From: Kofleriaceae bacterium | GTDB lineage: Bacteria > Myxococcota_A > Polyangia > Haliangiales > Haliangiaceae | NCBI GenBank assembly: GCA_965215005.1 | Contig: CBDCCZ010000001.1 | Coordinates: forward strand, 160,001 to 224,000 | DNA: 64,000 nucleotides | Reading direction: 5' to 3' | Part shown: positions 1 through 64,000 of the stretch, in pieces | How the letters are laid out: every line of letters starts with the position of its first letter | Position numbering within the stretch: position 1 is the stretch's first letter | The notes under the pieces: generated by a model | Told to the model about the DNA's origin: nothing | Database searches by the model: none | The model's input: only the letters and a program-made list of their open reading frames with translations | Made by a program: the position numbers and the translations under genes

Positions 1-67
1 AGCTCGATGCGATCGCGGAGAAGTCGATCAGTCCCCGCCTCTATTCCTCGCGCGTTCGGGAGGTGGC

Positions 68-523
68 GTGATGAGCCTGCCCAATGCGTATCCATCGCCG
101 GCGTGGTCAACGCCTGTCGGCTTCTGCGTCTGGGGCGTTCCGCTGCCGAAAGGCTCAAAGACGCGGATTGGCGGGCATCTGGTGGAGGTGGCTGACATGC
201 GCTGCCGATCGCGTGCAGCCGGTGCATTGCGGCGCTGGATGGACGCCGTTGGCTGGGAAGCGCGACGGCGATTCCAGACGCCGAGCAGCAAGTCTGTTCA
301 CGTGATGCTCATGTTCGCGCTGCCACGACCCAAGAGCGTGGAGCGCGTGCAGCCCACGGTGAAACCCGATCTGGACAAGCTACAACGTGCCGTCCTCGAT
401 GCGCTCACCGGCATCGCGTACATCGACGATGCGCAGGTAACGCACATCGTCGCAAGCAAGCGGTACGCCGACGGGGTTGAGCCATGCGTGTTCATCGAGG
501 TGAGGGAGGTGCTCGATGCATGA
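68..523 (+). CDS. rusA: RusA-family Holliday junction resolvase
   Basis: KPDLDKLQRAVLDALTGIAYIDDAQV matches the RusA catalytic motif; N-terminal GVPLPKGSK. Confidence 0.85.
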   Translation: MMSLPNAYPSPAWSTPVGFCVWGVPLPKGSKTRIGGHLVEVADMRCRSRAAGALRRWMDAVGWEARRRFQTPSSKSVHVMLMFALPRPKSVERVQPTVKPDLDKLQRAVLDALTGIAYIDDAQVTHIVASKRYADGVEPCVFIEVREVLDA

Positions 524-758
524 GCTCGACCAGAGGAAACGCAAGCGCAATGCACGGCGGGTGAAGACACGCAAGCCGCCTGCACTGCTCGGCGACTGCA
601 AGCCTGGCGATGAGGTGCTGGTTCGGGTGCAGGTGACAGCGTTCATCAACGGCGGCGTGTTTGGTCGAGTGATCGATGCGAGGAGGCAACGGAGCTCGTC
701 GAGCTGCCTCTCGATGCGCCCGTCGTCGCCGTTGAACGGCTGCGGCAAGGCTAGGTGA
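516..758 (+). CDS. Small basic hypothetical protein
   Basis: Overlaps rusA end and ends 3 nt before the next ATG. Confidence 0.4.
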   Translation: MHELDQRKRKRNARRVKTRKPPALLGDCKPGDEVLVRVQVTAFINGGVFGRVIDARRQRSSSSCLSMRPSSPLNGCGKAR

Positions 759-761
759 CAC

Positions 762-1268
762 ATGCTTGCAAGTAACGAAGGCGGGCTTTTGAACGAGCTC
801 GCCGAGCGGGCCGATGCGCTGCTACGCGCGGCGGAAGATGAGCAGTTCAGCGATGCGGCGTTGGACTCGTGGCCGGAGCGCCCGAGAACCCGCGGCGAAT
901 GCATCGGCAAGCCGCGGCCATGTCCGTGGATCGGGTGCCGATATCACCTGCTCTTGCGCGTGACCCACGCAAACACGCTGGTTCTAAATGGCAATGCCGC
1001 CGGCGACGCCGCCGAGCGCAATCTCCGCGGACGGACCGTGGCGCTCTCGCGTGAGCAAGCGTGGTTTCAGCGCGCCCTAGAGACGTGGGAGCAGCTGGAA
1101 GAAACCTGCGCGCTCGATGTCGCGGACCGCGGCCCGCACACGCTGAGCGCCGTTGGCCGGGTTCTGGGGACCTCGCGCGAGCGCATGCGGCAAGTCGAGG
1201 ACGAAGCGAAGAAGCGACTCAAGACGGGGCTCGTCGAGCTCGGCATCAACCAAGTAACGGAGGAATAG
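762..1268 (+). CDS. Sigma-70 region-4-like HTH DNA-binding protein with Cys/His motif
   Basis: C-terminal TLSAVGRVLGTSRERMRQVEDEAKKRLK; upstream RPRTRGEC...PRPCPWIGCRYHL...ETCALDVADRG. Confidence 0.75.
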   Translation: MLASNEGGLLNELAERADALLRAAEDEQFSDAALDSWPERPRTRGECIGKPRPCPWIGCRYHLLLRVTHANTLVLNGNAAGDAAERNLRGRTVALSREQAWFQRALETWEQLEETCALDVADRGPHTLSAVGRVLGTSRERMRQVEDEAKKRLKTGLVELGINQVTEE

Positions 1269-1270
1269 AG

Positions 1271-2155
1271 ATGATGAACACGACAATCGCGATTACTAAC
1301 GACTTCGAAGGAACCGCCCTCACCACCATCCAATACCAGGGGCGCCCTTGCTGGATCGCTAACGAGATTGGGACAGCCCTCGGCTACGCACACGGCGGCA
1401 GGCGTCTTATCCAAAGCGTAACCAAGAACTGGCGCCGGGAATTCGCACCCGGAACTGACTACCTCATTCTCAAAGGGAAGGAGCTTAAAGATTTCAAGAG
1501 CTTACTGGCTGATGACACCGATCTGGTGTCATCAAAACTCGAGCAGTCTCGGCGCGGAATAATGCTCCTCTTCGAGACGGGTCTGTACCTCGTGGTGCAG
1601 AAGACGGAGAAGCCCGCAGGCGTGCGGCTTCGCCGCTTCCTCGCAGAGGACGTGCTGCCCCAGATTCGGCGCACGGGGTCATACACGCCCCCGCCGCCAC
1701 AGCCCACGCCCATGGACGAACGGATGATCCAGGAGCATCTCCGGCAGGGTCGCATCTGGCGCATTACGCAGCTACTCGAGGCCGGCAAGGGGAACCTTGC
1801 GGGCGACTATGTTCGCCGGATCGTCGAGACCTGCCTCGGCAACGAGACCGGCGAGGCGAAGGCGACGAACCCGATCCTCGACGTGAGTCAATTTCTCGCA
1901 GACAAGGGCTTTGGCCGCGAGGGGCAGCGACGCTTCGCCGGAGCATTCGGTAAGACGCTGCGGCGGCTCTACGTTGAAAAGCACGGCGAGGAGCCCAAGA
2001 AGCTGCAGCGGTACGTCAACGACCATGACGTTTTCGTCAACTGCTACACGGAGAAGGATCGGCCATTGTTCGAAGCGGCGTTCCTCGTGCACTTCGGCGG
2101 TCATGTCGAGGCGAATCAGAATGTGCCGCGCTTGCTGACCGAGGAGGTTGGATAA
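1271..2155 (+). CDS. BRO-N domain phage antirepressor-like protein
   Basis: GRPCWIANEIGTALGY...ETGLYLVVQKTEKP...RFLAEDVLPQIRRTGSY; ATG at 1271 after GAGGA. Confidence 0.85.
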   Translation: MMNTTIAITNDFEGTALTTIQYQGRPCWIANEIGTALGYAHGGRRLIQSVTKNWRREFAPGTDYLILKGKELKDFKSLLADDTDLVSSKLEQSRRGIMLLFETGLYLVVQKTEKPAGVRLRRFLAEDVLPQIRRTGSYTPPPPQPTPMDERMIQEHLRQGRIWRITQLLEAGKGNLAGDYVRRIVETCLGNETGEAKATNPILDVSQFLADKGFGREGQRRFAGAFGKTLRRLYVEKHGEEPKKLQRYVNDHDVFVNCYTEKDRPLFEAAFLVHFGGHVEANQNVPRLLTEEVG

Positions 2156-2194
2156 CAGCGGCTTGGGGCGCTTCCGACACGGGCTGTATGACAC

Positions 2195-2237
2195 CGGCCG
2201 ATTTGATGCCCCCGCTCCCGGGGCATCAAATCGGTCG
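2195..2237 (+). terminator. 18-bp stem-loop downstream of Bro gene
   Basis: CGGCCGATTTGATGCCCC / GGGGCATCAAATCGGTCG, one G-T pair, 7-nt loop; no clear U tract. Confidence 0.55.
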
Positions 2238-2359
2238 CGGGGATCTCGGCGAACATCGCTTCACGTCCCCATGTCGCGTCTCCTCCTGCGACTAGGTGGC
2301 CGCGAAATCCGTTAAGCGGCTTCTGGCTTCGTCGCGGCGCCTAAGCGACGACTGACTCT

Positions 2360-2848
2360 GTGAGCTGGAAACTTGTCCTTGCGCTAGCCGCTGGAGCAGC
2401 CGGCGGTGCCGCCCTTGCCCGGGACCGACACCACGACGGCGGGCTCGAAGGCGTTCCCGCGTGGTGGACGAAGCAGCATCCCCGCGAGAAGTGGCGGCGC
2501 GTCTGCTACACGACCAAGACCGACGCGCTGAAGGTGTTTGCAGACTACAACCATCGGATCATCGATGAATGGGGCGGCATCAACGCCAAAGGCAGCAAAG
2601 GCGAGTTTGATGCCATCAACCATAAGAACGGGCTAACCGGCAGGCGTACAGCAAAGACCATCGGTGAAGCGCTGTGGCTGGCGATGCCAGCGGGGCGGCC
2701 GTTTTGCCTCGATCGCATCGACCTCGAGGCGCTCAATGGCACCAGCCCAGCGCGCGAGCATCCGGTGGGCTTTCAGCTGCCCGACTACGTAGCAGATGAG
2801 TTGGTGCGAAGGCAGGAAGAGCTGCACTATCGCGAGCAGCGTTCCTGA
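2360..2848 (+). CDS. Hypothetical protein with N-terminal hydrophobic anchor
   Basis: MSWKLVLALAAGAAGGAALA; clean 162-aa ORF. Confidence 0.7.
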   Translation: MSWKLVLALAAGAAGGAALARDRHHDGGLEGVPAWWTKQHPREKWRRVCYTTKTDALKVFADYNHRIIDEWGGINAKGSKGEFDAINHKNGLTGRRTAKTIGEALWLAMPAGRPFCLDRIDLEALNGTSPAREHPVGFQLPDYVADELVRRQEELHYREQRS

Positions 2849-2999
2849 GGTTATTCGTACAATGGCTTTGTTTTCGCCGATTTGCGATAGGAAGGAACCG
2901 ATCGTTCGTTCCTGCGCGGTGGAACGGCGACCGTCGACGGCTCTGTCCTGATTAAGCGGAAGCAAGCGCTTGCGTGTGCTCGGCGAGACCATCGGCGCG

Positions 3000-3491
3000 A
3001 TGGTTCGCTCGCGCCAAGAAGTCGCCATCGCCAATGCCGGCGTCGCTCTTGATCAAGCGGATAACCGCTACAGGCGAACGAGCGGTCTATGGCTGTTTCA
3101 GTTCGGCGCCTACGGCACGTTGTACGTGGCGGTGTGGGAGCGATTTCTAGAGGCGGCGCTCGAACAGGCTGCTGAATGGCTTGCGGAGAATGCGCCCGGG
3201 CATCTCATCGATCACTCCGCGATGCGGCGACTGGTGAAAGAGGCGCGTGAGGAGCTCGGGTCGGACGCTTCGGAGGAGGCGGTCTGGGAGCACGCCGAGG
3301 CCGACTTGACGTACACCGAGGCGGGGTGGCTGTTGTCGTATGAGTGGTGGGTTGATGAGGTCGATGCGTTCGATCCACTGTATCGACGGCTGCTCGTGCA
3401 GTCGTTTCGCGAGGCGCCAGAGCAGCTCGAAGACGAGGAGGACCGCGGTCGGGCGCGACGGCTCATTCGGCGTCTGCGGGGGCTAGGATGA
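3000..3491 (+). CDS. Acidic hypothetical protein
   Basis: In-frame ATG at 3000 within ORF 2970-3491; stop overlaps patatin start (ATGA). Confidence 0.65.
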   Translation: MVRSRQEVAIANAGVALDQADNRYRRTSGLWLFQFGAYGTLYVAVWERFLEAALEQAAEWLAENAPGHLIDHSAMRRLVKEAREELGSDASEEAVWEHAEADLTYTEAGWLLSYEWWVDEVDAFDPLYRRLLVQSFREAPEQLEDEEDRGRARRLIRRLRGLG

Positions 3492-4405
3492 GTCTGCTGC
3501 AGGTCCCGCTGGAGCTGCGGCAATCGCGTTGCGCGCTGGTGTTGGCGGGCGCTGTGGGGCAAGGGGCATTTGACGCTGGCGTGCTCTATGAGCTCGTGCA
3601 GCGTGGACTCCGGCCGCAGACGATCGTCGCGACCAGCAGCGGTGCCTTGAATGGGCTCATGCTCGCGGCCGGCATGGCACGGGGAGAGCCTCGAGCGGCG
3701 ATGGGTATGCTCCGCCAGCTCTGGCTCGAGGAGGCATCGTTTGCGCGGCTACTCCGCCGCTCGGTGAGCGTGCGCGGGATTTGGACGCGCCGTGGGCTGC
3801 TGCACGCGGGGCACTTGCTCGACTTGATGCGCCGGTACGCGCCGCCGGCAGAGCTCCCGCGAGGGGACTTCCGCTTCGGCTGTGTGATGGCGCCGCTGGC
3901 CGGGCGTCCGTGCATGGTGAACCGTGCGCCGCATCGGAGCTTCGAGCACGTTGCCATGTTTGGCGCCGCCGACTTCACGCAAGGCAGCATTGAGCGCGTC
4001 TATCGAGCCGTGGCCGCGAGCGCGGCATTTCCGCTTCTGTTTGAGCCGGTGCACGTCGATGGCGTCGGTCCCTGCATCGACGGCGGCACCGTGAACAACA
4101 CGCCGCTCGCCTTGGTCGCCGGCTGCGACGTGGTGATGGTGTGCTCGTCCTATCCTCCGAACGTTGCGCCCGATGCAACCGCAGGCGGCATTCGACTCGT
4201 GGAGACCATCGCCGACATGATCATTCACGAGCGCCTGCTTCGGGACCTCGGCCACCTCGACAAGCTCGCCCATGTCATTGAGATCCGCCCCGAGCAGCGC
4301 CTGCCCGGAGGCGCCTTCGGCTCGCTCCTGGACCGTAGGCTGCGCCAATCGTTCCTCGAGATGGGGCAGCGCGCGGCTCGCAAGATGTGGGAGCGCTGCT
4401 CTTAA
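3488..4405 (+). CDS. Patatin-like phospholipase
   Basis: Gly-rich LAGAVGQGAFDAG, nucleophile ATSSG, ASAAFP and DGG motifs. Confidence 0.85.
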   Translation: MSLLQVPLELRQSRCALVLAGAVGQGAFDAGVLYELVQRGLRPQTIVATSSGALNGLMLAAGMARGEPRAAMGMLRQLWLEEASFARLLRRSVSVRGIWTRRGLLHAGHLLDLMRRYAPPAELPRGDFRFGCVMAPLAGRPCMVNRAPHRSFEHVAMFGAADFTQGSIERVYRAVAASAAFPLLFEPVHVDGVGPCIDGGTVNNTPLALVAGCDVVMVCSSYPPNVAPDATAGGIRLVETIADMIIHERLLRDLGHLDKLAHVIEIRPEQRLPGGAFGSLLDRRLRQSFLEMGQRAARKMWERCS

Positions 4406-4619
4406 TGCTTTATTGCAATGAACGATACTGAATTTTTCGCGAGTAAACGACTAGGTTGAGGTAGATGTGGCTTCGCTTGACGCCGACTGTGCTTCCTCGA
4501 CTTCTGATTCTCGCTCGAGGAGCCATCATCGGAGCGGAGTCTGGCATTGCCCATGTTGTTGTGTGCGAGCGGGTCACCGTCACCTACTGCTAACGCCGCA
4601 GGCGCACGCAGCGTGATGT

Positions 4620-5723
4620 CTAGGCCGCAAGCGCGAAGCTGCGTGGCGCGTGTGGCAGGCCGTGCTCGCGAATGCAGCCGGCGTGGTCGAGGATGACGGC
4701 GCGCGTGCCGCGCCATGGCCGGAGGGCCCGGCCTACCTGCTGCAGGTAGAGGCCGAGGGACTTGGTTGGTCGGGCGAGGACGATGCATTTTACAGAGGCT
4801 TGATCGAAGCCTTCACAGAGGATGGCGACGCTGCAGACGACTTGGGTCAATCCTTGCGCCAAGCGCACTAGCACGGCATCTCGGTCGATGATTCGCATGG
4901 TGCCGTCGAGGTGCTCAGCGGCGGCGCCGGCGCGGCGGAAGCGGTGTACGAGGCGGCGTGAGTGATCGATGGAGGTGGCGAAGACGAGGGTTCGCAAGTC
5001 GTATGCATGGGTGAGCCATTGCTCGACCACATCGCCGACGAGACGATCGGTATCAACGAGCTTGGAGAGGGCGCGTTCGTCGTAGTCTGTGCCTCGTAGG
5101 GGCACCTTGCCGAGCTCCGGAAGCCACGACATGGTGGGAGCGTGGATTTCCGGCTCGACGAGATAGCCGACTTCCATGAGCTCTCGCGGCGTGGCTGCGG
5201 TGACGAGTGTCTGGTATACGTCGCCGAGGGACTGGCTATCGGCGCGGCACGGGGTGGCGGTAAGGCCGACGCGCACGGCGTCTGCATAGTGCTCGGCCAG
5301 CTCGCGATGGGTTCGCGCGAGCATGCGATGGCACTCGTCCTCGATGACGAGGTCGGCAGGCGGCTTGACGCGGCGATGCACGGTGGCGACGGAGCCGATT
5401 TGAATGGGCGCTTCCGGCCGATGCCGGTCATCGCTGGCCATGAGCACGCCGAGCTGCGGCTCTGGGATACCGAAGTCGAGGAGGCGCTTGTAGGCTTGGT
5501 TGACGAGCTCGCGGCGGTGGGCGAGAAAGAGGCAGCGTTTGCCGGCCGTCCACGCGGCATAAACGAGCTGCGCTGCGATGGTGGTCTTGCCGGAGCCGGT
5601 GGGCGCCACCAGCAGGAGATGGCGTTGATCGCTCGCAAGAAGCTCATCGAGGTGCTGGATGGCGCGCACTTGGTACGCGCGCAGTCGAATGCCCGAAGGA
5701 GCGCGCGCATGAAACATGGTCAC
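4620..5723 (-). CDS. SF2 DEAD/DEAH-box helicase (phage type)
   Basis: LRAYQ, APTGSGKT, DECH, TATP, EGFD and QQVGRALR motifs. Confidence 0.9.
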   Translation of the reverse strand: MTMFHARAPSGIRLRAYQVRAIQHLDELLASDQRHLLLVAPTGSGKTTIAAQLVYAAWTAGKRCLFLAHRRELVNQAYKRLLDFGIPEPQLGVLMASDDRHRPEAPIQIGSVATVHRRVKPPADLVIEDECHRMLARTHRELAEHYADAVRVGLTATPCRADSQSLGDVYQTLVTAATPRELMEVGYLVEPEIHAPTMSWLPELGKVPLRGTDYDERALSKLVDTDRLVGDVVEQWLTHAYDLRTLVFATSIDHSRRLVHRFRRAGAAAEHLDGTMRIIDRDAVLVRLAQGLTQVVCSVAILCEGFDQASVKCIVLARPTKSLGLYLQQVGRALRPWRGTRAVILDHAGCIREHGLPHAPRSFALAA

Positions 5724-6238
5724 CGCGTCCAGAAAACGTGCAGCTCACGATCGATCCTCAGCGTGACGATCTCGCCGCTTAGCTCGAGGTCGCGCGCGTA
5801 CTTCTCATAGTCGATGTATGGGCGCAACTCGGTCGGGATAGCCATGGTCTCGGTCATCAGCTCGTAGGCGAAGTCTTCGAGGGAGTCGAAGATGCCCGCC
5901 GCCTGCTCCTCGAGCATCGTTTGCGCCTCGTCGAGATGAACCAGGCCTCCTACATGGCTCACCAAGGCGGCGATGATTGGGCCGTGCTCGACGAGAAGCT
6001 GGGCGAAGGCTGCAAGCTCTTCGAGCGAGTCGTGCGGCTCAACACGATAGCCGGCAAACCCTTCGTAGTCATCGATGCGCCATTCTTCTGCCTCGGGCAC
6101 CGGAGATGCTTCGAGCATCGAGGCAATCTCTTCTTCGATGTCGCTTGCGTCCTGGTCAGCATCGATCCAAGCGCCGTGGAGAATGCCGGCGTTGTAGGCT
6201 GCCAGGTCAGCAATGTAGAGTCTCGGCTGCGAGGCCAT
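5720..6238 (-). CDS. ardA: Antirestriction protein ArdA
   Basis: LYIADLAAYNAGILHGAWID...EEWRIDDYEGF...YIDYEKYARDL; very acidic. Confidence 0.9.
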   Translation of the reverse strand: MASQPRLYIADLAAYNAGILHGAWIDADQDASDIEEEIASMLEASPVPEAEEWRIDDYEGFAGYRVEPHDSLEELAAFAQLLVEHGPIIAALVSHVGGLVHLDEAQTMLEEQAAGIFDSLEDFAYELMTETMAIPTELRPYIDYEKYARDLELSGEIVTLRIDRELHVFWTR

Positions 6239-6241
6239 GGT

Positions 6242-7069
6242 TTACCTCCGCGAGCTTCGCGACTCCCACGGCTCGACGATCACGCGCTCGGTCGCATTGC
6301 CGAAGGCACGAAGTGCAATGGGAAGGAGGACGATGCCTGCGCCGATGGTGAGGACGGCGGCCATACCGCTGGCGACGGCTCTTGCGGGGTGATCGCCAAA
6401 GAGCGCGTGCAAGAGGCCTTGCAGGATGCTGTCATCGGGCACTTTCCAGGAATCGAGGGTCCGCTGCCAGCCTGCACGCGCCACGGTGCTTGTCGCAATG
6501 GTGTGAAAGGCGGTGCTGGTCGCGTGCTCCGACGCTTTGGCGGACAGAGTGTCAAGAGAGACGCCGGTGTCGAGCGCCGGCACGATGGCTGTTGCGTAGA
6601 AGCGCATCCACCGCTTACGTGCATAGTCGCGCCATTCATCAAGCCGTTCGCCGGTGAGGTCGCGCTCGGCTTGCCGATCTAACTCGGAGGCTTCATCGAC
6701 CCAGCCGCGAATGCCGGTTAGCAGCCGCTCTTGCATCGCTATGACCGAGGCGAGGCGATCGCCGGCGGCTTCCACGTTGCGAAGCAGCGTGCGCTGCGCG
6801 GCGCTGAGCTCGGCCGGCGCGTTTGGCGCCGCGACAGCGCGTTGCAGTGCTTGTTCCAGCGCCGTCACGTGCTGCAGGCGCTGCTGGGCGAGCGAGATGC
6901 CGCTCCACAGCGCGCGGACGTAGCATGTGATGCCGCCAGCGAGGTCTTCTGTTTCGCTGGGGCAGCCGGCGCGCTCGATGAACGCGCGGATGTCGGCAGC
7001 GCTATTTGCGCGCTCGTGGTGAACGCGCGACAGTCGCTCGATGATCGCGCCAATGCGAGAGATGCTCAT
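6242..7069 (-). CDS. Hypothetical helical protein with C-terminal TM segment
   Basis: AVLTIGAGIVLLPIAL near C-terminus; coupled to neighbours. Confidence 0.7.
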   Translation of the reverse strand: MSISRIGAIIERLSRVHHERANSAADIRAFIERAGCPSETEDLAGGITCYVRALWSGISLAQQRLQHVTALEQALQRAVAAPNAPAELSAAQRTLLRNVEAAGDRLASVIAMQERLLTGIRGWVDEASELDRQAERDLTGERLDEWRDYARKRWMRFYATAIVPALDTGVSLDTLSAKASEHATSTAFHTIATSTVARAGWQRTLDSWKVPDDSILQGLLHALFGDHPARAVASGMAAVLTIGAGIVLLPIALRAFGNATERVIVEPWESRSSRR

Positions 7070-7377
7070 TCGGCCTCCGTGATGGCGATGAGCGCCGCGA
7101 GCGCTTCGTCGGGCGAGGGCGCCAGGCCGCCGCGGGCTGCATATCCCGCGGGCGGAACGTATTCATAGCCGACAGGCTCATGATGGCCGATCCATCCAAG
7201 GGTCTCGCCGGTGACGACCCCGGCTTCGGCCCGACGAATCTCCCATGCGCGCTCGGGTGCATGAGGATAGCGCCATGGAATCTGCGGGACGGTCCTTAAC
7301 AAGACGCGGTCGATGCGGAGGCTGTTTAAGGAGCTTTGCAGGTTGCCAGGTGCTTGCCGCGGAAGAGATTGATTCAT
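7066..7377 (-). CDS. Hypothetical protein
   Basis: Purine-rich RBS-like AAAGGGAA upstream; ATGA overlap with next gene. Confidence 0.6.
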   Translation of the reverse strand: MNQSLPRQAPGNLQSSLNSLRIDRVLLRTVPQIPWRYPHAPERAWEIRRAEAGVVTGETLGWIGHHEPVGYEYVPPAGYAARGGLAPSPDEALAALIAITEAE

Positions 7378-7429
7378 GGAAAGTTCCCTTTGCAGGATTA
7401 GGTGTTACTTACGGGACGCCGAGGCCCGA

Positions 7430-7711
7430 TTAGGTGCGCTGGCTGGCGGCGAAGGCGTCGATGGAGGTGATTAGGAAGCCCCACTCGACGTCGGCGTCGG
7501 TGTCACTGTCGACGCGGAGGCGGGTGTTTGGTGCAAGGTGCAGTCGCAATACGGTTGCCGGTGGCAAGCGAATCAGTTGGCCATTGCTGAGGCTCAGGCG
7601 ATGCTCACCGAGCTCGAGAGGAACCGCCAAGATGGCCTCGGCCCAGCCCGAGCTGCTGTACACTTCTTGGCCGTGGCCACGGCGCACGAGCGTTGTAAAG
7701 CTCAAGCTCAT
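7430..7711 (-). CDS. Small beta-rich hypothetical protein
   Basis: Start overlaps transglycosylase stop; alternating hydrophobic pattern. Confidence 0.6.
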   Translation of the reverse strand: MSLSFTTLVRRGHGQEVYSSSGWAEAILAVPLELGEHRLSLSNGQLIRLPPATVLRLHLAPNTRLRVDSDTDADVEWGFLITSIDAFAASQRT

Positions 7712-8370
7712 GCCACTGTGCCCGCTCTAGCAAGCTCAGCCAAGTAGTCACTTGCGACCTTGCGCGACCAACGCACGCGGTGCGGCATCTTGAGATGACG
7801 CCCCGCCCGCGGCAGCGCAATCGCCGTCGCATGCACGCGCTCTAGATCGATGGCGGCAGGCGCCAGCCCTTGGTCTTCGAGCACGCCGATCACGTAGCCG
7901 GTGCCGGCCACTTCGGAGTATCCAGCGTTCCAGCCAAACACCAGGAGCTCGACGAATCGCCGATCGCGCCAGCTCGCTGCGGGAAAGGCACGCGCGTGTC
8001 GGGTGCTGTAGACGTGGGCGATGCGCCCGAGAAGCTCACACGCCAGGCGCGCGTTGATACGCGGCTCGAGCAGCGCCTGCCGCGAATGGCTGGTGCCAAA
8101 GCGGCGGTTGTAGCTTTGTCGCACGACCTCGACGACCTGCAGAAGGCCCCACGCTGGCCCATTGGTGTCATTGGCGTTGAAGCCAGACTCGTTCTTGGCG
8201 AGGGCGCGGAGAAACTCTACTGGAATGGAGCTGCACTCGGCGCGGAAGATGCCGTCGTAGGCTTGCGAGAGGCCTGTGCCGGGTCTGGTGGTCGCTGCGG
8301 CAGCTCGACGTAAACCAAGCAGCGCAACGGCGATGGCACCGACGCCAAGGGGAAACACGGCGTCCATCAC
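7708..8370 (-). CDS. Lytic transglycosylase (SLT) with N-terminal membrane anchor
   Basis: LRALAKNESGFN (catalytic Glu), AWGLLQV, GWNAG; hydrophobic N-terminus. Confidence 0.85.
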   Translation of the reverse strand: MMDAVFPLGVGAIAVALLGLRRAAAATTRPGTGLSQAYDGIFRAECSSIPVEFLRALAKNESGFNANDTNGPAWGLLQVVEVVRQSYNRRFGTSHSRQALLEPRINARLACELLGRIAHVYSTRHARAFPAASWRDRRFVELLVFGWNAGYSEVAGTGYVIGVLEDQGLAPAAIDLERVHATAIALPRAGRHLKMPHRVRWSRKVASDYLAELARAGTVA

Positions 8371-8642
8371 CGCAGATCGGGCGGCAACATGAGCGCGTCG
8401 CGGATCAACAGAAGCATCAGCGCGACGCCTGGCGCGGCGGCTGCCACCGACGCGGATGCGACGATGGGCAGCTCAGCGACGAGAAACAGCGCCACAGCGA
8501 GCGGCAGCGTCGACCAGAAGGCCATGCAAACGTTGCACGACCACGGCTTGCGGCCTTGCTGCACGTGCTTGGTGACCATAGGAAGCACGCGCAGCAGGCA
8601 CGTGAGATAGAAGCCGGCGATGCCGACAATGAGCGTTTGCAT
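8367..8642 (-). CDS. Small multi-TM protein with CxxCxxxW motif (DUF1360-like; holin candidate)
   Basis: KPWSCNVCMAFW between hydrophobic helices; TGATG coupling upstream. Confidence 0.6.
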   Translation of the reverse strand: MQTLIVGIAGFYLTCLLRVLPMVTKHVQQGRKPWSCNVCMAFWSTLPLAVALFLVAELPIVASASVAAAAPGVALMLLLIRDALMLPPDLR

Positions 8643-8842
8643 CAACATCCGCACCCCTGGTGGTATTGCAGGTCGAATTGACCATTGGGCCGCGCTTGCA
8701 CGAGCACCCAGAGCTGGCGATTGCTCGACCAGTACAGCTGGCCATGCGCGCCGGAGTCGCGCCGCTGAAGACGGGCTCCCAGCTCGACGAGACGCACGCG
8801 GGCGTTGACGGGCGAAAGCGTCTCTCGATGGACCACGGCCAT
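8642..8842 (-). CDS. Small hypothetical protein, first gene of leftward operon
   Basis: MAVVHRE...QGCGC; stop overlaps next ATG. Confidence 0.55.
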   Translation of the reverse strand: MAVVHRETLSPVNARVRLVELGARLQRRDSGAHGQLYWSSNRQLWVLVQARPNGQFDLQYHQGCGC

Positions 8843-9106
8843 GTCTCGTCGTAGCCGCGTCGAGACGCCATTGCCCAGATGGTGCATTAAGCCGCAAAGG
8901 AGACCGATATGGGCGGTTGCCACCGTGGCATGCCACCCTCGCGGCGAAAGACTCCGCTAGGCGCTTCCGCAGTACGCCTTGCCCGTTATCCTCTGCTTCT
9001 CGGTTGCCACCGAGGTTGCCAACTGCTTGCCAGCTGGGTTCTCCCTGTCACTCGCACCCCCCACTAAGGGACTTGATCCGTACGGTTTGTTGATTAGGAG
9101 CCTCGT

Positions 9107-9664
9107 ATGCATCCAGACGCCTCCCCGCCCGATTCCGCGACTTCTGGCGAGCTCATTCGCGGCTGGCTTGCCGCTGCCGAGATTGCCGGCCGCAGCGCCA
9201 CCACCTTGCGGCGGCTCGTAGATCGGGGTGAGCTCGATGCGCTCAAGACTGCCGATGGCGTCTACGAGTTTCAGCGGGAACATCTCGAAGCGCTGCGGCC
9301 GGGTGAACATGACGCAGATCTGGTCGCCGCGGTGTTCGCCGACCTGGATGCCGCCAAGCCGCTTACGCAGATCGTCTGTCAACGCAAGATATCGGTTGAG
9401 ACGATGCGCGGCCTCTATGAAGAGTGGCGCGCGCTTCGTGAGATGGATCTGCACGTCGAAGGCGCGGATAAAGCGCTGGCGAAGCTGCAAGCCGCGGTCG
9501 AGACGCTGCAGCACGAGCTCGAGCAGCTCAAGGCGCAGAGCGGCCTTGGCGCCCTCGCCGAAGGCTACGCGTGCGCCTCGTGCCACGCCGGCGGAAGAGT
9601 CGCTGTCCGCGTTCTCTGCACGAGCTGCCAGCGGCAGGAGTGGCTCGGCTTCTGGCCCGATTAA
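9107..9664 (+). CDS. Excisionase/MerR-like HTH protein with coiled coil and C-terminal CxxC..CxxC
   Basis: AAEIAGRSATTLRRLVDRGEL; CASC...CTSC; AGGAG RBS. Confidence 0.75.
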   Translation: MHPDASPPDSATSGELIRGWLAAAEIAGRSATTLRRLVDRGELDALKTADGVYEFQREHLEALRPGEHDADLVAAVFADLDAAKPLTQIVCQRKISVETMRGLYEEWRALREMDLHVEGADKALAKLQAAVETLQHELEQLKAQSGLGALAEGYACASCHAGGRVAVRVLCTSCQRQEWLGFWPD

Positions 9665-9710
9665 GCGGTTTGTAGCGTGTTTGGCTGGCGGCATCGAGAG
9701 TAGTCGCACC

Positions 9711-9911
9711 ATGCGACCTGCATCTGGAACCTGCAAAACCGTCCGCCAACGCAACGGGTGCTCGATCAAACTCTGCTTCGTCGGCCGCACCCCCACTGGT
9801 TGGTCCTTCATGAAAGGCACCTCCTCCTGCCCATCCCGCGCGCGTCGAACTCGCAAGGCCCTGCCCAAGGCGCGGCGCACTCGCAAACGCATCGTGCGGA
9901 GACGGAGGTAG
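9711..9911 (+). CDS. Small Arg/Lys-rich protein
   Basis: MRPASGTCK...RARRTRKALPKARRTRKRIVRRRR; ends 3 nt before next start. Confidence 0.55.
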   Translation: MRPASGTCKTVRQRNGCSIKLCFVGRTPTGWSFMKGTSSCPSRARRTRKALPKARRTRKRIVRRRR

Positions 9912-9914
9912 CGC

Positions 9915-10622
9915 GTGGAGGAGATTGAGGTCGGCGGACGACCGCAGCGCTCAAGCCGGCGCGCTCGGCGCTCAGGCCAGCGCGTGCGGCGCATTCCTTC
10001 GATCGCCGTTGGCCTTGGCGCTGCGCCCGAGCTGTCCTCCTATGTCAATTCGGCCCTCTTGCCGCGTCCCACGCCGTGCTATCCGTCAACGCGCAATCGG
10101 GCGCTGCCCAAATGCGTCAAGTGGGTCGACATCAGCACGCAAGAAGAGTCGCTCGAGTACGCGCGACGATTCTTTCACGCCGCCGTCGAGCGCGCCAAGC
10201 GGCACGCGCCGGGCAGTCCGTTGTATGCACTGTGGGCCGATGTTGCGCGCCTCTACGCGCTGGCGCACACGATTGCCGACCTGGGCAAAGGACTTCTCGA
10301 CGTCCGTCAAAAGCTCGCCGATGCCGATCAGAAGAGCGCCACAGCCATGGCCATCGAGAAGCGCGGCGGTATCGTTCCTGCTCCGTCTCCCGGGCCGCGA
10401 CGGCCCGATGTGCCGGTGACCGACAGCGAGCCCGCCCCGCGGCCGCGCGCTCCGTATCCGCTGCCGCCGGTGGAGATCGAGGTAGCGCGCCAAGCGGGCA
10501 TCCATCCGCTCAGCATCGCGGCGGCCGCCGTGGGCGCGGGCCTTCTTGCCTACTGGACGACCCGGCGCGCGCCAGCCGACAACGTCGAGGTCGACGAAGA
10601 GGTGGAGGAAGAGTACTTCTAA
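9915..10622 (+). CDS. Hypothetical protein, Pro-rich linker, C-terminal TM and acidic tail
   Basis: GGAGG RBS; IAAAAVGAGLLAYW then EVDEEVEEEYF. Confidence 0.7.
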   Translation: MEEIEVGGRPQRSSRRARRSGQRVRRIPSIAVGLGAAPELSSYVNSALLPRPTPCYPSTRNRALPKCVKWVDISTQEESLEYARRFFHAAVERAKRHAPGSPLYALWADVARLYALAHTIADLGKGLLDVRQKLADADQKSATAMAIEKRGGIVPAPSPGPRRPDVPVTDSEPAPRPRAPYPLPPVEIEVARQAGIHPLSIAAAAVGAGLLAYWTTRRAPADNVEVDEEVEEEYF

Positions 10623-10681
10623 GTCGTTCGCATTAACGTCGAATCCGAGCCCACCAATATTCTGTCGCCTACGGTGCGGCG

Positions 10682-11563
10682 GTGACCAACCTCCGCGACG
10701 ACTTTCTGCGCACCCTTGCGCAGCTGCGGCGGTCCGACAAGACCATCGAGGCGTATCACTTCGGCGTCACCCGCTTCCTTGCCTTTCTCACGTCGAAAGG
10801 CTGGACGCTCGAGACAGCGCCAAGAACGGCGCTGGCGGACTTCGCGGCTCGTTTATCCGGCAAGGATGGCCTGGCGCCGGCGTCGGTGCGACTCTACGTC
10901 ACCAGCGCCTCGCGATTTCTCCTTTGGGCGCGGCAGCATGGCCATGCGATCACGGAGCAGGTTACGCCGGCGCTGCCGAGTCTGCGTCGCCCGCTGCCGA
11001 TGGTGCTCAAAGAGAAGACCTTGGCAGCCTACATTCGCGTCGCCAAGACCGTGCCGGAGCCGTATCGCACCGCGCTGCTGGTTCTTCCCATGTGCGGCCT
11101 GCGCGTGAGCGAGCTGTGCAAGCTGCAGCTTAGCGACATCGACGTCTCTCCACCGTGGATCCGACTGCGCGTCGACGGCAAAGGCGGCAAGGAGCGTATC
11201 GTTCCCGTCCTTCGCGAAGGGGCGCCGCTCCTGGGCCGGTATCTCACGCAAGTGCGCCCGGGCCTGCCCGGCGACACCTACTTGTTCCCCGCACGCGACA
11301 ATCGCCCCATCACCGCCCGTATGCTGCAAAAGCATATGCGGCAGGTGCGCGCCCAGCTCGGCCTCACCACGCTCACACCGCACAAGCTGCGCCACACCTA
11401 TCTGACGGTGCTCAACGAGCATGGGATCACCGGCTTTGACCTCGCGGCCATCGCTGGACATTCCGGTCTTTCGACCACGCAAATCTACGTTCACCCGAGC
11501 ATCGAGCGCCTGAGCCAACGCGTCGGCGATATCGAGACCCGTTGGACCGAGGAATCGTCATGA
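10682..11563 (+). CDS. XerC/D-like tyrosine recombinase
   Basis: Complete catalytic set: GLRVSE, GKGGKER, HKLRH, AGH, TQIY. Confidence 0.92.
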   Translation: MTNLRDDFLRTLAQLRRSDKTIEAYHFGVTRFLAFLTSKGWTLETAPRTALADFAARLSGKDGLAPASVRLYVTSASRFLLWARQHGHAITEQVTPALPSLRRPLPMVLKEKTLAAYIRVAKTVPEPYRTALLVLPMCGLRVSELCKLQLSDIDVSPPWIRLRVDGKGGKERIVPVLREGAPLLGRYLTQVRPGLPGDTYLFPARDNRPITARMLQKHMRQVRAQLGLTTLTPHKLRHTYLTVLNEHGITGFDLAAIAGHSGLSTTQIYVHPSIERLSQRVGDIETRWTEESS

Positions 11564-13167
11564 GCCAAGTTGCCGACAAAGCCGCCGAGATTCGCGAGGT
11601 CATGGAGCTTGGCGAAGCGCCCGCTATGGAAGAAGTCGAAGCCGCGCCGCCACCTCGGCCCAGGTTGGCTTCTGTGGAAGAGTCGGATGAAACGCCAATT
11701 GACGATGCGGCCAAGCCACATCCTCAGCCTGGAGCGCGAACGCTGAAGCGTCCCACGCCGCGGCCAACGCAGCGAAGCTCAAAGCTTGGGCGATTCTTGC
11801 CCGATGGGGAGCGAGTCAAGGTTTGGAAGCGAGACCTCGGCCAGCGCCGCTACGTGCGCCATTACACCATGCCCGACTTGGCGCATGCGCAGGACATCGA
11901 GACGTTTCTGCAGACGTATGTCGTGCCGGCGTTTGGCGAAGGCGAGTACGACATTGAGGTTATCGGCAGCGACGGCTCGATCACGCGCACGCTCACGCTC
12001 TCGGTTCTCGACCCGCACAAGGCAGCCCCCGTGGCGGCCGGTGGCGTTGGCGCATCGCCCCTCATCGAGCGCTTGCTCGACCGCATCGAGGCATTGGAAC
12101 GCGAGAGCCGCAAGCCTGCCAAGACGATGCTCGAGCAGATTCAAGAGGTCTCGCAGATTCAGCAACTGATGGGCGGCGATGACGACAAGCCCCGCGCTGA
12201 GCTCGGCACCATCGCCACGCTGATGATGGCGATGCAGCAGCAACCGGCGCCGATCACTGGGGAGCTTGCAGAGCTCAAAGCGCAGCTGCGCGAGCTGAGT
12301 CGGCCGGCGCCTGCCAGTTTGCCCGAGCTGCCGAGTGCGCCACCGCCGGCGGTGGATATCGCCGCGCTGCTTCGCGAGCTAGCCGCGATCACCAAGCCAG
12401 CCGTCGATCCGCACGAGCTCGTCGAGCGCATGAAGCAAGACCGCACGCAGATGATGCAGGTTGCGATGCAGCTCGTGCCCATCGTCGAGCGGATGCTCGG
12501 CAATCGCAGCGAAGAAGTGGAACGGATGCGCTCGCAGCAGATGCAGCTCCTGCAAGAGCAGCTGCGCGAAGCCAAGGCCACTCCTGCGCGAGGTCTGCGC
12601 GAGACGCTCGAGGAGATGGCCGTGCTACGGCAGTTCATGGGACCCGCGCGAAGCGCCGGGGCCTCTCAAGAAAGCTTCTGGAGCTTTCTGAGCAAAGTCG
12701 TCGACCAGTTCCCAGCGACCATGGAGTCGCTCAGCGGCGTGGTCGAGAAGATTCGCCAGGAGCAGCAGCCCACGCCCGCCCTCAAAGCGCGGCCCGCTCC
12801 CACCCCGAAGCCAAGGCCAACAGCTCCATCGTCAAAGGCGACGCAGCCACCACCAAAGCCGACCATCAATCAACTTGCCAGCCATCTCGCCGCCATCGAG
12901 ACCGCGCCTGATGACGCAAGCCTCGTCGAGGCGACGCTCAAGGCATTCCACGTCCTCGGCCAGTCCGAGCCATGGCGTGCGCACCTCGTCAAAGCCATGA
13001 CCGTCGCCAAGCAAGGCAACCGCGACGAGGCGCTGCGATGGATCCGCGGCTTCCTCGACGGCCTCGTCGACGCAAAGCGGCTTTCCGCAGAGGCTCGCGA
13101 CCGCGCCGCCAAGGCATTCGAGACCCACATCGACAAGGTCATCGACGCACTCAAGGACAAACGATGA
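11560..13167 (+). CDS. Large Pro-rich/coiled-coil hypothetical protein
   Basis: ATGA overlaps on both sides; helical Met/Gln/Glu-rich core. Confidence 0.75.
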   Translation: MSQVADKAAEIREVMELGEAPAMEEVEAAPPPRPRLASVEESDETPIDDAAKPHPQPGARTLKRPTPRPTQRSSKLGRFLPDGERVKVWKRDLGQRRYVRHYTMPDLAHAQDIETFLQTYVVPAFGEGEYDIEVIGSDGSITRTLTLSVLDPHKAAPVAAGGVGASPLIERLLDRIEALERESRKPAKTMLEQIQEVSQIQQLMGGDDDKPRAELGTIATLMMAMQQQPAPITGELAELKAQLRELSRPAPASLPELPSAPPPAVDIAALLRELAAITKPAVDPHELVERMKQDRTQMMQVAMQLVPIVERMLGNRSEEVERMRSQQMQLLQEQLREAKATPARGLRETLEEMAVLRQFMGPARSAGASQESFWSFLSKVVDQFPATMESLSGVVEKIRQEQQPTPALKARPAPTPKPRPTAPSSKATQPPPKPTINQLASHLAAIETAPDDASLVEATLKAFHVLGQSEPWRAHLVKAMTVAKQGNRDEALRWIRGFLDGLVDAKRLSAEARDRAAKAFETHIDKVIDALKDKR

Positions 13168-13805
13168 ACGTCACCAACCTCATCATGGGAATCGGCTCCA
13201 TGGTCGCCGGCGGCAAGGCACTGAAGAACGCCTTTGAGAGCTCCTCCTCGACCGCGATCGAAGACGTCGGCGAAGTGACACACCACAACGCCTCAAGCCT
13301 AGAAGCGCGTATCCGCATCCTCATCGACCTGATTCGGAAAGGCCGCGAGCATCCCGCCATTCGCGCTAAGACCGCGCAGATTCTGAGCCGAAAGTGCGCT
13401 GATCCAAAGACCGGCCACAAGACCTGGTGCATCGGCGAGCGCGACTGGGAAGGGGAGGTCCGCGCCATCTTCGCTCTCGTTCGCGATCAAGTCCGCTACA
13501 CCCGCGACACCTACGGCGCCGAGCTCTACCAGTCACCAAACCGCATCCTACAGTTCGGCATCGGTGATTGCGACGATGGCGTCGTGGTCCTCGCCTCCAT
13601 GCTGCAATCGGTCGGCTACCCCGTGAAGCTTCGCGTCACGCGCAGCAAGGGCGCATCCGACTGGGACCACATCTACCTGCTCGTCGCCGTGCCTCCGCGG
13701 AAGTCCGCTCGTTGGGTCGCGCTCGACCCGAGCATGAACAAGCCGCCCGGCTGGCAGGTCCCGTCGCATGCCATTTCTGCCAAACGCGACTTTCTCGTCA
13801 CGTAA
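13164..13805 (+). CDS. Transglutaminase-like cysteine protease
   Basis: Cys-His-Asp triad in GDCDD, DHIY, VALDP; preceded by VRYTRD...ELYQSP. Confidence 0.85.
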   Translation: MNVTNLIMGIGSMVAGGKALKNAFESSSSTAIEDVGEVTHHNASSLEARIRILIDLIRKGREHPAIRAKTAQILSRKCADPKTGHKTWCIGERDWEGEVRAIFALVRDQVRYTRDTYGAELYQSPNRILQFGIGDCDDGVVVLASMLQSVGYPVKLRVTRSKGASDWDHIYLLVAVPPRKSARWVALDPSMNKPPGWQVPSHAISAKRDFLVT

Positions 13806-13938
13806 CGAGCCAGAACGAGCTCTTCAAGTTCCTGCAGGGTCGGCGCTACGGCCTCGATGGTGTCAAAGGGTGGTTTTCGCGATCAGGTGCACCACGTGAG
13901 GCGGAGGAGTCTCCGCGAGCTGCTCCGATCGCGCGGCG

Positions 13939-14619
13939 TCATGTGTTCAGAGACCGCTTGAGCACTACGTGCATCGCCGCTTCCGATGTGGCGTGTTCCT
14001 GCACCTGGTAGCCGAGCGCGAGTAGGTCCAGTCCATTCAGGAGATGTTCGCCCGAGCCAAGCACGACTGGCGAGATCGCCAGATGCATCTCGTCGACGAG
14101 CCGAGCGCGGAGGTACTGCCGAATCGTCTCAACGCCGCCCCCGAGGCGCACGTCCTTCGGTCCAGCAGCTTCCTTCGCACGCCTTAGCGCCTGCTCGATA
14201 CCCTCCGTGACGAAGTGGAACGTCGTGCCGCCTTCCATTTCGATGGATTCCCGATGGTGGTGGGTGAGGACGAAGATGGGCGTGTGGTAGGGCGGATTGT
14301 TCCCCCACCACCCCTTCCACGCGTCGTCGGGCCACGGGCCGCGGATGGGGCCGAACATGTTGCGGCCGAGGATCCACGCGCCGATGTTCTCCATGCCGCG
14401 CCGGGCGAAGTCGTCGTCGACTCCGGTGGTGCCTTCCGTCTGCATTCCCCGGGCCGCCGGGGCATCCTTGAGCTGCAACAAGTTGAACGTGCGGGTGGGA
14501 ACGAACCACTTGTGGAGATTTTCGCCCCCGACACCGAGCGGATTGTCTCGGTCCTGGCCGAGGCCTGCGCCATATCCATCTACGGAAATCGTGAAGCACT
14601 GCACCCGCAGCTTGCCCAT
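13939..14619 (-). CDS. Dihydrofolate reductase / RibD C-terminal family protein
   Basis: ISVDGYGAG, ILGRNMF, IFVLTHH, VRLGGG, LVDEMHLAISPVVLGSG. Confidence 0.9.
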   Translation of the reverse strand: MGKLRVQCFTISVDGYGAGLGQDRDNPLGVGGENLHKWFVPTRTFNLLQLKDAPAARGMQTEGTTGVDDDFARRGMENIGAWILGRNMFGPIRGPWPDDAWKGWWGNNPPYHTPIFVLTHHHRESIEMEGGTTFHFVTEGIEQALRRAKEAAGPKDVRLGGGVETIRQYLRARLVDEMHLAISPVVLGSGEHLLNGLDLLALGYQVQEHATSEAAMHVVLKRSLNT

Positions 14620-14895
14620 GACGTTCTTCTAACACGGGCGGGCACGGCACATGAAGTATCCCCACCCGCAGATCGTCGAGTGCCTCCTGCACGTACCCAC
14701 CGACTTGGGGAAGCAGCAGCCGCTGCATACCAGCAGATGCGCCGGCAGCTCGGCGATCACGGTGTGACAGCTCTGACCGATGACATCCAGCGATGCGTGC
14801 AGCTTGCTCGCCGCTTCGGGCACCGCGACTAACGACGCATTAACCAGCGTTCCGTGCCGCTCCCTGCTCGAGCTGATAGCTCTAAACCATTGACC

Positions 14896-15051
14896 ATGAA
14901 GACCCGCCGATGCAGTGCTTTCAAGAAGGTCTACTCGCCCGCCTTTGGCAAATACGTCAAACGCTGCCGCAGCTTCACACGGCGCGTGAAACCGACCGGG
15001 CGGCGTGTGTCCCGATGGACGCGGGCACGCCGCTTCGCTAGGCGAGGCTGA
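14896..15051 (+). CDS. Small Arg-rich protein
   Basis: MKTRRCSAFKKVYSPAFGKYVKRCRSFTRR...; alternative in-frame TTG at 14890; next ATG 9 nt after stop. Confidence 0.55.
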   Translation: MKTRRCSAFKKVYSPAFGKYVKRCRSFTRRVKPTGRRVSRWTRARRFARRG

Positions 15052-15060
15052 GGACAAGCT

Positions 15061-15633
15061 ATGACCCGTGTACTCACTCTCGAAGGATTGCGCCGCATGA
15101 GACCTCTTCCCGTGGATTCCTATGATGCACTTGCCGGTCTCGATGGCGTTGTCGATCCGGAGGCCCTGCGCGCCGCTCTACCGAGCGCCCTCGGCGGATT
15201 TGGCAGTGGCGCCATCATGCACTTGGCTCATCAGGTGGAGCAGGTGCAGCGCTTGGTCGACACGCCAGTCAAACGCATGGTCGCTGCCGGCGGCCTTGGC
15301 ATCCTCGGGGGCCTTGGAATTTGGCGATTGGACCGCGACGCGGCCATGGGCTGGGTTGGCGGCATGAGCGCGCAACTGGCCAGTGAGCTAATTGCGCTGG
15401 TGATGCGCAAGCCAGGTGGCACCGCGGGCCTTGGCGCCTACCCGGATGAAGACGAGCTCGACGCCGAAGCGGCATTGATGGGCTCCTCGTATCTGGGCGC
15501 GCTTCCAGAAGAGCAAGAGCTTCTTGGCCTTGGCGATCCAGCCGTGGAGCGCCAGACGCCAACAGGCTTCGCCGATGCAGAGATCGAAGTCGACGAAGAG
15601 CTCGATACTTCCCTGGCTGGCTTTCTCACCTAA
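15061..15633 (+). CDS. Membrane protein with Gly-rich TM segments and acidic tail
   Basis: GAGGA RBS; AAGGLGILGGLGIW and AAMGWVGGMSA. Confidence 0.7.
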   Translation: MTRVLTLEGLRRMRPLPVDSYDALAGLDGVVDPEALRAALPSALGGFGSGAIMHLAHQVEQVQRLVDTPVKRMVAAGGLGILGGLGIWRLDRDAAMGWVGGMSAQLASELIALVMRKPGGTAGLGAYPDEDELDAEAALMGSSYLGALPEEQELLGLGDPAVERQTPTGFADAEIEVDEELDTSLAGFLT

Positions 15634-15650
15634 CCCGCCTTCTCGTTTTT

Positions 15651-15716
15651 GGCGGCCAGCGAGGCACCCTCAACCACCGCGAGGCTTCCTCGCAACCACT
15701 CACCTCGCTGGCCGCC
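15651..15716 (+). promoter_or_regulatory. Nested hairpin upstream of the candidate capsid gene
   Basis: Perfect 14-bp IR GGCGGCCAGCGAGG (15651-64) / CCTCGCTGGCCGCC (15703-16) enclosing GCGAGG-CTT-CCTCGC. Confidence 0.6.
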
Positions 15717-15761
15717 GCCATTTCCCCTCCGCAAGACGCCGCAGAGGCGCACCCGAGCCCC

Positions 15762-16442
15762 ATGAGCACGCAAACCCTCGTTCCCGTCAAAGGCGAGCCC
15801 GGCGTCTTCTTCAATAAGCTAACTGGCAAGAAGATCCACATTGTTGATTGGCGCGAAGATGACAAGTACGACACCGTCTTCTTGCCGCCTGGCCCGATTC
15901 AGCCGGGCACGTCGCTGTACTTCTTCCGCGACTTGCAAGGCAAGAACCTCATCGACACCAACTTCTCCGCCCCGCGCAAGCTGCCAGCGGGCGAGGAGAT
16001 GATTCTCAACCGCATCGGCGTGCAGATTCCGCTCGCCATCGGCAACGTCCTGATGACGCCGGGCGATATCAAGAAGGTCGCTGAGAACGGCTATCTCGCC
16101 TTCCGCATCAACCGCAAAGACGTGGCCGAAGGGCCGCTGTTGCGCTTTCCGAGCGGGTATGGGCTCTCTGGCTCCACCAACGTCGATAACGACGGCACCT
16201 TGTCGATTGGCGTTCCGTCGACCGCCGCCGCCGCCAAGCTCGCGCGCGACCAGTACGTCAACTCCGACCACGACATGGACGGCGTCGTGACCTACTACGA
16301 TCGCGCTTGGATGCGTGGCCTGCAGGGTATGGGTGATCCCAATGACGACGTCGGCATCGCGCCATTCCCGCCGGTGCTCGAGCGCGGCGTCGCCATTCGA
16401 CTCGTCCTCCACGGTCTCATCAAAGCAGCTGCGACCAAATGA
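15762..16442 (+). CDS. Beta-rich protein, candidate single jelly-roll major capsid protein
   Basis: YDTV...LYFF...GKNLIDTNF...KLP...RIGVQ pattern, terminal strand IRLVLHG; ORF secure, function inferred. Confidence 0.55.
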   Translation: MSTQTLVPVKGEPGVFFNKLTGKKIHIVDWREDDKYDTVFLPPGPIQPGTSLYFFRDLQGKNLIDTNFSAPRKLPAGEEMILNRIGVQIPLAIGNVLMTPGDIKKVAENGYLAFRINRKDVAEGPLLRFPSGYGLSGSTNVDNDGTLSIGVPSTAAAAKLARDQYVNSDHDMDGVVTYYDRAWMRGLQGMGDPNDDVGIAPFPPVLERGVAIRLVLHGLIKAAATK

Positions 16443-16909
16443 TGCGTGCAATCACAGGCGGGCCGCTCATGGCGCATTCGCGCGATGTGCTGGCCTTGCC
16501 ACCGGAGCTCATGCGCATCGATCTGGTGAGCTTCGCCTTCGACATCGGCCCTCGTGGCCAAGTCACAGGCGACACCCAAGCAAGCCTGCATGCCGACTTT
16601 GCCGCGGAGCTCTATGCGATCTCGGCCTTCGCAGAAGATCCGACAGCAGACCTGCCGCTGGCGCCATTTGTAACCATCAACCTGCGCGAAGATGGCCGCA
16701 ACTTCGATCACTTCACCACGCCCATCGAGCTTGCGTACTTTCTTCGACCAGGCGCTCCGGCAGTCACCTTCCCCCGCGGCGCCTACGTCTTCCGTCCAGG
16801 CGCCCGCGTGCGCCTCGGCGTGCGGGTCCATCCTGAGTACATCGCGCGCACGAGTGTCCCCAAACGCTGGGGTGTGCTCTTGGCTCTCAACCTTTGGCGA
16901 AGTGAGTAG
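16439..16909 (+). CDS. Beta-rich protein, candidate minor/vertex jelly-roll protein
   Basis: LHADF...VTINLRE...TPIEL...TFPRGAYVFRPGARVRLGVRV; coupled to previous gene. Confidence 0.5.
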   Translation: MMRAITGGPLMAHSRDVLALPPELMRIDLVSFAFDIGPRGQVTGDTQASLHADFAAELYAISAFAEDPTADLPLAPFVTINLREDGRNFDHFTTPIELAYFLRPGAPAVTFPRGAYVFRPGARVRLGVRVHPEYIARTSVPKRWGVLLALNLWRSE

Positions 16910-16911
16910 TC

Positions 16912-18279
16912 ATGCAAGTCATCGAGCTCGACTCGGAAGTAAGCCCGCCGGCGTTTGGTCTATCTGGCGATGAGCGCCTGGTATTCGAAGGTGGTCCAGT
17001 CCCCGTTCTCGAAGACGCCATGCTCGGTGACGCCAGCGATGCCGCCGCCGAAGAAGGCGACGCAGCGCAATCTACAAACATCGATCGACGCCGACGCCTC
17101 GAGCAGATCGTCAACCGTCGACGCCGCGCCATCGCCTCCGCCCGTGCCGAGCGCAAGGTGCTAGAAGCCCGCATCGCTGGCCTCGACCGACAGATCGTCT
17201 CCGAGCTGCGTCCCGCGCTCGAGCGCGCCAAGCGCCAAGGCAACCGCGACAAGATGCGCCGTCTCGACGACCGCATCCACCGCCTCGACCTCAACCGCGG
17301 CATCGTCGCCGCACGCGCCATTCGCTACGCCAAGACCGAGGGCCTCGGGCAAGTCCTCATCCGCAATGCCAGAACCCAACAGCAACTCCTAACGCTCATC
17401 CAACAAGCGCAGCGCACAGGCAAGACCAGTGCCGCGTCTACACTGCAGCGCGCCTTCAATCAGATCGCCGGCAAGACGCAACGCTACAAACGCCTCCGTC
17501 GCCACCAAGTGCACGATTGGAGAGAGAAGACCGCCGGATCACGCATCGCACTTGCGCGTATGCTGCGCGAGCAAGCTCAAGAGCGCCTCGCCCGCCTGGA
17601 AGATGCTGCCGGCCGCGGCAGCATCGGTCAACGCATCACTCGTCAAGCCGCCGAGCATCGCGTGCTCGTTACCAAGCTCAAAGCTGCCGAAGAGCGCGAA
17701 CGAAGTCGCCTACAGCACCTCGCTGTTCGAGATGCCCAAGGCATGGCATCCATGCCGTTCTCCGAAGCCACCGCCTTGGCCGCTACCATGGAGCTCGAAG
17801 GCTTCGAAGGCATCTGGTCAAGCATCAAGCGCTACGCCAAGAAGACCGGCGGCGCCATCACCGCCCCCGGCCGCGCCGTCGGCGGCGCCGTCAAAGACGC
17901 CGTCCGCCAAGTCGGCTCCGCCGCCAAACGCCTCGCCAAAGGCGCCGCCTGCGCCGCTGCATCCAACCCCGCCGTCCTCGCCGCCGCCGGAAGCGCCGCC
18001 GGCACCGTTCTCGGCGGCCCCGCCGGAACCATCGCCGGCGGCCTCGCCGCAAAAGCCGCCGGCGGCCTCCTCTCCGCCGCCTGTCCCCAACGATCAAACG
18101 CACCCGGTCCTCAACCGACATCCGGCACTGCCGCCATGCCCGTCTCTATGCAAACCGCGGCTTCAGGCATGCTCCAACCGCAGCCGCGCTCGATGACGCC
18201 CATCCTCATCGGCGGCGGCCTCGCCACCGCCGGCATCCTCGCCGCCGTCGCCCTCAGCGCAAACCGACAAGACTCCTAG
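16912..18279 (+). CDS. Basic coiled-coil protein with Gly/Ala-rich region and C-terminal TM
   Basis: Arg-rich helices, GIWSSIKRYAKK amphipathic segment, ILIGGGLATAGILAAVAL. Confidence 0.75.
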   Translation: MQVIELDSEVSPPAFGLSGDERLVFEGGPVPVLEDAMLGDASDAAAEEGDAAQSTNIDRRRRLEQIVNRRRRAIASARAERKVLEARIAGLDRQIVSELRPALERAKRQGNRDKMRRLDDRIHRLDLNRGIVAARAIRYAKTEGLGQVLIRNARTQQQLLTLIQQAQRTGKTSAASTLQRAFNQIAGKTQRYKRLRRHQVHDWREKTAGSRIALARMLREQAQERLARLEDAAGRGSIGQRITRQAAEHRVLVTKLKAAEERERSRLQHLAVRDAQGMASMPFSEATALAATMELEGFEGIWSSIKRYAKKTGGAITAPGRAVGGAVKDAVRQVGSAAKRLAKGAACAAASNPAVLAAAGSAAGTVLGGPAGTIAGGLAAKAAGGLLSAACPQRSNAPGPQPTSGTAAMPVSMQTAASGMLQPQPRSMTPILIGGGLATAGILAAVALSANRQDS

Positions 18280-18284
18280 CCCCA

Positions 18285-18581
18285 ATGACTCCAACCACCG
18301 ACCCCGACCTCATCCCCTACGTGCGCAAGCTCGAGCTCCTCCTGAGCCGCCCCGTCTGGAGCTGCCCCTCACTCCGCCGTCGGTTCCACGAACTCGACAC
18401 CGAGCTCCAAGGCTCCCTCACCAGAGCCCTCGCAACCCTCCTCCGCGACCAAGACATCGTCCGCTACGGCGCCCGCCTCATACCCATCAGCGGAGCCAAC
18501 GCCTCAACTCCGCCCGCAGCATCACCACAGGCCGGTGACTCATCAGCCGCTCCAAAAGCGAGCTGGCAGAGCTGGGGCTGA
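18285..18581 (+). CDS. Small hypothetical protein
   Basis: ATG 5 nt after previous stop; same C-rich codon usage. Confidence 0.55.
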   Translation: MTPTTDPDLIPYVRKLELLLSRPVWSCPSLRRRFHELDTELQGSLTRALATLLRDQDIVRYGARLIPISGANASTPPAASPQAGDSSAAPKASWQSWG

Positions 18582-19235
18582 TGCGGCGCGAAGCGCCGGT
18601 ACGGAAGTAGGGGCCGCCGATCCATCAAGCTCGCGCCTCTCCAACAAACCAATCCATTCAGGCCGAAATGCTGCGCATCGAGCCACCCAGTCATCGGTCG
18701 AAAGCTCGAGTTGAGCACGCGGGCACGGGGATGAGACCGGCGGCGCGGTTCGTGAGCAGCACGTTCTACTCCGCCGCGTTGACCGCTGCCGACCCGGTAC
18801 GGGCCGGCAATCATCAAGCGTCCGCAACCGCTAGCTAGCTCTTGCCGCTATTTGCCAGAACGCAGCCAAAGGTCGGAAAGCTACGTCAATTCGCTAGCTT
18901 CCCGAATCGAAGCACTTCGAATCCGTAGCTGGAGCTACGTCTCCGAACTCCGCTAATCTTTTTCTAGTTCAACTGCCTTGCAACGAAGGAGCGGTGCGCG
19001 GTAGGAGCACATCACGCAGATAACAGGTTCGGCCAACGCGCCGGAACATGCTGAAACGAATCGGGGGAGGACGCTCAGGGTGAGGGTGAGATTGGTTGTG
19101 ACGCGGCTTGCGCGATTTCTCGTCTGCAAGCGGAAACGTCACGTGTTGTTAGCTTCAAACCCGCCGCAGTCAATGGGCTGCCGGCGAGGTCGAGCTTCAG
19201 CACTTGATGTACTACTTGGCTAACGAACCGAGACA

Positions 19236-22200
19236 TTGGACTCAGTAGGGGATGATACGGTGAAGGAAAGACTTAGATTCTCACGAAGGTGTCTGAATAC
19301 GTGCGCGAGCCATGTCGCGTGGCGAGCCATGGCCGTTGTCTTCATCACACTTGCGTCGATGAACTGTGCGATGGAGGAGGATACGGCATCCTTGGAGCAG
19401 CAGCTACAAGACAAATGCGAACTCAGTGAAATCACGTGGGAAGATGTCGAAAGTGAGACGATGGCCTGCGAAGGGCCATGGGTCTACGATCGATACGTCG
19501 AGGAAGTTAAACGAGCTGAGGGTTGCGGCTGCCAGATCCCAACTTACTGCGAAGTCCCGCGTACTGAAACAGTCTATCCTTCGCGCACAATGCACATCCC
19601 CGACGTGTGCCAAGGCCCCGGCGGAGATCCGCTGCCACCTAATGGTCCTGCGCGCTGCGAACCCAATTCGAACGCAGCACGGAACGCCTGCGACAACTTT
19701 CGGCAAATTGAGGTCGCCAACATCAACCAGATCGAGGGACGAACAGTGATCGCTTCCTCTTTTACAACCTCGATGGGCGGCTCTTCAAACGGCGAGACGA
19801 CTTTCGAGTGCCGCATGACGATCAAGTATCGTTACACAGCACGCGAGCAGTGCGGCTGTCGTCAGTGGAAGAGCTGCTCCGTCGCCACGAACGCATGGAC
19901 ACGCACGATAACCTCCAGTGGACTGACTAAAACTCAGGTGCGTCAGATGCACGACCAGCGTGCCATTGGCCAGCTCACGCGCGAGAACATAGTGCCAGGG
20001 TGCTCAACGGCTGCAGACGTGTCCAACGATGAGGCCGACGATAAACTTATCCGGTTGCTAGACAACATTTATGACGCCGAAGTTGTCGCACCGAACAGCC
20101 CACTACAACAGAACCTCATCAAACGCGCAATGATGGCCCATGAGCTGCTCGGTGGGCCTCGACAGGCACAGGTCATGCGCCTTTACCGCGACTTTCCGCA
20201 AATCGCGCCGGAGTGCGGGAACAACCTCGTGTACGAGGACACTCAATGCGATATGGCGCAGTCGCGTTACTGTGCGCGCTTGCTCAGCTCGCACGTGGTG
20301 CCCGAAGTGGTCGACAACTTGTATGTTGACGGTTGCTCACAACAGCTTAGAGATCTCTTCAGAGACAACGCATCCTCCTCTTGTCTGACCGAGAACGCGC
20401 AGCAGAATGCGTTATTTCTCCACCAGGCGGTTCTTACGAAGTCTATGGATAGATTGAGTGAGCGCATATCAGACGGAGCGGAGCCTGCGGACTACGATAT
20501 TAATCACCTGAAGACCACACTTCACCGTCTTGCTTACTCCCATTCGGTAGTTCGAGCACATTTTCCTGAAGAGGCGGCTCAAGAGCACCTACTCCTTATC
20601 TTAAACCGATTCTGGCAGGGTGCGCAGGGACATCGGCTGAGTGCAGTGGACTCCACTGATCCGTGGGTACCCGGTAGCTTGTATGCACGGCTCAGAGATG
20701 GTCTTCGTGACGAACTGAGTACGGATCAGCTCATGGCACTCGTTGGTACCGCTGAGACGGGCGGAACAGAGTTAGATCACGCGGTGGTCGAGGCGGCGTA
20801 TGGTTCATTCTTCTACCCCCTCGGTACCGGAATCCTAACTGTTCCCGTGATGACCGAAGAGCCACTGCTACAGATAACTGGGCAAGCGCTCGCGCCACTT
20901 GCACAGAAGTTAGAGGCATTGACGCTGCCGCATGACGTAAGCTGTTCTGTTCGCACGTGCACTACGCGCCCGCGCGTCGCCACCCTTCTTGATGCAGTGG
21001 CTCGGATCTCTCAGGACTTGGACGGCCGCTCACTAGCCGATGTACTCCCAGAACTCGACGGCGATCCTGTGACACGCGCGTGGGCCCCTGCTTTCAGTGC
21101 AATCAATGCTAACCAGCAACGATTGGTGACGGCATTGGACAGCGGACTTCACGACGGCTCAGCAACCGAATCAGAGCTGTGGAAGATTCTAGATTCGGCG
21201 CGTGCTCGTTCATTAGCGTACGGAGAGCGTGGTCTCTTCTCGCCCGCGCTTGGCAACACCTTGCACACTGGACTGAACGCTGAGACGCGTCAGCGAGTGA
21301 CTGGCAGCCTTACTCAGCTCGCCGGTATGCTCGGGGGGGCTGCTGATGACCTGCAGCGGGACCTAGAGACTCTTGTCCAACAACGCGTAAACGTCATGGA
21401 TCGAGAGAATGCTGTGGCACAGGTGGAAGCCGATCGTGAACGTGTTCAGGCGCAGCTTTACGATCTCATTGAGCGGTCGGCGGCGCTCCGCCGCCACCTC
21501 AATCGTGACGACTCGAGCGCAACTAGTGTGGCGACTCAGCTAATGGCGCAGTGGGAGGGATATGAGGGAACGGTAGGAACCGAATATCTCACCACTGAAT
21601 CGACAACCCGACTTTCCTTCAGCGCAGCGGACGTTAAATTCACCAACTCAGGCTGGAAACAAAGCGGCAACGAGAACGGACACACCGTAGATAAAGTTAC
21701 TGATAAAACGAAAATGACAGTGGCGGGCAGAACCGCTCTGTCTATCAGTGCATCCGGCGAATACGCTCCTTCCTGCGCGCTGAAAGCCGTTCGCTACGTC
21801 GACCAGGATGTCTTTTTGGAGGGAGGCGCAGCGAGCTCTTCGCTGAACATCAACAGCGCAACTACCGGACCTGAGGGATACAGCATCAATTGGTCAGGCA
21901 GCGGCTTTGATGCGAGCTCCTCTTCTAGCACGGACGACTTGCGTGTCACTATCGGAGCTCGGGTGGAGGGTTGCAGGAAAGTCAGTATTCCTTTTGCGGA
22001 CGAAGGCGAGGCATGTCTATATCTCGATAGCAGCTACACGTATGCCCGAAGTAAGGTGGACCAAGACGGTAAAGAGCAACGCACTGGCATGCAGCTACAG
22101 AGCGGGCTCTTCTTAGCTAACACTCCGTTCTATGCACCCGCAGGCGCGTTGCTAGCCGTCGAGCTCCCTCCGGGGGAGACTGAGGTGGGACACGTCCGTG

Positions 22201-23681
22201 CCGTTCATCTCATCAAACGGCCTCATACCACCATTGTCTTCGATGAGCCTGCCGACGTCTATTTCGTTATCAACGATATTGATTATGATTATGATTATGA
22301 TCCCTGCGGTGCGCCAGACAGCAGCAATACAGTTCAACTGGACGTGGCGAAGGTTATCGAGGTGGGCGATGCTGCGGAGGCAATCATCGCTCGAATGGCA
22401 CACACGTTGGTGAAGGTGCGGGAACATCTGCCCGCAATTCTCAAGCGTGGAGAGATTTTGCCCCACGAGGACGAGTTAATACAGCGAGAAGCGACACTCG
22501 GACAAATTGGCTGGGAGGGAGAACTTCAGATACCAGTCGAACAGTATCCCGGGCCGCTCGCCACGCTCTTCGAAAAATTTCTTGCCGCTGAGATGATGCG
22601 TTTGCATGCAGCGGTCAGATTGGCGACTTATGGCCGAGAGATCGAGAGCCTGCTTAGCGATTTACATGCGCTGGATATAACCCTGCACAACTCACTGAAC
22701 GCCGAATACCTGGCCGCGATGCTGCCTAAGTGGACCATCCGCGGGATGCGCTTCAATTTTCTACGTCACGCGCTCGACTCGTATACGAGTGACATGACGA
22801 CACAGCTGCTCCCCCTGCTACGACTGTGGTATCCGGATGTTCTCTCAGCGCTCCAGAGCGATCCGACCCTCCTCGAACTTGCTGATCCAGACCTCGATCT
22901 CTCACCCATTCTTCTCTCGCAGCGGCTAAGTGAGTTTGCACGCACCCTATCCGCGTCGATGGATGGCGCCGAGCGTGGTTACCCGGCGCCGGACGAAGTT
23001 GCGCCTTCGTTCGTGGCAGTCCGTTATCCACGACCGGATGTGATGACAGCTGAATGCTCCACCGTGCCTAGTGCTCGATGTCCTCGACAAGGAGCAGACC
23101 CCACGTTTCGTTGGGGTACGGTAAGTCAGAGCGAAGCGCTGCATAACGCCCTTGGAGCACCAGGTGATGGCCAGACCACACGTCGGCTCGTGTTCCAGGT
23201 CGACCCGAGCGATGTATATGAGCCGGTCGGGGGCGTGGGGTACCTGTCGTGTCACAGTTCCTTGCCCATCATTCGCAAGATTGGCATCGCGTTAACAGGA
23301 TATCCTCGAGGAAGCGTGCCCGGAGATCCCAGAGCAGTGGAGGGCTGGTTACCCGAACAGTCACTCATGAGCTTCCCAACCGAAGAAGGAGTTTATTCAT
23401 TCGCGATGGCGAACGACATTTATCGCCGTCTTCGCAACGTTCCGCTCTTTTATGCGGAGCAGACTGGCAGCTACGATGACCTAAAGGCGCGGTTGGCTGC
23501 TGATTCGCAGTCGTTGCGGGGGATATCGCCGCACACCTCGATCATTTTCGAGATCCCCGAGTCCGTGGTAGCTGCGTGGCGCCTCCGTGAGGCCCAGACC
23601 ATCGACCTCATCATGCAAGTTGAGGCGATTCCTACGGGCAATCCTGTAGCGACGGCACCCTGTCTCGGGGTAACGCCCTAA
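19236..23681 (+). CDS. Very large exported protein, possible TcA-like toxin-complex subunit
   Basis: 1481-aa ORF (true start probably slightly downstream); hydrophobic stretch + Cys, Cys-rich N-domain, long helical regions; directly upstream of SpvB-RHS gene. Confidence 0.6.
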   Translation: MDSVGDDTVKERLRFSRRCLNTCASHVAWRAMAVVFITLASMNCAMEEDTASLEQQLQDKCELSEITWEDVESETMACEGPWVYDRYVEEVKRAEGCGCQIPTYCEVPRTETVYPSRTMHIPDVCQGPGGDPLPPNGPARCEPNSNAARNACDNFRQIEVANINQIEGRTVIASSFTTSMGGSSNGETTFECRMTIKYRYTAREQCGCRQWKSCSVATNAWTRTITSSGLTKTQVRQMHDQRAIGQLTRENIVPGCSTAADVSNDEADDKLIRLLDNIYDAEVVAPNSPLQQNLIKRAMMAHELLGGPRQAQVMRLYRDFPQIAPECGNNLVYEDTQCDMAQSRYCARLLSSHVVPEVVDNLYVDGCSQQLRDLFRDNASSSCLTENAQQNALFLHQAVLTKSMDRLSERISDGAEPADYDINHLKTTLHRLAYSHSVVRAHFPEEAAQEHLLLILNRFWQGAQGHRLSAVDSTDPWVPGSLYARLRDGLRDELSTDQLMALVGTAETGGTELDHAVVEAAYGSFFYPLGTGILTVPVMTEEPLLQITGQALAPLAQKLEALTLPHDVSCSVRTCTTRPRVATLLDAVARISQDLDGRSLADVLPELDGDPVTRAWAPAFSAINANQQRLVTALDSGLHDGSATESELWKILDSARARSLAYGERGLFSPALGNTLHTGLNAETRQRVTGSLTQLAGMLGGAADDLQRDLETLVQQRVNVMDRENAVAQVEADRERVQAQLYDLIERSAALRRHLNRDDSSATSVATQLMAQWEGYEGTVGTEYLTTESTTRLSFSAADVKFTNSGWKQSGNENGHTVDKVTDKTKMTVAGRTALSISASGEYAPSCALKAVRYVDQDVFLEGGAASSSLNINSATTGPEGYSINWSGSGFDASSSSSTDDLRVTIGARVEGCRKVSIPFADEGEACLYLDSSYTYARSKVDQDGKEQRTGMQLQSGLFLANTPFYAPAGALLAVELPPGETEVGHVRAVHLIKRPHTTIVFDEPADVYFVINDIDYDYDYDPCGAPDSSNTVQLDVAKVIEVGDAAEAIIARMAHTLVKVREHLPAILKRGEILPHEDELIQREATLGQIGWEGELQIPVEQYPGPLATLFEKFLAAEMMRLHAAVRLATYGREIESLLSDLHALDITLHNSLNAEYLAAMLPKWTIRGMRFNFLRHALDSYTSDMTTQLLPLLRLWYPDVLSALQSDPTLLELADPDLDLSPILLSQRLSEFARTLSASMDGAERGYPAPDEVAPSFVAVRYPRPDVMTAECSTVPSARCPRQGADPTFRWGTVSQSEALHNALGAPGDGQTTRRLVFQVDPSDVYEPVGGVGYLSCHSSLPIIRKIGIALTGYPRGSVPGDPRAVEGWLPEQSLMSFPTEEGVYSFAMANDIYRRLRNVPLFYAEQTGSYDDLKARLAADSQSLRGISPHTSIIFEIPESVVAAWRLREAQTIDLIMQVEAIPTGNPVATAPCLGVTP

Positions 23682-23800
23682 AGATAGGATCATGAGCGAA
23701 GGCGCCATTGTGCCGTTCAGAAAGGGCGGTGCTGGCGCCTACCTCGTTAACTTCACGATGCAGCGCGAGTAGGCTGCCCTTCGTTCAAGGATTGGAATAT

Positions 23801-26800
23801 ATGGTGAGAGAGAAGTGCTGGCGACTACTGTTAGCTGTGTTGCTCGTCTCGGTGGGCGCGCAGCGCGCTCACGCTCAGAGTGAGCCACAGGATTCGCTCG
23901 TTCAGCCCCCTACGTTCGCACAACCGGAACGAGGCTCTCTTGCCGGCGCTATGTCGGCACTCCCATTCGGGGTGGCCGAGCTGGCGAGGGGTTCGTTCTC
24001 TCTGCCCCTTCCCGTGGAGCTGCCAGCTGAACGAGGAAGCTCTCTCGCCAACATTCTTCCGACCTACTCCATCGAGAATGGTTTGTCTGAGTGGGGTATC
24101 GGTTGGTCGAGCAAGCTCACCATCGAGCGCTATCGGGTGAGAGGGACCGTCGACTATCAGGATGACGAGTTATCAAGTCCCTGGGGCCGCCTAGCGCCAG
24201 GACAATCGGGCTGGTACTACCCGGCAGGCTTTCAGACTCCGGTGAGGGCTCGACGGATCGGGAACGATTGGAGGGCCATTGGACCCGATGGCACAACGTA
24301 CACCTTCGAACCCGCCATCGAGAACGCGAGCGGCATCTATTCTTGGCACCTCGTGAAGGTTGAGTCACTGCTTGGGGCGCGTACCGTTCTGAAGTACGAC
24401 TCCGGAACGACCATCGATGGCGTAAGGAGCAACCCTGTGCTTGAGGAGGTGCTCTATGGCCCGCCGGAAGCGCCGGAGTCGTACCGTGTCACGTTCGGCT
24501 ACGAAGTCGCGACAGGGAACGAAGGCGCGGCTTCTCCCTTCGTTAGTTATCGCTCAGGGTATCCCGTCCAGGTCGATCGGCGAGTTGCTCAGATCAACTT
24601 CGATGTAAGAAATCGCCAGTCAGGAGCGTACGCACGCCGCTGGGCCTATGCGATGAGTTATCGCGACGCGCTCTACGGGCCGTCGTTTTATCTCGATAGC
24701 GTGATGCGCACGTTCGCCTCGGAAGAGTCCGAACCTCCCATTGTCTTCGATTACGAGCTGCCAGAGGAATACGTGGGCGGCACTCAATTCTTCCTGTCGG
24801 GCGATATCGAGGTCGCTCCGGAAGTCGCCGAGCTCGTCATGCTGGCAAACAATGGAGACATTCTCTCCCCTGGACGCGCTGCCTTTTTGGATGTCAACCA
24901 GGATGGCGCGACGGACCTGGAGTTCGGTGGCGACGAGACTACCTACGTGCAAAATGGCGGGCATTGGGATGTGATGCCATTGCCTCCTCGTCCCGCAGAT
25001 GTGGATCCTATCTGTCGTCCTTCTCTTGACGCAGGAAACGGGGCGCGCTCCCTGGTGCGCCTCGCTGGTCCCAATAGCGAAGTACGTGTGTTGGCTATCG
25101 AACCGTTTTTATCGACGACCGAGGTGCGAGTTTGCGATCAATCTGGTTCACCACTGCACGTGGAGACACTCGAAAGTCGCTGGGTGATCGATAGCAACAC
25201 CAAATTGGTCGATATAAATCGCGACGAACGCCCCGACCTAGTTCGCGTCCTCGGCGACACGTATGACGTGCAGGAGAACATCAGCGGGGATGGCTGCGGC
25301 GAAGGAGATACCGGCACGTGCGTACCCTTTGGATTCCGGGCGCACCCGCCTAAGCCGCTAAGTTACCTCGGCGGGTTTCCCTTTTCTGCGACCGGTACCT
25401 GGTTCCACGACATGAACGGCGATGGCTTAGCCGACCTTGTCCTGCGGTCGCCGGGTGGGATCTCGGTGTGGTTTGGCAGTGGTTCATTCGAGTTCGCACC
25501 CCAAGAACATCAGTTTCTCTTCCACAACGCCTATGGCGGCTATATTTCCGACTTTGACTCGTTTCACATCTCTTGGGTTGACGTTAATAAAGATTCACTG
25601 ACCGATGCAATTCTGAGTGAAGGTCGAAGCGTTCTGCTCCTCATTAACGAGGGTGATAGATTTCGTCAAGCTCGTGTGCAAGCACTTGAAGATGCGATCA
25701 ACCTGAACTGGTATGTGGCCCCGTTACCCATGGACCTTCGGGGTAGCGGAGACACCGAGGTGACTTTCGCCGGGCTCAATGAAGCGTATGCGATCTCGAT
25801 GAATGCGCCGTCTACCGGTCTACTCACGGCGATCGACGACGGGAAGGGTACGGTCGTTAGCTTTGAATATTCTCGGGCAGCGGCAGAGCCTGGCATTCTG
25901 AGCCGCCCGTCGATTCTGAGCGCGATGCGCTCGGAGAGTGGTGGTCTCGGGGCTGTGACTTCGACGTTCTCGTACGGCTCGCCCACGGTCCATTCAGAAG
26001 GCCACTATCTCGTTGGCTTCGGTGAGGTGTCTTCCTCGACGCCAGGCCTGTCGGAGCTAGCTCAGTTCCTCAACGATGACGACGTATCTAGTCTCGTCAC
26101 GAGGACTGAACTCCGCGACGCTCGTACCCCTGGCGTACTTCGATTTGCGACGCGCGAGTATGAAAAGGCCACGCTTGACAGCCTGCCGTTTCAGCGGCCG
26201 GCCCGGGAACGCTCAGGCTACTGCCAAGCAGCTGCGTCTGGCTGTCTCGAAAGCGGAACAGCCGTGGCAACGGAAACAATTTACCGCGGATATCAGCGAG
26301 CAATTTGCCCAACACAGCTCGAGCAGAGGAGCGCTCACGGAACTCTTGCCATTCAGCATCAGCTCGCTGCGCCCTCGGCCATGACGACAGCATTCCATTG
26401 TCTCTCAGAGACGACTTCCTGGACGGGAACGCACAGCGATAGCTCGATGAATTTTGAGCTCACACAGCGGTTCGTTCTCAACAGCGTTGGCCAGCTGGAG
26501 AAACTGACGGTCTCCTCGGGGGACGTCTCACTCGAACTTCAGGAGATGACCTACGCTCCAAGCACGCGACGCCTCCGCACGATCACCTCGTCGAGCGGGG
26601 ATGAGACCCGCTTCGATTGGGATCCAGCGTCAGGACAGCTGATGCGGGTCATCGAGGGCAATGGAGCGATCCACGAGGTGAGCGCACGCGATGAGTTGAC
26701 CGATTCGATCCTGGCGCTCATCAGCAACCGAGGACCAGGCGGAATCCTGTCTACGAGTTTTCGTTACGACGGTGCTGAGCGACTCGAGAAGACGTGGAGT

Positions 26801-29629
26801 AGCTTTGGTGGATCGTCGGAAGCAATCCCACTGAGCCAGTACCAATACCAGTGGCCTTCGCAGGACCACCCGGGTCTAATCGCGCTGCGTGACTTGGTCG
26901 CTGCTCCCGGGACCGGCAGTGACAGCGATGCAGGCCAACTGAGCCAAGTTGAACAAGCGCTCTGGCAATTTCCCACCGGAGACACGCTCGCTTCCGCGGT
27001 GCGCACGTCGAGCGGCTGGGCTTTCGGAGAAGTTCACGAGGTGGATCGAGCAGAGCGGAAGCACACCGTCTCCAATCAAGCACCGGTGGATGCCGCTTTT
27101 GTTCCCGAAACGGCGACCTATGCCCAGCTGCAAACTGGATCGATAGAGCTCAACTCTTCGTCTGCGGCCGGCTTCGGATACTCATCAGCGACCACGGCTC
27201 TTGTGGCAGCTGGCGTCAGCCGGGAGACGGAGCAGACGATGTCTCTCGATGCCGGCGTAGTCGTTTATGCAGAGTCTGAGAATCCACGGGGCTCAGATAT
27301 CACCACTCGATCCGGCACGGACGCAACTGGCCGAGTTCTGTGGGCGGAAGACGCAAGTGGAGTCAAGACGACCTTTACGTACGATGTGCTCGGCCGCTTG
27401 CGGCAGGTCGCGCTGGCTGATGGGACGCTACATCGGTTGACGTACGACAGCCTTGGTCGTCCATCGCAGATTTACCGTCAGGATGTCGGTTGGATCACGT
27501 ACGAATACGACTCAATCGATGGACTGCTCGCCTTTCGCGACTTCTACGACGCAGCAAACAATCCCGCAAACGCGAACGCCACCCCCGAGCGCTCATCGGC
27601 GTTCTTGCATGATTCGATCGGCCGCGTCACTCAAGTCGTTCATCGCCTCGAAGCCTCTGAGCAGACCGATGCGTTCACGTTCCGCTACGACGGCGCTCTT
27701 GGCGACACCGAGTCCATCGCTGGCCAACGCGGCTATCTCACCCAGGCTGAAGGCCCGGATTTCAAGCGAACCACCCTCTACAACCCCGATGACTCCATTG
27801 CCTCCACCACCCATGAGCTCGGTGACTGGATCGTCGTCTCCGAGAGCAGCGACTATCACGCCGGCGGCCAGCTCGCCGGCTGGCATCGCGAAGTTCGGCG
27901 CGCCGGCACGAACGAGCTCATCGATCAAATCGACCTCGCCTACCTCTACGACGCGTGGGGCCGTCTCGAGCGCATCCTGCTCGGAGAACAGCTCCTGGCG
28001 ACGCTTCACTACGATGCCCGTGGCCGCTTTGACTATGCCGACCTCGCCGGTGGCCAGAAACTCGCCCACTTCTACGATCCGGAAACCCTGCAGCAAAACG
28101 GCTATCAGCGCGACATCGGCACCGGCGCCGATCAATGGACCACGGCGGTCGGCTGGCAACGCGACGAACGCGGACTCATCGACTACGAAACCTTCAGCGC
28201 CGCCGACACCTCATGGCGCCAAGACTACGCGTATGACGCCCGTCGCTTCCTGCAGACCTCCACCGACGGCCAAGACCAATCGTCCTACGCCTACACCACC
28301 ACCGGCCTCCCCTCCACTGTCACCGACCTCGCCGGCACCCGTCGCGTCGACCGCGGAAGCGCTCGCCAGCTCACCGTTAACGGCGACACCTACGCATGGG
28401 ATGCCCAGGGCCGCATCATCCGTAAAGGCGACCTCGAGCTGCTCTATGGTCCGAACGGCGACGTTGCCACCGCCCGTGTCGACGGCCGCACCATCGACTA
28501 CCGCTACGACGACGACGGTCAGCGCCTACTCAAGCTGGAGAACGGCGCTCCCGTCGCTGCCTTCCTCGGCGGCAGCTACATCACCGCCGACGACGCCCTC
28601 ACCCCCATCCGCATCATGGGTAGCCTCGTCGGCTACGTCCGCGGCGGCGCCTTCCAGCTCCTCGCAACCGATCCCCGCGGCACCCTCATCGCCGAAGACG
28701 ATGGCACCCGCAGCCCCGTTACCCCCTTTGGCGTCCGACTCCAGCGCCCGGAGCTCGCAGCCGCCCTTGACTACGTCGAAAAAGCCTACGACCCCGACCT
28801 CCGCTCCATCCGCATGGGCGCCCGCGACTACGACCCGCTCCTCAGCCAATTCCAGACCCCCGACCCCCTCTATCTAGAACAACTAGACAAGTGCGCCGAG
28901 TCTCCCATTGAGTGCAACCTCTACGGCTACTCCCTCAATAACCCTCTTCTCTTCATCGACCCCAGCGGCCTGAACGCCTTCAGCTGGCTCGGCGACGCCG
29001 CCAGGGGCTTCGGCGGCGCCGCCTACGATGCCGGCGAAGGCCTTTGGGAGGCCGGTAACCACCCAATCCGGACCCTTGGGGCCCTCGGCTCTGCGGTAGC
29101 TCACCCCGTTAGAACTGTCAAAGCCGTCTACAAATCGGCAAAAGCCACAGCGACCGCCGTCGCAGCCGGTGACCCCGAAGCCAGCGGCGCCGCAGTCTTC
29201 GAGATAGGAAGTATGTTAGTTGGCGTCGGCATCGTCACCAAAGCCGCTAAAGTCACCAAACTCACGAAACTCGCTAATCTCGGCAAAGCGGCTAAGCTCG
29301 AGGGCGTCGTCGCAAGGGGGGGAGCGAAAGCCGTCCGGGTCGGTCAGGCTGGTGAGAGCGCGGTTCGGCTAGCGTTCGATATCGGGGAAAAGGCTAAGAT
29401 TCTCATCAACGGGCGCAATCGGATCCCGGATGGGCTGACCACGACGGTCTTGAGCGAGATCAAGAATGTCGAGTCTCTGAGCTTCTCGCGTCAGCTCCGT
29501 GATTTCGCCGATTACGCACAGCAGACCGGCCGACGATTCGACCTTTACGTGCGCCCAAACACGAAGCTCAGTGGCCCACTGCAAGAGGCGGTACAGCAGC
29601 GAACCATCCAGTTGAGGTTTATTCCATGA
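23801..29629 (+). CDS. SpvB/TcB-TcC-like RHS polymorphic toxin with C-terminal Tox-REase-7-type nuclease
   Basis: Signal peptide (AHA-Q); GSFSLPLPVELP...WGIGW; FG-GAP-like DMNGDGLADL; YD repeats; NLYGYSLNNPLLFIDPSGL core end; tip RIPD...EIKNVESLSFSRQLRDF. Confidence 0.9.
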   Translation: MVREKCWRLLLAVLLVSVGAQRAHAQSEPQDSLVQPPTFAQPERGSLAGAMSALPFGVAELARGSFSLPLPVELPAERGSSLANILPTYSIENGLSEWGIGWSSKLTIERYRVRGTVDYQDDELSSPWGRLAPGQSGWYYPAGFQTPVRARRIGNDWRAIGPDGTTYTFEPAIENASGIYSWHLVKVESLLGARTVLKYDSGTTIDGVRSNPVLEEVLYGPPEAPESYRVTFGYEVATGNEGAASPFVSYRSGYPVQVDRRVAQINFDVRNRQSGAYARRWAYAMSYRDALYGPSFYLDSVMRTFASEESEPPIVFDYELPEEYVGGTQFFLSGDIEVAPEVAELVMLANNGDILSPGRAAFLDVNQDGATDLEFGGDETTYVQNGGHWDVMPLPPRPADVDPICRPSLDAGNGARSLVRLAGPNSEVRVLAIEPFLSTTEVRVCDQSGSPLHVETLESRWVIDSNTKLVDINRDERPDLVRVLGDTYDVQENISGDGCGEGDTGTCVPFGFRAHPPKPLSYLGGFPFSATGTWFHDMNGDGLADLVLRSPGGISVWFGSGSFEFAPQEHQFLFHNAYGGYISDFDSFHISWVDVNKDSLTDAILSEGRSVLLLINEGDRFRQARVQALEDAINLNWYVAPLPMDLRGSGDTEVTFAGLNEAYAISMNAPSTGLLTAIDDGKGTVVSFEYSRAAAEPGILSRPSILSAMRSESGGLGAVTSTFSYGSPTVHSEGHYLVGFGEVSSSTPGLSELAQFLNDDDVSSLVTRTELRDARTPGVLRFATREYEKATLDSLPFQRPARERSGYCQAAASGCLESGTAVATETIYRGYQRAICPTQLEQRSAHGTLAIQHQLAAPSAMTTAFHCLSETTSWTGTHSDSSMNFELTQRFVLNSVGQLEKLTVSSGDVSLELQEMTYAPSTRRLRTITSSSGDETRFDWDPASGQLMRVIEGNGAIHEVSARDELTDSILALISNRGPGGILSTSFRYDGAERLEKTWSSFGGSSEAIPLSQYQYQWPSQDHPGLIALRDLVAAPGTGSDSDAGQLSQVEQALWQFPTGDTLASAVRTSSGWAFGEVHEVDRAERKHTVSNQAPVDAAFVPETATYAQLQTGSIELNSSSAAGFGYSSATTALVAAGVSRETEQTMSLDAGVVVYAESENPRGSDITTRSGTDATGRVLWAEDASGVKTTFTYDVLGRLRQVALADGTLHRLTYDSLGRPSQIYRQDVGWITYEYDSIDGLLAFRDFYDAANNPANANATPERSSAFLHDSIGRVTQVVHRLEASEQTDAFTFRYDGALGDTESIAGQRGYLTQAEGPDFKRTTLYNPDDSIASTTHELGDWIVVSESSDYHAGGQLAGWHREVRRAGTNELIDQIDLAYLYDAWGRLERILLGEQLLATLHYDARGRFDYADLAGGQKLAHFYDPETLQQNGYQRDIGTGADQWTTAVGWQRDERGLIDYETFSAADTSWRQDYAYDARRFLQTSTDGQDQSSYAYTTTGLPSTVTDLAGTRRVDRGSARQLTVNGDTYAWDAQGRIIRKGDLELLYGPNGDVATARVDGRTIDYRYDDDGQRLLKLENGAPVAAFLGGSYITADDALTPIRIMGSLVGYVRGGAFQLLATDPRGTLIAEDDGTRSPVTPFGVRLQRPELAAALDYVEKAYDPDLRSIRMGARDYDPLLSQFQTPDPLYLEQLDKCAESPIECNLYGYSLNNPLLFIDPSGLNAFSWLGDAARGFGGAAYDAGEGLWEAGNHPIRTLGALGSAVAHPVRTVKAVYKSAKATATAVAAGDPEASGAAVFEIGSMLVGVGIVTKAAKVTKLTKLANLGKAAKLEGVVARGGAKAVRVGQAGESAVRLAFDIGEKAKILINGRNRIPDGLTTTVLSEIKNVESLSFSRQLRDFADYAQQTGRRFDLYVRPNTKLSGPLQEAVQQRTIQLRFIP

Positions 29630-30225
29630 CAAAGAAGAAGCCGATGACCGCAGCGGAATTGATGGCGGAGCTGAACAATGACCTAGAATTCGTCGCGCAA
29701 CGGGAACAGGAAGAAGTAGAGCGACAGGCACGAGCCGCAGGGTGGACCCGTGCCGAGGCTCCATTAGTCGAGGAGCTCAGGGCTGAGGGGTTCAACGTAG
29801 ATTCGGCGTGGGATTTGGTAAACACCTCCGAGCCATATCCCAAGGCGTTGCCCATCTTGGCTGAGCATCTTCAGCGCCCATATCCGGCCCGTGTACGTGA
29901 AGGGATCGCGCGTGCCTTGGCCGTTCCGCCAGCGAAGTTTGCCTGGGATTTGCTCGTCCGCTTGTACCGTGGTGAGCGGGAGAAGGACGCCAAACATGGG
30001 CTCGCAGTCGCCATCAGTGTGGTCGCCGACGACGAAGTCATTGACGAGCTGGTCGATTTGGTCCGAGATCAGCGCCACGGTGAGAGCCGCGTCCTGCTAC
30101 TGAGCGCACTCGAACGCTCGTCGGATCCGCGAGCTCGCGCGACACTGGTGGATCTGGAGACCGATCCGGACCTGAAGAAAGAGATCCAGGTCATACTGCG
30201 CCGTCTGAAGCAACGGCGGCGCTAA
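29626..30225 (+). CDS. HEAT-repeat-like protein, probable immunity protein
   Basis: ATGA overlap with toxin stop; helical VREGIARALA-type repeats. Confidence 0.7.
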   Translation: MTKKKPMTAAELMAELNNDLEFVAQREQEEVERQARAAGWTRAEAPLVEELRAEGFNVDSAWDLVNTSEPYPKALPILAEHLQRPYPARVREGIARALAVPPAKFAWDLLVRLYRGEREKDAKHGLAVAISVVADDEVIDELVDLVRDQRHGESRVLLLSALERSSDPRARATLVDLETDPDLKKEIQVILRRLKQRRR

Positions 30226-30234
30226 ACCACCACG

Positions 30235-30269
30235 TTTGCGCCCGCGACGAAGGGGGGGGGGGGCGCAAA
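30235..30269 (+). terminator. Hairpin containing G12 run after immunity gene
   Basis: TTTGCGCCC / GGGCGCAAA arms; G x12 at 30252-30263. Confidence 0.4.
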
Positions 30270-30326
30270 AAGTCATCCAATTCCTCGGCGAGTCAACCCT
30301 CAAAATGTCACGGAGACATCTTCGAC

Positions 30327-30992
30327 ATGCAGATAGCTACTAGGACCGTATTTTTAAGTTTAGCTGTTTTAGCTCTTTTCGCAGGCGGCTGCCAGGATGA
30401 CACGGAAGCGAGGAGCGATCGTGGCTCCATGGACGCGGGTCTAGGACCTTCGGACATGGGTGCTGATGAGGTTGCCGGGGATCACCGAGCGCGCTGTGCT
30501 GAGTACTGCGTTGATCCGGATCCCGCGAACATCTCGTGTACAGCGCGAGACCTGGCAGGATGCGAAGGGCTCTGTGAAGAAGTGCTCGAGGGGTTCAGCG
30601 ATGAGTGCGGCGATTGCGTCGTTGACGGCATTCCAGGCTTGGTCGAGATGGTTGATTCGTGTTTCTGGGGCGATGACAGATACAGGTCGAGGCTGGATAG
30701 CTGTGCAACTAGCTGCTCTGGCAATCGGGGATCGGTATCTCCGGTCGAACTGCTCTCGGCGTGCGAAGCATTTTGTGTGGTCTCACTGAATGGTGGCGTG
30801 CAGACGTGCGTGTCGGAGGTGACTGCGTCGTGCCAAGCTCGATGCCGCGATCGGCTCGTAGACCTTCCGCGAAGCTGTGCTGGCTGCATCTTGGGTAGGA
30901 GCGCGCGGCCACGGACCACGCCGCTCTCCTCGATGCCGTGTGTTCCAGAGTATTGGGAGTCGGTCGACTCATGCTCCGACTACTGTGAATAG
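30327..30992 (+). CDS. Cysteine-rich lipoprotein
   Basis: Lipobox-like LFAGGC; two similar CxxxC-rich halves (CAEYC / CEAFC). Confidence 0.75.
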   Translation: MQIATRTVFLSLAVLALFAGGCQDDTEARSDRGSMDAGLGPSDMGADEVAGDHRARCAEYCVDPDPANISCTARDLAGCEGLCEEVLEGFSDECGDCVVDGIPGLVEMVDSCFWGDDRYRSRLDSCATSCSGNRGSVSPVELLSACEAFCVVSLNGGVQTCVSEVTASCQARCRDRLVDLPRSCAGCILGRSARPRTTPLSSMPCVPEYWESVDSCSDYCE

Positions 30993-31122
30993 ATTGACTG
31001 AGCAGAAGTAAGAGATTGCGGAGTCACCGCGGCGCGCGTAGACGGGCTGCTGGCGGACGTTTTGAAGCTGCCCCGATTTGGTGGACACCCGGAGAGGGAC
31101 TACGGTCCCGGGAAGTTCACCG

Positions 31123-31404
31123 ATGACAAACCGAAGAAAATACCCGGAAGAGTTCAAGAAGGACGCGGTGCGTCTGATGCTGGCGCGAGGCACGCGCACC
31201 ATCGCGGAGGTCGCGGCCGAACTCAAATTGAGCCAGAGCATGCTGCACCGTTGGCATCAGCGCTACGGCGCGGAGGTCACGGGCGGAGCGTCGCAGTCTC
31301 AGGAAAAGCGCGAGGACGTGGAGCAGATGCGCCGTCAGCTGCGTGAGCTGCAGCAGGAGAACGCGCTGTTAAAAAAAGCGGCGGCCCTTTCGCGAAAGAA
31401 GTGA
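31123..31404 (+). CDS. IS3 transposase OrfA
   Basis: RRKYPEEFKKDAV HTH, LRELQQENALLKKA; A7G slippery site 31371-31378. Confidence 0.9.
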   Translation: MTNRRKYPEEFKKDAVRLMLARGTRTIAEVAAELKLSQSMLHRWHQRYGAEVTGGASQSQEKREDVEQMRRQLRELQQENALLKKAAALSRKK

Positions 31405-31411
31405 AGTAGCC

Positions 31412-32266
31412 GTGTTTCCGCTGATTCACGCGGAGAGGGCCACGTTTCCCGTCGCATTTTCGTGTCGAGTCCTGGACGTGTCGCGGAGCGGATATTACCG
31501 CTGGGCCAAGGGCGAATCATCGGCGCGCGAGCGTCAGGACGGCGAGCTTGCCGCACACATCCGAGAAATCCATCGTGAGCACAAGGGACGCTACGGCAGC
31601 CCGCGGATCCATCGCGAGCTGAGTGCTCTAGGTCGACGCGTGGGACGTAAACGAGTCGCACGCCTGATGCGTCAGGAGGGGCTTCGTGGCCGCACTACGC
31701 GCCGATTCCGGCGAACGACCGATTCGCGCCACCGTCATCGAATCGCGCCGAATCTGGTGGCGCGAGACTTCTGTGCAACGCGCATGAACGAGGTCTGGGT
31801 CGGCGATATCACGTACGTGCCGACCAGCGACGGTTGGCTGTACCTAGCCATCCTGCTGGACCTGTTTTCGCGTCGGGTGCTGGGATGGGCGATGTCGGAC
31901 CAGATCGATACCGAGCTTGCGCTCGAGGCGCTTCAGATGGCCCTGGAGCGGCGCAAGCCGGCGACAGGCCTCATCCACCACACAGACCGCGACTGTCGGT
32001 ACGCCAGCGACGACTATCAGGCCACGCTGCGCGCACACGGTATTGTGTCGAGCATGAGTCGCAAGGCTGATTGCTGGGACAACGCGGTCGCCGAGAGCTA
32101 CTTCGCGACGCTCGAGAAAGAACTGCTGGCGATAGGCTCGCTTCAGAGCCGCACAACAATGCGCATCGAGATTGCCGACTACATCGAGACCTACTACAAC
32201 ACCAGGCGTCGGCATTCGTACCTCGACTACGTCAGCCCGATCGAGTTCGAGCTGAGAGCAAGTTAA
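31412..32266 (+). CDS. IS3 transposase OrfB (DDE)
   Basis: YGSPRI, WVGDITY, HHTDR, CWDNAVAESYF, YYNTRRRHS. Confidence 0.92.
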   Translation: MFPLIHAERATFPVAFSCRVLDVSRSGYYRWAKGESSARERQDGELAAHIREIHREHKGRYGSPRIHRELSALGRRVGRKRVARLMRQEGLRGRTTRRFRRTTDSRHRHRIAPNLVARDFCATRMNEVWVGDITYVPTSDGWLYLAILLDLFSRRVLGWAMSDQIDTELALEALQMALERRKPATGLIHHTDRDCRYASDDYQATLRAHGIVSSMSRKADCWDNAVAESYFATLEKELLAIGSLQSRTTMRIEIADYIETYYNTRRRHSYLDYVSPIEFELRAS

Positions 32267-32583
32267 GCACCCAAACCTGTCCACCGAACCGGGTCAACTC
32301 CATTTGGCTCCTACCGTTTGCACCCCGCACGTAAACAATCTCCACGTCTCGGCTTCCACTTCGCGCCGCCGATTCGTGCACTTCCTAAACTTCCGATCCC
32401 GAATGAGCGACACCACTGACTAGGGGTATCGCCATTCTCGGCAACGGCCGCCCGCAAGGTCCGAGTGGTTGAGACTCGGGCCTTGCACGTTTTCGGCGCC
32501 GGTGAACTACGCTATCTAGCGGACCGCATGCAACTTTTCAGCTCGCCAAGCCGGTGAAGCAATCTGAGCTCGAGCCGCGTTCT

Positions 32584-32730
32584 TCACCGACGGCGCCCGC
32601 TTCTTGACGCCCGTTGACAGAGGTCCGCTGCCAAGTCCGGGATGGCTGCAACGATGGCCACTCCCTGAGAGTAGAGTGCTTCGGCGCGGCAGATATCCTC
32701 GTTGAAGTGCTGCCTTGCGGTGATGGGCAT
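32584..32730 (-). pseudogene. Possible truncated gene start (48 aa)
   Basis: MPITARQHFNEDICRAEAL...DL reads like a protein N-terminus, then breaks at TGTCAACG. Confidence 0.3.
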
Positions 32731-32955
32731 ATGCCGTCCCCTTATTCAGCATCGTACTCGAAGGGTCGGCCTGTCCCCACCCCACAATTTGAACCGACTC
32801 TGGGCGACTTTACTAGGGAGTTGGCTGTCGTCGTTGGTTGTGTCGCGGACGGAGCCGCAGTGATAATGGTGCCCTGCTTGTAGTAGGCTGCGGGTTCGCC
32901 GGGGTGGGGGAGCGGCCCTCTCGGCGTCCGCGGCATGCGCTGAGAGGAATGGTTG

Positions 32956-33159
32956 ATGTCCACCGAATCTTGGGTCTCCGTGGAGGACGTCGCGAGGCAT
33001 CTAAGCGTCGCGATGGACACGGTCTACCGTTGGATCGAGCACCGGCGGCTGCCGGCGCACAAGGTTGGCCGCCTCTGGAAATTCAAGCTCTCTGAGGTCG
33101 ACGAGTGGGTGCGAACTGGTTGCGCTGCTGAGGACGACGAGATGGAGTCCGTGCGATGA
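32956..33159 (+). CDS. Excisionase-family HTH DNA-binding protein
   Basis: [44 protein letters not shown]. Confidence 0.9.
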
Positions 33160-35852
33160 GCAAGCTCACTCTAAGCCAGCTGGCTAGTCTGCTGTTGCGC
33201 GCGTGCGACGATCTGCGCGGCAACATGGATGCCTCGGAGTACAAGGAATACATCTTCGGCATGCTCTTTCTGAAGAGGCTCTCCGACCTCTTCGATCAGG
33301 AGCGCGAGCAGCTGGCCAAGGACCTCAAGGCCAAGGGCATGGCGGACAAGGTCATCGCCGCCCAGCTCGACAACCCGGACAAGTACACCTTCTTCGTTCC
33401 CGAAGAGGCGCGCTGGTCGAAGATCCGCCACCTCAAGACCAACGTCGGTACCGCGCTGAACAAGGCGCTCGAGGCCCTCGAAGATGCAAACGTCGATGCG
33501 CTGCAGGACGTGCTCAAGGGCATCAACTTCAACCGCAAGATCGGCCAGCGCACCCTCGACGACGACACGCTGTCGAACTTCATCCAGAACTTCGAGAAGA
33601 TCCCGCTGCGCGACGAGAACTTCGAGTTCCCCGACCTGCTTGGCGCCGCCTACGAATACCTAATCAAGTACTTCGCCGACTCCGCGGGCAAGAAGGCCGG
33701 CGAGTTCTACACCCCCGCCGACGTCGTGCGGACCTTGGTCGAGGTCGTCGAGCCTCAACCAGGCATGAGCATCTACGACCCGACCTGCGGCTCGGGCGGC
33801 ATGCTCATCCAGACCCGCGACTACATTCGCGAGATCGGCGGTGACCCGCGGGACCTCTCCCTTTCCGGCCAGGAGAGCATCGGCACCACCTGGTCGATCT
33901 GCAAGATGAACATGCTCTTGCACAACATTGCGCACGCCGACATCCGGCAGGAAGACACGCTTCGCCGGCCGCAGCACAAGGACGACAGCGGCGAACTCAA
34001 GCGCTACGACCGGGTCCTCGCCAATCCTCCGTTCAGCCAGAACTACATCAAGAAGGACATCGAGTACCCCGGCCGCTTTGCCGTCTGGCTGCCCGAGAAG
34101 GGCAAGAAGGCCGACCTGATGTTCGTACAGCACATGCTCGCCGTGCTCAAGGGCAACGGCAAGATGGCCACGGTCATGCCCCACGGCGTCCTGTTCCGCG
34201 GTGGCGAGGAGCGTGAGACCCGGCGCCACTTCATCGAGCGCGGTTGGCTCGAAGCGATCATCGGATTGCCGGCGGGCCTGTTCTACGGCACCGGCATCCC
34301 GGCGTGCGTCCTGGTGCTGAACAAGAAGGACGCCCCGAAGCGCAAGCACGTCGTCTTCATCAACGCCGACCGCGACTACCGCGAAGGCAAGGCACAAAAC
34401 TTCCTGCGCGCCGAGGACATCTCTCGCATCGTCCACGCCTATCGGACGCTCACCAGCGGCGAGCACGGCGAGCTCCCTGGCTACGCTCGACGCGTCCCGA
34501 TGGAGGAGATCGACGGTGAGGACTTCAACTGCAATATCCGCCGCTACGTGGACAACGCCCCACCGCCGGAGCCCCACGATGTGCGCGCCCATCTTCACGG
34601 TGGCGTACCCAAGAGCGAGATCGACGCCCTCGAGCACTTCTGGTCGAACTATCCCGATCTCCGCACGCGCTGCTTCAAAGCTCGCCAAGGTCCGAGCAAC
34701 CAGTGCAACAGCGCCTACCTGGACTTCACGCCCGAGGTCACCGATCGCCGCGCGCTGGCCGACCTCGTGAATGGCGATAAGAGCGTTGCGGCTGCCCACG
34801 GGGTCTTCCTCAAGACCCTCGAAGGGTGGTGGAACAAGCACCTCCCGCCCATCGAGGCGCTCGCACCCAGCAATGGCCCAAAAGGAAAAAAGGCGGGCAA
34901 CGTCTACGCGCTGCGCCGAAGCTTGCTCGTTTCCATCGAGCAGACCTTCGCCGGCACCAAGCTCCTCACCGGTCATCAGATCCGCGGCGCCTTTGCCCGC
35001 TATGTCGACGAGCTCAAAGCAGATCTGAAGTCCATCGCGGCTAGCGGCTGGGGCCCCGAGCTCATTCCCGACGCTGACATCCTGGAAAGCCAGTTCCCCG
35101 AGGTGCTGGCCGAGATGGAGCAGAAGCGCACCCGCCTCGCCGAACTCACCGCAATCTTCGCAGCCGGCGACGAGGAGGACTACGAGGACGAAGACGACGT
35201 CGGGGTGCTGCCGGGCGATCAAGTCAAAGCGCTCAAGGGCGAACTGAAGGAGCTGAACGCTGCTTGGAAGACGGCGCTCAAGGAGCTGAAGACCCTCGCC
35301 ACCGACCTCTTCACCGAGATGAAGGTCGCCGGGGGTCTACCGAACGGCGTGAAGAAGAGCGACGTCACCCGCGGCATGTCGGCCAAGGATGCAGACTTCA
35401 GCGCCGGACAGGTCATTCTCGACTTGGCTGCGAAAGCCAACTGCAGCTCGGAGCTCGTCGATTCCGTTCGCGAGCGAATGCAGGATGGTCGCGAAGCGCT
35501 GGAGCGTGCCCAGGCTCGCGAGGCCCGGTTGGAACGCCACAAGGGCCTCGAAGACGAGGCCAAGCAGCTCAAGGCCGACCTCCGCGCCACCGAGAAGAAG
35601 CAGGACGAGCTGGTCGAGGCTGCCCGCGAGAAGATCGACCGAGACGAAGCGCGCAAGGTCATCATCGACCGGTTGCATCGTCTGCTCGTGCAGACCTACG
35701 AGTCGTACCTCCGTGCGGACCAGCGAGCCTGTCTTGCTGCGCTGGAGAACTTGCACGCCAAGTACGCCACGACCGCGACCGACATCGAGCAGCGTCGCAG
35801 TACGGCAACGGCCAAGCTGAAGGGATTCCTCGGGGAGCTTGGCTATGCATGA
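33156..35852 (+). CDS. hsdM: Type I R-M methyltransferase subunit with long C-terminal extension
   Basis: [30 protein letters not shown]. Confidence 0.95.
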
Positions 35853-37101
35853 AATAGTCGTGCAGCCCCTTCGAGAGTCGACTTCCCTCCGTATGGGGGA
35901 GACGATCATCGCGGCGCAATGTTCCGGAGAGGGCCTTCCAATCTATTCAGCCGACACCGGAACAGCGCCATGGAACTATTCGCAACATTGCCGCGTTACG
36001 CACCTCCGCGGTACGATTGTCATCGGTGCTCGCGGGAGCATTGGCAATCCGCGCCTTCCGTCATTCGAGAGCTTCGCGTGCACGCAGACAACGATTGCGC
36101 TTAAGCCCGACGGAAACAAATGGGACCCGAGGTTCTTGTTCTACGTTCTGAGTGCGCTGAGATTCGACGAGTTGACCGCACAGCAGGCAGTTCCGATGCT
36201 TACTGTGAACGACCTGGGGCGGATCGAGGTGCCGCGTCCGCCAAAACATGTGCAAACCAGGATTGCCGAGATCCTCTCGACGGTCGACGAGGCCATTGAG
36301 CAGACCGAAGCGCTCATCGCCAAGACGCAGCAGATCAAGGCCGGCCTGATGCACGACCTCTTCACCCGAGGCGTGACCGCGGACGGCCAGCTCCGACCAC
36401 CACGCGAGGAAGCCCCGCAGCTCTACAAGGAGTCGCCGCTGGGCTGGATCCCGAAGGAGTGGGATGTTCGGCCCCTTCGTCAGTGCCTGCTCGATAATCC
36501 GACGAACGGCATCTACAAGCCTGCAGATCAAATAGGGCGCGGCACTTTGCTGGTGGGTCAAACCTCATTCACGGAAGAGCGGTCCGTCGACTTCTCCCTC
36601 GCACGCCGCGCAGTGGTCTCGACCGATGAGGTGCGCCGCTATTCTCTGGCCGAGGCCAACATTCTTCTGTCCCGTGTCTTCGCCACCCTCGATGGAGTCG
36701 GACAGCCGACACTCGTCCCAGCGTTGCTGGAGCCGGCAGTGTACGAGTCCAACATGATGCGCCTGCGCATCGACCAAGCGAGCATCTTGCCCCGGCTGTT
36801 GTTCGAGTGGCTTCGGGGACACCGAGCTCGCCGATTGATCGTTGCAGGCGCCAATGCATCGAACCAGTCCAGCATCAACCAGCAGGTGCTGAATCCGCTC
36901 CCGATCCTAGCGCCCCCACAGGACGAGCAGGCGCTGATGCTCGAAGTCATAGAGGCAGATGACGGCCGGGCTTCTGTTGAGCGCGAAGGCCTCATCAAGC
37001 TGCGCGGCGTGAAAGCAGCCCTGATGGAGGACCTTCTCTCGGGGCGTGTGCCAGTCGCCGTTCCTGATATCACCGAGGTCAGGAGTGCGGCGAATGTCTG
37101 A
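35845..37101 (+). CDS. hsdS: Type I R-M specificity subunit
   Basis: Two TRDs with conserved helices QTRIAEIL...[10 protein letters not shown] and [13 protein letters not shown]. Confidence 0.9.
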
Positions 37102-40100
37102 GTATCTCCACGTCGAGAAGCCGTTCCTCCAGCAGCTCGCTGCGCTCGGTTGGAAGGTCATCGACCAGGGCCAGGGGTTTATCCCCTCGGACCCATCGAA
37201 GAGCCTGCGCACGAGCTTCCGTGAGTGGTTTCTCCCGGCGGTATTCCGCGACGCCGTTCGCGTCATCAACACGACGCCTGACGGAAAGCCCTGGCTTACC
37301 GACCGCCAGCTCGACGACCTGCGCGACCAGATCCTCCGTCAGCCCAACCGCACGCTGCTCGAGGCCAACGAGACGACCCAGGGGCTGTTTTTCAAGGCAC
37401 AGGTTGACCGCAACCAAGTCACCGGCGAGACCGACCCGGTCGTCAAACTCATCGACTTCGCGCACCCCGAGCGCAATCAGTTCCACGCCATCAACCAGTT
37501 CCGCATCGACACGCCGGGCTGCGTGAAGAGCTGCATCATTCCGGACATCGTTCTCTTCGTGAACGGGATCCCGCTGGTGGTGGTCGAAGCGAAGATCGGC
37601 GACCCCAACACGGCCAACCCGCTACACGCCGCCTTCGAGCAGCTCCTGCGCTACCGTAACGGTCGACAGGAGACCATCAAGGCGGGCCTGCGCGAGGGCG
37701 AACCGAGGCTCTTGTACACGAACCTGCTGCTGGTACGAACCTGCGGCGAGAAGGCCGAGTTCGGCTCGATCACCTCCGGCCACGAGCACTTCTACGCGTG
37801 GAAGGACATCTGGCCCGAGAGCAACCAGTCCTATACGCCGCCGCTGGGCGTCGAGCGGGAACAGGAGAAGCTCATCCAGGGGCTGCTCGCGCCCGCTACG
37901 CTGCTCGACGTACTACGCACCTGCACGGTGTTCATGGACACCGACTCGGGCAGGCGGATCAAGGTCGTCTGCCGCTACCAACAGTACCGCGCGGCCCGGA
38001 AAATCGTCGACCGCCTACGCGCAGGCAAGACACCGGAGTCGCGGTCGGGCGTCGTCTGGCACACCCAGGGATCCGGCAAGTCGCTGACCATGGTCTTCGT
38101 GGCCAGGATGCTGCGCGCCGCGTCCGACCTGGAAGACTTCAAGATCCTGCTCGTCAACGATCGCGTCGACCTCGAAGAACAGCTCTCGGGCACCGCAAAA
38201 CTCATCGGCGGCAAGGTCAACGTCATCGAGAGCACGGCCCAGCTTCGCGAGCACCTCAGCACCGCCGCCTCCGACATCAACATGGTGATGGTGCACAAGT
38301 TCACCGAGCGCACCGAGGCTCTCCCGGCCGCCGTCGCCCAGGCGCTCACCGACGTTGGCAAGCCGGTGCCGGATCCCAAGGTCCTCGAGGCGGCTGATTC
38401 GGGTGGCGTTCCCTACAGAGCCATTCCGTCGAGCAAGACCTTCGGCGTGGTGAACGCGTCCGACCGCATCATTCTGATGATCGATGAGGCCCACCGGACT
38501 CAGGGCTCCGACCTCGGCGACAACGTCTTCGAGGCGTTCCCCAACGCCACCCGCATCGCCTTCACCGGAACGCCGCTCATTACCGAGCAGCACGGAACGA
38601 AGCGCACGGTGAAGCGCTTTGGCGAGTACATCGACACCTACAAGCTGATGGACGCCGTCCACGATGGCGCCACCCTGCAGATCCTTTACGAGGGCCGCAC
38701 CGCCGACACGGCCATCAAGGACAAGCACGGTTTCGACACCAAGTTCGAGGATCTCTTCAAGGAGCGCACCGAGGAAGAGATCCTCGCCATCAAGAAGAAG
38801 TACGGCGCCACCGGCGACCTTCTCGAAGCCGAGAAGCGCATCGAGGCCATCGCCAAGGACCTGGTCGATCACTACATCGACAACATCCTGCCCGACGGCT
38901 TCAAGGCCCAGGTGGTGTGCCACTCCAAGCTGGCCGCCGTCCGCTACCAGAAGGCGATCCGGCAGGCGCTCGCGGAGCGCGTGGAGCGAGAGAAGCTGAA
39001 GCCCGAGCCTGATGCCGAGCTCATCGGGCGCATGGAGTTCTTGAAGGTCGGAGTCGTCGTGTCGTCGGACCCGACGAACGAGCCGGCCGCCATCACCGAG
39101 GCCCGCAAGGAAGCCAAGCGCTGGAATGTGGTCGAGAACTTCTGTCGCCCCTTCGACTTCGATGACCACGACAAGGATCTCACCGGCATCGCCTTCCTCG
39201 TCGTGTGCGACATGCTCCTCACCGGCTTCGATGCCCCCATCGAGCAGGTGATGTACATCGACAAGAAGCTGCGCGAGCACAACCTGCTGCAGGCCATCGC
39301 GCGCGTGAACCGGGTGGCGACCAACAAGCACCGCGGCTTCATCGTCGACTACATCGGACTCGCCAATCACCTGACGAGCGCGCTCTCCATCTACTCCGAG
39401 GAGGACGCCCAGGACATCCACGATGGGCTGAAGAGCGCGCTCAGCGAGATGCCCATCCTCGAAGAGCGCTACCAGCGACTCCTGCAGCACTTCATTGCCG
39501 CCGGCGTCACCAAGATCGAGGCCTTCATCAAGGGCCAGCTTGGCTCGCCCGAAGCCGACGTCGCCGTGATCCACGCGGCTGTGGGCGCGATGAAGGACAT
39601 CAAGCGCCGGGCGGACTTCGAGGTCTACCTGAAGAAGTTCCTGCAGAGCCTCAACCTGATCCTGCCGAACCCTGCCGGTCACCCGTACCGCGGGGCCGCG
39701 CGCCGCTTCGGCTACCTGCTGCGCATGGTGAAGGAGCGCTACAAGGACGACTCCCTCGACATCGCGGACGCTGGCGAGAAGGTGAAGGCGCTCATCAACG
39801 AGCACCTCATCGACCTCGGCATCAACCCGAAAATCCCACCCGTCGAGCTCCTGTCCGACGAGTTCATCTCGCACGTGCACAAGCACTCCCAGGGCAACGA
39901 CGAGGCCAAGGCGAGCGAGATGGAGCACGCCATCCGCAAGCACTGCACGGTCCACTTCGACGAAGACCCCGCCTTCTACACGAAGCTCAGCGAGAAGCTG
40001 GAGAAGCTCATCGAGCAGCACCGCGACAACTGGAAGTCGTTGTCCGACGACCTCGAACAGCTCCGCAAGGATGCCATCGAGGGGCGCACCGACGCCGTCG

Positions 40101-40408
40101 AGGGCCTCACCAAGGAGGCGACCACCTTCTACGACTACGTGCTGCAGCTCGCCTACGACGGCGCCAAGGTGCCGGCCGACGACCGGGAGCCGCTGAAGAA
40201 GCTGATGCTGCGCATCGTGGACATGCTGCAGGACACCATCGACGTGCTCGACTTCTGGAAGAAGCCCATCGAGGTGAAGAAGCTACGCGGCAACATCGAC
40301 ACCGAGATTCTCCTTGCGAACATCCCGGCGCTCAACGCTAAGCATGAGCGGCTAGCGGTCGAGCTCGTGAAACTCGCCGAGAAGCGCCACGAGGAGTTGA
40401 TCAAGTGA
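37094..40408 (+). CDS. hsdR: Type I R-M restriction subunit
   Basis: PDIVLFVNGIPLVVVEAK, WHTQGSGKS, DEAHR, FTGTP, MLLTGFDAP, QAIARVNR. Confidence 0.95.
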   Translation: MSEYLHVEKPFLQQLAALGWKVIDQGQGFIPSDPSKSLRTSFREWFLPAVFRDAVRVINTTPDGKPWLTDRQLDDLRDQILRQPNRTLLEANETTQGLFFKAQVDRNQVTGETDPVVKLIDFAHPERNQFHAINQFRIDTPGCVKSCIIPDIVLFVNGIPLVVVEAKIGDPNTANPLHAAFEQLLRYRNGRQETIKAGLREGEPRLLYTNLLLVRTCGEKAEFGSITSGHEHFYAWKDIWPESNQSYTPPLGVEREQEKLIQGLLAPATLLDVLRTCTVFMDTDSGRRIKVVCRYQQYRAARKIVDRLRAGKTPESRSGVVWHTQGSGKSLTMVFVARMLRAASDLEDFKILLVNDRVDLEEQLSGTAKLIGGKVNVIESTAQLREHLSTAASDINMVMVHKFTERTEALPAAVAQALTDVGKPVPDPKVLEAADSGGVPYRAIPSSKTFGVVNASDRIILMIDEAHRTQGSDLGDNVFEAFPNATRIAFTGTPLITEQHGTKRTVKRFGEYIDTYKLMDAVHDGATLQILYEGRTADTAIKDKHGFDTKFEDLFKERTEEEILAIKKKYGATGDLLEAEKRIEAIAKDLVDHYIDNILPDGFKAQVVCHSKLAAVRYQKAIRQALAERVEREKLKPEPDAELIGRMEFLKVGVVVSSDPTNEPAAITEARKEAKRWNVVENFCRPFDFDDHDKDLTGIAFLVVCDMLLTGFDAPIEQVMYIDKKLREHNLLQAIARVNRVATNKHRGFIVDYIGLANHLTSALSIYSEEDAQDIHDGLKSALSEMPILEERYQRLLQHFIAAGVTKIEAFIKGQLGSPEADVAVIHAAVGAMKDIKRRADFEVYLKKFLQSLNLILPNPAGHPYRGAARRFGYLLRMVKERYKDDSLDIADAGEKVKALINEHLIDLGINPKIPPVELLSDEFISHVHKHSQGNDEAKASEMEHAIRKHCTVHFDEDPAFYTKLSEKLEKLIEQHRDNWKSLSDDLEQLRKDAIEGRTDAVEGLTKEATTFYDYVLQLAYDGAKVPADDREPLKKLMLRIVDMLQDTIDVLDFWKKPIEVKKLRGNIDTEILLANIPALNAKHERLAVELVKLAEKRHEELIK

Positions 40409-41124
40409 AAGCGTCGCAAGACAACCCGCCGTGCGAGCAACCAATCGCGTACGAGGTGATTCGCAGTCGCCGCTCGACAGCGGACATCATCATCGAACGC
40501 GACGGGAGCGTGCTCGTCCGGGCGCCTGAGTGGGCCGACGACGACCAGGTCGCAAGCATCGTCGAGTCCAAGCATTACTGGATCTATCGCGGCCTCGCCG
40601 AGTGGCGGGACCTCAACGCCACCCGGGTGCTTCGCGAGTATAGGAACGGCGAGGGCTTCCTCTACCTCGGCCGAGCCTACCGGCTCCTGCTCGTCAGCGA
40701 CCGAGACGAGCCGCTGCAGCTCAAGAACGGCCGCTTCACCCTGCGCCGCAACCTCGTCGAGCAAGGTGAGCTCGCCGCAGCCAAAGCCGCCTTCCGCGAC
40801 TTTTACACCGCCAAGAGCCTCGAGCGCCTGCGCGCCCGCGTCGAATACTACGCCCCAAAGACGGGTGTGGAACCGGCCGGCGTTGAGGTGAAGGAGCTCG
40901 GCCACCGGTGGGCCTCGTGCTCACCCTCCGGCAAGCTCGCCTTCCACTGGAAGTGCATGATGGCTCCCCAGACCATCATCGACTACATCGCCGTCCACGA
41001 GCTTTGCCACCTCCATCACCGCGACCACACCGACGCCTTCTGGAACGAGGTCGACAAGGTGATGCCCGACTTCCGCGAGCGGAAAGAGTGGCTCCGCAAG
41101 AACGGCGCGGGGCTCGACCTTTGA
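40405..41124 (+). CDS. M48/YgjP (DUF45) family metallo-hydrolase
   Basis: RWASCS...IDYIAVHELCHL..H...FW; usual position after hsdR. Confidence 0.9.
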   Translation: MKASQDNPPCEQPIAYEVIRSRRSTADIIIERDGSVLVRAPEWADDDQVASIVESKHYWIYRGLAEWRDLNATRVLREYRNGEGFLYLGRAYRLLLVSDRDEPLQLKNGRFTLRRNLVEQGELAAAKAAFRDFYTAKSLERLRARVEYYAPKTGVEPAGVEVKELGHRWASCSPSGKLAFHWKCMMAPQTIIDYIAVHELCHLHHRDHTDAFWNEVDKVMPDFRERKEWLRKNGAGLDL

Positions 41125-41244
41125 CCAACCTCGCTCATGGATACAGCGCCACACCGGCACCGACTCGGAGGGCGCTATGAGCGAGATTCTCAGACAGCCA
41201 CGAGAGCCCCAGTGGGGCGGCGCGACCAATACCGCGGTGGAATC

Positions 41245-42143
41245 GTGAGCGCACACCCGCACGAAGCTGGCTTCAGGGAGTGGTCCAAGCCGCCAACGGC
41301 GACGGAGGGCCAGCGTTGTGCGAACGCCGAGAGCGTCGTGTACAACGCCATAAAGTCGTATCCCGCGTTCGCCAGCAGGAACATTGAGGTATTCGCTCAG
41401 GGCTCGTATCGAAACGGCACCAACGTGCGCGCTAACAGCGATGTCGATATCTGCGTGCGCTGCATGGACGTGTGCTTCAGCGATATTCCCAGCGGCGTCT
41501 CCCAGTCAGACGTTGGCCTCGTTGAGGGGACCTATACCTACTCCGAGTTCAAGAACGACGTTAAGTACGCGTTGAGGAACTATCTCGGAGCGGCTGCGGT
41601 CTCGCGCGGAAAGAAGGCCTTCGACCTTCGCGCGAATACGTACAGAGTCGACGCTGACGTCGTCCCGACCTTCGAGCATCGCCGTTATCGCGTCTACGAC
41701 GGGCAGTACTCCTATTTGTCGGGGGCCGAGCTGCATCCTGACGGAGGCGGTTTGATCGTGAATTGGCCGCACCAGAACTACAGGAATGGCACGTCCAAAA
41801 ACGACGCCACAGGTACGCGATTCAAGAAGCTGGTCCGGGTGCTGAAGCGACTGCGTGACGAGATGATTGCGGCGGGGAGCGCTGCGGCGAAGCCAATCCC
41901 CTCCTACTTGATCGAGTGTCTCGTCTGGAACGCCCCAACAGTGCTTTCGGCGGGGACCAGTACGCAGAGAACCTGCGGTCGATCCTGTTGCATCTCTATA
42001 CGAACACGCAAGACGACCGCACGTGCAGGGCGTGGGGCGAAGTCAACGAGTTGAAGTATCTCTTCCAAGATGGCCAGCTCTGGACGAGGGGTGGCGTGAA
42101 TAACTTCATTTCCGCGGCGTGGAGCAGCGCGGGCTTCAAATGA
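41245..42143 (+). CDS. cGAS/DncV-like nucleotidyltransferase (CD-NTase, CdnE-like), frameshifted at ~41935
   Basis: QGSYRNGTNVRANSDVD, VDADVVP, NWPHQNYRNG, PSYLIECLVWN; C-terminus (EVNELKYLF) continues in another frame after a C4 run. Confidence 0.85.
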
Positions 42144-42156
42144 TTCGACGGGCAGC

Positions 42157-42819
42157 ATGCTGAGACGATTGCATCTCTCTGCGGTCATCCTCGTCGCTGG
42201 CGTGTTCTGGGGCGGGATGCTCGTATTAGAAGGCGTGGCGGTGACGGGAGCGTTGTTGCGACCGTTCTCGACGGTCGTCGGCGCTTTGATGCTCGTGCTC
42301 GCCGCCTTCGACCTGTGGGGATGGCGATGGCGCCTTCTCCGCGGCTGGTTTGTTTTCCGGCCGGACCTGCGAGCTACGTGGCGCGTGGAGCTACAAAGCG
42401 ACTGGAAGGGCCCAGCGACGAACACGGGCGTTGGACCAATTGTCGCGTACCTCGTCGTGCGTCAGACGTTCTCCACGCTCAGCGTCCGCATGCTATCGGC
42501 CGAGTCGGCTTCTGAGCTCGTTGCGGCCGAGATCAACAAGGCGAGCGACGGTACGTACCGGCTGGCGGCGGTATATCGAAATGAGCCGAGGCTCACCGTC
42601 CGTGATCGCAGTCCGATTCACTACGGCGGGTTTGTCCTCGATGTACAGGGAGATTCGGTGACCGACCTCGCGGGCCACTACTGGACCGATCGGAGCTCGC
42701 GGGGGGAGCTGCGGACGCTGGCACGGGGGACCGCGATCGCGGGCTCTTTCGTGGAGGCGCTGAAGTTACTGCCTCCGGGACCCTGTGCGGATCCAGCGAC
42801 AGGGGACGCGCAGCTATGA
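42157..42819 (+). CDS. cap15: CBASS 2TM beta-barrel effector (Cap15 / S-2TM-beta)
   Basis: Two TM helices, then PDLRATW...VRQT...ESAS...YRNEP...IHYG...GHYWTDR. Confidence 0.85.
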   Translation: MLRRLHLSAVILVAGVFWGGMLVLEGVAVTGALLRPFSTVVGALMLVLAAFDLWGWRWRLLRGWFVFRPDLRATWRVELQSDWKGPATNTGVGPIVAYLVVRQTFSTLSVRMLSAESASELVAAEINKASDGTYRLAAVYRNEPRLTVRDRSPIHYGGFVLDVQGDSVTDLAGHYWTDRSSRGELRTLARGTAIAGSFVEALKLLPPGPCADPATGDAQL

Positions 42820-44576
42820 GACGGCACTCGATCAATCTTTTTATGTGGGGCTATCAGCCGCAGTTTCGCTCTCACTTCGAGCACCTTATGGATGCGGTCA
42901 TGGAGGAGCTCGGCGTGGACGACGCCTACGGAAAGTGCATGCTGGTCGGCGTCAAGGTTCCTGACGCCAATTCGGAACATGATGTCTGCATCGAACCCGA
43001 GGATGGTCTGTGGCCGTTGGAACTGTTCGCCGGACTACCATCCGCCGTCGAGAAGCACATCAAGAACCATCCACTACAGAACACGTTTTACGGCGACGAG
43101 CCGAGTATGCGGGACAAGCCGGAGAGCATCCGCCGCGACTCGGTACGCGAGGCGGTGCAGGAAGCACTCGGGCCTTACGACACCAAGGCTGACGTGCTCT
43201 CTTTCGCGGGGCCCCCGGCGCCTGTCGACGGCTATCACGTCGTCCCAGTGCTCCAGCTTCCTAACGCCGTCTTTGAACGCTTCCGGCCCCTTCGCGCGCC
43301 GGTGACGGAAGGCCGGATCACAGGGATTGCTGGGCTCATTCACGCGGCGGTGAAGCAAGTCCTCAGCGAGGCGCGCGACGAACTTCGGCGCCCAGATCCC
43401 GGACGATGCATCGGCGGCAGGTCCGCGTCGGCCGCGGAGATCGTGCGGCGAGCAGCATCGGACTTCATGTACACGCCTGGCATCGCAATCGGTGACAGGA
43501 GCTACGGCGGCCCGAACCTTTTCGAGCGGTTCAACTTGATATCGTCGCTGATGTACGAGGGCGCCGAGGGGACGGGCCGAATGCTCCTGGCCAACCTCCA
43601 GGGAGGCGCGGTCGAGGTTGCGCTGGAGTTCTCCGAACCGGTGCCTTTCCACGATCCGCGATGGTCTCGGAAGTTGCTACAGATGGCCTCCTCGGAGACG
43701 GCTTTGCTGGCCAACACAGAGAGCATTCTTGGCCTGGGGGACATCGCCAAAGGTGCCGACCCGTGGGCCACGCAGAACGCCTTCGAAGTCGAATTTCACG
43801 ACCACTACCACTGGAGCCTGTCGTGCGGAGACGAGGTGCTTCTCGTGAGCAGGTTCGGTGCCCCATCCTTGCCGCGCGAAAAATTCCCAAAGGCCCGGCT
43901 TCTCGACACGTTTCAGCGACTCTTCCCCGAGGTGACTGCCGCCGATATCGGCACTTTCACAGCGTTGTTCGATGTCGCCGTGGAGCAGCGGCGTGGAAGT
44001 ATGTTGGTCGTTGCGCACGACGCCAGCGAGGAGGCTACACGACTCGGTGGACAGGGGACCAGGGTCACGCCTACGAAGTTAACGCCTGAACTCTACCGCC
44101 GCGTGAGCAATATCGACGGCACCATCCTTTTAGACCCGAAGTGCATCTGCCACGCGGTGGGGGTGATCCTCGACGGTCCGGCGAACGAGGGCTGCACGCC
44201 GTCCAGAGGAGCTCGATATAATTCGGGCATCCGCTACGTCGCGGCGTCGTCGTCGCCGCGCCTTGCGGTCGTCGTGTCGGACGACAGCACAGTCGACGTG
44301 ATTCCCGTTCTTCGCCCGCGGATAAGTCGCAGCACCATCGAAGAACAAGTGGCGAGGCTCGAGGCTGCCACCGTCAATAATTACCACGAGGTGATCGCGT
44401 GGCTCGACAAGCACCGCTTTTACCTCGATCAATCGCTCTGCGAGCGAGCGAACGCCGCGCAACAGAAGCTCGATGGCGTGCCGAGGGAGGAGGGGGAGAT
44501 AAGGGTTCTGCGGCCAGAATTTCGGCCTAACCCTCGCTGCACCGCCGACTACTTCGAGTCGGAGGGCAGCGCATGA
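42816..44576 (+). CDS. Diadenylate cyclase (DisA_N/DAC) domain protein with long N-terminal region
   Basis: RGSMLVV...IDGTILLD...GVILDG...RGARYNSG...VVVSDD (variant DGA/RHR motifs). Confidence 0.8.
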   Translation: MRRHSINLFMWGYQPQFRSHFEHLMDAVMEELGVDDAYGKCMLVGVKVPDANSEHDVCIEPEDGLWPLELFAGLPSAVEKHIKNHPLQNTFYGDEPSMRDKPESIRRDSVREAVQEALGPYDTKADVLSFAGPPAPVDGYHVVPVLQLPNAVFERFRPLRAPVTEGRITGIAGLIHAAVKQVLSEARDELRRPDPGRCIGGRSASAAEIVRRAASDFMYTPGIAIGDRSYGGPNLFERFNLISSLMYEGAEGTGRMLLANLQGGAVEVALEFSEPVPFHDPRWSRKLLQMASSETALLANTESILGLGDIAKGADPWATQNAFEVEFHDHYHWSLSCGDEVLLVSRFGAPSLPREKFPKARLLDTFQRLFPEVTAADIGTFTALFDVAVEQRRGSMLVVAHDASEEATRLGGQGTRVTPTKLTPELYRRVSNIDGTILLDPKCICHAVGVILDGPANEGCTPSRGARYNSGIRYVAASSSPRLAVVVSDDSTVDVIPVLRPRISRSTIEEQVARLEAATVNNYHEVIAWLDKHRFYLDQSLCERANAAQQKLDGVPREEGEIRVLRPEFRPNPRCTADYFESEGSA

Positions 44577-44738
44577 TGTTGTCGACGTGGGGCTTGCGCG
44601 GTTTGTTGCGCGATCATAAGACGCGCGTGCGGAGCCTTCCAGTACCCCAACTAGGATCTCGCCAGTTGCTGGTGAACCGTTGGACCTACGCGGGCCGTCA
44701 GCTCCACGCTTAGCGATCAACCGTCCCGACCACGTTAT

Positions 44739-45107
44739 CTAGAGATCGGCCTGTTGTCGTTTCCTGAGCCGTCGAAGCAGAGTTTGAACCGAGTTCGGGG
44801 AGAGTCCGAGTCGGTGGGCAGCTTCTGCTCTAGATAGTCCCTCCGTGTATATCAGCGTGTACACGTCGCGCTCGCGCTCCGGCACCTCGCAGCCACGGCG
44901 GCGGATGAAGTGGTCCATCCGGTCTTTGTCGTAGGGGAGGGGCCGCCCATGCCGCCGTAGGGGTGCCTGGGCCAAATGGATCTCGGCCCGGAGGCAGGCA
45001 AGCTCATGGGGCGATGGCGCAGGGGCGGTGACAGGGGGTGACGTTCCCTTACTACGATTACTACAGTGTTCGTCGCCCGAGGTCCGCCGTAGTCCAGCAG
45101 TGTCCAT
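44739..45107 (-). CDS. Small sigma-70 region-4-like HTH protein (start uncertain)
   Basis: ERERDVYTLIYTEGLSRAEAAHRLGLSPNSVQTLLRRLR. Confidence 0.6.
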   Translation of the reverse strand: MDTAGLRRTSGDEHCSNRSKGTSPPVTAPAPSPHELACLRAEIHLAQAPLRRHGRPLPYDKDRMDHFIRRRGCEVPERERDVYTLIYTEGLSRAEAAHRLGLSPNSVQTLLRRLRKRQQADL

Positions 45108-45165
45108 GCGAAGCTCGGCGTCCTCGGCGTGGGGTCCGCGTCGCTCCGCCTGGGACTCTTCGTTC

Positions 45166-45192
45166 CGCGGGTTCGAGTCCCGTCCGCCCCGC
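45166..45192 (+). other. att site: 3' fragment of a tRNA-Asp-like gene
   Basis: CGCGGGTTCGAGTCCCGTCCGCCCCGC = T-arm plus acceptor strand resembling bacterial tRNA-Asp; no D or anticodon arm upstream. Confidence 0.8.
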
Positions 45193-45200
45193 AAATCAGG

Positions 45201-45234
45201 AAGCCCGGAAGTCCACGAGACTTCCGGGCTTTTT
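45201..45234 (+). terminator. Rho-independent terminator
   Basis: AAGCCCGGAAGTC-cacga-GACTTCCGGGCTT followed by T run. Confidence 0.85.
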
Positions 45235-45325
45235 GTCGTCCGTGGGTACGGGGAGTGGGGAGGACTGTAGCAGCGATTGTAGCGGTGCATCCGCCGCTCA
45301 TGGTGGCGGATGTTGTCACCCGCCT

Positions 45326-45601
45326 CTAGGCGCAGTTCGCGACTTCCTCACATTTCGCCCATTTCGGCGACCCGCTGAGTGTCGTGTAGAGGTCGATGAC
45401 GGCCTTTGGCGGGCGGTGGGTTACCCATCGCAGCACGTCAGGTCGTGCACCATCCTCGATGGCTAAGGAAACGAATGTCCGTCGCGGATCGTGTTGGCGA
45501 CGCGGGCGAAGCCCGACGCGGACGCAATCTTCATGAACGCGCTTCAGCATGTGTCGCTGCTCCGGTGTCTTCACGGCGGGACAGGATTTAGAGTTCGTCA
45601 T
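45326..45601 (-). pseudogene. Tyrosine integrase C-terminal remnant
   Basis: RRQHDPRRTFVSLA...WVTH...DLY resembles the HxxR/H/Y boxes; no N-terminal part visible. Confidence 0.65.
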
Positions 45602-46862
45602 CCGCTGACACCACTCGCATCATTTACTGTCATCCCTGCTCACGCGTGGACGCGGCCAGGACGAGAGCCTCTGCGCAAGTATTGGGTGCACGAGCATCTG
45701 CCGCGCGCCACCTGTCGTGGCACCCTTCGCGCTCTTTGTTTTGTCGTTCGTGATGGAGCTCCTCAAGGGCAGGACGTCCGGGCGGAGTCACCTCACTGAA
45801 GCGCGCTGCACTCGCGCCGAACTGGGTGCTCGTGAGGAATGGGGAGGAGTCCCCGGTATTCGGGTGGGGTGCTATCGGGTGCTGGGGCGAAGTCCGAATT
45901 GGACGAACTCGTCACTTGGATATCGTCATCGTGCAACATCGGTGTCGAGCGTGGCCGCGCGATCTTCGCTGGCCGCGGCGACGGGCGGGAAATCATCGGC
46001 TCGAGTAGAAGGAGTTGGTCGCTCCCAAATGTCATCGACGCGATAATCGGCTGCGCCGACGCGGGGCGATGGCGGCTGGCAATGCTGGTCGCAGTCTCTT
46101 TCTCGGCGTCGACTGTTCCGCTCGTTGCTTTTCGAGCGTTTCGCGGCTCCCGCTGTGAAACACGAGGCTCATAACAACTCTTCCGACTTCACGCGCTTCT
46201 ATTGCTGCGCTTCTGCGTGCGAACATTTAGCCTGATAGGAGGCTAGTGGCCCGAGAGAAGCGTATTCGAGGCTCGAGTCATACGTGCATTGCGCTGTTGG
46301 AGATAGGAGAGACGAGGGGCTCGAGTTGGAGTCGACTTGGCGAAAGTGCTATGTACCATCTCTGTGCTTCTTGCATGTTCGCCGTTTGCTTGAAGCCGAG
46401 GAGCGACGGGCAGGTTGGTGCCGTTCGTCGTGGCTGCGTTGGCGAGACCCTGCGGGATGGCGGCAATGAGGCGACAGCGCGTTGCTCGCAGCGATGACCG
46501 GTAAGGCGCTGGCGCGTCGGGGCGTGGGCGCGCGAAGCGCAGGCAGCGGTGCCAGGTAACACCAGGCCCAATTCATTCACGCGGCTCGAGCATCGGCGGC
46601 ATCGTCGACCGGTTCACGATTCAGGGTCGTGACCACCAACCGCTCGAGTGCTAGATTAGCTGACCCTCCGCGCTCGGTATATTTCGCATGAGGCGCGAGT
46701 GTCCATTCGGGCACCCGTCGCGCATACATTCATTTAGTGGCTAGTCGCGCGACCGGCTTGCGTCATGCAACCATGGACGGTACGGACCCGGCTACTAAAG
46801 GACGAGCTAGATCAAGCTTCTCTACTTGGTGATTCGGCGCCGTTGGGTTATTAAGACTACGA

Positions 46863-47441
46863 ATGAGTCGGGAGCTTCAGTATTCTAGTTTGGTCGAGCT
46901 CGTTACTGCTTATGAGCAGCAGCTCGCGATCGTGGTGGAAGCACAGCGCCGGATGGAAGAGGTTGGGCGGCGGCTAGCGGTTGCTTTGGTCACTCCACCG
47001 TTCAAAAGCGCATCAGGGTGCTCGCCATTGGCAGCTTCGGGGGCGAACCGCAGCGCGGTCAACGGCAACAGTTCCGTTGGATCGTCGAAAGCGCATGTGG
47101 AGCCGCGTGAGCAACTGGCGCTGAGTCTCTCAGGTGCGACGGAAGTGAGTTTACCGCCGTCGTTGCCCTCAACGATCACGTCTGGGCGCGGCGTCGATTG
47201 GCCGCAGCTCCAGACAGCGTTGCTCGCGGCGATGAAGCCGGAGAAGCCGTACACGACGCAGGACCTCGCTCAGATGCTCGGGCTGCGAGCCTCGGCACCT
47301 ACGATCATCCGTCGACTGTGCGCGCCGCTGGAGTTTGTCGGCAAGCTGCGTCGGGTGGACGCGGACGGCGTTCGTTGGATGGGGCTGGCGGGTACGGGCA
47401 TGCGATGGATGAGGTTGTTGCCGCCCGAGCTCACGCCTTAG
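46863..47441 (+). CDS. Hypothetical protein, possible C-terminal winged HTH
   Basis: N-terminal coiled coil; LLAAMKPEKPYTTQDLAQMLG. Confidence 0.55.
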   Translation: MSRELQYSSLVELVTAYEQQLAIVVEAQRRMEEVGRRLAVALVTPPFKSASGCSPLAASGANRSAVNGNSSVGSSKAHVEPREQLALSLSGATEVSLPPSLPSTITSGRGVDWPQLQTALLAAMKPEKPYTTQDLAQMLGLRASAPTIIRRLCAPLEFVGKLRRVDADGVRWMGLAGTGMRWMRLLPPELTP

Positions 47442-47657
47442 CCGCTAATCACGCGCCGTGCGGAATTAACCGATCGGCCTCTAGTGCGCGGCGACGTTGG
47501 GGGGATGCGAAGCGAGCGCGAGCAGGTTTTGGGAGAGCTCGGGCGCGCGGGGCTCGCGATGAGCGCGGGCTTGGCGATGACGCGGCCCTGGATCGATGAA
47601 GGAAACCGAGCTCGCCCTGATGGCGAGCTCGGTCCACTTCACACGCCGGGCGGCAGA

Positions 47658-50390
47658 CTAGCGCGTGGACTTAGTGCTGAGCTTCGCGGGGGTCAGGACG
47701 ATGTCATGACCGTGCACGAGGCGTGGGGCGAGGTTCTGGGTAGAGGCCGGCAGGGCATACGGGTCGGCTGCAGCATAGTCGACGGTGTAACCGAGGTCGG
47801 CGAGGTCGGCGATCGTCAGCATGGAGAGCGGATTGATGCCTTCAGACAAGTAGCCGGTCATAAGTTCATTGACGAAGGTTGCTTCCCGCCAGTGCGATTC
47901 CCGCGTTCCTCCACCACCGGTGTTGGCTGCGGGAACACTGTCCTCGAGGGGCAGCGACGCGGCGGTGCGCAGCGCGATGTACTCTTCGACGCCGAGGGGC
48001 GCTGTGTAGCGCGGATCGTACTCCTCGCTGTTGGGGTCGGCCCCTTCAGCAACGGTTCCTGTCAGGAAGCCATTGCCCGCCCACAAGCTTCCAATGCCGA
48101 GCACGTGGCCCATTTCATGAAGAATGACCGCGTCGAGGCCGCCCTCGTTCTCGAGATCGGCTAGATCAGCGAGGTCGAACCGCATCACGCCGTAGGTTGG
48201 AAGCGGCAAGCGTTCGCCGTTGCTTCCGTCGGCGCGGAGTAGGCATGGGCCTGCAGAGCCGAGAACGCTACCTGGGCCATCGATAGGCTCGCCGACGGCG
48301 CTAACCACGAGATCGTCCACGAAGCCATTAAACGGCGGTTCACCATTGCACGAGAAATCGGCTGGTAGCTCTGCGCTGCCCGACGACAGAGCGGCAAGGT
48401 CGCCGACGATTACTTCGCTCCAGCGGTCGGCGGCGATCTGAAAGGCCGCGCGTTGCGAGTCGGAGAGCTGGTCGTTTCCGAAGACGACAACGATGTTGAA
48501 ACGATTCGGGTCGTCGATAGCGATCGTGGGGAAGGCTTTTTCAACAACGGTGCCGGCGGAGTTGGTGACGGAAACCGTGACTACGTAGAAGCCGGGCTGG
48601 TCCCACGCATGCGTGGCGGTTACGAACTCAGCACTCTCGCATGGCAGCGGCTCGGTGGTGCCGTCGCCAAAGTCGATCTGGCAAGAGATTGGATCGGCGG
48701 ATACGGCGAACAACTCATAAGTGATTGGCGTGCCGGGCTCTGCTACGCGAACGCTTTCCGCGAACTCCTCTATGACCGGGGGCTCGCCTGCTTCTGGGAT
48801 CTGAGGAGGCGTAATGGTATTGGTATAGGTGCCGGCGTCGCCGGGCTCATAGGCGCTGACGACGACGACATACTCCGTGTTCGCCTCCAGGAGCAGGCGG
48901 ACGCGCGACTTTCGATTGTCTCCAAAGTCGTCATTGGCAACGAGAACGTTCTCGAGCGGCTGGTTGGGATCAAACGGTGCGCGATAGACGTGAATGTAGC
49001 CGTCGTAATCCTGCTCGCTGAGGACCGTGTAGAAACCGCGCTCCTCGGTGGTGAAGGGGCACAGGTCATACGCGACGAGCCCGTCGATTAGGCCAGGACC
49101 GGTGCCTTCGGGGCGGGCGAACTCAGGTCCGCCCACAGTCGTGCCTTCGCAGATGACCGTGCCCGGCGGGGGCGGCGGGGGCGGCGGCAGCTCTTTGGCC
49201 CAATACGGACTCGTGCTGAAGAAGAAGGGCGGCGGCAGGTCGATGAGTGGCGTCGAGTCGGCCGCAACCGTGTCGCCGTTGTCGAGGATGTTGGCTTTGT
49301 AGATCAAGCCTTCTTGGGCGTACGTGAACGTCATGCCGTCGGCCGTAATGAACGGGTGGTCAATCTCCTCCCCCTCGAACAGCAGACCAAGCTCGCCCAA
49401 CGCCGGCGTCAGGATGACGACCGCGGCTCGCGCGTCGAACACCTCCTGGAACATGATGCGCTCGCCGGCAAAGCTGGCGCTGGGGTTTGATAGAGCTGTC
49501 GTGGCGCCCGGAGCTCCCGCATAAACGACCGAGCCACCACTGCCATCGGTCGCGAAGCTCACAATGATCGGTGCATCGAACACTGCAATGGCCGCGGGAC
49601 CGTCGGCAGCAAAGTAGACGTTCGAACCGCTCCCATCGAGCGATGGCTGGCGCTGCTCGAGAGGTTGGCCGCCGACGGTGATGGAAACGTTGCCGGTCTC
49701 GATCTCGCCGGTGCTGCGGTCGAGTCTAGCGACGACATGGTCGGTGGTACCGGACTCGGGATCGAACGTCTGCCATGCGTGCGTGGCACCATCGAGCGCC
49801 ATCGACACATGGAGCTCGTCTTGATCCGTGCTCGGCAGTGTGAATACCTCGCCGGCAGTGCCAGCGAGGGAGCCATCGACATCTAGCAAGAAGACGTCGA
49901 AGTCGCCATCGTCGGACTCTGCTGCGAACGTGACGAGCCCGCCATCGACGCTCACAGCGACGGAATCGATCGCGCGTTCCCCTCTGTAAATCAGCCGGCC
50001 TGGCAGCTGAAAGTCTCGCACCGTCGCGAGCCGTAGCCAGTACTGGCGGAAGTACCGGCCGAGCTCAAACTTTTGCACATACGCTAACTTGCCCCGTGGC
50101 GTGAACGCTTCTTCTAGGTCTTCAGAGAGGTCGCTGGCCCCGCGCGAAAACGCTGCGCGGTCGGGCCGTCTAATTGGGATTGGCAGGTCTACGCGCGCAT
50201 CTGCTTGCGCCGCCGTGAGTTCGGCGGAAGACGGCAACGGCGCGGCGCTGTCGAGGTCTTGAGTGGTCAGCAGCGGCTCCTCAGAGCCTTCCGCCCCAAC
50301 TCCCTCCGCTGGAGGGGTGGAGGAGCTCCCCGTGCACGCACTCAAATACATCATGCTCCAGAGGAGCATTAAGCGTTTATGCATGCGCAT
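47658..50390 (-). CDS. Lipoprotein: propeller-like region + PKD + leishmanolysin-like zinc metallopeptidase
   Basis: YLSAC lipobox; IDFGDG PKD; HEMGHVLGIG...SHWRE...ELMTG. Confidence 0.85.
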   Translation of the reverse strand: MRMHKRLMLLWSMMYLSACTGSSSTPPAEGVGAEGSEEPLLTTQDLDSAAPLPSSAELTAAQADARVDLPIPIRRPDRAAFSRGASDLSEDLEEAFTPRGKLAYVQKFELGRYFRQYWLRLATVRDFQLPGRLIYRGERAIDSVAVSVDGGLVTFAAESDDGDFDVFLLDVDGSLAGTAGEVFTLPSTDQDELHVSMALDGATHAWQTFDPESGTTDHVVARLDRSTGEIETGNVSITVGGQPLEQRQPSLDGSGSNVYFAADGPAAIAVFDAPIIVSFATDGSGGSVVYAGAPGATTALSNPSASFAGERIMFQEVFDARAAVVILTPALGELGLLFEGEEIDHPFITADGMTFTYAQEGLIYKANILDNGDTVAADSTPLIDLPPPFFFSTSPYWAKELPPPPPPPPGTVICEGTTVGGPEFARPEGTGPGLIDGLVAYDLCPFTTEERGFYTVLSEQDYDGYIHVYRAPFDPNQPLENVLVANDDFGDNRKSRVRLLLEANTEYVVVVSAYEPGDAGTYTNTITPPQIPEAGEPPVIEEFAESVRVAEPGTPITYELFAVSADPISCQIDFGDGTTEPLPCESAEFVTATHAWDQPGFYVVTVSVTNSAGTVVEKAFPTIAIDDPNRFNIVVVFGNDQLSDSQRAAFQIAADRWSEVIVGDLAALSSGSAELPADFSCNGEPPFNGFVDDLVVSAVGEPIDGPGSVLGSAGPCLLRADGSNGERLPLPTYGVMRFDLADLADLENEGGLDAVILHEMGHVLGIGSLWAGNGFLTGTVAEGADPNSEEYDPRYTAPLGVEEYIALRTAASLPLEDSVPAANTGGGGTRESHWREATFVNELMTGYLSEGINPLSMLTIADLADLGYTVDYAAADPYALPASTQNLAPRLVHGHDIVLTPAKLSTKSTR

Positions 50391-50749
50391 AAATAGCATA
50401 CAGCGCAGCACGCGAGAGTACCGCAGTGCTAACTGTCCCTAACGTGCCGACCGTAGCGCTCTCCGCCGCGTCGTTCCACGAAGGCGTGACGCGCCGCGTC
50501 ATCTATCGAGCTACACTTCTGAACCCCGATGGCCGAGCTAGAGGCGCGTCCTAACGAGGCGTGCGTTTGGAGCTACCTGCGCATCAGCCACACCGTGACG
50601 CGCTCCGTCTGGAAGCCGCCGGGTGAGCCAATGCGCATGTTGAGTCGTGAATTTCGAGCCGGCCTGGCGTTACGGCAGCCCGCGAGAACCGAGCGAGCGC
50701 TGAAGCCCCTCCGGTCACGCGAGCCCGCCGTACCAGCCCATGCACAATT

Positions 50750-51571
50750 TCAACGTCGGACGTCGTTACCTTCTTTACCGACGCGCTCAACCTTGACGTC
50801 TTTTCGACGCTCCGTCTCGTCCACTTGCTGGACGTGAGTTTCTACCGTTTTACCGACATTCACTCGCTCTACGACCCGCGCTTCTTTGGAGACAACCGCT
50901 TCTTCACCACGCTCGTGAAGCTCGACTTCTCCCTCTTTGAACGCAGCATTCGCCTGAGTCGCTGATAACCTCTCGTTGACCGGCTGGCGGTCGACGTGGA
51001 TATGCTCTTCGCGCAGCTCGACCGACTCGTGGACAGGTGTCTCGGTGACGTAGCTGCGGATGCGGACGGCGCCGCGCTCGACGGAACGCTTGCCGACTTT
51101 GACTTCCTCCTCGACGACGTCGACGTGCTCTTCTGCTAGCGCGTTGCGCTCTTTCTCGAGCTCGGCCTGTGCAAAGGGGGCTGCTGACGCGTCGTAGCCT
51201 TTCCAGCCTTCGCGGCGCCAACGGCTCTCTGCCTTCTCAACGTCCGTGAGCTCGAATCGCTCGAGAGCATCTTTGGCTCCGCGCGCGCGGTCAGCATCAG
51301 CGGTGATCACCACCAACACGCCGCCACGGCGTACCGCCTCGGTATAACGCTCGGCGATCTTGGCCGGGACATCGCGCTCGGTTAGGAGACGTACAGCAGA
51401 CTGTTGAGCTTGTTTGCCGTCTAGCTCGCGCTGAAATTTTCCGTGCTTACTAAGTCGCTCATGCGAGATGAGCATCATCGATTTGTGGTCGAATCCCTGT
51501 TTCATCAGGTCTTCGATAGCGGAGTTGGCGCGCGTTTCGTCACGAAGATGGGCAACGACAGTGATACTCAT
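50750..51571 (-). CDS. YsnF/AvaK (DUF2382) stress protein
   Basis: VVEEEVKVGKRSVERGAVRIR...LREEHIHVDRQPV...EEAVVSKEARVVE; AAGGAG RBS. Confidence 0.9.
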   Translation of the reverse strand: MSITVVAHLRDETRANSAIEDLMKQGFDHKSMMLISHERLSKHGKFQRELDGKQAQQSAVRLLTERDVPAKIAERYTEAVRRGGVLVVITADADRARGAKDALERFELTDVEKAESRWRREGWKGYDASAAPFAQAELEKERNALAEEHVDVVEEEVKVGKRSVERGAVRIRSYVTETPVHESVELREEHIHVDRQPVNERLSATQANAAFKEGEVELHERGEEAVVSKEARVVERVNVGKTVETHVQQVDETERRKDVKVERVGKEGNDVRR

Positions 51572-51657
51572 AATTGTTCTCCTTGAAAGCTCGTGATTGA
51601 GAGGTGGTGTTGGAGCGTTACGTAACCGCTTCCTCAGTAGTACTGGTGCGGTCTCGA

Positions 51658-52086
51658 TTACTCATTTGTGGGGGACGGAGCCACGGGATTTCGCTCGATT
51701 TCGACTTCCTCACGGCGCAGCCGCACTTCGTGGTGCTCACGGCGGTGTTCGCGGACCGTGCGGACGCGGACCTCCTCACGCAGCCGCAGGCGCTTCTCCA
51801 CGACGAGCACCTCTTCTACGCAAGGAATGATGAGAACGTCGCCTTCGCGGCGAACCGCGGGAATCTCGTCAACGAACTCACCCACGGGCCGACGCTCGAC
51901 CTCGACGTGCTGCGACTCGAGAATCGGGTCGACGGCGACGTCTTCCTCTACGACGCGTTTCCGAATCCGCACTACCGCGGTATCGACCTCGCGTCGCTCC
52001 ACCCGAACGTGCTCCTCTACGACAGGCACGGTGCCTATGGGTTCAACGTGAGAGTGTCCGGATGGACGAGGACGATCATCGTTCAT
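51658..52086 (-). CDS. DUF2382 domain protein
   Basis: VPVVEEHVRVERR...IPCVEEVLVVEKRLRLREEV; AAGGA RBS. Confidence 0.88.
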   Translation of the reverse strand: MNDDRPRPSGHSHVEPIGTVPVVEEHVRVERREVDTAVVRIRKRVVEEDVAVDPILESQHVEVERRPVGEFVDEIPAVRREGDVLIIPCVEEVLVVEKRLRLREEVRVRTVREHRREHHEVRLRREEVEIERNPVAPSPTNE

Positions 52087-52379
52087 GAGAAAATTTCCTT
52101 GATGCTTGACGGGCAGTTCGCCGTCCCATCGGACCTATCTGCAAGCAACAGACCGACGAGCTGTGCTCACTACAGTTGGGGGATTGGTGGGAAACCGATA
52201 TCCACGTGCGCACCGCACCGTTCCCAAACCGCGCGTGTGAGGCTATTTGGTACCCCACCTGCCTTGTCGCTGAAGTGACTGTCGAGCTGCGTCAAACCCG
52301 CGACGTCTGCCGGCGCGCAGTGCAACGGATCCAGCTCGACTGCCCTCGGAAATCCCGTTGGCTCACATAGGCAGCACGG

Positions 52380-53120
52380 GTGCCGCGCCGAGCTCATTGG
52401 CAAATGCGACGGCCCGGCTGCCGAGCTTGCTCCACGCCCTTCGTCTCAAGCGGACGCGCTCTACTTACGGTCGGCGCGACCGGCCCTTCAGCCGCGCACC
52501 AAAGAGCCGATCCACGACGCGTCGTGCTCGTCTCCCGCGCCACTGCCTCCGAGCGCTATGCGACGAGCCCGAGCTCGGACGTCGCGCCACGGGTGCAACG
52601 ACAGGCGAGGCCTTCGGAGCCAGCGCGACCCTCGACGACCGTGCAGCTCTCCGCGCGAGCCAAGGAGGCCTCGGCAAACGAGCTCTCGACCGAGGAACAG
52701 CGAATGGTGCGGGAGCTCCAGCAGCGGGATGCGGAGGTTCGGACGCACGAGCAGGCCCACCTGGCTGCCGCCGGTGCGTACGCGCGCGGGGGCCCGCGAT
52801 ACGACTATCAGCAGGGACCAGACGGTCGTCGCTACGCCGTGGGAGGCGAGGTTTCCATCGACTCCGCGCCAATCTCCGGCGATCCAGCGGCTACGCTCGC
52901 GAAGGCCGCCGTGGTGAAGCGCGCCGCACTCGCGCCGCAAGACCCGTCTACGCAAGATCGCCGCGTGGCTGCCGCAGCCGAGCGGATGGCAGTCGAGGCT
53001 CGCGCTGAGCTTGCGGCGCAGCGAGCGACCGTCGCACCTGAATATAGTGATAAAACGGCAGCCGCGACCACGCCGGCATCGCGCGCGCGGGCGGCGTACG
53101 CGCTACACGCATCACGTTAA
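52380..53120 (+). CDS. SprA-related family protein (start uncertain)
   Basis: RDAEVRTHEQAH...YQQGPDGRRYAVGGEVSID...AALAPQDPSTQDRRVA. Confidence 0.85.
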   Translation: MPRRAHWQMRRPGCRACSTPFVSSGRALLTVGATGPSAAHQRADPRRVVLVSRATASERYATSPSSDVAPRVQRQARPSEPARPSTTVQLSARAKEASANELSTEEQRMVRELQQRDAEVRTHEQAHLAAAGAYARGGPRYDYQQGPDGRRYAVGGEVSIDSAPISGDPAATLAKAAVVKRAALAPQDPSTQDRRVAAAAERMAVEARAELAAQRATVAPEYSDKTAAATTPASRARAAYALHASR

Positions 53121-53330
53121 TACGTTTCACTGGCTGCGAAATCGTGCTGCTGCGCAGCAGACCGACGCGACGGTACGAGCGACCGGTGTGTCATCCTCGT
53201 GGCCTGCGTGACGTATCGCTACGTCATGCGTATGTTCGCGGCCGCTGACGAGAGTCTGAGTTGCTCTGTGCTACCCGCTAGCGCTGATTCAGCGTTGGCA
53301 GCACGGTTGCAGGCTGCTGCGGCTGCAATC

Positions 53331-54638
53331 ATGAACATGAAAGAGTCGCAGAAACAACCCCGCAGCAGCTCGGCGGACGCGACGGTGCAGCCGGTGGTGG
53401 TGCGTCGTCACGAGCACAGCGCGAAGAGCACAGTCGCGATTCTTGGCTGGAGCCTGTTCGCGATCGAGGCCTTGTATCGTTCAGAGCGAAACTTTTATAT
53501 CGTTGGACCTCCGAGCTTCGCTGGATACGCGCGCGCAAACGCAGTGCCGTTCGTGCCATGTGACCTGACGAAGTTCGATCCATCGAAGGCCGAGCTCCTA
53601 GCGCATCAGCTCGCTCAGTTGGGTGTCGACTACGTCGTCCCACTCTACGAGCCGACCGTCGAATGGTGCGGCGCCATCAACGCGGTGCTGTTCGATGACC
53701 CCCGCTGGTCGGATTGGGTGATGTTGTTTCGCAACAAGGCGATGATGAAACGGCGAGCTCAGCTTCACGATATCCCGGTGGGAGTCTTTCGCGAGGTCAA
53801 CGATCGCGCCGGCGCAAAGGAATTCCTTGCGCACATCAATGACGCTTTGCTCGTCGATGAGCCCGTCAAACCGGTTCACATCAAAGCATTTGATGAAGCG
53901 GGATGCAAAGGACACTTCGTGATACGCACCGCCAGCGATGCCGACCAGGTGCCGGATGCCGCGTTCCCATGCCTCATAGAAAGTGACTTGGAGGGCAAGG
54001 AAATCGCTTGCGAGGTGTTTGTGCACGACCGGCAGATCGTGTTCATGAACATCTCGGAGTACGTGCACTTGGGGCACTCGGTGTTCATGCCGCCGGGACG
54101 TGAGCTCGAGGCTCGGCGCGAGGATATCCGCAGGGTGAACGAGCAGCTGATCGAGGCGTTCGACATCGAGCGCGGCGTGATCCACCCAGAATGGTTCCTC
54201 TCCGACGATGGCTCGATTCACTTCGGCGAGGTCGCCTACCGCGTGCCGGGTGGTAATGCGTTCGAGCTCATCGAGCGCGCGTATGGGTTCAACGCGTACG
54301 AGGGACACGTGCTGTGCATGGACCCCAATGTCTCGCACGACGAGGTGCGCGCGTTCTTCCCACCGGAGAATCAGGCCCGCGGGCACGCAGGCGTGCTGTT
54401 AGTCTACCCGAATGCTGCACTCGCCGACGAAGCTACTTCCCTCGATATTCCCCGCGGTATGCTCATCGACCCCGCGTTCGAAAGCCACGACTTGGTACGG
54501 CCCGGGGCGCGCTCCATTCCGCGCCAGGAGCACTTCGTCAACGGCACGCACTGGGGCAACGTCTACTTCTTCTCTGATGATCCTGAGCGTGTTCGCCGCC
54601 TGTGCTTACGCTATGAGAATCACGACTTCTACTGCTAA
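53331..54638 (+). CDS. ATP-grasp carboxylate-amine ligase
   Basis: RNKAMMK, HIKAFDEAGCKG, IESDLEGKE, HPEWF..GEVAYRVPGG. Confidence 0.8.
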   Translation: MNMKESQKQPRSSSADATVQPVVVRRHEHSAKSTVAILGWSLFAIEALYRSERNFYIVGPPSFAGYARANAVPFVPCDLTKFDPSKAELLAHQLAQLGVDYVVPLYEPTVEWCGAINAVLFDDPRWSDWVMLFRNKAMMKRRAQLHDIPVGVFREVNDRAGAKEFLAHINDALLVDEPVKPVHIKAFDEAGCKGHFVIRTASDADQVPDAAFPCLIESDLEGKEIACEVFVHDRQIVFMNISEYVHLGHSVFMPPGRELEARREDIRRVNEQLIEAFDIERGVIHPEWFLSDDGSIHFGEVAYRVPGGNAFELIERAYGFNAYEGHVLCMDPNVSHDEVRAFFPPENQARGHAGVLLVYPNAALADEATSLDIPRGMLIDPAFESHDLVRPGARSIPRQEHFVNGTHWGNVYFFSDDPERVRRLCLRYENHDFYC

Positions 54639-54654
54639 GAAAGCCCTGCCAGCA

Positions 54655-56664
54655 ATGACAGATTCGTCCAGTCAGAGCCACCCTCCACCACCTCTCACCG
54701 TCGACTACGGCGCAGAAATGGCCGCCCTTCTCGAGCAGCTTCGCCAAGCTGCCGATGAGGATACGTTCGCGTTGCAGCAGCGCGCCTACGCTCTGGCGTA
54801 CGAAGCGCTGCTCACCGATGAAGGTGCAGCGCAGCTCTATCCGCTGGCGCCCAGCTTCGACGAGTCCGGCGTTTTCATTGGCAGCGACTGGCAGCAGCCG
54901 TCTCGATTGCAGGCAGGCCTGGTCGAGTTCACGCTTCAGAGCGACGAGGGCATCGGCGTGGAGTGTCTGAGCCAACTGCGATTTCTCGCCATCGCCAATG
55001 GCGTGGCGGACCATCCGCGGGTTGCGCCGGAAGAGGCGAGAAGGTTTCTCGAGCGCGTCCTAGCGCTCAATTTACACTCTCTCTTTCCGGCCGATGCCGA
55101 GCCGGAGGAAGAGGTGCCGCCGGCCCCCGTGCAGCGGTTATTCGGCTTCATCGTCGATTCCCTCGGGGCCGACGGGATCATGGCTCGATTGGTCAATGAG
55201 GCTGAGCGGGTCTTGTTGACTCGCCCGATCAAGATCGAACGGGTTCGGCGCATGATCGATACGGCCGCCTTAGGAATTGCCGCTTGGGGCGCTAGTGAAG
55301 TAGCGCGAGAAGCCGCATTGTTGGCCGACGCGCTGCACGGGCCGACGCCGCTATCTCGAGCGTGCGAGAACCTCGCGGAGTACGCGGACGCGCTGCACAC
55401 CTTAGATGACCCCGCATGTTTGCTCGAAGCCGACACAATGGCCACCTCGATGCGCCGCACGGGTCTGGTTTGTCCTCATCATGCCAGCCTGGTTCGTTAC
55501 GCCAAGGACGAAAGTCGACGCTTGCTAGGGCGTGCGTTAGGAGTCGAAGATGTCGGCCGCTGCACCCTGCAAAGCTTTCCCGAGCTCATCGACGAGCTCA
55601 TCGAACGCGCCGTGCATCCGGCTACCGCGCAGTGCGTCTACGGCTTGGCGCAGCTCCTCGACCGCGGAGTATTGTTCCACTCGCCGGTTCTCCCCGGCCT
55701 GCGCACGCTACTAGACGTCGACATCCGGGCTGACATCGGTGATGAGTTACTAGCGGGGGTCCCTCATCCCGAGCCCCCATCTGCCTCTAGCGTTCTCACC
55801 GCCGGCATTCTAAACGTGCTGGGACTCCCACGCGGGGTCGACCAAGGGCACAATCCAACGTGTCAGTCGGCGCGGGCGATAAGCCTCTGGGCGCAGACAG
55901 ATCCGGGTTATCTGCTGCACTTGATCGTTCAAGCGGCACGCGATGGCAACGTGGTTATGTACTTCGAAGGGGCGCCCATCGAGTCGATAGACGTAGAGCG
56001 AGGCGTAGCCGATGAGCTGCACACGGAGCTCGATACCGTCTCGCTGTTGTTAACGCCGCACCTCGACCGGGTCTACTGGGAGATGAGTAGACGCGCGCTT
56101 GGGCGTAGCGAAGATGAGCATAAATGGGTGAATCCGGAGTTTCACGGTTGGTGGGTTCATCGCGGATTTGCGGCGATGATCAACGAAGATACCGGCGCGA
56201 TCACTGCACCTCAGGCGTTTTATCGGCGATTTTTCGCGGCTTACCATCCGCTATACAATGGCGGCCGACAGCTGCTCATGCCGCAGCCGGCCGGGGTCGC
56301 CATCACCAACACGCAGGGCGCCTGGCTCGACTGGCATGCAATATCGATCCAGCGCATCGAGGAAGACCCAAGGGGACAGATGCGGGTCTACTTCTTTAAT
56401 CCGAATCACGACAAAGGACAGAACTGGGGCCAAGGAGTGATTACCTCCACGTGCGACCGCGGCGAGCTCATGGGCGAGTCGTCATTGCCGTTTGCCCAGT
56501 TTGCTTCGCGTATCTATGTGTTTCACTACGATCCGCATGAGCTCGGAGCGGAGGACGAGGTTCCCGAGCCGAACGTGGCGGAGGTAATCAACCTCGTCCA
56601 TGGCAGCTGGGGTCGGGCATTTGCCTGGGCTGAAGGAGCCGAACGCCAAGGAGCCGTAGCATGA
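54655..56664 (+). CDS. Hypothetical protein; C-terminal part possibly papain-like
   Basis: DQGHNPTCQS...WHAISI...FFNPN could be Q/C, H, N catalytic residues; coupled to deacetylase gene. Confidence 0.65.
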   Translation: MTDSSSQSHPPPPLTVDYGAEMAALLEQLRQAADEDTFALQQRAYALAYEALLTDEGAAQLYPLAPSFDESGVFIGSDWQQPSRLQAGLVEFTLQSDEGIGVECLSQLRFLAIANGVADHPRVAPEEARRFLERVLALNLHSLFPADAEPEEEVPPAPVQRLFGFIVDSLGADGIMARLVNEAERVLLTRPIKIERVRRMIDTAALGIAAWGASEVAREAALLADALHGPTPLSRACENLAEYADALHTLDDPACLLEADTMATSMRRTGLVCPHHASLVRYAKDESRRLLGRALGVEDVGRCTLQSFPELIDELIERAVHPATAQCVYGLAQLLDRGVLFHSPVLPGLRTLLDVDIRADIGDELLAGVPHPEPPSASSVLTAGILNVLGLPRGVDQGHNPTCQSARAISLWAQTDPGYLLHLIVQAARDGNVVMYFEGAPIESIDVERGVADELHTELDTVSLLLTPHLDRVYWEMSRRALGRSEDEHKWVNPEFHGWWVHRGFAAMINEDTGAITAPQAFYRRFFAAYHPLYNGGRQLLMPQPAGVAITNTQGAWLDWHAISIQRIEEDPRGQMRVYFFNPNHDKGQNWGQGVITSTCDRGELMGESSLPFAQFASRIYVFHYDPHELGAEDEVPEPNVAEVINLVHGSWGRAFAWAEGAERQGAVA

Positions 56665-57761
56665 GCAGCGTGGCGCTCTTCTATCACCCCGAGATGCTTC
56701 AACATGCGCCTGATGGTTATGATCCAGCGCATCCAGAGTGGACCGAGCGCGTGAAGCGTCGCCTGGGTAACTTAGATGAAGGGGGGATGAGCTTCACCCA
56801 CCCCGAGCGGCCAGAACGTCTGGAAGCCATCATCGAGTCGCTTCGCGCAGCGCCGATAGATGGTCTGGAGTGGCACGAGCCCGCACCTGCGTCTCATCTG
56901 CAAAAGGCGCGAGTTCATACGCAAGAACATCTCGAGTTACTCGAAAGCTATCGCGATCGAAGTGGCTGGCTGCATCACGATACGACAGCGGTCAGCGAGG
57001 GCAGTATCCACGCCGCCGACCTTTCGGCAGGCGCCGCCTGTGAAGCGGTCGAAACCGTGCTCGACGGTGCGGTGCGACGCTCGTTTGCGCTCAGCAGGCC
57101 GCCCGGGCATCACGCCTACGCGAATAAGTCGCGCGGCTTTTGCTTGCTCAATAACGTCGCCATTGCAGTGCAGCACGCGCGAGAGCAGCATGGCGTGGAG
57201 AGGGTGCTCGTAGTGGACTGGGATGCCCACCACGGCAATGGGACGCAGGCGATTTTTCGCGGCGATCCCAACGTGATGCACTTCGACATCCACGCGGATG
57301 CGCCCGTGTATCCCGGCTCAGGACCGCTCTTCGACACCGGCGATCGCGGTGCCATCGGCACTCTCATTAATGTCCCTTTGCCGCCCAAGACAGGCGATGC
57401 GGTCATGCTCGAGGCGCTGGATGACATTCTCATGCCCGCCGCCATTCGGTTCCAGCCGGAGCTCATCGTGGTGTCAGCTGGCTTCGATGGTCACCGCGCA
57501 GACTTACTGTTCGAGCAGACCGATGATGGGTTCGCGGCCATGACCGGTCGACTTCTCGACCTGGCGTCGCTGCTAACGGATGGCCGCATCGCGTTCGTGC
57601 TCGAGGGCGGCTACCGCGAGGCGCTCTCGGCGAGCGTGCGCGCGTGCTTGACTGTGATGGCCGGAAGGGAGCCGCCGAAAGTGGCGCTGGGCGGTGAAGA
57701 CCCAGGACGAGCGAATCTTCAGCTCGCGGCCAGCTTTCATAACCGCCCTGTCTACTACTAA
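56661..57761 (+). CDS. Histone deacetylase-family (acetylpolyamine amidohydrolase-like) protein
   Basis: HPERPERL, RPPGHHA, GFCLLNN, DWDAHHGNGTQ, SAGFD, LEGGY. Confidence 0.93.
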   Translation: MSSVALFYHPEMLQHAPDGYDPAHPEWTERVKRRLGNLDEGGMSFTHPERPERLEAIIESLRAAPIDGLEWHEPAPASHLQKARVHTQEHLELLESYRDRSGWLHHDTTAVSEGSIHAADLSAGAACEAVETVLDGAVRRSFALSRPPGHHAYANKSRGFCLLNNVAIAVQHAREQHGVERVLVVDWDAHHGNGTQAIFRGDPNVMHFDIHADAPVYPGSGPLFDTGDRGAIGTLINVPLPPKTGDAVMLEALDDILMPAAIRFQPELIVVSAGFDGHRADLLFEQTDDGFAAMTGRLLDLASLLTDGRIAFVLEGGYREALSASVRACLTVMAGREPPKVALGGEDPGRANLQLAASFHNRPVYY

Positions 57762-57821
57762 CGCACTTCCACGCGGGGTACGAGCAGCCGCACAGGTTGT
57801 GCTCGTGCCGCCGCGGCGTTG

Positions 57822-59632
57822 CTATAGCTTACAGGCTTCGAGGGAGCCGTTCTCGGACTGGCCGACAATTCGGTCCAGTGCGGTGACGCCTGCCTGTTCG
57901 CTGCGAAAGGCGAAGTCATCTGCGAGTTGCACTTCGCTGGCGTTCGGGGGCTTCACGAAGACGTCGTATCGGTGGGCAGCGACATCGACGACCAACCGTA
58001 CGCGATAGGTTGCACCCGCGACGTATGCCACGGTTCGGTCGGCGCGATATCGACTACCGTCGCGCACGTCGATGTTGCTAGCGCTGTTGAACCTCACGAT
58101 GGCAGCGAGGTGGGTCCAAGAGCTGGCTTGCCGACCGGCTAGCGCTACCGCCGCATCCATCGACCTGCTGCTGGGCGTGAGATCGAGCTGGAGCTCGAAG
58201 CTCTGGGTTTGCCGGGCGATGGTCGTGCTCACGAACGGCGTGTTGGTCGCTGCACGGATGCACACGCTCGGAGGTGGCGGGCTCGCGTCTGAGCCTTCAT
58301 AGCAGCCTACATCTGGGGTGTTCTGGCTGTCACGCGCGCGCCCGTCGAGGTCGGTGTTCGCCATGGAGTGGGCTTGGCCCGCATTGCGCAGCGGCGAGGT
58401 CGATGACGGGTGAAAGTCGGCGGCTGAGGCACTAACGAAGCTCGCGCTCGGGGAAGAGATGCGTGAGTGATCGTCGAAACCGGCGGCGCGCCAGTCGTTT
58501 AGGTCTACCGTGCTGCTTTGGTCGGTGAGGCTGAAGCGCGAGATAACCACGTTGTAGTCGCTGTTGAAGCCCGGTGCGCGATTCTTATCGATGCTGATCG
58601 CGCCGCGGGAGGCGTGGGCGTGAAACAGCACGTTGTTGCGGAGCACGTTGTCGCGCGGTGAGCCATCGCCCGGCATGTTGATCGCCCAGCGTCCGTCTGC
58701 TGGCATCACGATGGTATTTTGATAGATGACGTTGCGGCTCGACGCCTCGGCTCCGTCGATCTTGAATAGGGAGATGCCGCTTGCATGATTGTTGTAGATG
58801 AGATTGTTGATGATCACGCTGTCGGATGCACCGTCCATGTTGATGGCAGAGCCGCCGCGGGACCCATTTTCGAAGAACATGTTGTTTTCGATGCGCGAGT
58901 ACGAGACCACACCGTCGCCGCCCATGGATGCGTCGCCATTTAGGTGCAGTCCAGACATGTCGTTGTGGTGCAGCCGGTTACCCAGAAACGCGCCGTAGTC
59001 GCCGCTGTTGCTTTGATAGATCCCGTGTTCGCTGTTGTATGCTGATTCACTGTTACGAACAGTTGGGTAATTGCTGAAAGCGAAGAAGATGCCGGTAGCG
59101 CGGCCGTTGGTGCCGTTGTCGTGCACGTAGCAGTTTTGCACGGTGATGTGGTCGGTGTTGCGAGCATCGATGCCGGAACGATACGCGTCCTTGATCTCGA
59201 AGCCATCGATGATCCAGTACTTCACTCGGCTGCTGAAGCTCTCTAGCTCAACGATCGACGCTCTGCGGCGCTAGGACGGTTGAGAATCGGCCGTGCGCCG
59301 GGTGCGGCTCGTAGCGTAATTGGAGCCGCGGCAGTCCCTGAGGAAGTGATGCGAGCGCCCGCGTAGGTGCCTGCCCGAACCTCGATGACGTCTCCAGGGG
59401 CGGCCGCTTCGACTGCGTGCTGAAGAGTGGCCCACGGCGAGGAGCTGCTTCCAGTGTTGGAGTCCCGTCCCGACGGCGAGACGTAGTACACGCTACTCGT
59501 CGCAAGCTCCAGCTGCGCGCGATCGTGCTCTTCGAGCTCGAAGTCAGTAGCGCATCCTGCTGACAGTGAATTGGCAGCGCAGATAAGAATGGTTCCCATC
59601 ATCTGCTTCTGAAGGAAATGAGTGTGTTTCAT
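57822..59632 (-). CDS. Right-handed beta-helix lipoprotein, split by a frameshift near 59255-59265
   Basis: LSAGC lipobox, YYVSPSGRDSNTGSSSSPWATLQHA in one frame; IVELESFSSRVKYWIIDGF and Asn-ladder repeats in the next. Confidence 0.8.
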
Positions 59633-59996
59633 ACATGTACCTCCGTCAGCACCGATTTCGGTTGCCGTCGTACAGCTCATGGCGCGCCCATGAGCGCTAT
59701 CTCGCGCCAAATCGATGCGCGGTTGGTGGCTTTTAGCTTGGGATAGTCCGTCGCGGAAGGTAGCGCTGTTCGTCGCGACCCAGGCGCAGATTTCACCGGA
59801 ATCGCCGTGAAGTCAAGAACCCCAAAAGGGCGTGAATTGCCTATTAGGGGCTCTACAGAGGTATCTGAGGGAGGCTGGTGAACGCGGGTGTGACGCGTCG
59901 GGAGATGAGCGGTGGTGGTGTAGACGAAGCAGTCTCAAGTAGGAGCGGGTTAGAACTAAGACTGCCAGGTGCGCTAGCGGCCGCGGCCCGAAATTA

Positions 59997-60030
59997 GAAA
60001 ACGCCGATGAGCGCGAGGCCCATCGGCGTT
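59997..60030 (-). terminator. Rho-independent terminator of endonuclease gene
   Basis: AACGCCGATG / CATCGGCGTT arms with T run on minus strand. Confidence 0.65.
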
Positions 60031-60052
60031 GTTGGCAACGATAGCGTTCGAG

Positions 60053-60928
60053 TTAAAAGTCTTCGATACGGTCTGCTAGTTGAGGATGATCGATGAACGG
60101 ATTGCGGTTTCCCTGAGTTGCCTCAATTGTCTCGTTGCGAGCTTTCTCTTCATCACTAGGTGGATCTTGATGATGCCAGGCGCGCAGGACCTCTTCCTCA
60201 TCGAGCTCAATGGCCTTTTGATAGCGAACTGCGAAGTAGAAGTGCGCGCGAGCAATGTCACCTCTACGAGCTGGCCGCACCTTAAAGACGCGCCGCCCAC
60301 GTGCGTCGTCACCGCTGGACGAGCCGCCCTCCGTCCAGTCGCACGTGCTGCCGTCGCAGCTCGTCTCGCCGAAGTCGTTGTTGCTCCGGCGCGAGTTTGC
60401 GGCTGCTAGGCTCGGAAATAGATGATGAAGGTCGCCTTCTGCGGGATAGAACGCAGCGCCATCGGAGCGTGGCCAGCTGTGCTCGGTGTTGAAGAGGCGC
60501 CCAGGGGTGCGGGTTCCATCTGCGTCCACCGTGCGCCCGGTATACACGCACTCGACGCGCCCGCCGATGACGTCGACTCCGGGGCCGCCGACGCCGAAGA
60601 TGCGGTCACGCGCTTTGTCGTAGCTGAGACCGCGATGGGGCCCGCTGGTGAAGTCGCCGAGCGCGTCGAGAAGGGCTGCATCGCTCAGACCCGGCCAGGG
60701 CTCGTCGGCAGGGGCGGCGACGCAAAACGCCGCATAGTCGGTGCAGCAATCGCCGTAGCTCGAGCACCCGTCGTCGCACCAGCAGCCCGCCGCTGCTTGG
60801 CCGCCGCAAGAACCCGCGCAGCTCGCCAAACCCTCCGCTTGTGCGTCTGAGGCGAGCGTCGCATCGGTGACGCAGCCGGCAGCGGTGAGGCACAAACCAA
60901 TCAGGAAGCCATAGAGGCGCTGTGACAT
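60053..60928 (-). CDS. Endonuclease I-family lipoprotein with somatomedin-B-like Cys domain
   Basis: NTEHSWPRS, DLHHLFP..NSRRSN, RGDIARAHFYFAVRY, QGNRNPFID; SCAGSCG..CWCDDGC..GDCC. Confidence 0.9.
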   Translation of the reverse strand: MSQRLYGFLIGLCLTAAGCVTDATLASDAQAEGLASCAGSCGGQAAAGCWCDDGCSSYGDCCTDYAAFCVAAPADEPWPGLSDAALLDALGDFTSGPHRGLSYDKARDRIFGVGGPGVDVIGGRVECVYTGRTVDADGTRTPGRLFNTEHSWPRSDGAAFYPAEGDLHHLFPSLAAANSRRSNNDFGETSCDGSTCDWTEGGSSSGDDARGRRVFKVRPARRGDIARAHFYFAVRYQKAIELDEEEVLRAWHHQDPPSDEEKARNETIEATQGNRNPFIDHPQLADRIEDF

Positions 60929-61143
60929 GCCCTTACACTCCTACGACAGGATTTCCTCCGTGTTGTGGAACGGTGTCGTTTCCGCAATCACCGCGTTACG
61001 TGCCTGCGCGCGAGCGCCCGGACCGGGGGCTCGCACCACGAAACGCCGCGCGTCTGGAACGCGAGTCACCACCCCGGGCTCCTCATGTGGCACGATTTCG
61101 CTGTGTTACGCTGGCACGCCCACTGCTTGAGGAAAGGGCCTCC

Positions 61144-62397
61144 ATGCATGAAGTTGCTGCTTACTCGACGGTCGCGATGACGCTCGGGCTCGTCGTCGCT
61201 CGGCCCCGGGTCGGCACCAGCCTTCGCCTCAGCCCTGCGATGGCTGCGGTGTTTGGCGTGTTAGCGATGGTCGCCTTGGGCATCGTCGAGCCGCACCATT
61301 TGCTCCGCGCGGCGACCAGCCTATGGCGGCCGTTCGTCGCTATCGCGGCGATCATGGTCATGACCGACGTAGCGATGCGGGTCGGGTTGCTCGATTTGTG
61401 GGCGGCGCGCGTCGAGCATCATGCACGCTCCACCGCGCACCTCTTCTTTCTAGTGTTTGGGCTTGGTGTCATTACGTCCGCCACCCTCAACAACGACGCT
61501 GCAATCTTGCTGCTGACGCCACTGGTCGTTGCGATGGTCAGGCGCCTCTATCCGCATCGGCCAAGGCTGATTGTGCCATTTGCCTTTGCCGTATTCATGT
61601 CGGCTGGGGTGGCCGCGCTGCCAGTTTCGAACCCGATGAACATGGTGGTGTCGGAGTTCTCGGGCATCGGCTTCAACGAGTACACCCTGCGGATGGCGCC
61701 GGTGGCCGCGGCCGGATGGATCATCGCGTTTCTGCTGGTGCGCGGCTGGTTTGCCGTCGAGCTGCGCGAGCCTCTGGAGCCGCAGAACGAACGTCCTCTC
61801 GTGGCTGCGTCGCGCGCGCAAGCACTGATGATGGCGCTGCTGGCAGCTGTGCTGCTGTCCTACGGGATCATTGGGTACTTTGGCGGTCCGGTGTGGATTG
61901 TGGCTACTGGCGGCGCGGCATTAGCGTTGTTCTTGGCGGCCCGTGCTACTCCGGTAACGCCGATACAGATTCTCGGCGCGGGTGTCTGTTGGGGAACACT
62001 GTTGTTCCTGTTGGCGGTGCTGGTTCTGTCCATGGGGCTGTTCGAGGTCGGCTTGGTCGATCGACTGGAGGCGCTTTACCAGAATGCAGGGCTTGGCACG
62101 ATCGGTGTTGCATCGGCGCTGGGTTCCGCTGTGCTCAACAACCATCCGATGTCCCACCTCAATATGATGGCGCTCGAAGGCGCGGCGGCGGGCAAGCTAG
62201 GCGTCCTCGCGGCGTTGGTGGGCGGAGATCTCGGGCCTCGACTGTTGCCGATGGGATCACTCGCTGGGCTGCTTTGGCTCGAGATGTTGCGCCGTAATGG
62301 CGTCGAGATCGGCATTGGCCGGTTCGTGACCATCGGCGTCGTCGTTACGATACCGACGATGGCTGCTTCCCTCGCTATTCTGTCGCTGTTTGCCTGA
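61144..62397 (+). CDS. ArsB/NhaD (IT superfamily) ion transporter
   Basis: NNDAAILLLTP, LPVSNPMN, NNHP, GPRLLPMGSLAGLLW; many TMs. Confidence 0.88.
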   Translation: MHEVAAYSTVAMTLGLVVARPRVGTSLRLSPAMAAVFGVLAMVALGIVEPHHLLRAATSLWRPFVAIAAIMVMTDVAMRVGLLDLWAARVEHHARSTAHLFFLVFGLGVITSATLNNDAAILLLTPLVVAMVRRLYPHRPRLIVPFAFAVFMSAGVAALPVSNPMNMVVSEFSGIGFNEYTLRMAPVAAAGWIIAFLLVRGWFAVELREPLEPQNERPLVAASRAQALMMALLAAVLLSYGIIGYFGGPVWIVATGGAALALFLAARATPVTPIQILGAGVCWGTLLFLLAVLVLSMGLFEVGLVDRLEALYQNAGLGTIGVASALGSAVLNNHPMSHLNMMALEGAAAGKLGVLAALVGGDLGPRLLPMGSLAGLLWLEMLRRNGVEIGIGRFVTIGVVVTIPTMAASLAILSLFA

Positions 62398-62422
62398 GGC
62401 CGTGGCCACGGGTACTTAGCGC

Positions 62423-63301
62423 CTATATTGGCAACATCGAGTCGGGTAGAGACTTGTAGTCTTTGCGGTCTTTGAGCTCGCGGGCCGCGGTGAACACTGC
62501 CAGTGGAGAGTTTAGCTCGCGCCCTGGCCAGGCCTTGCGGAGATGCTCGACTAGCGTCGGCGATGAGGTTCGCAAGAACGGATTGGTGGCGGACTCGAGC
62601 GCAATCGTCGACGGTACCGAGGATCGGCCATTGGCTCGCAGGCTCCACGTTTGCCGGATGCGCGCGGCAAGTGCCGCGTTATCGGGTTCGATCGACCACG
62701 CGAACCGCAAGTTGTCTTGCGTGTACTCGTGCGCGCAAAACACGAGTGTTTCCTCCGCGAGTGCGGCTAAGCGCGTCAAGCTGGCGAACATCTTGGCTGG
62801 AGGGCCGTCGAAGAGATACCCGCAGCCGCCACCGAAGAGCGTGTCGCCACAGAACAGCGCGCCGTCGAACACGTAGGAGATGTGGCCGTCGAGATGGCCT
62901 TCCGTCGACATAACGCGGGCGCGCGCAGCTCCCACCGCGATGTTGTCGTCCTCATCGACGGCCTCATCGAGGCCAGGTACCGCGTCTGCCGCTCGGCGGG
63001 GACCGACCACGCGATAGCTGTCGAGCTCGCCACGACGCTCGAGCTCGCGATTGATCCCGACGTGATCGCCGTGGGTGTGGGTGTTGAGGATAGTGGTGAG
63101 CCGAAGGCTTTGCTTCTGGCAATAGGCCAACACCGGACCTGCCTCCGGACCATCGACTGCGGCGGTTTCGCCGGTTTTGGTGCAGACCACGAGCCACACC
63201 AGATTGTCGCGCCATACCGGAACCTGATGAACCTCTATCGCGCCGCTCGCAACCCGCTGAGGCGGACTCGGGTGTGTGACGGCATGCTCGCTGGTGGACA
63301 C
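62423..63301 (-). CDS. gloB: Hydroxyacylglutathione hydrolase (glyoxalase II)
   Basis: THTHGDHVG, GH..GH, FCGDTLF, CAHEYT, PSTIALE..TNPFLR; start approximate. Confidence 0.9.
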   Translation of the reverse strand: MSTSEHAVTHPSPPQRVASGAIEVHQVPVWRDNLVWLVVCTKTGETAAVDGPEAGPVLAYCQKQSLRLTTILNTHTHGDHVGINRELERRGELDSYRVVGPRRAADAVPGLDEAVDEDDNIAVGAARARVMSTEGHLDGHISYVFDGALFCGDTLFGGGCGYLFDGPPAKMFASLTRLAALAEETLVFCAHEYTQDNLRFAWSIEPDNAALAARIRQTWSLRANGRSSVPSTIALESATNPFLRTSSPTLVEHLRKAWPGRELNSPLAVFTAARELKDRKDYKSLPDSMLPI

Positions 63302-63382
63302 GCGGAGAACGTACCACGCTGGCCCGCCGAAGCCGCTGTGGTGACGCTTTGCCAACCCTCGAGGTGCCAGTAGGATTGCCCC

Positions 63383-64000
63383 ATGCGAGTACTGAACCTC
63401 GAGGGCACTCCCTCCGCGATGGGCGAAGCGTTTGGCCAGGCCTGTCGACACGAGATCCACGAATTTTATCGGCTGCGCTTGCACAACGCGATGCGGCAAG
63501 CGCTTCAGCATGGCGGCCGGGACGTCGGCGAGGCGCAGGCGCTGGCGATGGCACGTGCGTGCATCGAGCCGACTCGCGCTTACGATCCGGGCGGCTTTGA
63601 GGAGCTGCAAGGAATAGCGCGCGGCGCCGATATGCCCGTGGAGAAGGTCCTGGCGATGAATGGCCTCACCGACATCCGCGATGTTCTCGCATGGTATGGC
63701 GACCTCGAGTCGCTCGGCGGTTGTTCATCGTTCATCGTGGCCGGTGACATGACTGCCAATGGGCGGGCGTTGTGCGGACAGACCTGGGATCTTGCAACCG
63801 ACAACATGCCGTTCGTCCTCGGGGTAGTACGAAAGCCCGTCGAGGGGCCGAGTACTCGCTGCTTGACCACCGTCGGCTGCCTCTCACTGATCGGTATGAA
63901 CGAAGTTGGCATCGCGGTTGGCACTACGAACATCCGCACTACAGATTCCCGACCCGGGGTCACATATCTAAGCATCATTCACAAAGCTTTATCCCAGATG
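63383..64000 (+). CDS. C45-family Ntn-hydrolase/acyltransferase, partial (runs off window; absent from ORF track)
   Basis: My translation: MRVLNLEGTPSAMGEAFG...EELQGIARGA...GGCSSF...GQTWD...LIGMNEVGIAVGTT. Confidence 0.85.
   Translation, partial: MRVLNLEGTPSAMGEAFGQACRHEIHEFYRLRLHNAMRQALQHGGRDVGEAQALAMARACIEPTRAYDPGGFEELQGIARGADMPVEKVLAMNGLTDIRDVLAWYGDLESLGGCSSFIVAGDMTANGRALCGQTWDLATDNMPFVLGVVRKPVEGPSTRCLTTVGCLSLIGMNEVGIAVGTTNIRTTDSRPGVTYLSIIHKALSQM

Follow-up and report, generated by a model that had tools for sequence, protein, structure and literature searches.

We favour, on balance, the reading that a temperate virus of an undescribed lineage of bacterial dsDNA viruses has integrated here, and that the region described is its right half or a recent remnant of it. 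That lineage is probably tailless. The window, the whole stretch of 64,000 nucleotides that was analysed, had been proposed in the first-pass annotation to carry a little-described type of virus with a jelly-roll capsid. This proposal is supported by structure models of the two candidate capsid proteins, by the left flank, by the genomic context of homologues and by homology to gp34 of Salisaeta phage SSIP-1.

The element starts at a tRNA-Asp gene 16.3 kb to the left of the window, where an integrase gene and then a gene for an excisionase-like HTH protein follow the tRNA; a helicase and an exonuclease complete the left flank. The left edge therefore lies outside the window, and the range originally given for the element, starting at position 68, was corrected. 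The right end is an att-like repeat that is 95.9% identical over 97 bp to C1:143649–143745 (blastn). The tRNA-Asp site and this repeat bound a 61.6-kb island. The element occurs twice in the assembly: a second copy on contig C48 is 94% identical over 17.6 kb, with homology to the contig C1 copy stopping near window position 18421. The right-hand limits are as follows.

45165–45261 (+): att-like 97-bp repeat (3' end of tRNA-Asp plus the sequence downstream of it) that closes the 61.6-kb island on the right
18291–18581 (+): small ORF, where the sequence common to both copies ends

The rightward block at 10682–18279 would be the morphogenesis module of the virus. Its gene order, including an arginine-rich peptide, is as first described. 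Its genes are under purifying selection (dN/dS 0.009–0.11 for module genes between the C1 and C48 copies). G001–G004 below are four related IMG/VR genomes.

10682–11563 (+): XerC/D-like tyrosine recombinase (Pfam Phage_integrase, E = 3e-30, plus SAM_1; dN/dS 0.017)
11542–13167 (+): 541-aa low-complexity (P/Q-rich) protein, scaffold-like; homologues at the same position in G001–G004
13161–13805 (+): transglutaminase-like (papain-fold) protein (Pfam Transglut_core, E = 2e-9; tblastn to SSIP-1 gp34, E = 7e-8)
13939–14619 (−): RibD_C-domain reductase (Pfam RibD_C), inserted cargo, absent from the C48 copy
14896–15051 (+): 51-aa arginine-rich peptide (39% R+K in this form), candidate DNA-condensing protein; dN/dS 0.044
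15061–15633 (+): 190-aa Gly-rich acidic protein (14% G; dN/dS 0.03)
15762–16442 (+): 226-aa predicted single-jelly-roll protein, candidate major capsid protein
16439–16909 (+): 156-aa predicted single-jelly-roll protein, candidate second capsid or penton protein
16912–18279 (+): 455-aa basic protein (p455), rich in Gly/Ala over one region and anchored by a C-terminal TM segment (residues 428–450, in agreement with the earlier call)

For the transglutaminase-like gene, 13161 (giving 214 aa) is a more probable start than 12972 and is the one seen in the second copy. The RibD_C region is missing from C48, where the joint is 13800>14888. The 541-aa protein combines a small conserved beta domain with a helical C-terminal domain; it had no match in Pfam or the PDB, and its counterparts in G001–G004 are 645–743 aa long. 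The 190-aa protein had been called a Gly-rich membrane protein, of which the Gly-rich part stands; under a strict hydropathy rule it has no strong TM segment. It carries the motif hydrophobic-x-G-[LF]-[GEDA] five times, and in 4 of 14 loci a weak homologue is the immediate 5' neighbour of the jelly-roll gene. Sites of the form hydrophobic-x-G-[LF]-G resemble adenovirus protease sites. In the C48 copy the 455-aa gene is truncated by IS66: its product ends at 326 aa, adjoining IS66 genes.

AF2 models of the 226-aa and 156-aa proteins, which had been noted as beta-rich from sequence, were confident eight-stranded beta sandwiches (pLDDT 85 and 86), each predicted to be a single and not a double jelly roll. 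Among the best structural matches are capsid proteins of the single-jelly-roll type from viruses with an internal membrane; the scores for the fold are moderate, and non-viral jelly rolls score equally well. No known capsid protein was linked by sequence to the jelly-roll family, and a search of the PDB with the family profile found nothing. Against SSIP-1 gp46 the profile scored 6.9 bits (E = 0.0066 in a 33-protein search), with an hhalign probability of 0.2–1.2%. The family comprises 193 representative clusters at 50% identity, and its gene is the most conserved of the lineage (37–58% identity to most of 118 clusters). In the Atlas, clusters adjoining the family were 88–100% viral; the nearest with a Pfam family were the PM2 P2 and PRD1 P3 capsid families, at scores of 0.76–0.77 that give a lead only.

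Homologues occur in genomes of viral appearance. G001–G004, 80–102 kb long and rated as 100% complete, bear direct repeats at their termini; other homologues lie on MAG contigs of similar size, and the jelly-roll gene was present in 0 of 60 related genomes. Five families, namely the tyrosine recombinase, the 541-aa low-complexity protein, the transglutaminase-like protein and the 226-aa and 156-aa jelly-roll proteins, occur in unchanged order in the island and in all four IMG/VR genomes. This block, which the recombinase gene opens in each of the five genomes compared, is the only gene set common to them all. By phmmer, 11 of 14 loci have a homologue of the 156-aa protein after the jelly-roll gene, BLASTP clustering adds a twelfth, and G004 has a tandem pair of 226-aa gene paralogues. 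Elsewhere, G001–G004 encode a D5 primase-helicase, PolA, RecD2, methylases, a dCMP deaminase and CHAP and M23 lysis enzymes. The related 80–102 kb metagenomic genomes are spread across MAG bins of many phyla, and we found no published description of them. Several genes located 3' of the module in G001–G003 (a large PG-binding protein, repeat proteins) are absent from the 61.6-kb island, which may therefore be defective or helper-dependent.

Across the module and the genes to its left, Pfam gave family matches for 10 of 28 ORFs scanned and PHROGs for 7 of 28. Pfam recovered all the phage-type genes that had been named (RusA, Bro, ArdA, helicase, transglycosylase and recombinase). The genes to the left of the module are listed next.

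68–523 (+): RusA-like Holliday-junction resolvase, recombination module (Pfam RusA, E = 2e-15; phrog_140, E = 3e-25)
762–1268 (+): small protein whose C-terminus resembles sigma-70 region 4 (Pfam Sigma70_r4, E = 1e-4, below cut-off; dN/dS 0.04 against the C48 copy)
1268–2155 (+): Bro-N/anti-repressor (Ant)-like protein (Pfam Bro-N, E = 2e-7; phrog_2011 and phrog_130, E about 1e-15); the ORF opens at 1061, with the start likely near 1268
3488–4405 (+): patatin-like phospholipase (Pfam Patatin, E = 8.5e-27)
4620–5723 (−): superfamily-2 DNA helicase (Pfam ResIII/DEAD/Helicase_C; phrog_16, E = 1e-80)
5720–6238 (−): ArdA anti-restriction protein (Pfam ArdA, E = 1e-37)
6242–7069 (−): 275-aa protein (p275) of no family with a C-terminal TM anchor (hydropathy segment 229–257; dN/dS 0.095)
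7708–8370 (−): SLT-domain lytic transglycosylase with an N-terminal TM (residues 1–26; Pfam SLT, E = 8e-8; dN/dS 0.06)
8367–8651 (−): polytopic membrane protein of about 94 aa with TM segments and a CxxC motif (BLASTP to ORFs of loci L003, L004 and L005, E = 5e-9 to 2e-11)
8642–8923 (−): 93-aa protein with a homologue in G004 (BLASTP E = 3e-7; clustering)
9107–9664 (+): regulator candidate with HTH, coiled coil and Cys-rich C-terminus (weak HTH_17/MerR_1 match; dN/dS 0.21)
9915–10622 (+): 235-aa protein of no family (dN/dS 0.12)

Several small TM proteins had been reported here. By the strict hydropathy rule, strong TM segments are confined to p275, the SLT protein, the 94-aa protein and p455. 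Homologues of the 94-aa protein sit downstream of the module in L003–L005. The ORF at 7430–7711 (−) showed no sign of constraint (dN/dS 1.0, from 10 substitutions alone). Judged from its sequence features, 9107–9664 (+) is likely a regulator gene; the opposite-strand ORF 8957–9994 (−) was rejected as probably spurious (dN/dS 0.91 versus 0.21).

The absence of terminase, portal, HK97 capsid and tail genes that had been reported for the window was borne out there (Pfam, PHROGs) and extended to the left flank. Among the 28 ORFs, PHROGs gave head or packaging rows for the P-loop of the helicase alone: two faint matches to terminase, at E = 0.004 and 0.0095. In the left flank up to the integration site, the 112-aa HTH protein gave a phrog_57 'terminase small subunit' row (E = 6e-5), and its excisionase rows were better. 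Searches for terminase, portal, HK97 capsid, tail tube, tail sheath and T4SS returned none among the module genes, none among the 141 proteins of G002 and G004 with Pfam, and none with PHROGs among 104 of those 141 or among the 117 proteins of G001 and G003. Terminase_6N was found in 0 of 4 of these genomes. Portal and HK97-fold major capsid proteins of the Caudoviricetes had no Pfam or PHROG row in the island or G001–G004, a result at profile level, and tail tube, sheath and baseplate had no PHROG rows in the island or its relatives. Weak tape-measure rows occurred in G003, on a 270-aa protein (E = 2.8e-5) and on an M23-peptidase-like protein.

These searches bear on an alternative that we regard as unlikely: a very divergent tailed phage, or another virion architecture, whose capsid, portal and terminase escape the profiles. 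The jelly rolls would then have an accessory place in the virion, for instance as decoration or cement proteins, as vertex spikes or as receptor-binding tips. A length of 80–102 kb is usual for tailed phages, many G001–G004 proteins belong to no family, and two fibre-like proteins beside the G001 module match the 'head decoration / tail fiber' family phrog_2647 (E = 1e-80 to 1e-100). Of all phage genes, the one for the large terminase subunit is usually detected most readily, yet searches of the island and the four complete genomes gave only faint rows on helicase P-loop or N-terminal segments (in the G003 helicase, residues 78–205 only). Gene calls cover 84–89% of each of these genomes, with no gap above 1.5 kb, so a large hallmark gene was not simply missed. 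Furthermore, the strong conservation of the jelly-roll gene is more in keeping with a major capsid protein than with a receptor-binding tip.

Counting against the tailless reading that we prefer are the jelly-roll family's missing sequence link to known capsid proteins, the genome size, the genes that the island lacks, the weak head- and tail-type rows and the failure to find a packaging ATPase. Consistent with the first-pass annotation, no packaging ATPase was visible in the window, and FtsK/HerA-type (A32-like) ATPases had no Pfam or PHROG match in the island or the left flank. A Walker-A scan of the island yielded two helicases as the only plausible proteins. No orphan P-loop protein was conserved across the five genomes, and the SSIP-1 ATPase gp40 had no homologue in the ORF set searched. 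Packaging may be ATPase-independent.

SSIP-1 is a tailless, membrane-containing phage. When the transglutaminase-like protein was compared with 50,697 phage records, it matched only SSIP-1 gp34, which is annotated as a structural protein. In the reverse direction (phmmer), gp34 picked out the homologues of the island, of C48 and of the related loci in 15 rows, some of them one gene under two names, with E = 6e-9 to 3e-13. By sequence, then, the transglutaminase-like protein is homologous to this virion protein. Other SSIP-1 genes code for an integrase, a sigma-factor-like protein and an Ant-like protein. In a phmmer search of all ORFs with 33 SSIP-1 proteins, gp34 was the only one annotated as structural to match the module; the single row for gp43 (E = 2e-6) fell on a type I methylase in the island cargo. 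The two differ in that no SSIP-1 protein is significantly similar to the jelly-roll family (gp46 was best), that the virion ATPase gp40 has no counterpart here and that SSIP-1 is 43.8 kb, compared with 35–62 kb for the island and 80–102 kb for the free genomes. According to reviews (PMC6356626, PMC4958249, PMC6260650), SSIP-1 has a genome of circular dsDNA and major capsid proteins of two types.

Vertical single-jelly-roll viruses (HHIV-2, HCIV-1, SH1, P23-77) likewise have an adjacent pair of single-jelly-roll genes with small membrane proteins close by. The models predict such a neighbouring pair here, and members of this group are among the structural matches. In contrast to these viruses, the candidate capsid genes here have no adjacent packaging ATPase, no A32-like ATPase was found in the morphogenesis module, no sequence similarity was found between their capsid proteins and the jelly-roll family, and their genomes are far smaller than the relatives of the island. 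The four belong to kingdom Helvetiavirae, now assigned to realm Singelaviria (PMC12714852). PRD1- and PM2-type phages (Varidnaviria) resemble the element in their small TM proteins, transglycosylase and tailless design, but have a double jelly roll where two single ones are predicted here; the Varidnaviria combination of double-jelly-roll capsid and A32-like ATPase (Tectiviridae, Corticoviridae and others) was not found. PRD1 P7 is a virion-associated transglycosylase. Sulfolobus polyhedral virus 1 (SPV1, Portogloboviridae) has an archaeal host, a genome of about 20 kb, a condensed nucleoprotein core and no known packaging ATPase. No sequence similarity between SPV1 and island proteins was found, and its structural match scores were no clearer than those of unrelated jelly rolls.

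It is improbable that these are non-viral elements (integrative elements or large plasmids) whose five-gene block is a recombinase-borne cassette with some function other than a capsid, such as defence or a structure of the membrane or surface: the block's own tyrosine recombinase and its status as sole shared gene set, the missing packaging ATPase, ArdA and the SLT transglycosylase (both also typical of conjugative elements), a ParB-like protein in G004 and contig terminal repeats that show only a circular or terminally redundant molecule would fit this, but Pfam detected neither a relaxase nor a type IV coupling protein nor an ATPase of the VirB4 type in the island, G002 or G004, the jelly-roll protein had no match in 72,556 plasmid records, the relatives carry lytic-phage-type sets (PolA, primase-helicase, nucleotide-modifying enzymes, endolysins), the neighbouring Atlas clusters are 88–100% viral and the gp34 homologue is annotated as structural in a real virus.

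A tyrosine integrase inserted the element at tRNA-Asp. If the element is a provirus, as we favour, the 226-aa and 156-aa proteins would build an icosahedral shell, as the capsid protein pairs of sphaerolipovirus-type viruses, of SSIP-1 and of SPV1 do, with the 541-aa protein as putative scaffold. The transglutaminase-fold protein may be a cysteine protease associated with the virion, whose task would perhaps be to process virion proteins. DNA could be condensed by the Arg-rich peptide together with basic tails on neighbouring proteins, the TM proteins and SLT enzyme could serve an internal membrane and cell-wall passage, and the Xer-like recombinase could resolve circular genome multimers. All these module roles, and the internal membrane itself, are putative. 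Only tentatively do we propose a new high-rank lineage (family level or well above): tailless, with two single-jelly-roll proteins, genomes to about 100 kb, no terminase or FtsK/HerA-type motor, DNA condensed by Arg/Lys-rich proteins, multimers resolved by the module recombinase and virion proteins matured by the transglutaminase-fold protease at hydrophobic-x-G-[LF]-G sites, the present copy being the first temperate member known for which a bacterial host is identified.

Few tailless membrane-containing phages are cultured, and what is known of their diversity comes mostly from small genomes. To our knowledge, 80–102 kb is well outside the size range of cultured tailless prokaryotic dsDNA viruses; if our reading is correct, a widespread, uncultured lineage with genomes two to several times larger would be added, bearing on how jelly-roll capsids scale and how DNA enters them. 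The integrated copy would link this lineage to a real bacterial chromosome, and the host link would therefore make the metagenomic genomes experimentally approachable. The orphan phage SSIP-1 gains its first relatives, for at least one virion protein.

Our first-pass annotation had read window 68-18581 as a candidate tailless, membrane-containing provirus that carries phage-type genes and lacks the hallmark genes of tailed phages. Pfam families were matched by 10 of the 28 ORFs scanned between window positions 68 and 23681 (window C1:160001-224000, G+C ~63%): RusA, Bro-N, patatin, an SF2 helicase, ArdA, SLT, a tyrosine recombinase, Transglut_core, RibD_C and, below threshold, sigma-70 region 4. 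PHROGs matched 7 of the 28 ORFs, in agreement with Pfam, and in the head and packaging categories it gave nothing beyond a pair of faint matches to terminase (E 0.004 and 0.0095), both on the P-loop region of the helicase. The gene list and the absence of tailed-phage hallmarks are therefore real. The same profile scans found no terminase, portal, capsid or tail protein in the left flank (C1:140001-160000; 20 ORFs with Pfam, 19 with PHROGs), where such genes might still have lain. One left-flank helix-turn-helix protein gave a 'terminase small subunit' row (phrog_57, E 6e-5), and its excisionase rows were better (E 1e-9).

A virion-like module (window 10682-18279) is present in a second copy on contig C48 of the same assembly. 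dN/dS was calculated between the C1 and C48 copies, for which synonymous divergence is ~0.2.

Genes of the virion-like module, with dN/dS between the two copies
tyrosine recombinase, dN/dS 0.017
11542-13167, 541-aa protein, dN/dS 0.089
transglutaminase-like protein, dN/dS 0.11
51-aa Arg-rich peptide, dN/dS 0.044
15061-15633, 190-aa protein, dN/dS 0.031
15762-16442, plus strand, 226-aa protein, dN/dS 0.037
16439-16909, plus strand, 156-aa protein, dN/dS 0.009
16912-18279, 455-aa protein, dN/dS 0.096 over its N-terminal 326 aa

The low dN/dS across these genes indicates strong purifying selection. No Pfam or PHROGs family, even at E 0.1, was found for the 541-, 190-, 226-, 156- and 455-aa proteins. 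To the left of the module the same comparison gave other results. The ORF at 8957-9994 on the minus strand (dN/dS 0.91, odd Arg-rich content) looks spurious, and 9107-9664 on the plus strand, which lies inside it, is more likely the real gene (dN/dS 0.21, weak HTH match). A gene at 7430-7711 on the minus strand is unsupported (dN/dS 1.0, on 10 substitutions).

The proposal that 15762-16442 and 16439-16909 encode jelly-roll proteins was borne out by the predicted structures, in which both proteins are modelled with this fold and fold scores are moderate. The 226-aa model is a beta sandwich (pLDDT 85.2, pTM 0.82, from a 51-sequence alignment). Foldseek returned no PDB match for it at E≤1e-3, its weak rows being mostly circovirus, SPV1 and SH1 capsid proteins; of the 15 matches from a viral library (E≤1e-3), most were to CRESS-virus capsid proteins or to proteins without a name. 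When 48,161 chains were compared by VIA-align, the SPV1 capsid protein scored 7.4, followed by HHIV-2 (7.1), the STIV turret (6.8), HCIV-1 (6.6) and P23-77 VP17 (6.2) and VP16 (5.7). For the 156-aa jelly-roll model (pLDDT 86.2, pTM 0.75, 15-sequence alignment), Foldseek ranks 1, 2, 4, 6 and 8 were SPV1, HHIV-2 or HCIV-1 (best E 2.5e-3, probability 1.00). Comparison by hhalign gave no support for shared ancestry of the two jelly-roll families (probability 0.4%), and a complex prediction for the pair scored 0.00, which counts neither for nor against an interaction. Profile and sequence searches of PDB sequences yielded nothing useful for the jelly-roll family or the 541-aa family.

At 90% identity, homologues of the 226-aa protein form 118 clusters, none with a name, with lengths of 205-244 aa; at E≤1e-3 a 50% library contains 193 representatives, 35 of them at E≤1e-30. 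Neither the 50,697 GenBank phage records nor the 72,556 plasmid records gave a match to it, and the two copies of its gene in this assembly stand against 0 of 60 related genomes. Four relatives (G001-G004) come from IMG/VR; all are 80-102 kb, carry 78-127-nt direct terminal repeats and have a completeness rating of 100%. Ten MAG contigs binned in very different phyla also carry the gene, and the scatter of phyla together with the size of five of them (65-96 kb) suggests mis-binned viral contigs. Clustering of the proteins of the island and G001-G004 gave five families found in 5/5 genomes in a conserved order: tyrosine recombinase, 541-743-aa protein, transglutaminase-like protein, 226-aa protein and 156-aa protein. 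The homologues thus occur in mobile, virus-like contexts, as the provirus reading had anticipated. By phmmer, 11 of 14 loci have a 156-aa homologue immediately after the jelly-roll gene, with a twelfth found by clustering, and in G004 two tandem 226-aa paralogues precede it, making three consecutive jelly-roll genes (L006 9848-11412). Two small proteins encoded at 8367-8923 on the minus strand also have homologues near the module in relatives.

The main rival to the provirus reading is a divergent tailed phage with its hallmark genes hidden, which we consider unlikely. Gene calls cover 84-89% of each of G001-G004, with gaps never above 1.5 kb. In G002 and G004, 141 proteins of at least 110 aa outside the module were scanned with Pfam and 104 of these with PHROGs; in G001 and G003, 117 proteins of at least 150 aa were scanned with PHROGs, and module genes were scanned separately. 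Among the proteins so scanned there was no terminase, portal, HK97 capsid, tail tube or sheath, or T4SS protein, and Terminase_6N was found in 0/4 genomes. Some rows do point towards tailed phages. Beside the G001 module (L007 3093-9215), 371- and 1535-aa proteins match phrog_2647 'head decoration', virion structural and tail-fibre families (E 1e-80 to 1e-100); these are probably fibre or spike proteins. An 836-aa G003 protein gave terminase rows (E 3e-9 to 1e-6) confined to residues 78-205, and its helicase row was better. Weak tape-measure rows fell on a 270-aa G003 protein (E 2.8e-5) and on an M23-peptidase-like one; a 170-aa protein of G001 gave a weak 'internal virion protein' row. Phage-type replication genes are present in the relatives (D5-type primase-helicase, PolA, RecD2 helicase with intein, PolX, ligase), along with methylases, dCMP deaminase, thymidylate synthase, and CHAP, M23 and PG-binding lysis proteins. 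The RecD2-type helicase of G002 (77357-80641, L029) has a LAGLIDADG domain in its intein. A Walker-A scan of the island left just two helicases as plausible ATPases, and no orphan P-loop protein recurs in all five genomes.

Less likely still is a non-viral element with a recombinase-borne cassette; a recombinase does head the conserved block. An integrative conjugative element is rejected, since Pfam scans of the island and of G002 and G004 showed no transfer gene.

[quoted passage not shown] In turn, a search with gp34 matched the homologues of the island, C48 and the related loci in 15 rows (E 6e-9 to 3e-13), some of which name one gene twice. Reviews characterise SSIP-1 as tailless, with an internal membrane and T=49; its genome is circular (44 kb) and its capsid proteins are of two types (PMC6356626, PMC4958249, PMC6260650). 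A further source places its group (Helvetiavirae) in the realm Singelaviria (PMC12714852). SSIP-1 shares the transglutaminase-like gp34 with the module; the jelly-roll family has no significant sequence similarity to SSIP-1 proteins. No other SSIP-1 protein annotated as structural significantly matches the module, a link from the jelly-roll family to gp45/gp46 was not significant, and gp46 has just one homologue in a set of 5.8 billion proteins. Small sigma-70 region 4-like proteins are encoded at window 762-1268 and in G002 (L020 18018-18422), and SSIP-1 gp2 is annotated as a sigma factor; such proteins may control late genes.

We infer that the module is the virion module of a temperate virus. 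The 226- and 156-aa jelly-roll proteins would build the shell, the latter as a second capsid protein or, because it resembles pentameric jelly rolls, a penton protein. The 541-aa P/Q-rich protein, with its small conserved beta domain and acidic tail, could be the scaffold, and the transglutaminase-fold protein a cysteine protease of the virion. DNA may be condensed by the Arg-rich peptide together with basic tails on adjacent proteins, the TM proteins and SLT enzyme would serve membrane and wall functions, and the Xer-like recombinase might resolve circular multimers. A hydrophobic-x-G-[LF]-[GEDA] motif occurs at 0.29-0.43 per 100 aa in module proteins vs 0.07-0.11 elsewhere in all five genomes, 3-6 times denser than in the rest of each genome (island: window 15061-18279). 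It resembles adenovirus protease cleavage sites and may mark sites for the transglutaminase-like protease, although it is only a lead because it was defined after being noticed. A tailless virus with two single-jelly-roll capsid proteins is a kind already known. If the reading is true, the lineage would be new, as would the 80-102 kb genomes, the missing packaging ATPase, and the module-borne recombinase and transglutaminase-like protein. Full-text literature searches, judged on titles and abstract openings, found no description of the gene block, so one may exist elsewhere.

C48 (40.4 kb) aligns with C1:159188-173800 and C1:174888-177888 at 94% identity. Within the virion-like block sits a RibD_C gene in the opposite orientation (13939-14619, minus strand); the C48 copy and a variant among public-run contigs (joint 13800>14888) lack it, and it is therefore a recent insertion. 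On C48 the 455-aa gene is broken after codon 326 by adjoining IS66-family genes, a TnpB-like gene and two transposases (C48:17300-22200, L047 and L048). Homology between C1 and C48 stops near window 18421, with different genes beyond and no att repeat there. The stretch is present in two contig sets from one sample, and no RNA run is listed among the runs containing it. Summed contig depth in runs X1 and X2, which mixes variants and is not copy number, was 8.5-34 over window 8000-18817 vs 2.7-6.2 over 18818-26000, a pattern consistent with several variants or copies being present.

The left flank (Pfam matches in 5/20 ORFs, PHROGs in 6/19) runs from Lon protease through tRNA-Val and tRNA-Asp to a tyrosine integrase (minus strand), an HTH_17 excisionase-like protein, unknown genes, a 696-aa helicase, an 808-aa unknown protein and a PD-(D/E)XK exonuclease extending into the window. 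A 97-bp stretch from the tRNA-Asp 3' end (C1:143649-143745) is repeated at C1:205165-205261 (window 45165-45261; 95.9% identity), which delimits a 61.6-kb tRNA-Asp island with the studied region in its middle. At the internal boundary near window 18.4 k, a search for a third att copy was negative. The provirus may end there or at 45261, and the mobile unit may be ~35 kb or the whole 61.6 kb.

The right part of the island begins with a 1481-aa protein that matches no family and lies where G+C is lower (56-58%); a PDB sequence search with it gave nothing useful. It is upstream of a 1973-aa RHS/FG-GAP protein whose C-terminal tip is a Tox-REase-7 nuclease domain; after this comes a 199-aa HEAT-repeat protein, its possible immunity partner (23708-30225). 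An IS3 transposase is also present. At 32953-41124 an HTH_17 protein precedes a type I restriction-modification system (HsdM/HsdS/HsdR) and a YgjP-like metallopeptidase. At 41137-44576 lie genes for a nucleotidyltransferase-like protein, a cyclic-dinucleotide receptor protein of the Cap15 type and a sensor protein (DACNG/DACNH), which together resemble a CBASS-type defence system.

Follow-up and report, generated by a model that had tools for sequence, protein, structure and literature searches.

Genes and domains of the locus

The stretch of DNA analysed here (the window; 64,000 nt from a Kofleriaceae bacterium) carries a CdnE-like CD-NTase gene, a gene for a Cap15-type 2TM-beta effector, and a gene for a large diadenylate cyclase (DAC) domain protein, DS-2C, also termed CdaG, a name reportedly given by Galperin in 2023. 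Directly upstream lies a type I restriction-modification operon (Table 1), and the gene order hsdR-YgjP-CdnE-2TM-DAC recurs in one related locus, L011. The CD-NTase frame is separated from the effector gene by a gap of 13 nt (42144-42156), and the TGA of the effector gene is overlapped by the ATG of the 586-aa DS-2C reading frame (ATGA). The DS-2C protein contains the segments NIDGTILLD and SRGARYNSGIRY. This layout, including the gap, the overlap, the protein length and the motifs IDGT and GARYNS, is as the first-pass annotation of the window had described it. Taken together, the gene content supports the reading of CD-NTase, Cap15 and DAC-domain protein as a three-gene unit.

Table 1. Features of the locus, with their positions in the window and the basis of each assignment.
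Feature	Position	Strand	Basis
Type I restriction-modification operon and YgjP-like peptidase, directly upstream	33156..41124	+	Pfam
hsdM	33156-35852	+	
hsdS	35839-37101	+	
hsdR	37046-40408	+	
YgjP-like peptidase	40405-41124	+	
CdnE-like CD-NTase, N-terminal part, 231 codons, GTG start	41245..41937	+	PADLOC PDLC00801 positions 6-230/295, E 6e-95
Site of 1-nt deletion in CD-NTase, GCCCCA	41932..41937	+	DNA alignment A2 with relatives
CdnE-like CD-NTase, C-terminal part, 68 codons, next frame	41937..42143	+	PDLC00801 positions 227-294/295, E 2.7e-17
Cap15-type 2TM-beta effector, 220 aa, intact	42157..42819	+	Pfam Cap15_CD_rec; PADLOC PDLC00694
DS-2C/CdaG protein, 586 aa, intact	42816..44576	+	NCBIfam NF053872 (DS2_3_antiphage)
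DACNG domain of DS-2C, residues 10-218, presumed sensor	42843..43469	+	Pfam PF21752, E 1.8e-52
DACNH domain of DS-2C, residues 234-337, degenerate DAC-like fold	43515..43826	+	Pfam PF21750, E 5.4e-24
DAC catalytic domain of DS-2C, residues about 390-490	43983..44285	+	Pfam PF02457
IDGT motif in the DAC domain	44112-44123	+	
GARYNS motif in the DAC domain	44208-44225	+	

The effector matches Cap15_CD_rec at residues 69-186 (54.5 bits against a cut-off of 31.2) and the PADLOC 2TM effector model over positions 1-204 of 208 (E 3e-69), and two hydrophobic stretches can be read from its sequence within residues about 8-55. It is 71-77% identical to its counterparts in six relatives (L001, L002, L003, L005, L006, and L007). 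By these profiles it combines two N-terminal transmembrane segments with a Cap15 beta-barrel receptor domain, as expected of a type I CBASS effector, a role in which Cap15 was reportedly described by Duncan-Lowey et al. in 2021.

The DS-2C protein scores 685.7 bits against its NCBIfam equivalog (cut-off 630) over positions 1-576 of 576, and 685.5 bits in a search of its own genome. Profiles and fold searches agree on the domain order DACNG-DACNH-DAC that marks the DS-2 kind. A separate scan of the C-terminal half gives the DAC domain 26.9 bits, just below the PF02457 cut-off of 27, and all 17 Foldseek matches in the PDB at E<=1e-3 are DisA or CdaA (AF2 model, pLDDT 81.9). In VIA-align comparisons, residues 9-198 (DACNG) have a middling resemblance to Roadblock/LC7, GAF, and IclR ligand-binding domains (Z 5-6.5). 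The top four matches of the N-terminal model are themselves DAC domains that cover residues about 164-351, namely 2fb5 (Z 7.4), DisA 3c1y (Z 7.2), MsDisA (Z 7.1), and DacM (Z 7.0).

The first-pass annotation had regarded the DAC motifs as variant and its product as possibly different, a view that the family as a whole does not bear out. G[AS]RYNS and DG[TAS] extend across the family, as judged from the best 80 of 405 matches, a set biased by a search pattern that itself contained RYNS, and D434, G435, G465, R467, Y468, N469, and S470 are invariant in alignment A1. Published DS-2C enzymes moreover produce 3'3'-c-di-AMP in vitro, according to the relevant passages of the report (Ragucci et al. 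2026, bioRxiv 10.64898/2026.08.10.743927). The published D433 of the Escherichia coli protein corresponds to the Asp of IDGT in a 581-aa Enterobacter homologue (L016), which has the length of the E. coli protein and shares with it the five residues that follow the start (AGSII). In L016 numbering the GSRYNS arginine is residue 466, as against the published R468, and the latter has no exact placement. The catalytic Asp and Arg addressed by the published D433A and R468A mutants are represented in the window by the invariant D434 and R467.

The interrupted CD-NTase gene

The family of the first gene and its place in the three-gene unit are as the first-pass annotation had them, but the gene is not a single open reading frame, a 1-nt deletion having been overlooked. 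The region of 899 nt (41245..42143) is divided between two frames, in contrast to all eight close genomic relatives (L001, L002, L003, L005, L006, L007, L008, and L011) and likewise the sole viral locus (L084; tblastn), where both parts stand in one frame. The two tblastn parts both include base 41937 in the window and abut in frame in the relatives, and DNA alignment A2 has a 1-base gap at AACGC-CCCAAC in the window only, against 7/7 aligned relatives. The N-terminal part is 75-80% identical (query 1-231) and the C-terminal part 62-71% identical to the same six relatives as the effector, and the GTG start is consistent with relatives of 299 aa. The catalytic positions (QGSY, SDVDI, DADV) lie within the N-terminal fragment, G52, S53, D65, D67, and D138 are invariant in alignment A5, and the final 68 codons lie beyond the frameshift. 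An intact relative matches CdnE cyclic dipyrimidine synthases in the PDB (E 1.7e-81). Against the CD-NTase equivalog of DS-2 (NF053871) the window sequence scores 164.3 bits, under the cut-off of 350, a score lowered by the frameshift truncation. A search of the window's own genome returned no second PDLC00801-like CD-NTase. The window thus has neither an intact CD-NTase in the cluster, the gene being split by the deletion, nor the patatin effector and NF053871 CD-NTase of validated E. coli DS-2.

A second, independent contig matches the window from 41137 to 44576 with 0 differences, at a word depth of about 4, so that the fault of a single assembler cannot account for the deletion. The contig comes, however, from a public run, probably the very one behind the window, and thus represents one sample. 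It is somewhat unlikely that a sequencing or assembly error is responsible and that the three-gene DS-2-type system of the window is intact. Such an error would accord with a lesion that is the only one and falls in a short run of C, with an assembly of 62 contigs and 92.8% completeness, and with fragments that are both stop-free and free of further damage. Their conservation (62-80% identity to the six closest relatives) equals that of the neighbouring genes, a state equally expected from a sequencing error. Against it speak, apart from the agreement of the second contig, five long reading frames in the window (RHS, hsdM, hsdR, M8 peptidase, and DS-2C; about 16.5 kb in total) that are unbroken, so that indel errors appear infrequent in this assembly, and the disruption of the CD-NTase in relatives as well, by an in-frame deletion in L004 and by reduction to a 34-aa remnant with a stop in L009. 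Judged from the sequence, the frameshift is quite probably real, in which case the CdnE arm in the host genome is most likely dead, or only recently inactivated, and at most the pair of DS-2C and Cap15 would still work.

Relatives of DS-2C and their partners

Related loci were taken as the best 80 of 405 pattern matches, 75 of which were usable. Within this set an intact CD-NTase occurs in the cluster in 36/75 loci and some CBASS part in 45/75, which bears out the linkage of DAC homologues to CBASS elsewhere that the first-pass reading had depended upon. The intact trio of CdnE (PDLC00801), 2TM (PDLC00694), and DAC is found in nine of these 75 genomic loci and in one viral locus, and its association is therefore considered to be beyond chance. 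The trio of patatin (PDLC00755), CdnE (PDLC00788), and DAC accounts for 25 of the 75, and two further loci have a CD-NTase in the cluster. The DAC tree sorts by type of partner, with a 47-row CBASS-linked clade and a 16-row clade that includes the window (SH-aLRT 100 for both). Within the 47-row clade, the CD-NTases linked to DS-2C constitute one CdnE-like family, all matching PDLC00788, 00801, and 00794, three models that cross-hit one another, with patatin and 2TM effectors alike. DS-2C is linked to patatin and 2TM contexts and, in Bacteroidota, to TIR-STING contexts.

Among the window and its 16-locus clade the DAC reading frame is full length in 17/17, and the CD-NTase beside it is broken or absent in seven (the window, L004, L009, L010, L012, L014, and L023). 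One deletion in L004 takes away the CdnE C-terminus together with the transmembrane part of Cap15, and genome searches found no PDLC00801-like CD-NTase at all in L010 and L023. In three Moraxellaceae genomes (L037, L040, and L041) DS-2C adjoins a 2TM-beta gene, and genome searches of all three returned neither a CdnE-like CD-NTase nor a canonical DAC. The 2TM gene in these pairs is convergent with the DAC gene rather than in one operon with it; the link is one of adjacency, inside a two-gene insert flanked by housekeeping genes, and is retained in two genera. The host of the window, for its part, encodes two CdaA-type DAC genes.

Known systems and the role of the cyclase

DS-2 of E. coli, as described in passages of the DefensePredictor report (Science 2026, PMC13092281), consists of a patatin phospholipase, a CD-NTase, and a DS-2C diadenylate cyclase. 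The window shares with it the DS-2C equivalog, the domain order, the catalytic Asp, a CdnE-family CD-NTase in the cluster, and a defence-island location. It differs in its effector (a Cap15 2TM-beta protein in place of patatin), in gene order (CD-NTase, effector, DAC as against effector, CD-NTase, DAC), in PADLOC subfamily of the CD-NTase (PDLC00801 as against PDLC00788), and in the frameshift. From its sequence the locus very probably belongs to the DS-2C/CBASS kind, and on balance it is probably a Cap15-effector variant of published DS-2, lying in a defence island as an appendage of a type I restriction-modification operon. A CD-NTase and a 2TM-beta effector next to CdaG have been noted as a bioinformatic observation in a figure legend and the accompanying text (Nabhani et al. 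2026, bioRxiv 10.64898/2026.08.10.743972, Fig. 4g), an arrangement with exactly the architecture of the window and nothing different in kind. What the window contributes beyond it is that its CD-NTase is broken and that its host has two CdaA genes. The pairing of CdaG with CBASS is thus already in print and the locus is largely an ordinary finding; what is added to the published picture is the single CdnE-like family of the 47-row clade, the Moraxellaceae pairs, and the two host CdaA genes.

By profile, the CD-NTase and effector of the window are ordinary members of type I CBASS of the CdnE-Cap15 type, from which the locus departs in its co-inherited third gene and its broken CD-NTase frame. 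The adjacency of a DAC-fold cyclase to a Cap15-like 2TM-beta effector also recalls PanDA and Panoptoo (a minimal DAC, PanS, with the 2TM-beta protein PanE) and Panoptes (mCpol with a 2TM-beta protein), as these are outlined in the pertinent passages of two preprints (10.64898/2026.08.10.743972 and 10.64898/2026.08.10.743927), and the Moraxellaceae pairs resemble these systems in gene content. Those are two-gene operons, whereas the unit in the window and its nine intact relatives include a CD-NTase gene, and its cyclase, at 586 aa as against about 150 aa for PanS, carries two N-terminal domains plus a helical tail. Negative regulation, as in PanDA and Panoptoo, is moreover disfavoured for DS-2 by the published mutants.

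The evidence leans towards a role for DS-2C as a positive signal rather than a guard. On this reading DS-2C would be a sensor-bearing cyclase, composed of a Roadblock/GAF-like DACNG, a degenerate DAC-like DACNH, a catalytic DAC, and a helical tail, whose c-di-AMP is a positive signal required for the response; it would cooperate with any CdnE-family cyclase at the locus, and otherwise act directly with the 2TM-beta effector. Support comes from E. coli DS-2, whose DAC mutants D433A and R468A abolish defence (passages of PMC13092281). A required positive signal predicts this outcome and is therefore favoured over a Panoptes-like guard, and loss of a repressing decoy would be expected to cause toxicity, of which the passages on the DS-2 mutants make no mention. 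The decoy or guard that the first-pass annotation had put forward for the DAC is accordingly disfavoured, while its other suggestion, a second input, is possible. A positive role has its own difficulty in that, with two host CdaA enzymes, a Cap15 activated by ordinary c-di-AMP would be self-toxic; it therefore requires a threshold, local signalling, or another product. As a precedent, a CBASS effector that lacks its own cyclase can answer host c-di-AMP, according to part of one report (bioRxiv 10.1101/2025.06.19.660554).

It is unlikely that DS-2C acts as in Panoptes, PanDA, and Panoptoo, with constant c-di-AMP keeping Cap15 off until phage sponges or nucleases release it and CdnE serving as an ordinary activating input. 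The 2TM-beta effectors of PanDA and Panoptoo are kept off by the DAC product in this way (passages of 743972 and 743927). Published DS-2C activity in vitro, moreover, needed no trigger (passages of 743927), which would fit a sensor no better than a constitutive producer of the guard type. The ATGA overlap of the Cap15 and DS-2C genes and the pairs of DS-2C and 2TM-beta that lack a CD-NTase are in keeping with a guard, under whose logic a broken CdnE would also be tolerable. Apart from the DS-2 mutants, which belong to a patatin-effector system rather than one with Cap15, such a role is opposed by the size and N-terminal domains of DS-2C relative to minimal cyclases, by a linkage to patatin, 2TM, and TIR-STING that is contrary to a tailored pair of effector and repressor, and by the two CdaA enzymes that already supply host c-di-AMP. 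A very unlikely account would have DS-2C flood the cell with c-di-AMP that saturates the sponges or nucleases of the phage, so that the CdnE signal survives and no host protein is targeted. Protection of this kind would be independent of the effector, matching the mixture of patatin, 2TM, and TIR-STING, and would match the need for DAC activity in DS-2 defence in the published passages, but it leaves unexplained both the occurrence of DS-2C, paired with 2TM-beta or alone, in genomes without a CdnE-like CD-NTase and the single family of linked CD-NTases. The locus may, finally, be a decaying remnant that is wholly non-functional, with CdnE broken and Cap15 and DS-2C recently orphaned. This is rather unlikely, even with the frameshift, a host genome that lacks another PDLC00801-like CD-NTase, and the double damage in L004, by which the clade does decay. 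It is opposed by the full-length DS-2C in every member of the clade, seven of them without an intact adjacent CD-NTase, by the L010 and L023 genomes that are wholly without such a gene, and by the retention of the Moraxellaceae pairs across two genera.

A further reading, tentative and rather doubtful, is that DS-2C needs only a 2TM-beta effector to make up a self-sufficient c-di-AMP immune module, in which the large DAC would sense phage through the Roadblock/GAF-like DACNG and the pseudo-DAC DACNH and CdnE would be a later and dispensable addition. If true, this would account for the Moraxellaceae pairs, for DS-2C genes that stand alone in defence islands, and for the state of the window, where CdnE is broken but Cap15 and DS-2C are intact, and in hosts with CdaA the module would have to distinguish immune from housekeeping c-di-AMP by amount, by place, or by another product in vivo. 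What a second cyclase of unrelated fold contributes to CBASS immunity is a question raised by three papers of 2026, as far as their pertinent passages go. The window is a poor model locus for it on account of its broken CD-NTase. Leads open to testing that come from the comparison of loci are the tie of the DAC in the 47-row clade to one CdnE-like CD-NTase family and not to one effector type, its persistence where the CD-NTase has been lost, and the DAC and 2TM-beta pairs in genomes with no other DAC or CdnE-like CD-NTase. The presence of DS-2C alongside housekeeping CdaA in some hosts, in turn, constrains models in which plain c-di-AMP is the activator.

Identity of the locus and the frameshift in its CD-NTase gene

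The 586-aa protein matches the NCBIfam equivalog DS2_3_antiphage with 685.7 bits against a cut-off of 630. According to the accessible portions of the DefensePredictor study, the validated Escherichia coli system DS-2 consists of a patatin phospholipase, a CD-NTase and a diadenylate cyclase (DAC) protein, 15 of 30 DAC homologues adjoin CBASS, and the DAC mutants D433A and R468A abolish DS-2 defense (PMC13092281). The protein has been named DS-2C by Ragucci et al., whose preprint, in its accessible text, gives the architecture as DACNG-DACNH-DAC, reports that Bacteroidota DS-2C enzymes synthesize 3'3'-c-di-AMP in vitro, and leaves the immune role to be defined (bioRxiv 10.64898/2026.08.10.743927). 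Nabhani et al. use the name CdaG, and the accessible part of their work includes a figure (Fig. 4g) of CdaG adjoining a CD-NTase and a 2TM-beta effector, with the function left open (bioRxiv 10.64898/2026.08.10.743972); the architecture of the window is exactly this arrangement. The observation is thus already in print: the window locus is no new system but genuinely belongs, with good support, to a known kind, and its CD-NTase is broken. What the second cyclase does is a question about the family as a whole rather than about the window locus.

The gene names proposed in the first-pass annotation (CD-NTase, Cap15 and DAC protein) are borne out by PADLOC and Pfam profiles. The CD-NTase matches PADLOC cyclase model PDLC00801 (E 6e-95), the effector matches PADLOC 2TM effector model PDLC00694 (E 3e-69) and Pfam Cap15_CD_rec (54.5 bits), and the 586-aa protein matches Pfam DACNG and DACNH, its C-terminal half scoring 26.9 bits with DAC (cut-off 27) in a scan by itself; its IDGT and GARYNS motifs are both present. 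Pfam SMODS scores the window CdnE at 17.1 bits, below the cut-off of 26.5, and gave no match in a search of the window's own genome, so the PADLOC cyclase models were used for counts. The three-gene layout described earlier stands as regards the 13-nt gap and the ATGA overlap, but overlooked that the CD-NTase lies in two frames. No promoter-like site was returned by scans of positions 40300-45400, and the terminator-like sites numbered 3 where 3.6 were expected, a result uninformative on the operon.

Coordinates of features in the window, in its genome (G000) and at loci of DS-2C relatives (L numbers, from the best 80 genomic loci)
Feature	Location	Strand	Length	Remark
RHS locus	23708-30992			
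IS3-family transposase	31412-32266			HTH_21 + rve
hsdM ORF	33156-35852		898 aa	
CD-NTase, first part	41245..41937			PDLC00801 positions 6-230
CD-NTase, second part	41937..42143			next frame; PDLC00801 positions 227-294; ends 13 nt before the 220-aa ORF
Cap15-type ORF	42157..42819		220 aa	ORF list and sequence
DS-2C ORF	42816..44576		586 aa	ATG overlaps preceding TGA
Two ORFs just downstream of the system	44739-45601	-	183 aa, 91 aa	
PKD/M8 peptidase protein	47658-50411	-	917 aa	
CdaA-type DAC	G000:C32:30096-30458			CdaA_N + DAC
CdaA-type DAC	G000:C18:228161-228514			CdaA_N + DAC
CdnE-Cap15 fusion ORF	L004:5916-7004		362 aa	
DS-2C within BREX	L012:3382-11397			
Second CBASS	L016:9141-11524			
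DS-2C + 2TM only	L037:7001-9350			Psychrobacter
DS-2C + 2TM only	L040:7001-9350			Psychrobacter
DS-2C + 2TM only	L041:7001-9374			Acinetobacter rudis
CapH/CapP region	L045:2319-6643			
Broken DS-2C	L050:7001-8712			Rhizobium ecuadorense

Base 41937 is common to both parts of the CD-NTase, which abut in a single frame in eight genomic relatives (L001, L002, L003, L005, L006, L007, L008 and L011) and likewise in the viral-contig relative L084; DNA alignment places a one-base gap at AACGC-CCCAAC in the window relative to seven of seven relatives. An independently assembled contig from a public run is identical to the window stretch (0 differences, word depth about 4), which excludes an assembler artifact; the window itself probably derives from this run, which is hence not an independent sample, and a second run of that sample yielded no contig here. 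Long window ORFs, about 16.5 kb in all, are unbroken, which argues that indel errors are uncommon in the window. The CD-NTase fragments are stop-free and as conserved as their neighbors (62-80% identity to L001, L002, L003, L005, L006 and L007, with 71-77% for Cap15 and 69-76% for the DAC protein against the same six closest relatives), so the lesion is either recent or an error; we regard the frameshift as probably real in the organism. On our reading of the sequence, programmed -1 frameshifting at GCC CCA ACA was rejected, the relatives being single-frame and this site being no X XXY YYZ heptamer.

Gene neighborhoods and phylogeny of DS-2C relatives

Among 8000 candidates scored, 685 matched the DS-2C family with E<1e-5. 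With one genome taken per species, a relative was encoded at 405 of 407 pattern matches, and the best 80 loci were taken; L026, L027, L048, L060 and L068, which end too near the DAC gene, were left out, leaving 75 usable loci. Neighboring ORFs were picked by a simple codon-usage filter; ORFs of <100 aa were dropped, and only a stretch reaching about 2.7 kb on the upstream and 1.7 kb on the downstream side of the DAC gene was considered. Scans with PADLOC (135 ORFs at 1e-5, 150 ORFs at 1e-25, and 30 unexplained neighbors at 1e-3) and Pfam (96 ORFs at 1e-4, plus 20 ORFs) were combined with tblastn of the window proteins, from which the L011 CdnE was scored; for L072-L080, PADLOC covered nine ORFs (1e-3) and three L072 ORFs (1e-25), and Pfam only was used for the other neighbors.

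Gene content beside the DS-2C gene at the 75 usable loci
Arrangement	Loci	n
CdnE (PDLC00801) + 2TM (PDLC00694) + DAC, window type	L001, L002, L003, L005, L006, L007, L008, L011, L013	9
Decayed window-type forms	L004, L009	2
Patatin (PDLC00755) + CdnE (PDLC00788) + DAC, E. coli type	L015-L022, L025, L028-L030, L032-L036, L039, L042-L044, L046, L047, L050, L070	25
CdnE (PDLC00794) + DAC + 2TM (PDLC00686)	L031	1
DncV-like CD-NTase + patatin	L076	1
Type II CBASS parts, CD-NTase not confirmed	L072 (TIR-STING, E1-E2, JAB), L075 (E1-E2, Cap15, JAB)	2
2TM downstream of DAC	L038, L045	2
Sole 2TM (PDLC00686) beside DAC	L037, L040, L041	3
CD-NTase at least 3 kb distant	L014, L024	2
No CBASS part found	remaining loci	28

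Among the 75 usable loci, drawn from the best 80 of 405, the CD-NTase-Cap15-DAC trio pointed out in the first-pass annotation recurs at 9, an intact CD-NTase lies in the cluster at 36, and any CBASS part is present at 45; the latter two proportions resemble the 15 of 30 in the accessible text of DefensePredictor. L032 is counted as patatin type although only CdnE was seen beside the DAC gene, and at L038 a CdnE lies 2.7 kb upstream on the opposite strand. Many of the 28 unlinked loci are among housekeeping genes or in other defense contexts, such as L077, where the neighbors of DS-2C include a PtuA-like ATPase and a Piwi protein. The 2.9 million viral contigs searched yielded only one relative, with the same trio.

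Several loci have individual features. At L004, an in-frame deletion has cost CdnE its C-terminus and Cap15 its transmembrane part, so that CdnE positions 1-186 are fused to Cap15 positions 87-204 in a single ORF, and the adjoining DS-2C is full length; L009 retains the 2TM and DAC genes with only a CdnE remnant. At L012, PglX and PglZ of a BREX system flank a full-length DS-2C, which has no adjacent CBASS gene. In Enterobacter (L016), a second CBASS (patatin PDLC00758 and cyclase PDLC00821) lies directly downstream of the DS-2 trio, and at L050 DS-2C itself is broken, with a stop after 317 aa and a separate C-terminal match from 7894. CapH and CapP are regulators of CBASS transcription; at L045, directly upstream of DS-2C, CapP is matched clearly and CapH weakly, a 2TM-beta gene lies downstream, and CdnE-like genes are on contigs C138 and C144 of that genome.

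A quick maximum-likelihood tree was built from 75 full-length proteins. Its 47-row clade (SH-aLRT 100) takes in every CBASS-linked form from Pseudomonadota, Myxococcota and others, and 22 of 25 rows of a distant clade are unlinked. The window falls in a 16-row clade (SH-aLRT 100) together with the nine window-type loci, both decayed forms, L010, L012, L014 and L023; with the window, these nine make up all 10 rows that have the PDLC00801 CdnE and PDLC00694 2TM. The 2TM-only rows of Moraxellaceae, three in number, group as a single clade (SH-aLRT 100). Partner labels require 14 changes on the tree against a mean of 39.5 when shuffled, a clustering that relatedness by itself yields, and we take it to mean only that trios are inherited as modules. 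By record title, members of the window clade come from Myxococcota, Pseudomonadota, Verrucomicrobiota, Planctomycetota and others (some being metagenome bins), which points to horizontal spread. The linked CD-NTases of the 47-row clade all match the cross-hitting models PDLC00788, PDLC00801 and PDLC00794, with patatin and 2TM effectors alike, so the DAC is tied to the CD-NTase family and not to effector type; an intact CdnE relative has E 1.7e-81 against CdnE cyclic dipyrimidine synthases of solved structure.

Motifs, fold and proposed role of the second cyclase

DS-2C survives without a CD-NTase. A full-length DS-2C ORF is kept by 17 of 17 window-clade members, 7 of which have a broken CD-NTase beside it or none. 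No PDLC00801-like CD-NTase is encoded in the genomes of L010 and L023, the sole CdnE-like sequence of the L009 genome is a 34-aa remnant with a stop, and the nearest PDLC00801-like CD-NTase in the L012 genome is about 50 kb away.

In two Psychrobacter species and in Acinetobacter rudis, DS-2C is accompanied only by a convergent 2TM gene (PDLC00686), the pair being inserted between housekeeping genes and purL in the former and flanked by a GreA-like gene and a UG5 reverse transcriptase in the latter; neither a CdnE-like CD-NTase nor a canonical DAC was found in these three genomes.

The DAC motifs, earlier described as variant, are family-wide. D434, G435, G465, R467, Y468, N469 and S470 are invariant in 26 HMMER homologues, and G[AS]RYNS occurs in 77 of 79 translated relatives, a count biased by the RYNS contained in the locus pattern; the DG triplet of the 79 is DGT in 43, DGA in 31 and DGS in 5. 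Judged by this conservation, IDGT/GARYNS-type motifs are a signature of the family and no peculiarity of the window gene. The L016 homologue equals the published E. coli protein in length (581 aa) and in its first five post-start residues (AGSII), and the Asp of its IDGT is residue 433, matching the published D433A; the Arg of its GSRYNS is residue 466, the published R468 being not exactly placed.

The AlphaFold2 model of whole DS-2C has a pLDDT of 81.9, and its Foldseek matches among PDB structures at E<=1e-3, 17 in number, all belong to DisA or CdaA; these were reached by fold search only, the DS-2C alignment profile having no match by sequence among solved structures. A separate model of residues 1-355 (pLDDT 89.7, pTM 0.90), searched against representatives, has DAC domains as its four best matches over roughly residues 164-351 (2fb5, Z 7.4; DisA 3c1y, Z 7.2; MsDisA, Z 7.1; DacM, Z 7.0), and residues 9-198 resemble Roadblock/LC7, GAF and IclR ligand-binding domains (Z 5-6.5), all values that are middling by the search tool's own scale. 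From the model, we read DACNH as a putative degenerate DAC-like fold, in agreement with a remark in the accessible text of Nabhani et al., and DACNG would only loosely be a small sensor-type alpha/beta domain. A complex prediction for DS-2C and CdnE of L001 scored 0.00 and carries no weight either way.

We infer that DS-2C supplies a positive nucleotide signal, which would be controlled by its N-terminal domains and act jointly with the CdnE-family enzyme; where no CdnE exists, DS-2C would act directly on the 2TM-beta effector. The first-pass annotation proposed a decoy, guard or second input; a guard role is weakened by the loss of defense in E. coli DS-2 DAC mutants (PMC13092281, accessible portions) and by how large DS-2C is and which domains it contains. 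A guard may yet operate in Cap15-type systems. The accessible sources describe DS-2C as active in vitro without a trigger and DAC products as holding 2TM-beta effectors off in PanDA and Panoptoo. For the positive-signal role, the host's own c-di-AMP also matters: the window's genome encodes two CdaA-type DACs, one adjoining a downstream YbbR/CdaR gene, and the L010 genome likewise has two canonical DACs. Given the two window-genome DACs, c-di-AMP is a housekeeping signal in this host, and the presence of CdaA argues against models that have Cap15 switched on by c-di-AMP at its ordinary levels. In Haloferax, the accessible part of a preprint provides a precedent for an effector that reads c-di-AMP without its own cyclase (bioRxiv 10.1101/2025.06.19.660554).

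Genomic surroundings in the window

Upstream of the trio, on the same strand, lie a type I restriction-modification operon and then a YgjP-like peptidase gene, and the order at L011 is identical (hsdR-YgjP-CdnE-2TM-DAC). The HsdM_N and N6_Mtase matches of the hsdM product end by residue 467, and its C-terminal ~430 residues have no family match. The IS3-family transposase separates this operon from the RHS locus, whose 1973-aa RHS-repeat protein bears a Tox-REase-7 domain at its C-terminus. Two small ORFs after the RHS gene, of 199 aa (sub-threshold HEAT_2 match only) and 221 aa, match no family above threshold and could be candidate immunity genes of the RHS toxin. As the window contains no tRNA genes, it offers no tRNA-linked boundary of an island. 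Of the two ORFs that lie just past the downstream end of the system, the 183-aa one matches nothing but a sigma-70 region 4 helix-turn-helix at its C-terminus, and the 91-aa one has no Pfam match; ORF calls in this stretch are uncertain, as long ORFs overlap in other frames. Farther along, the 917-aa protein combines a PKD domain with a leishmanolysin-like (M8) peptidase region.
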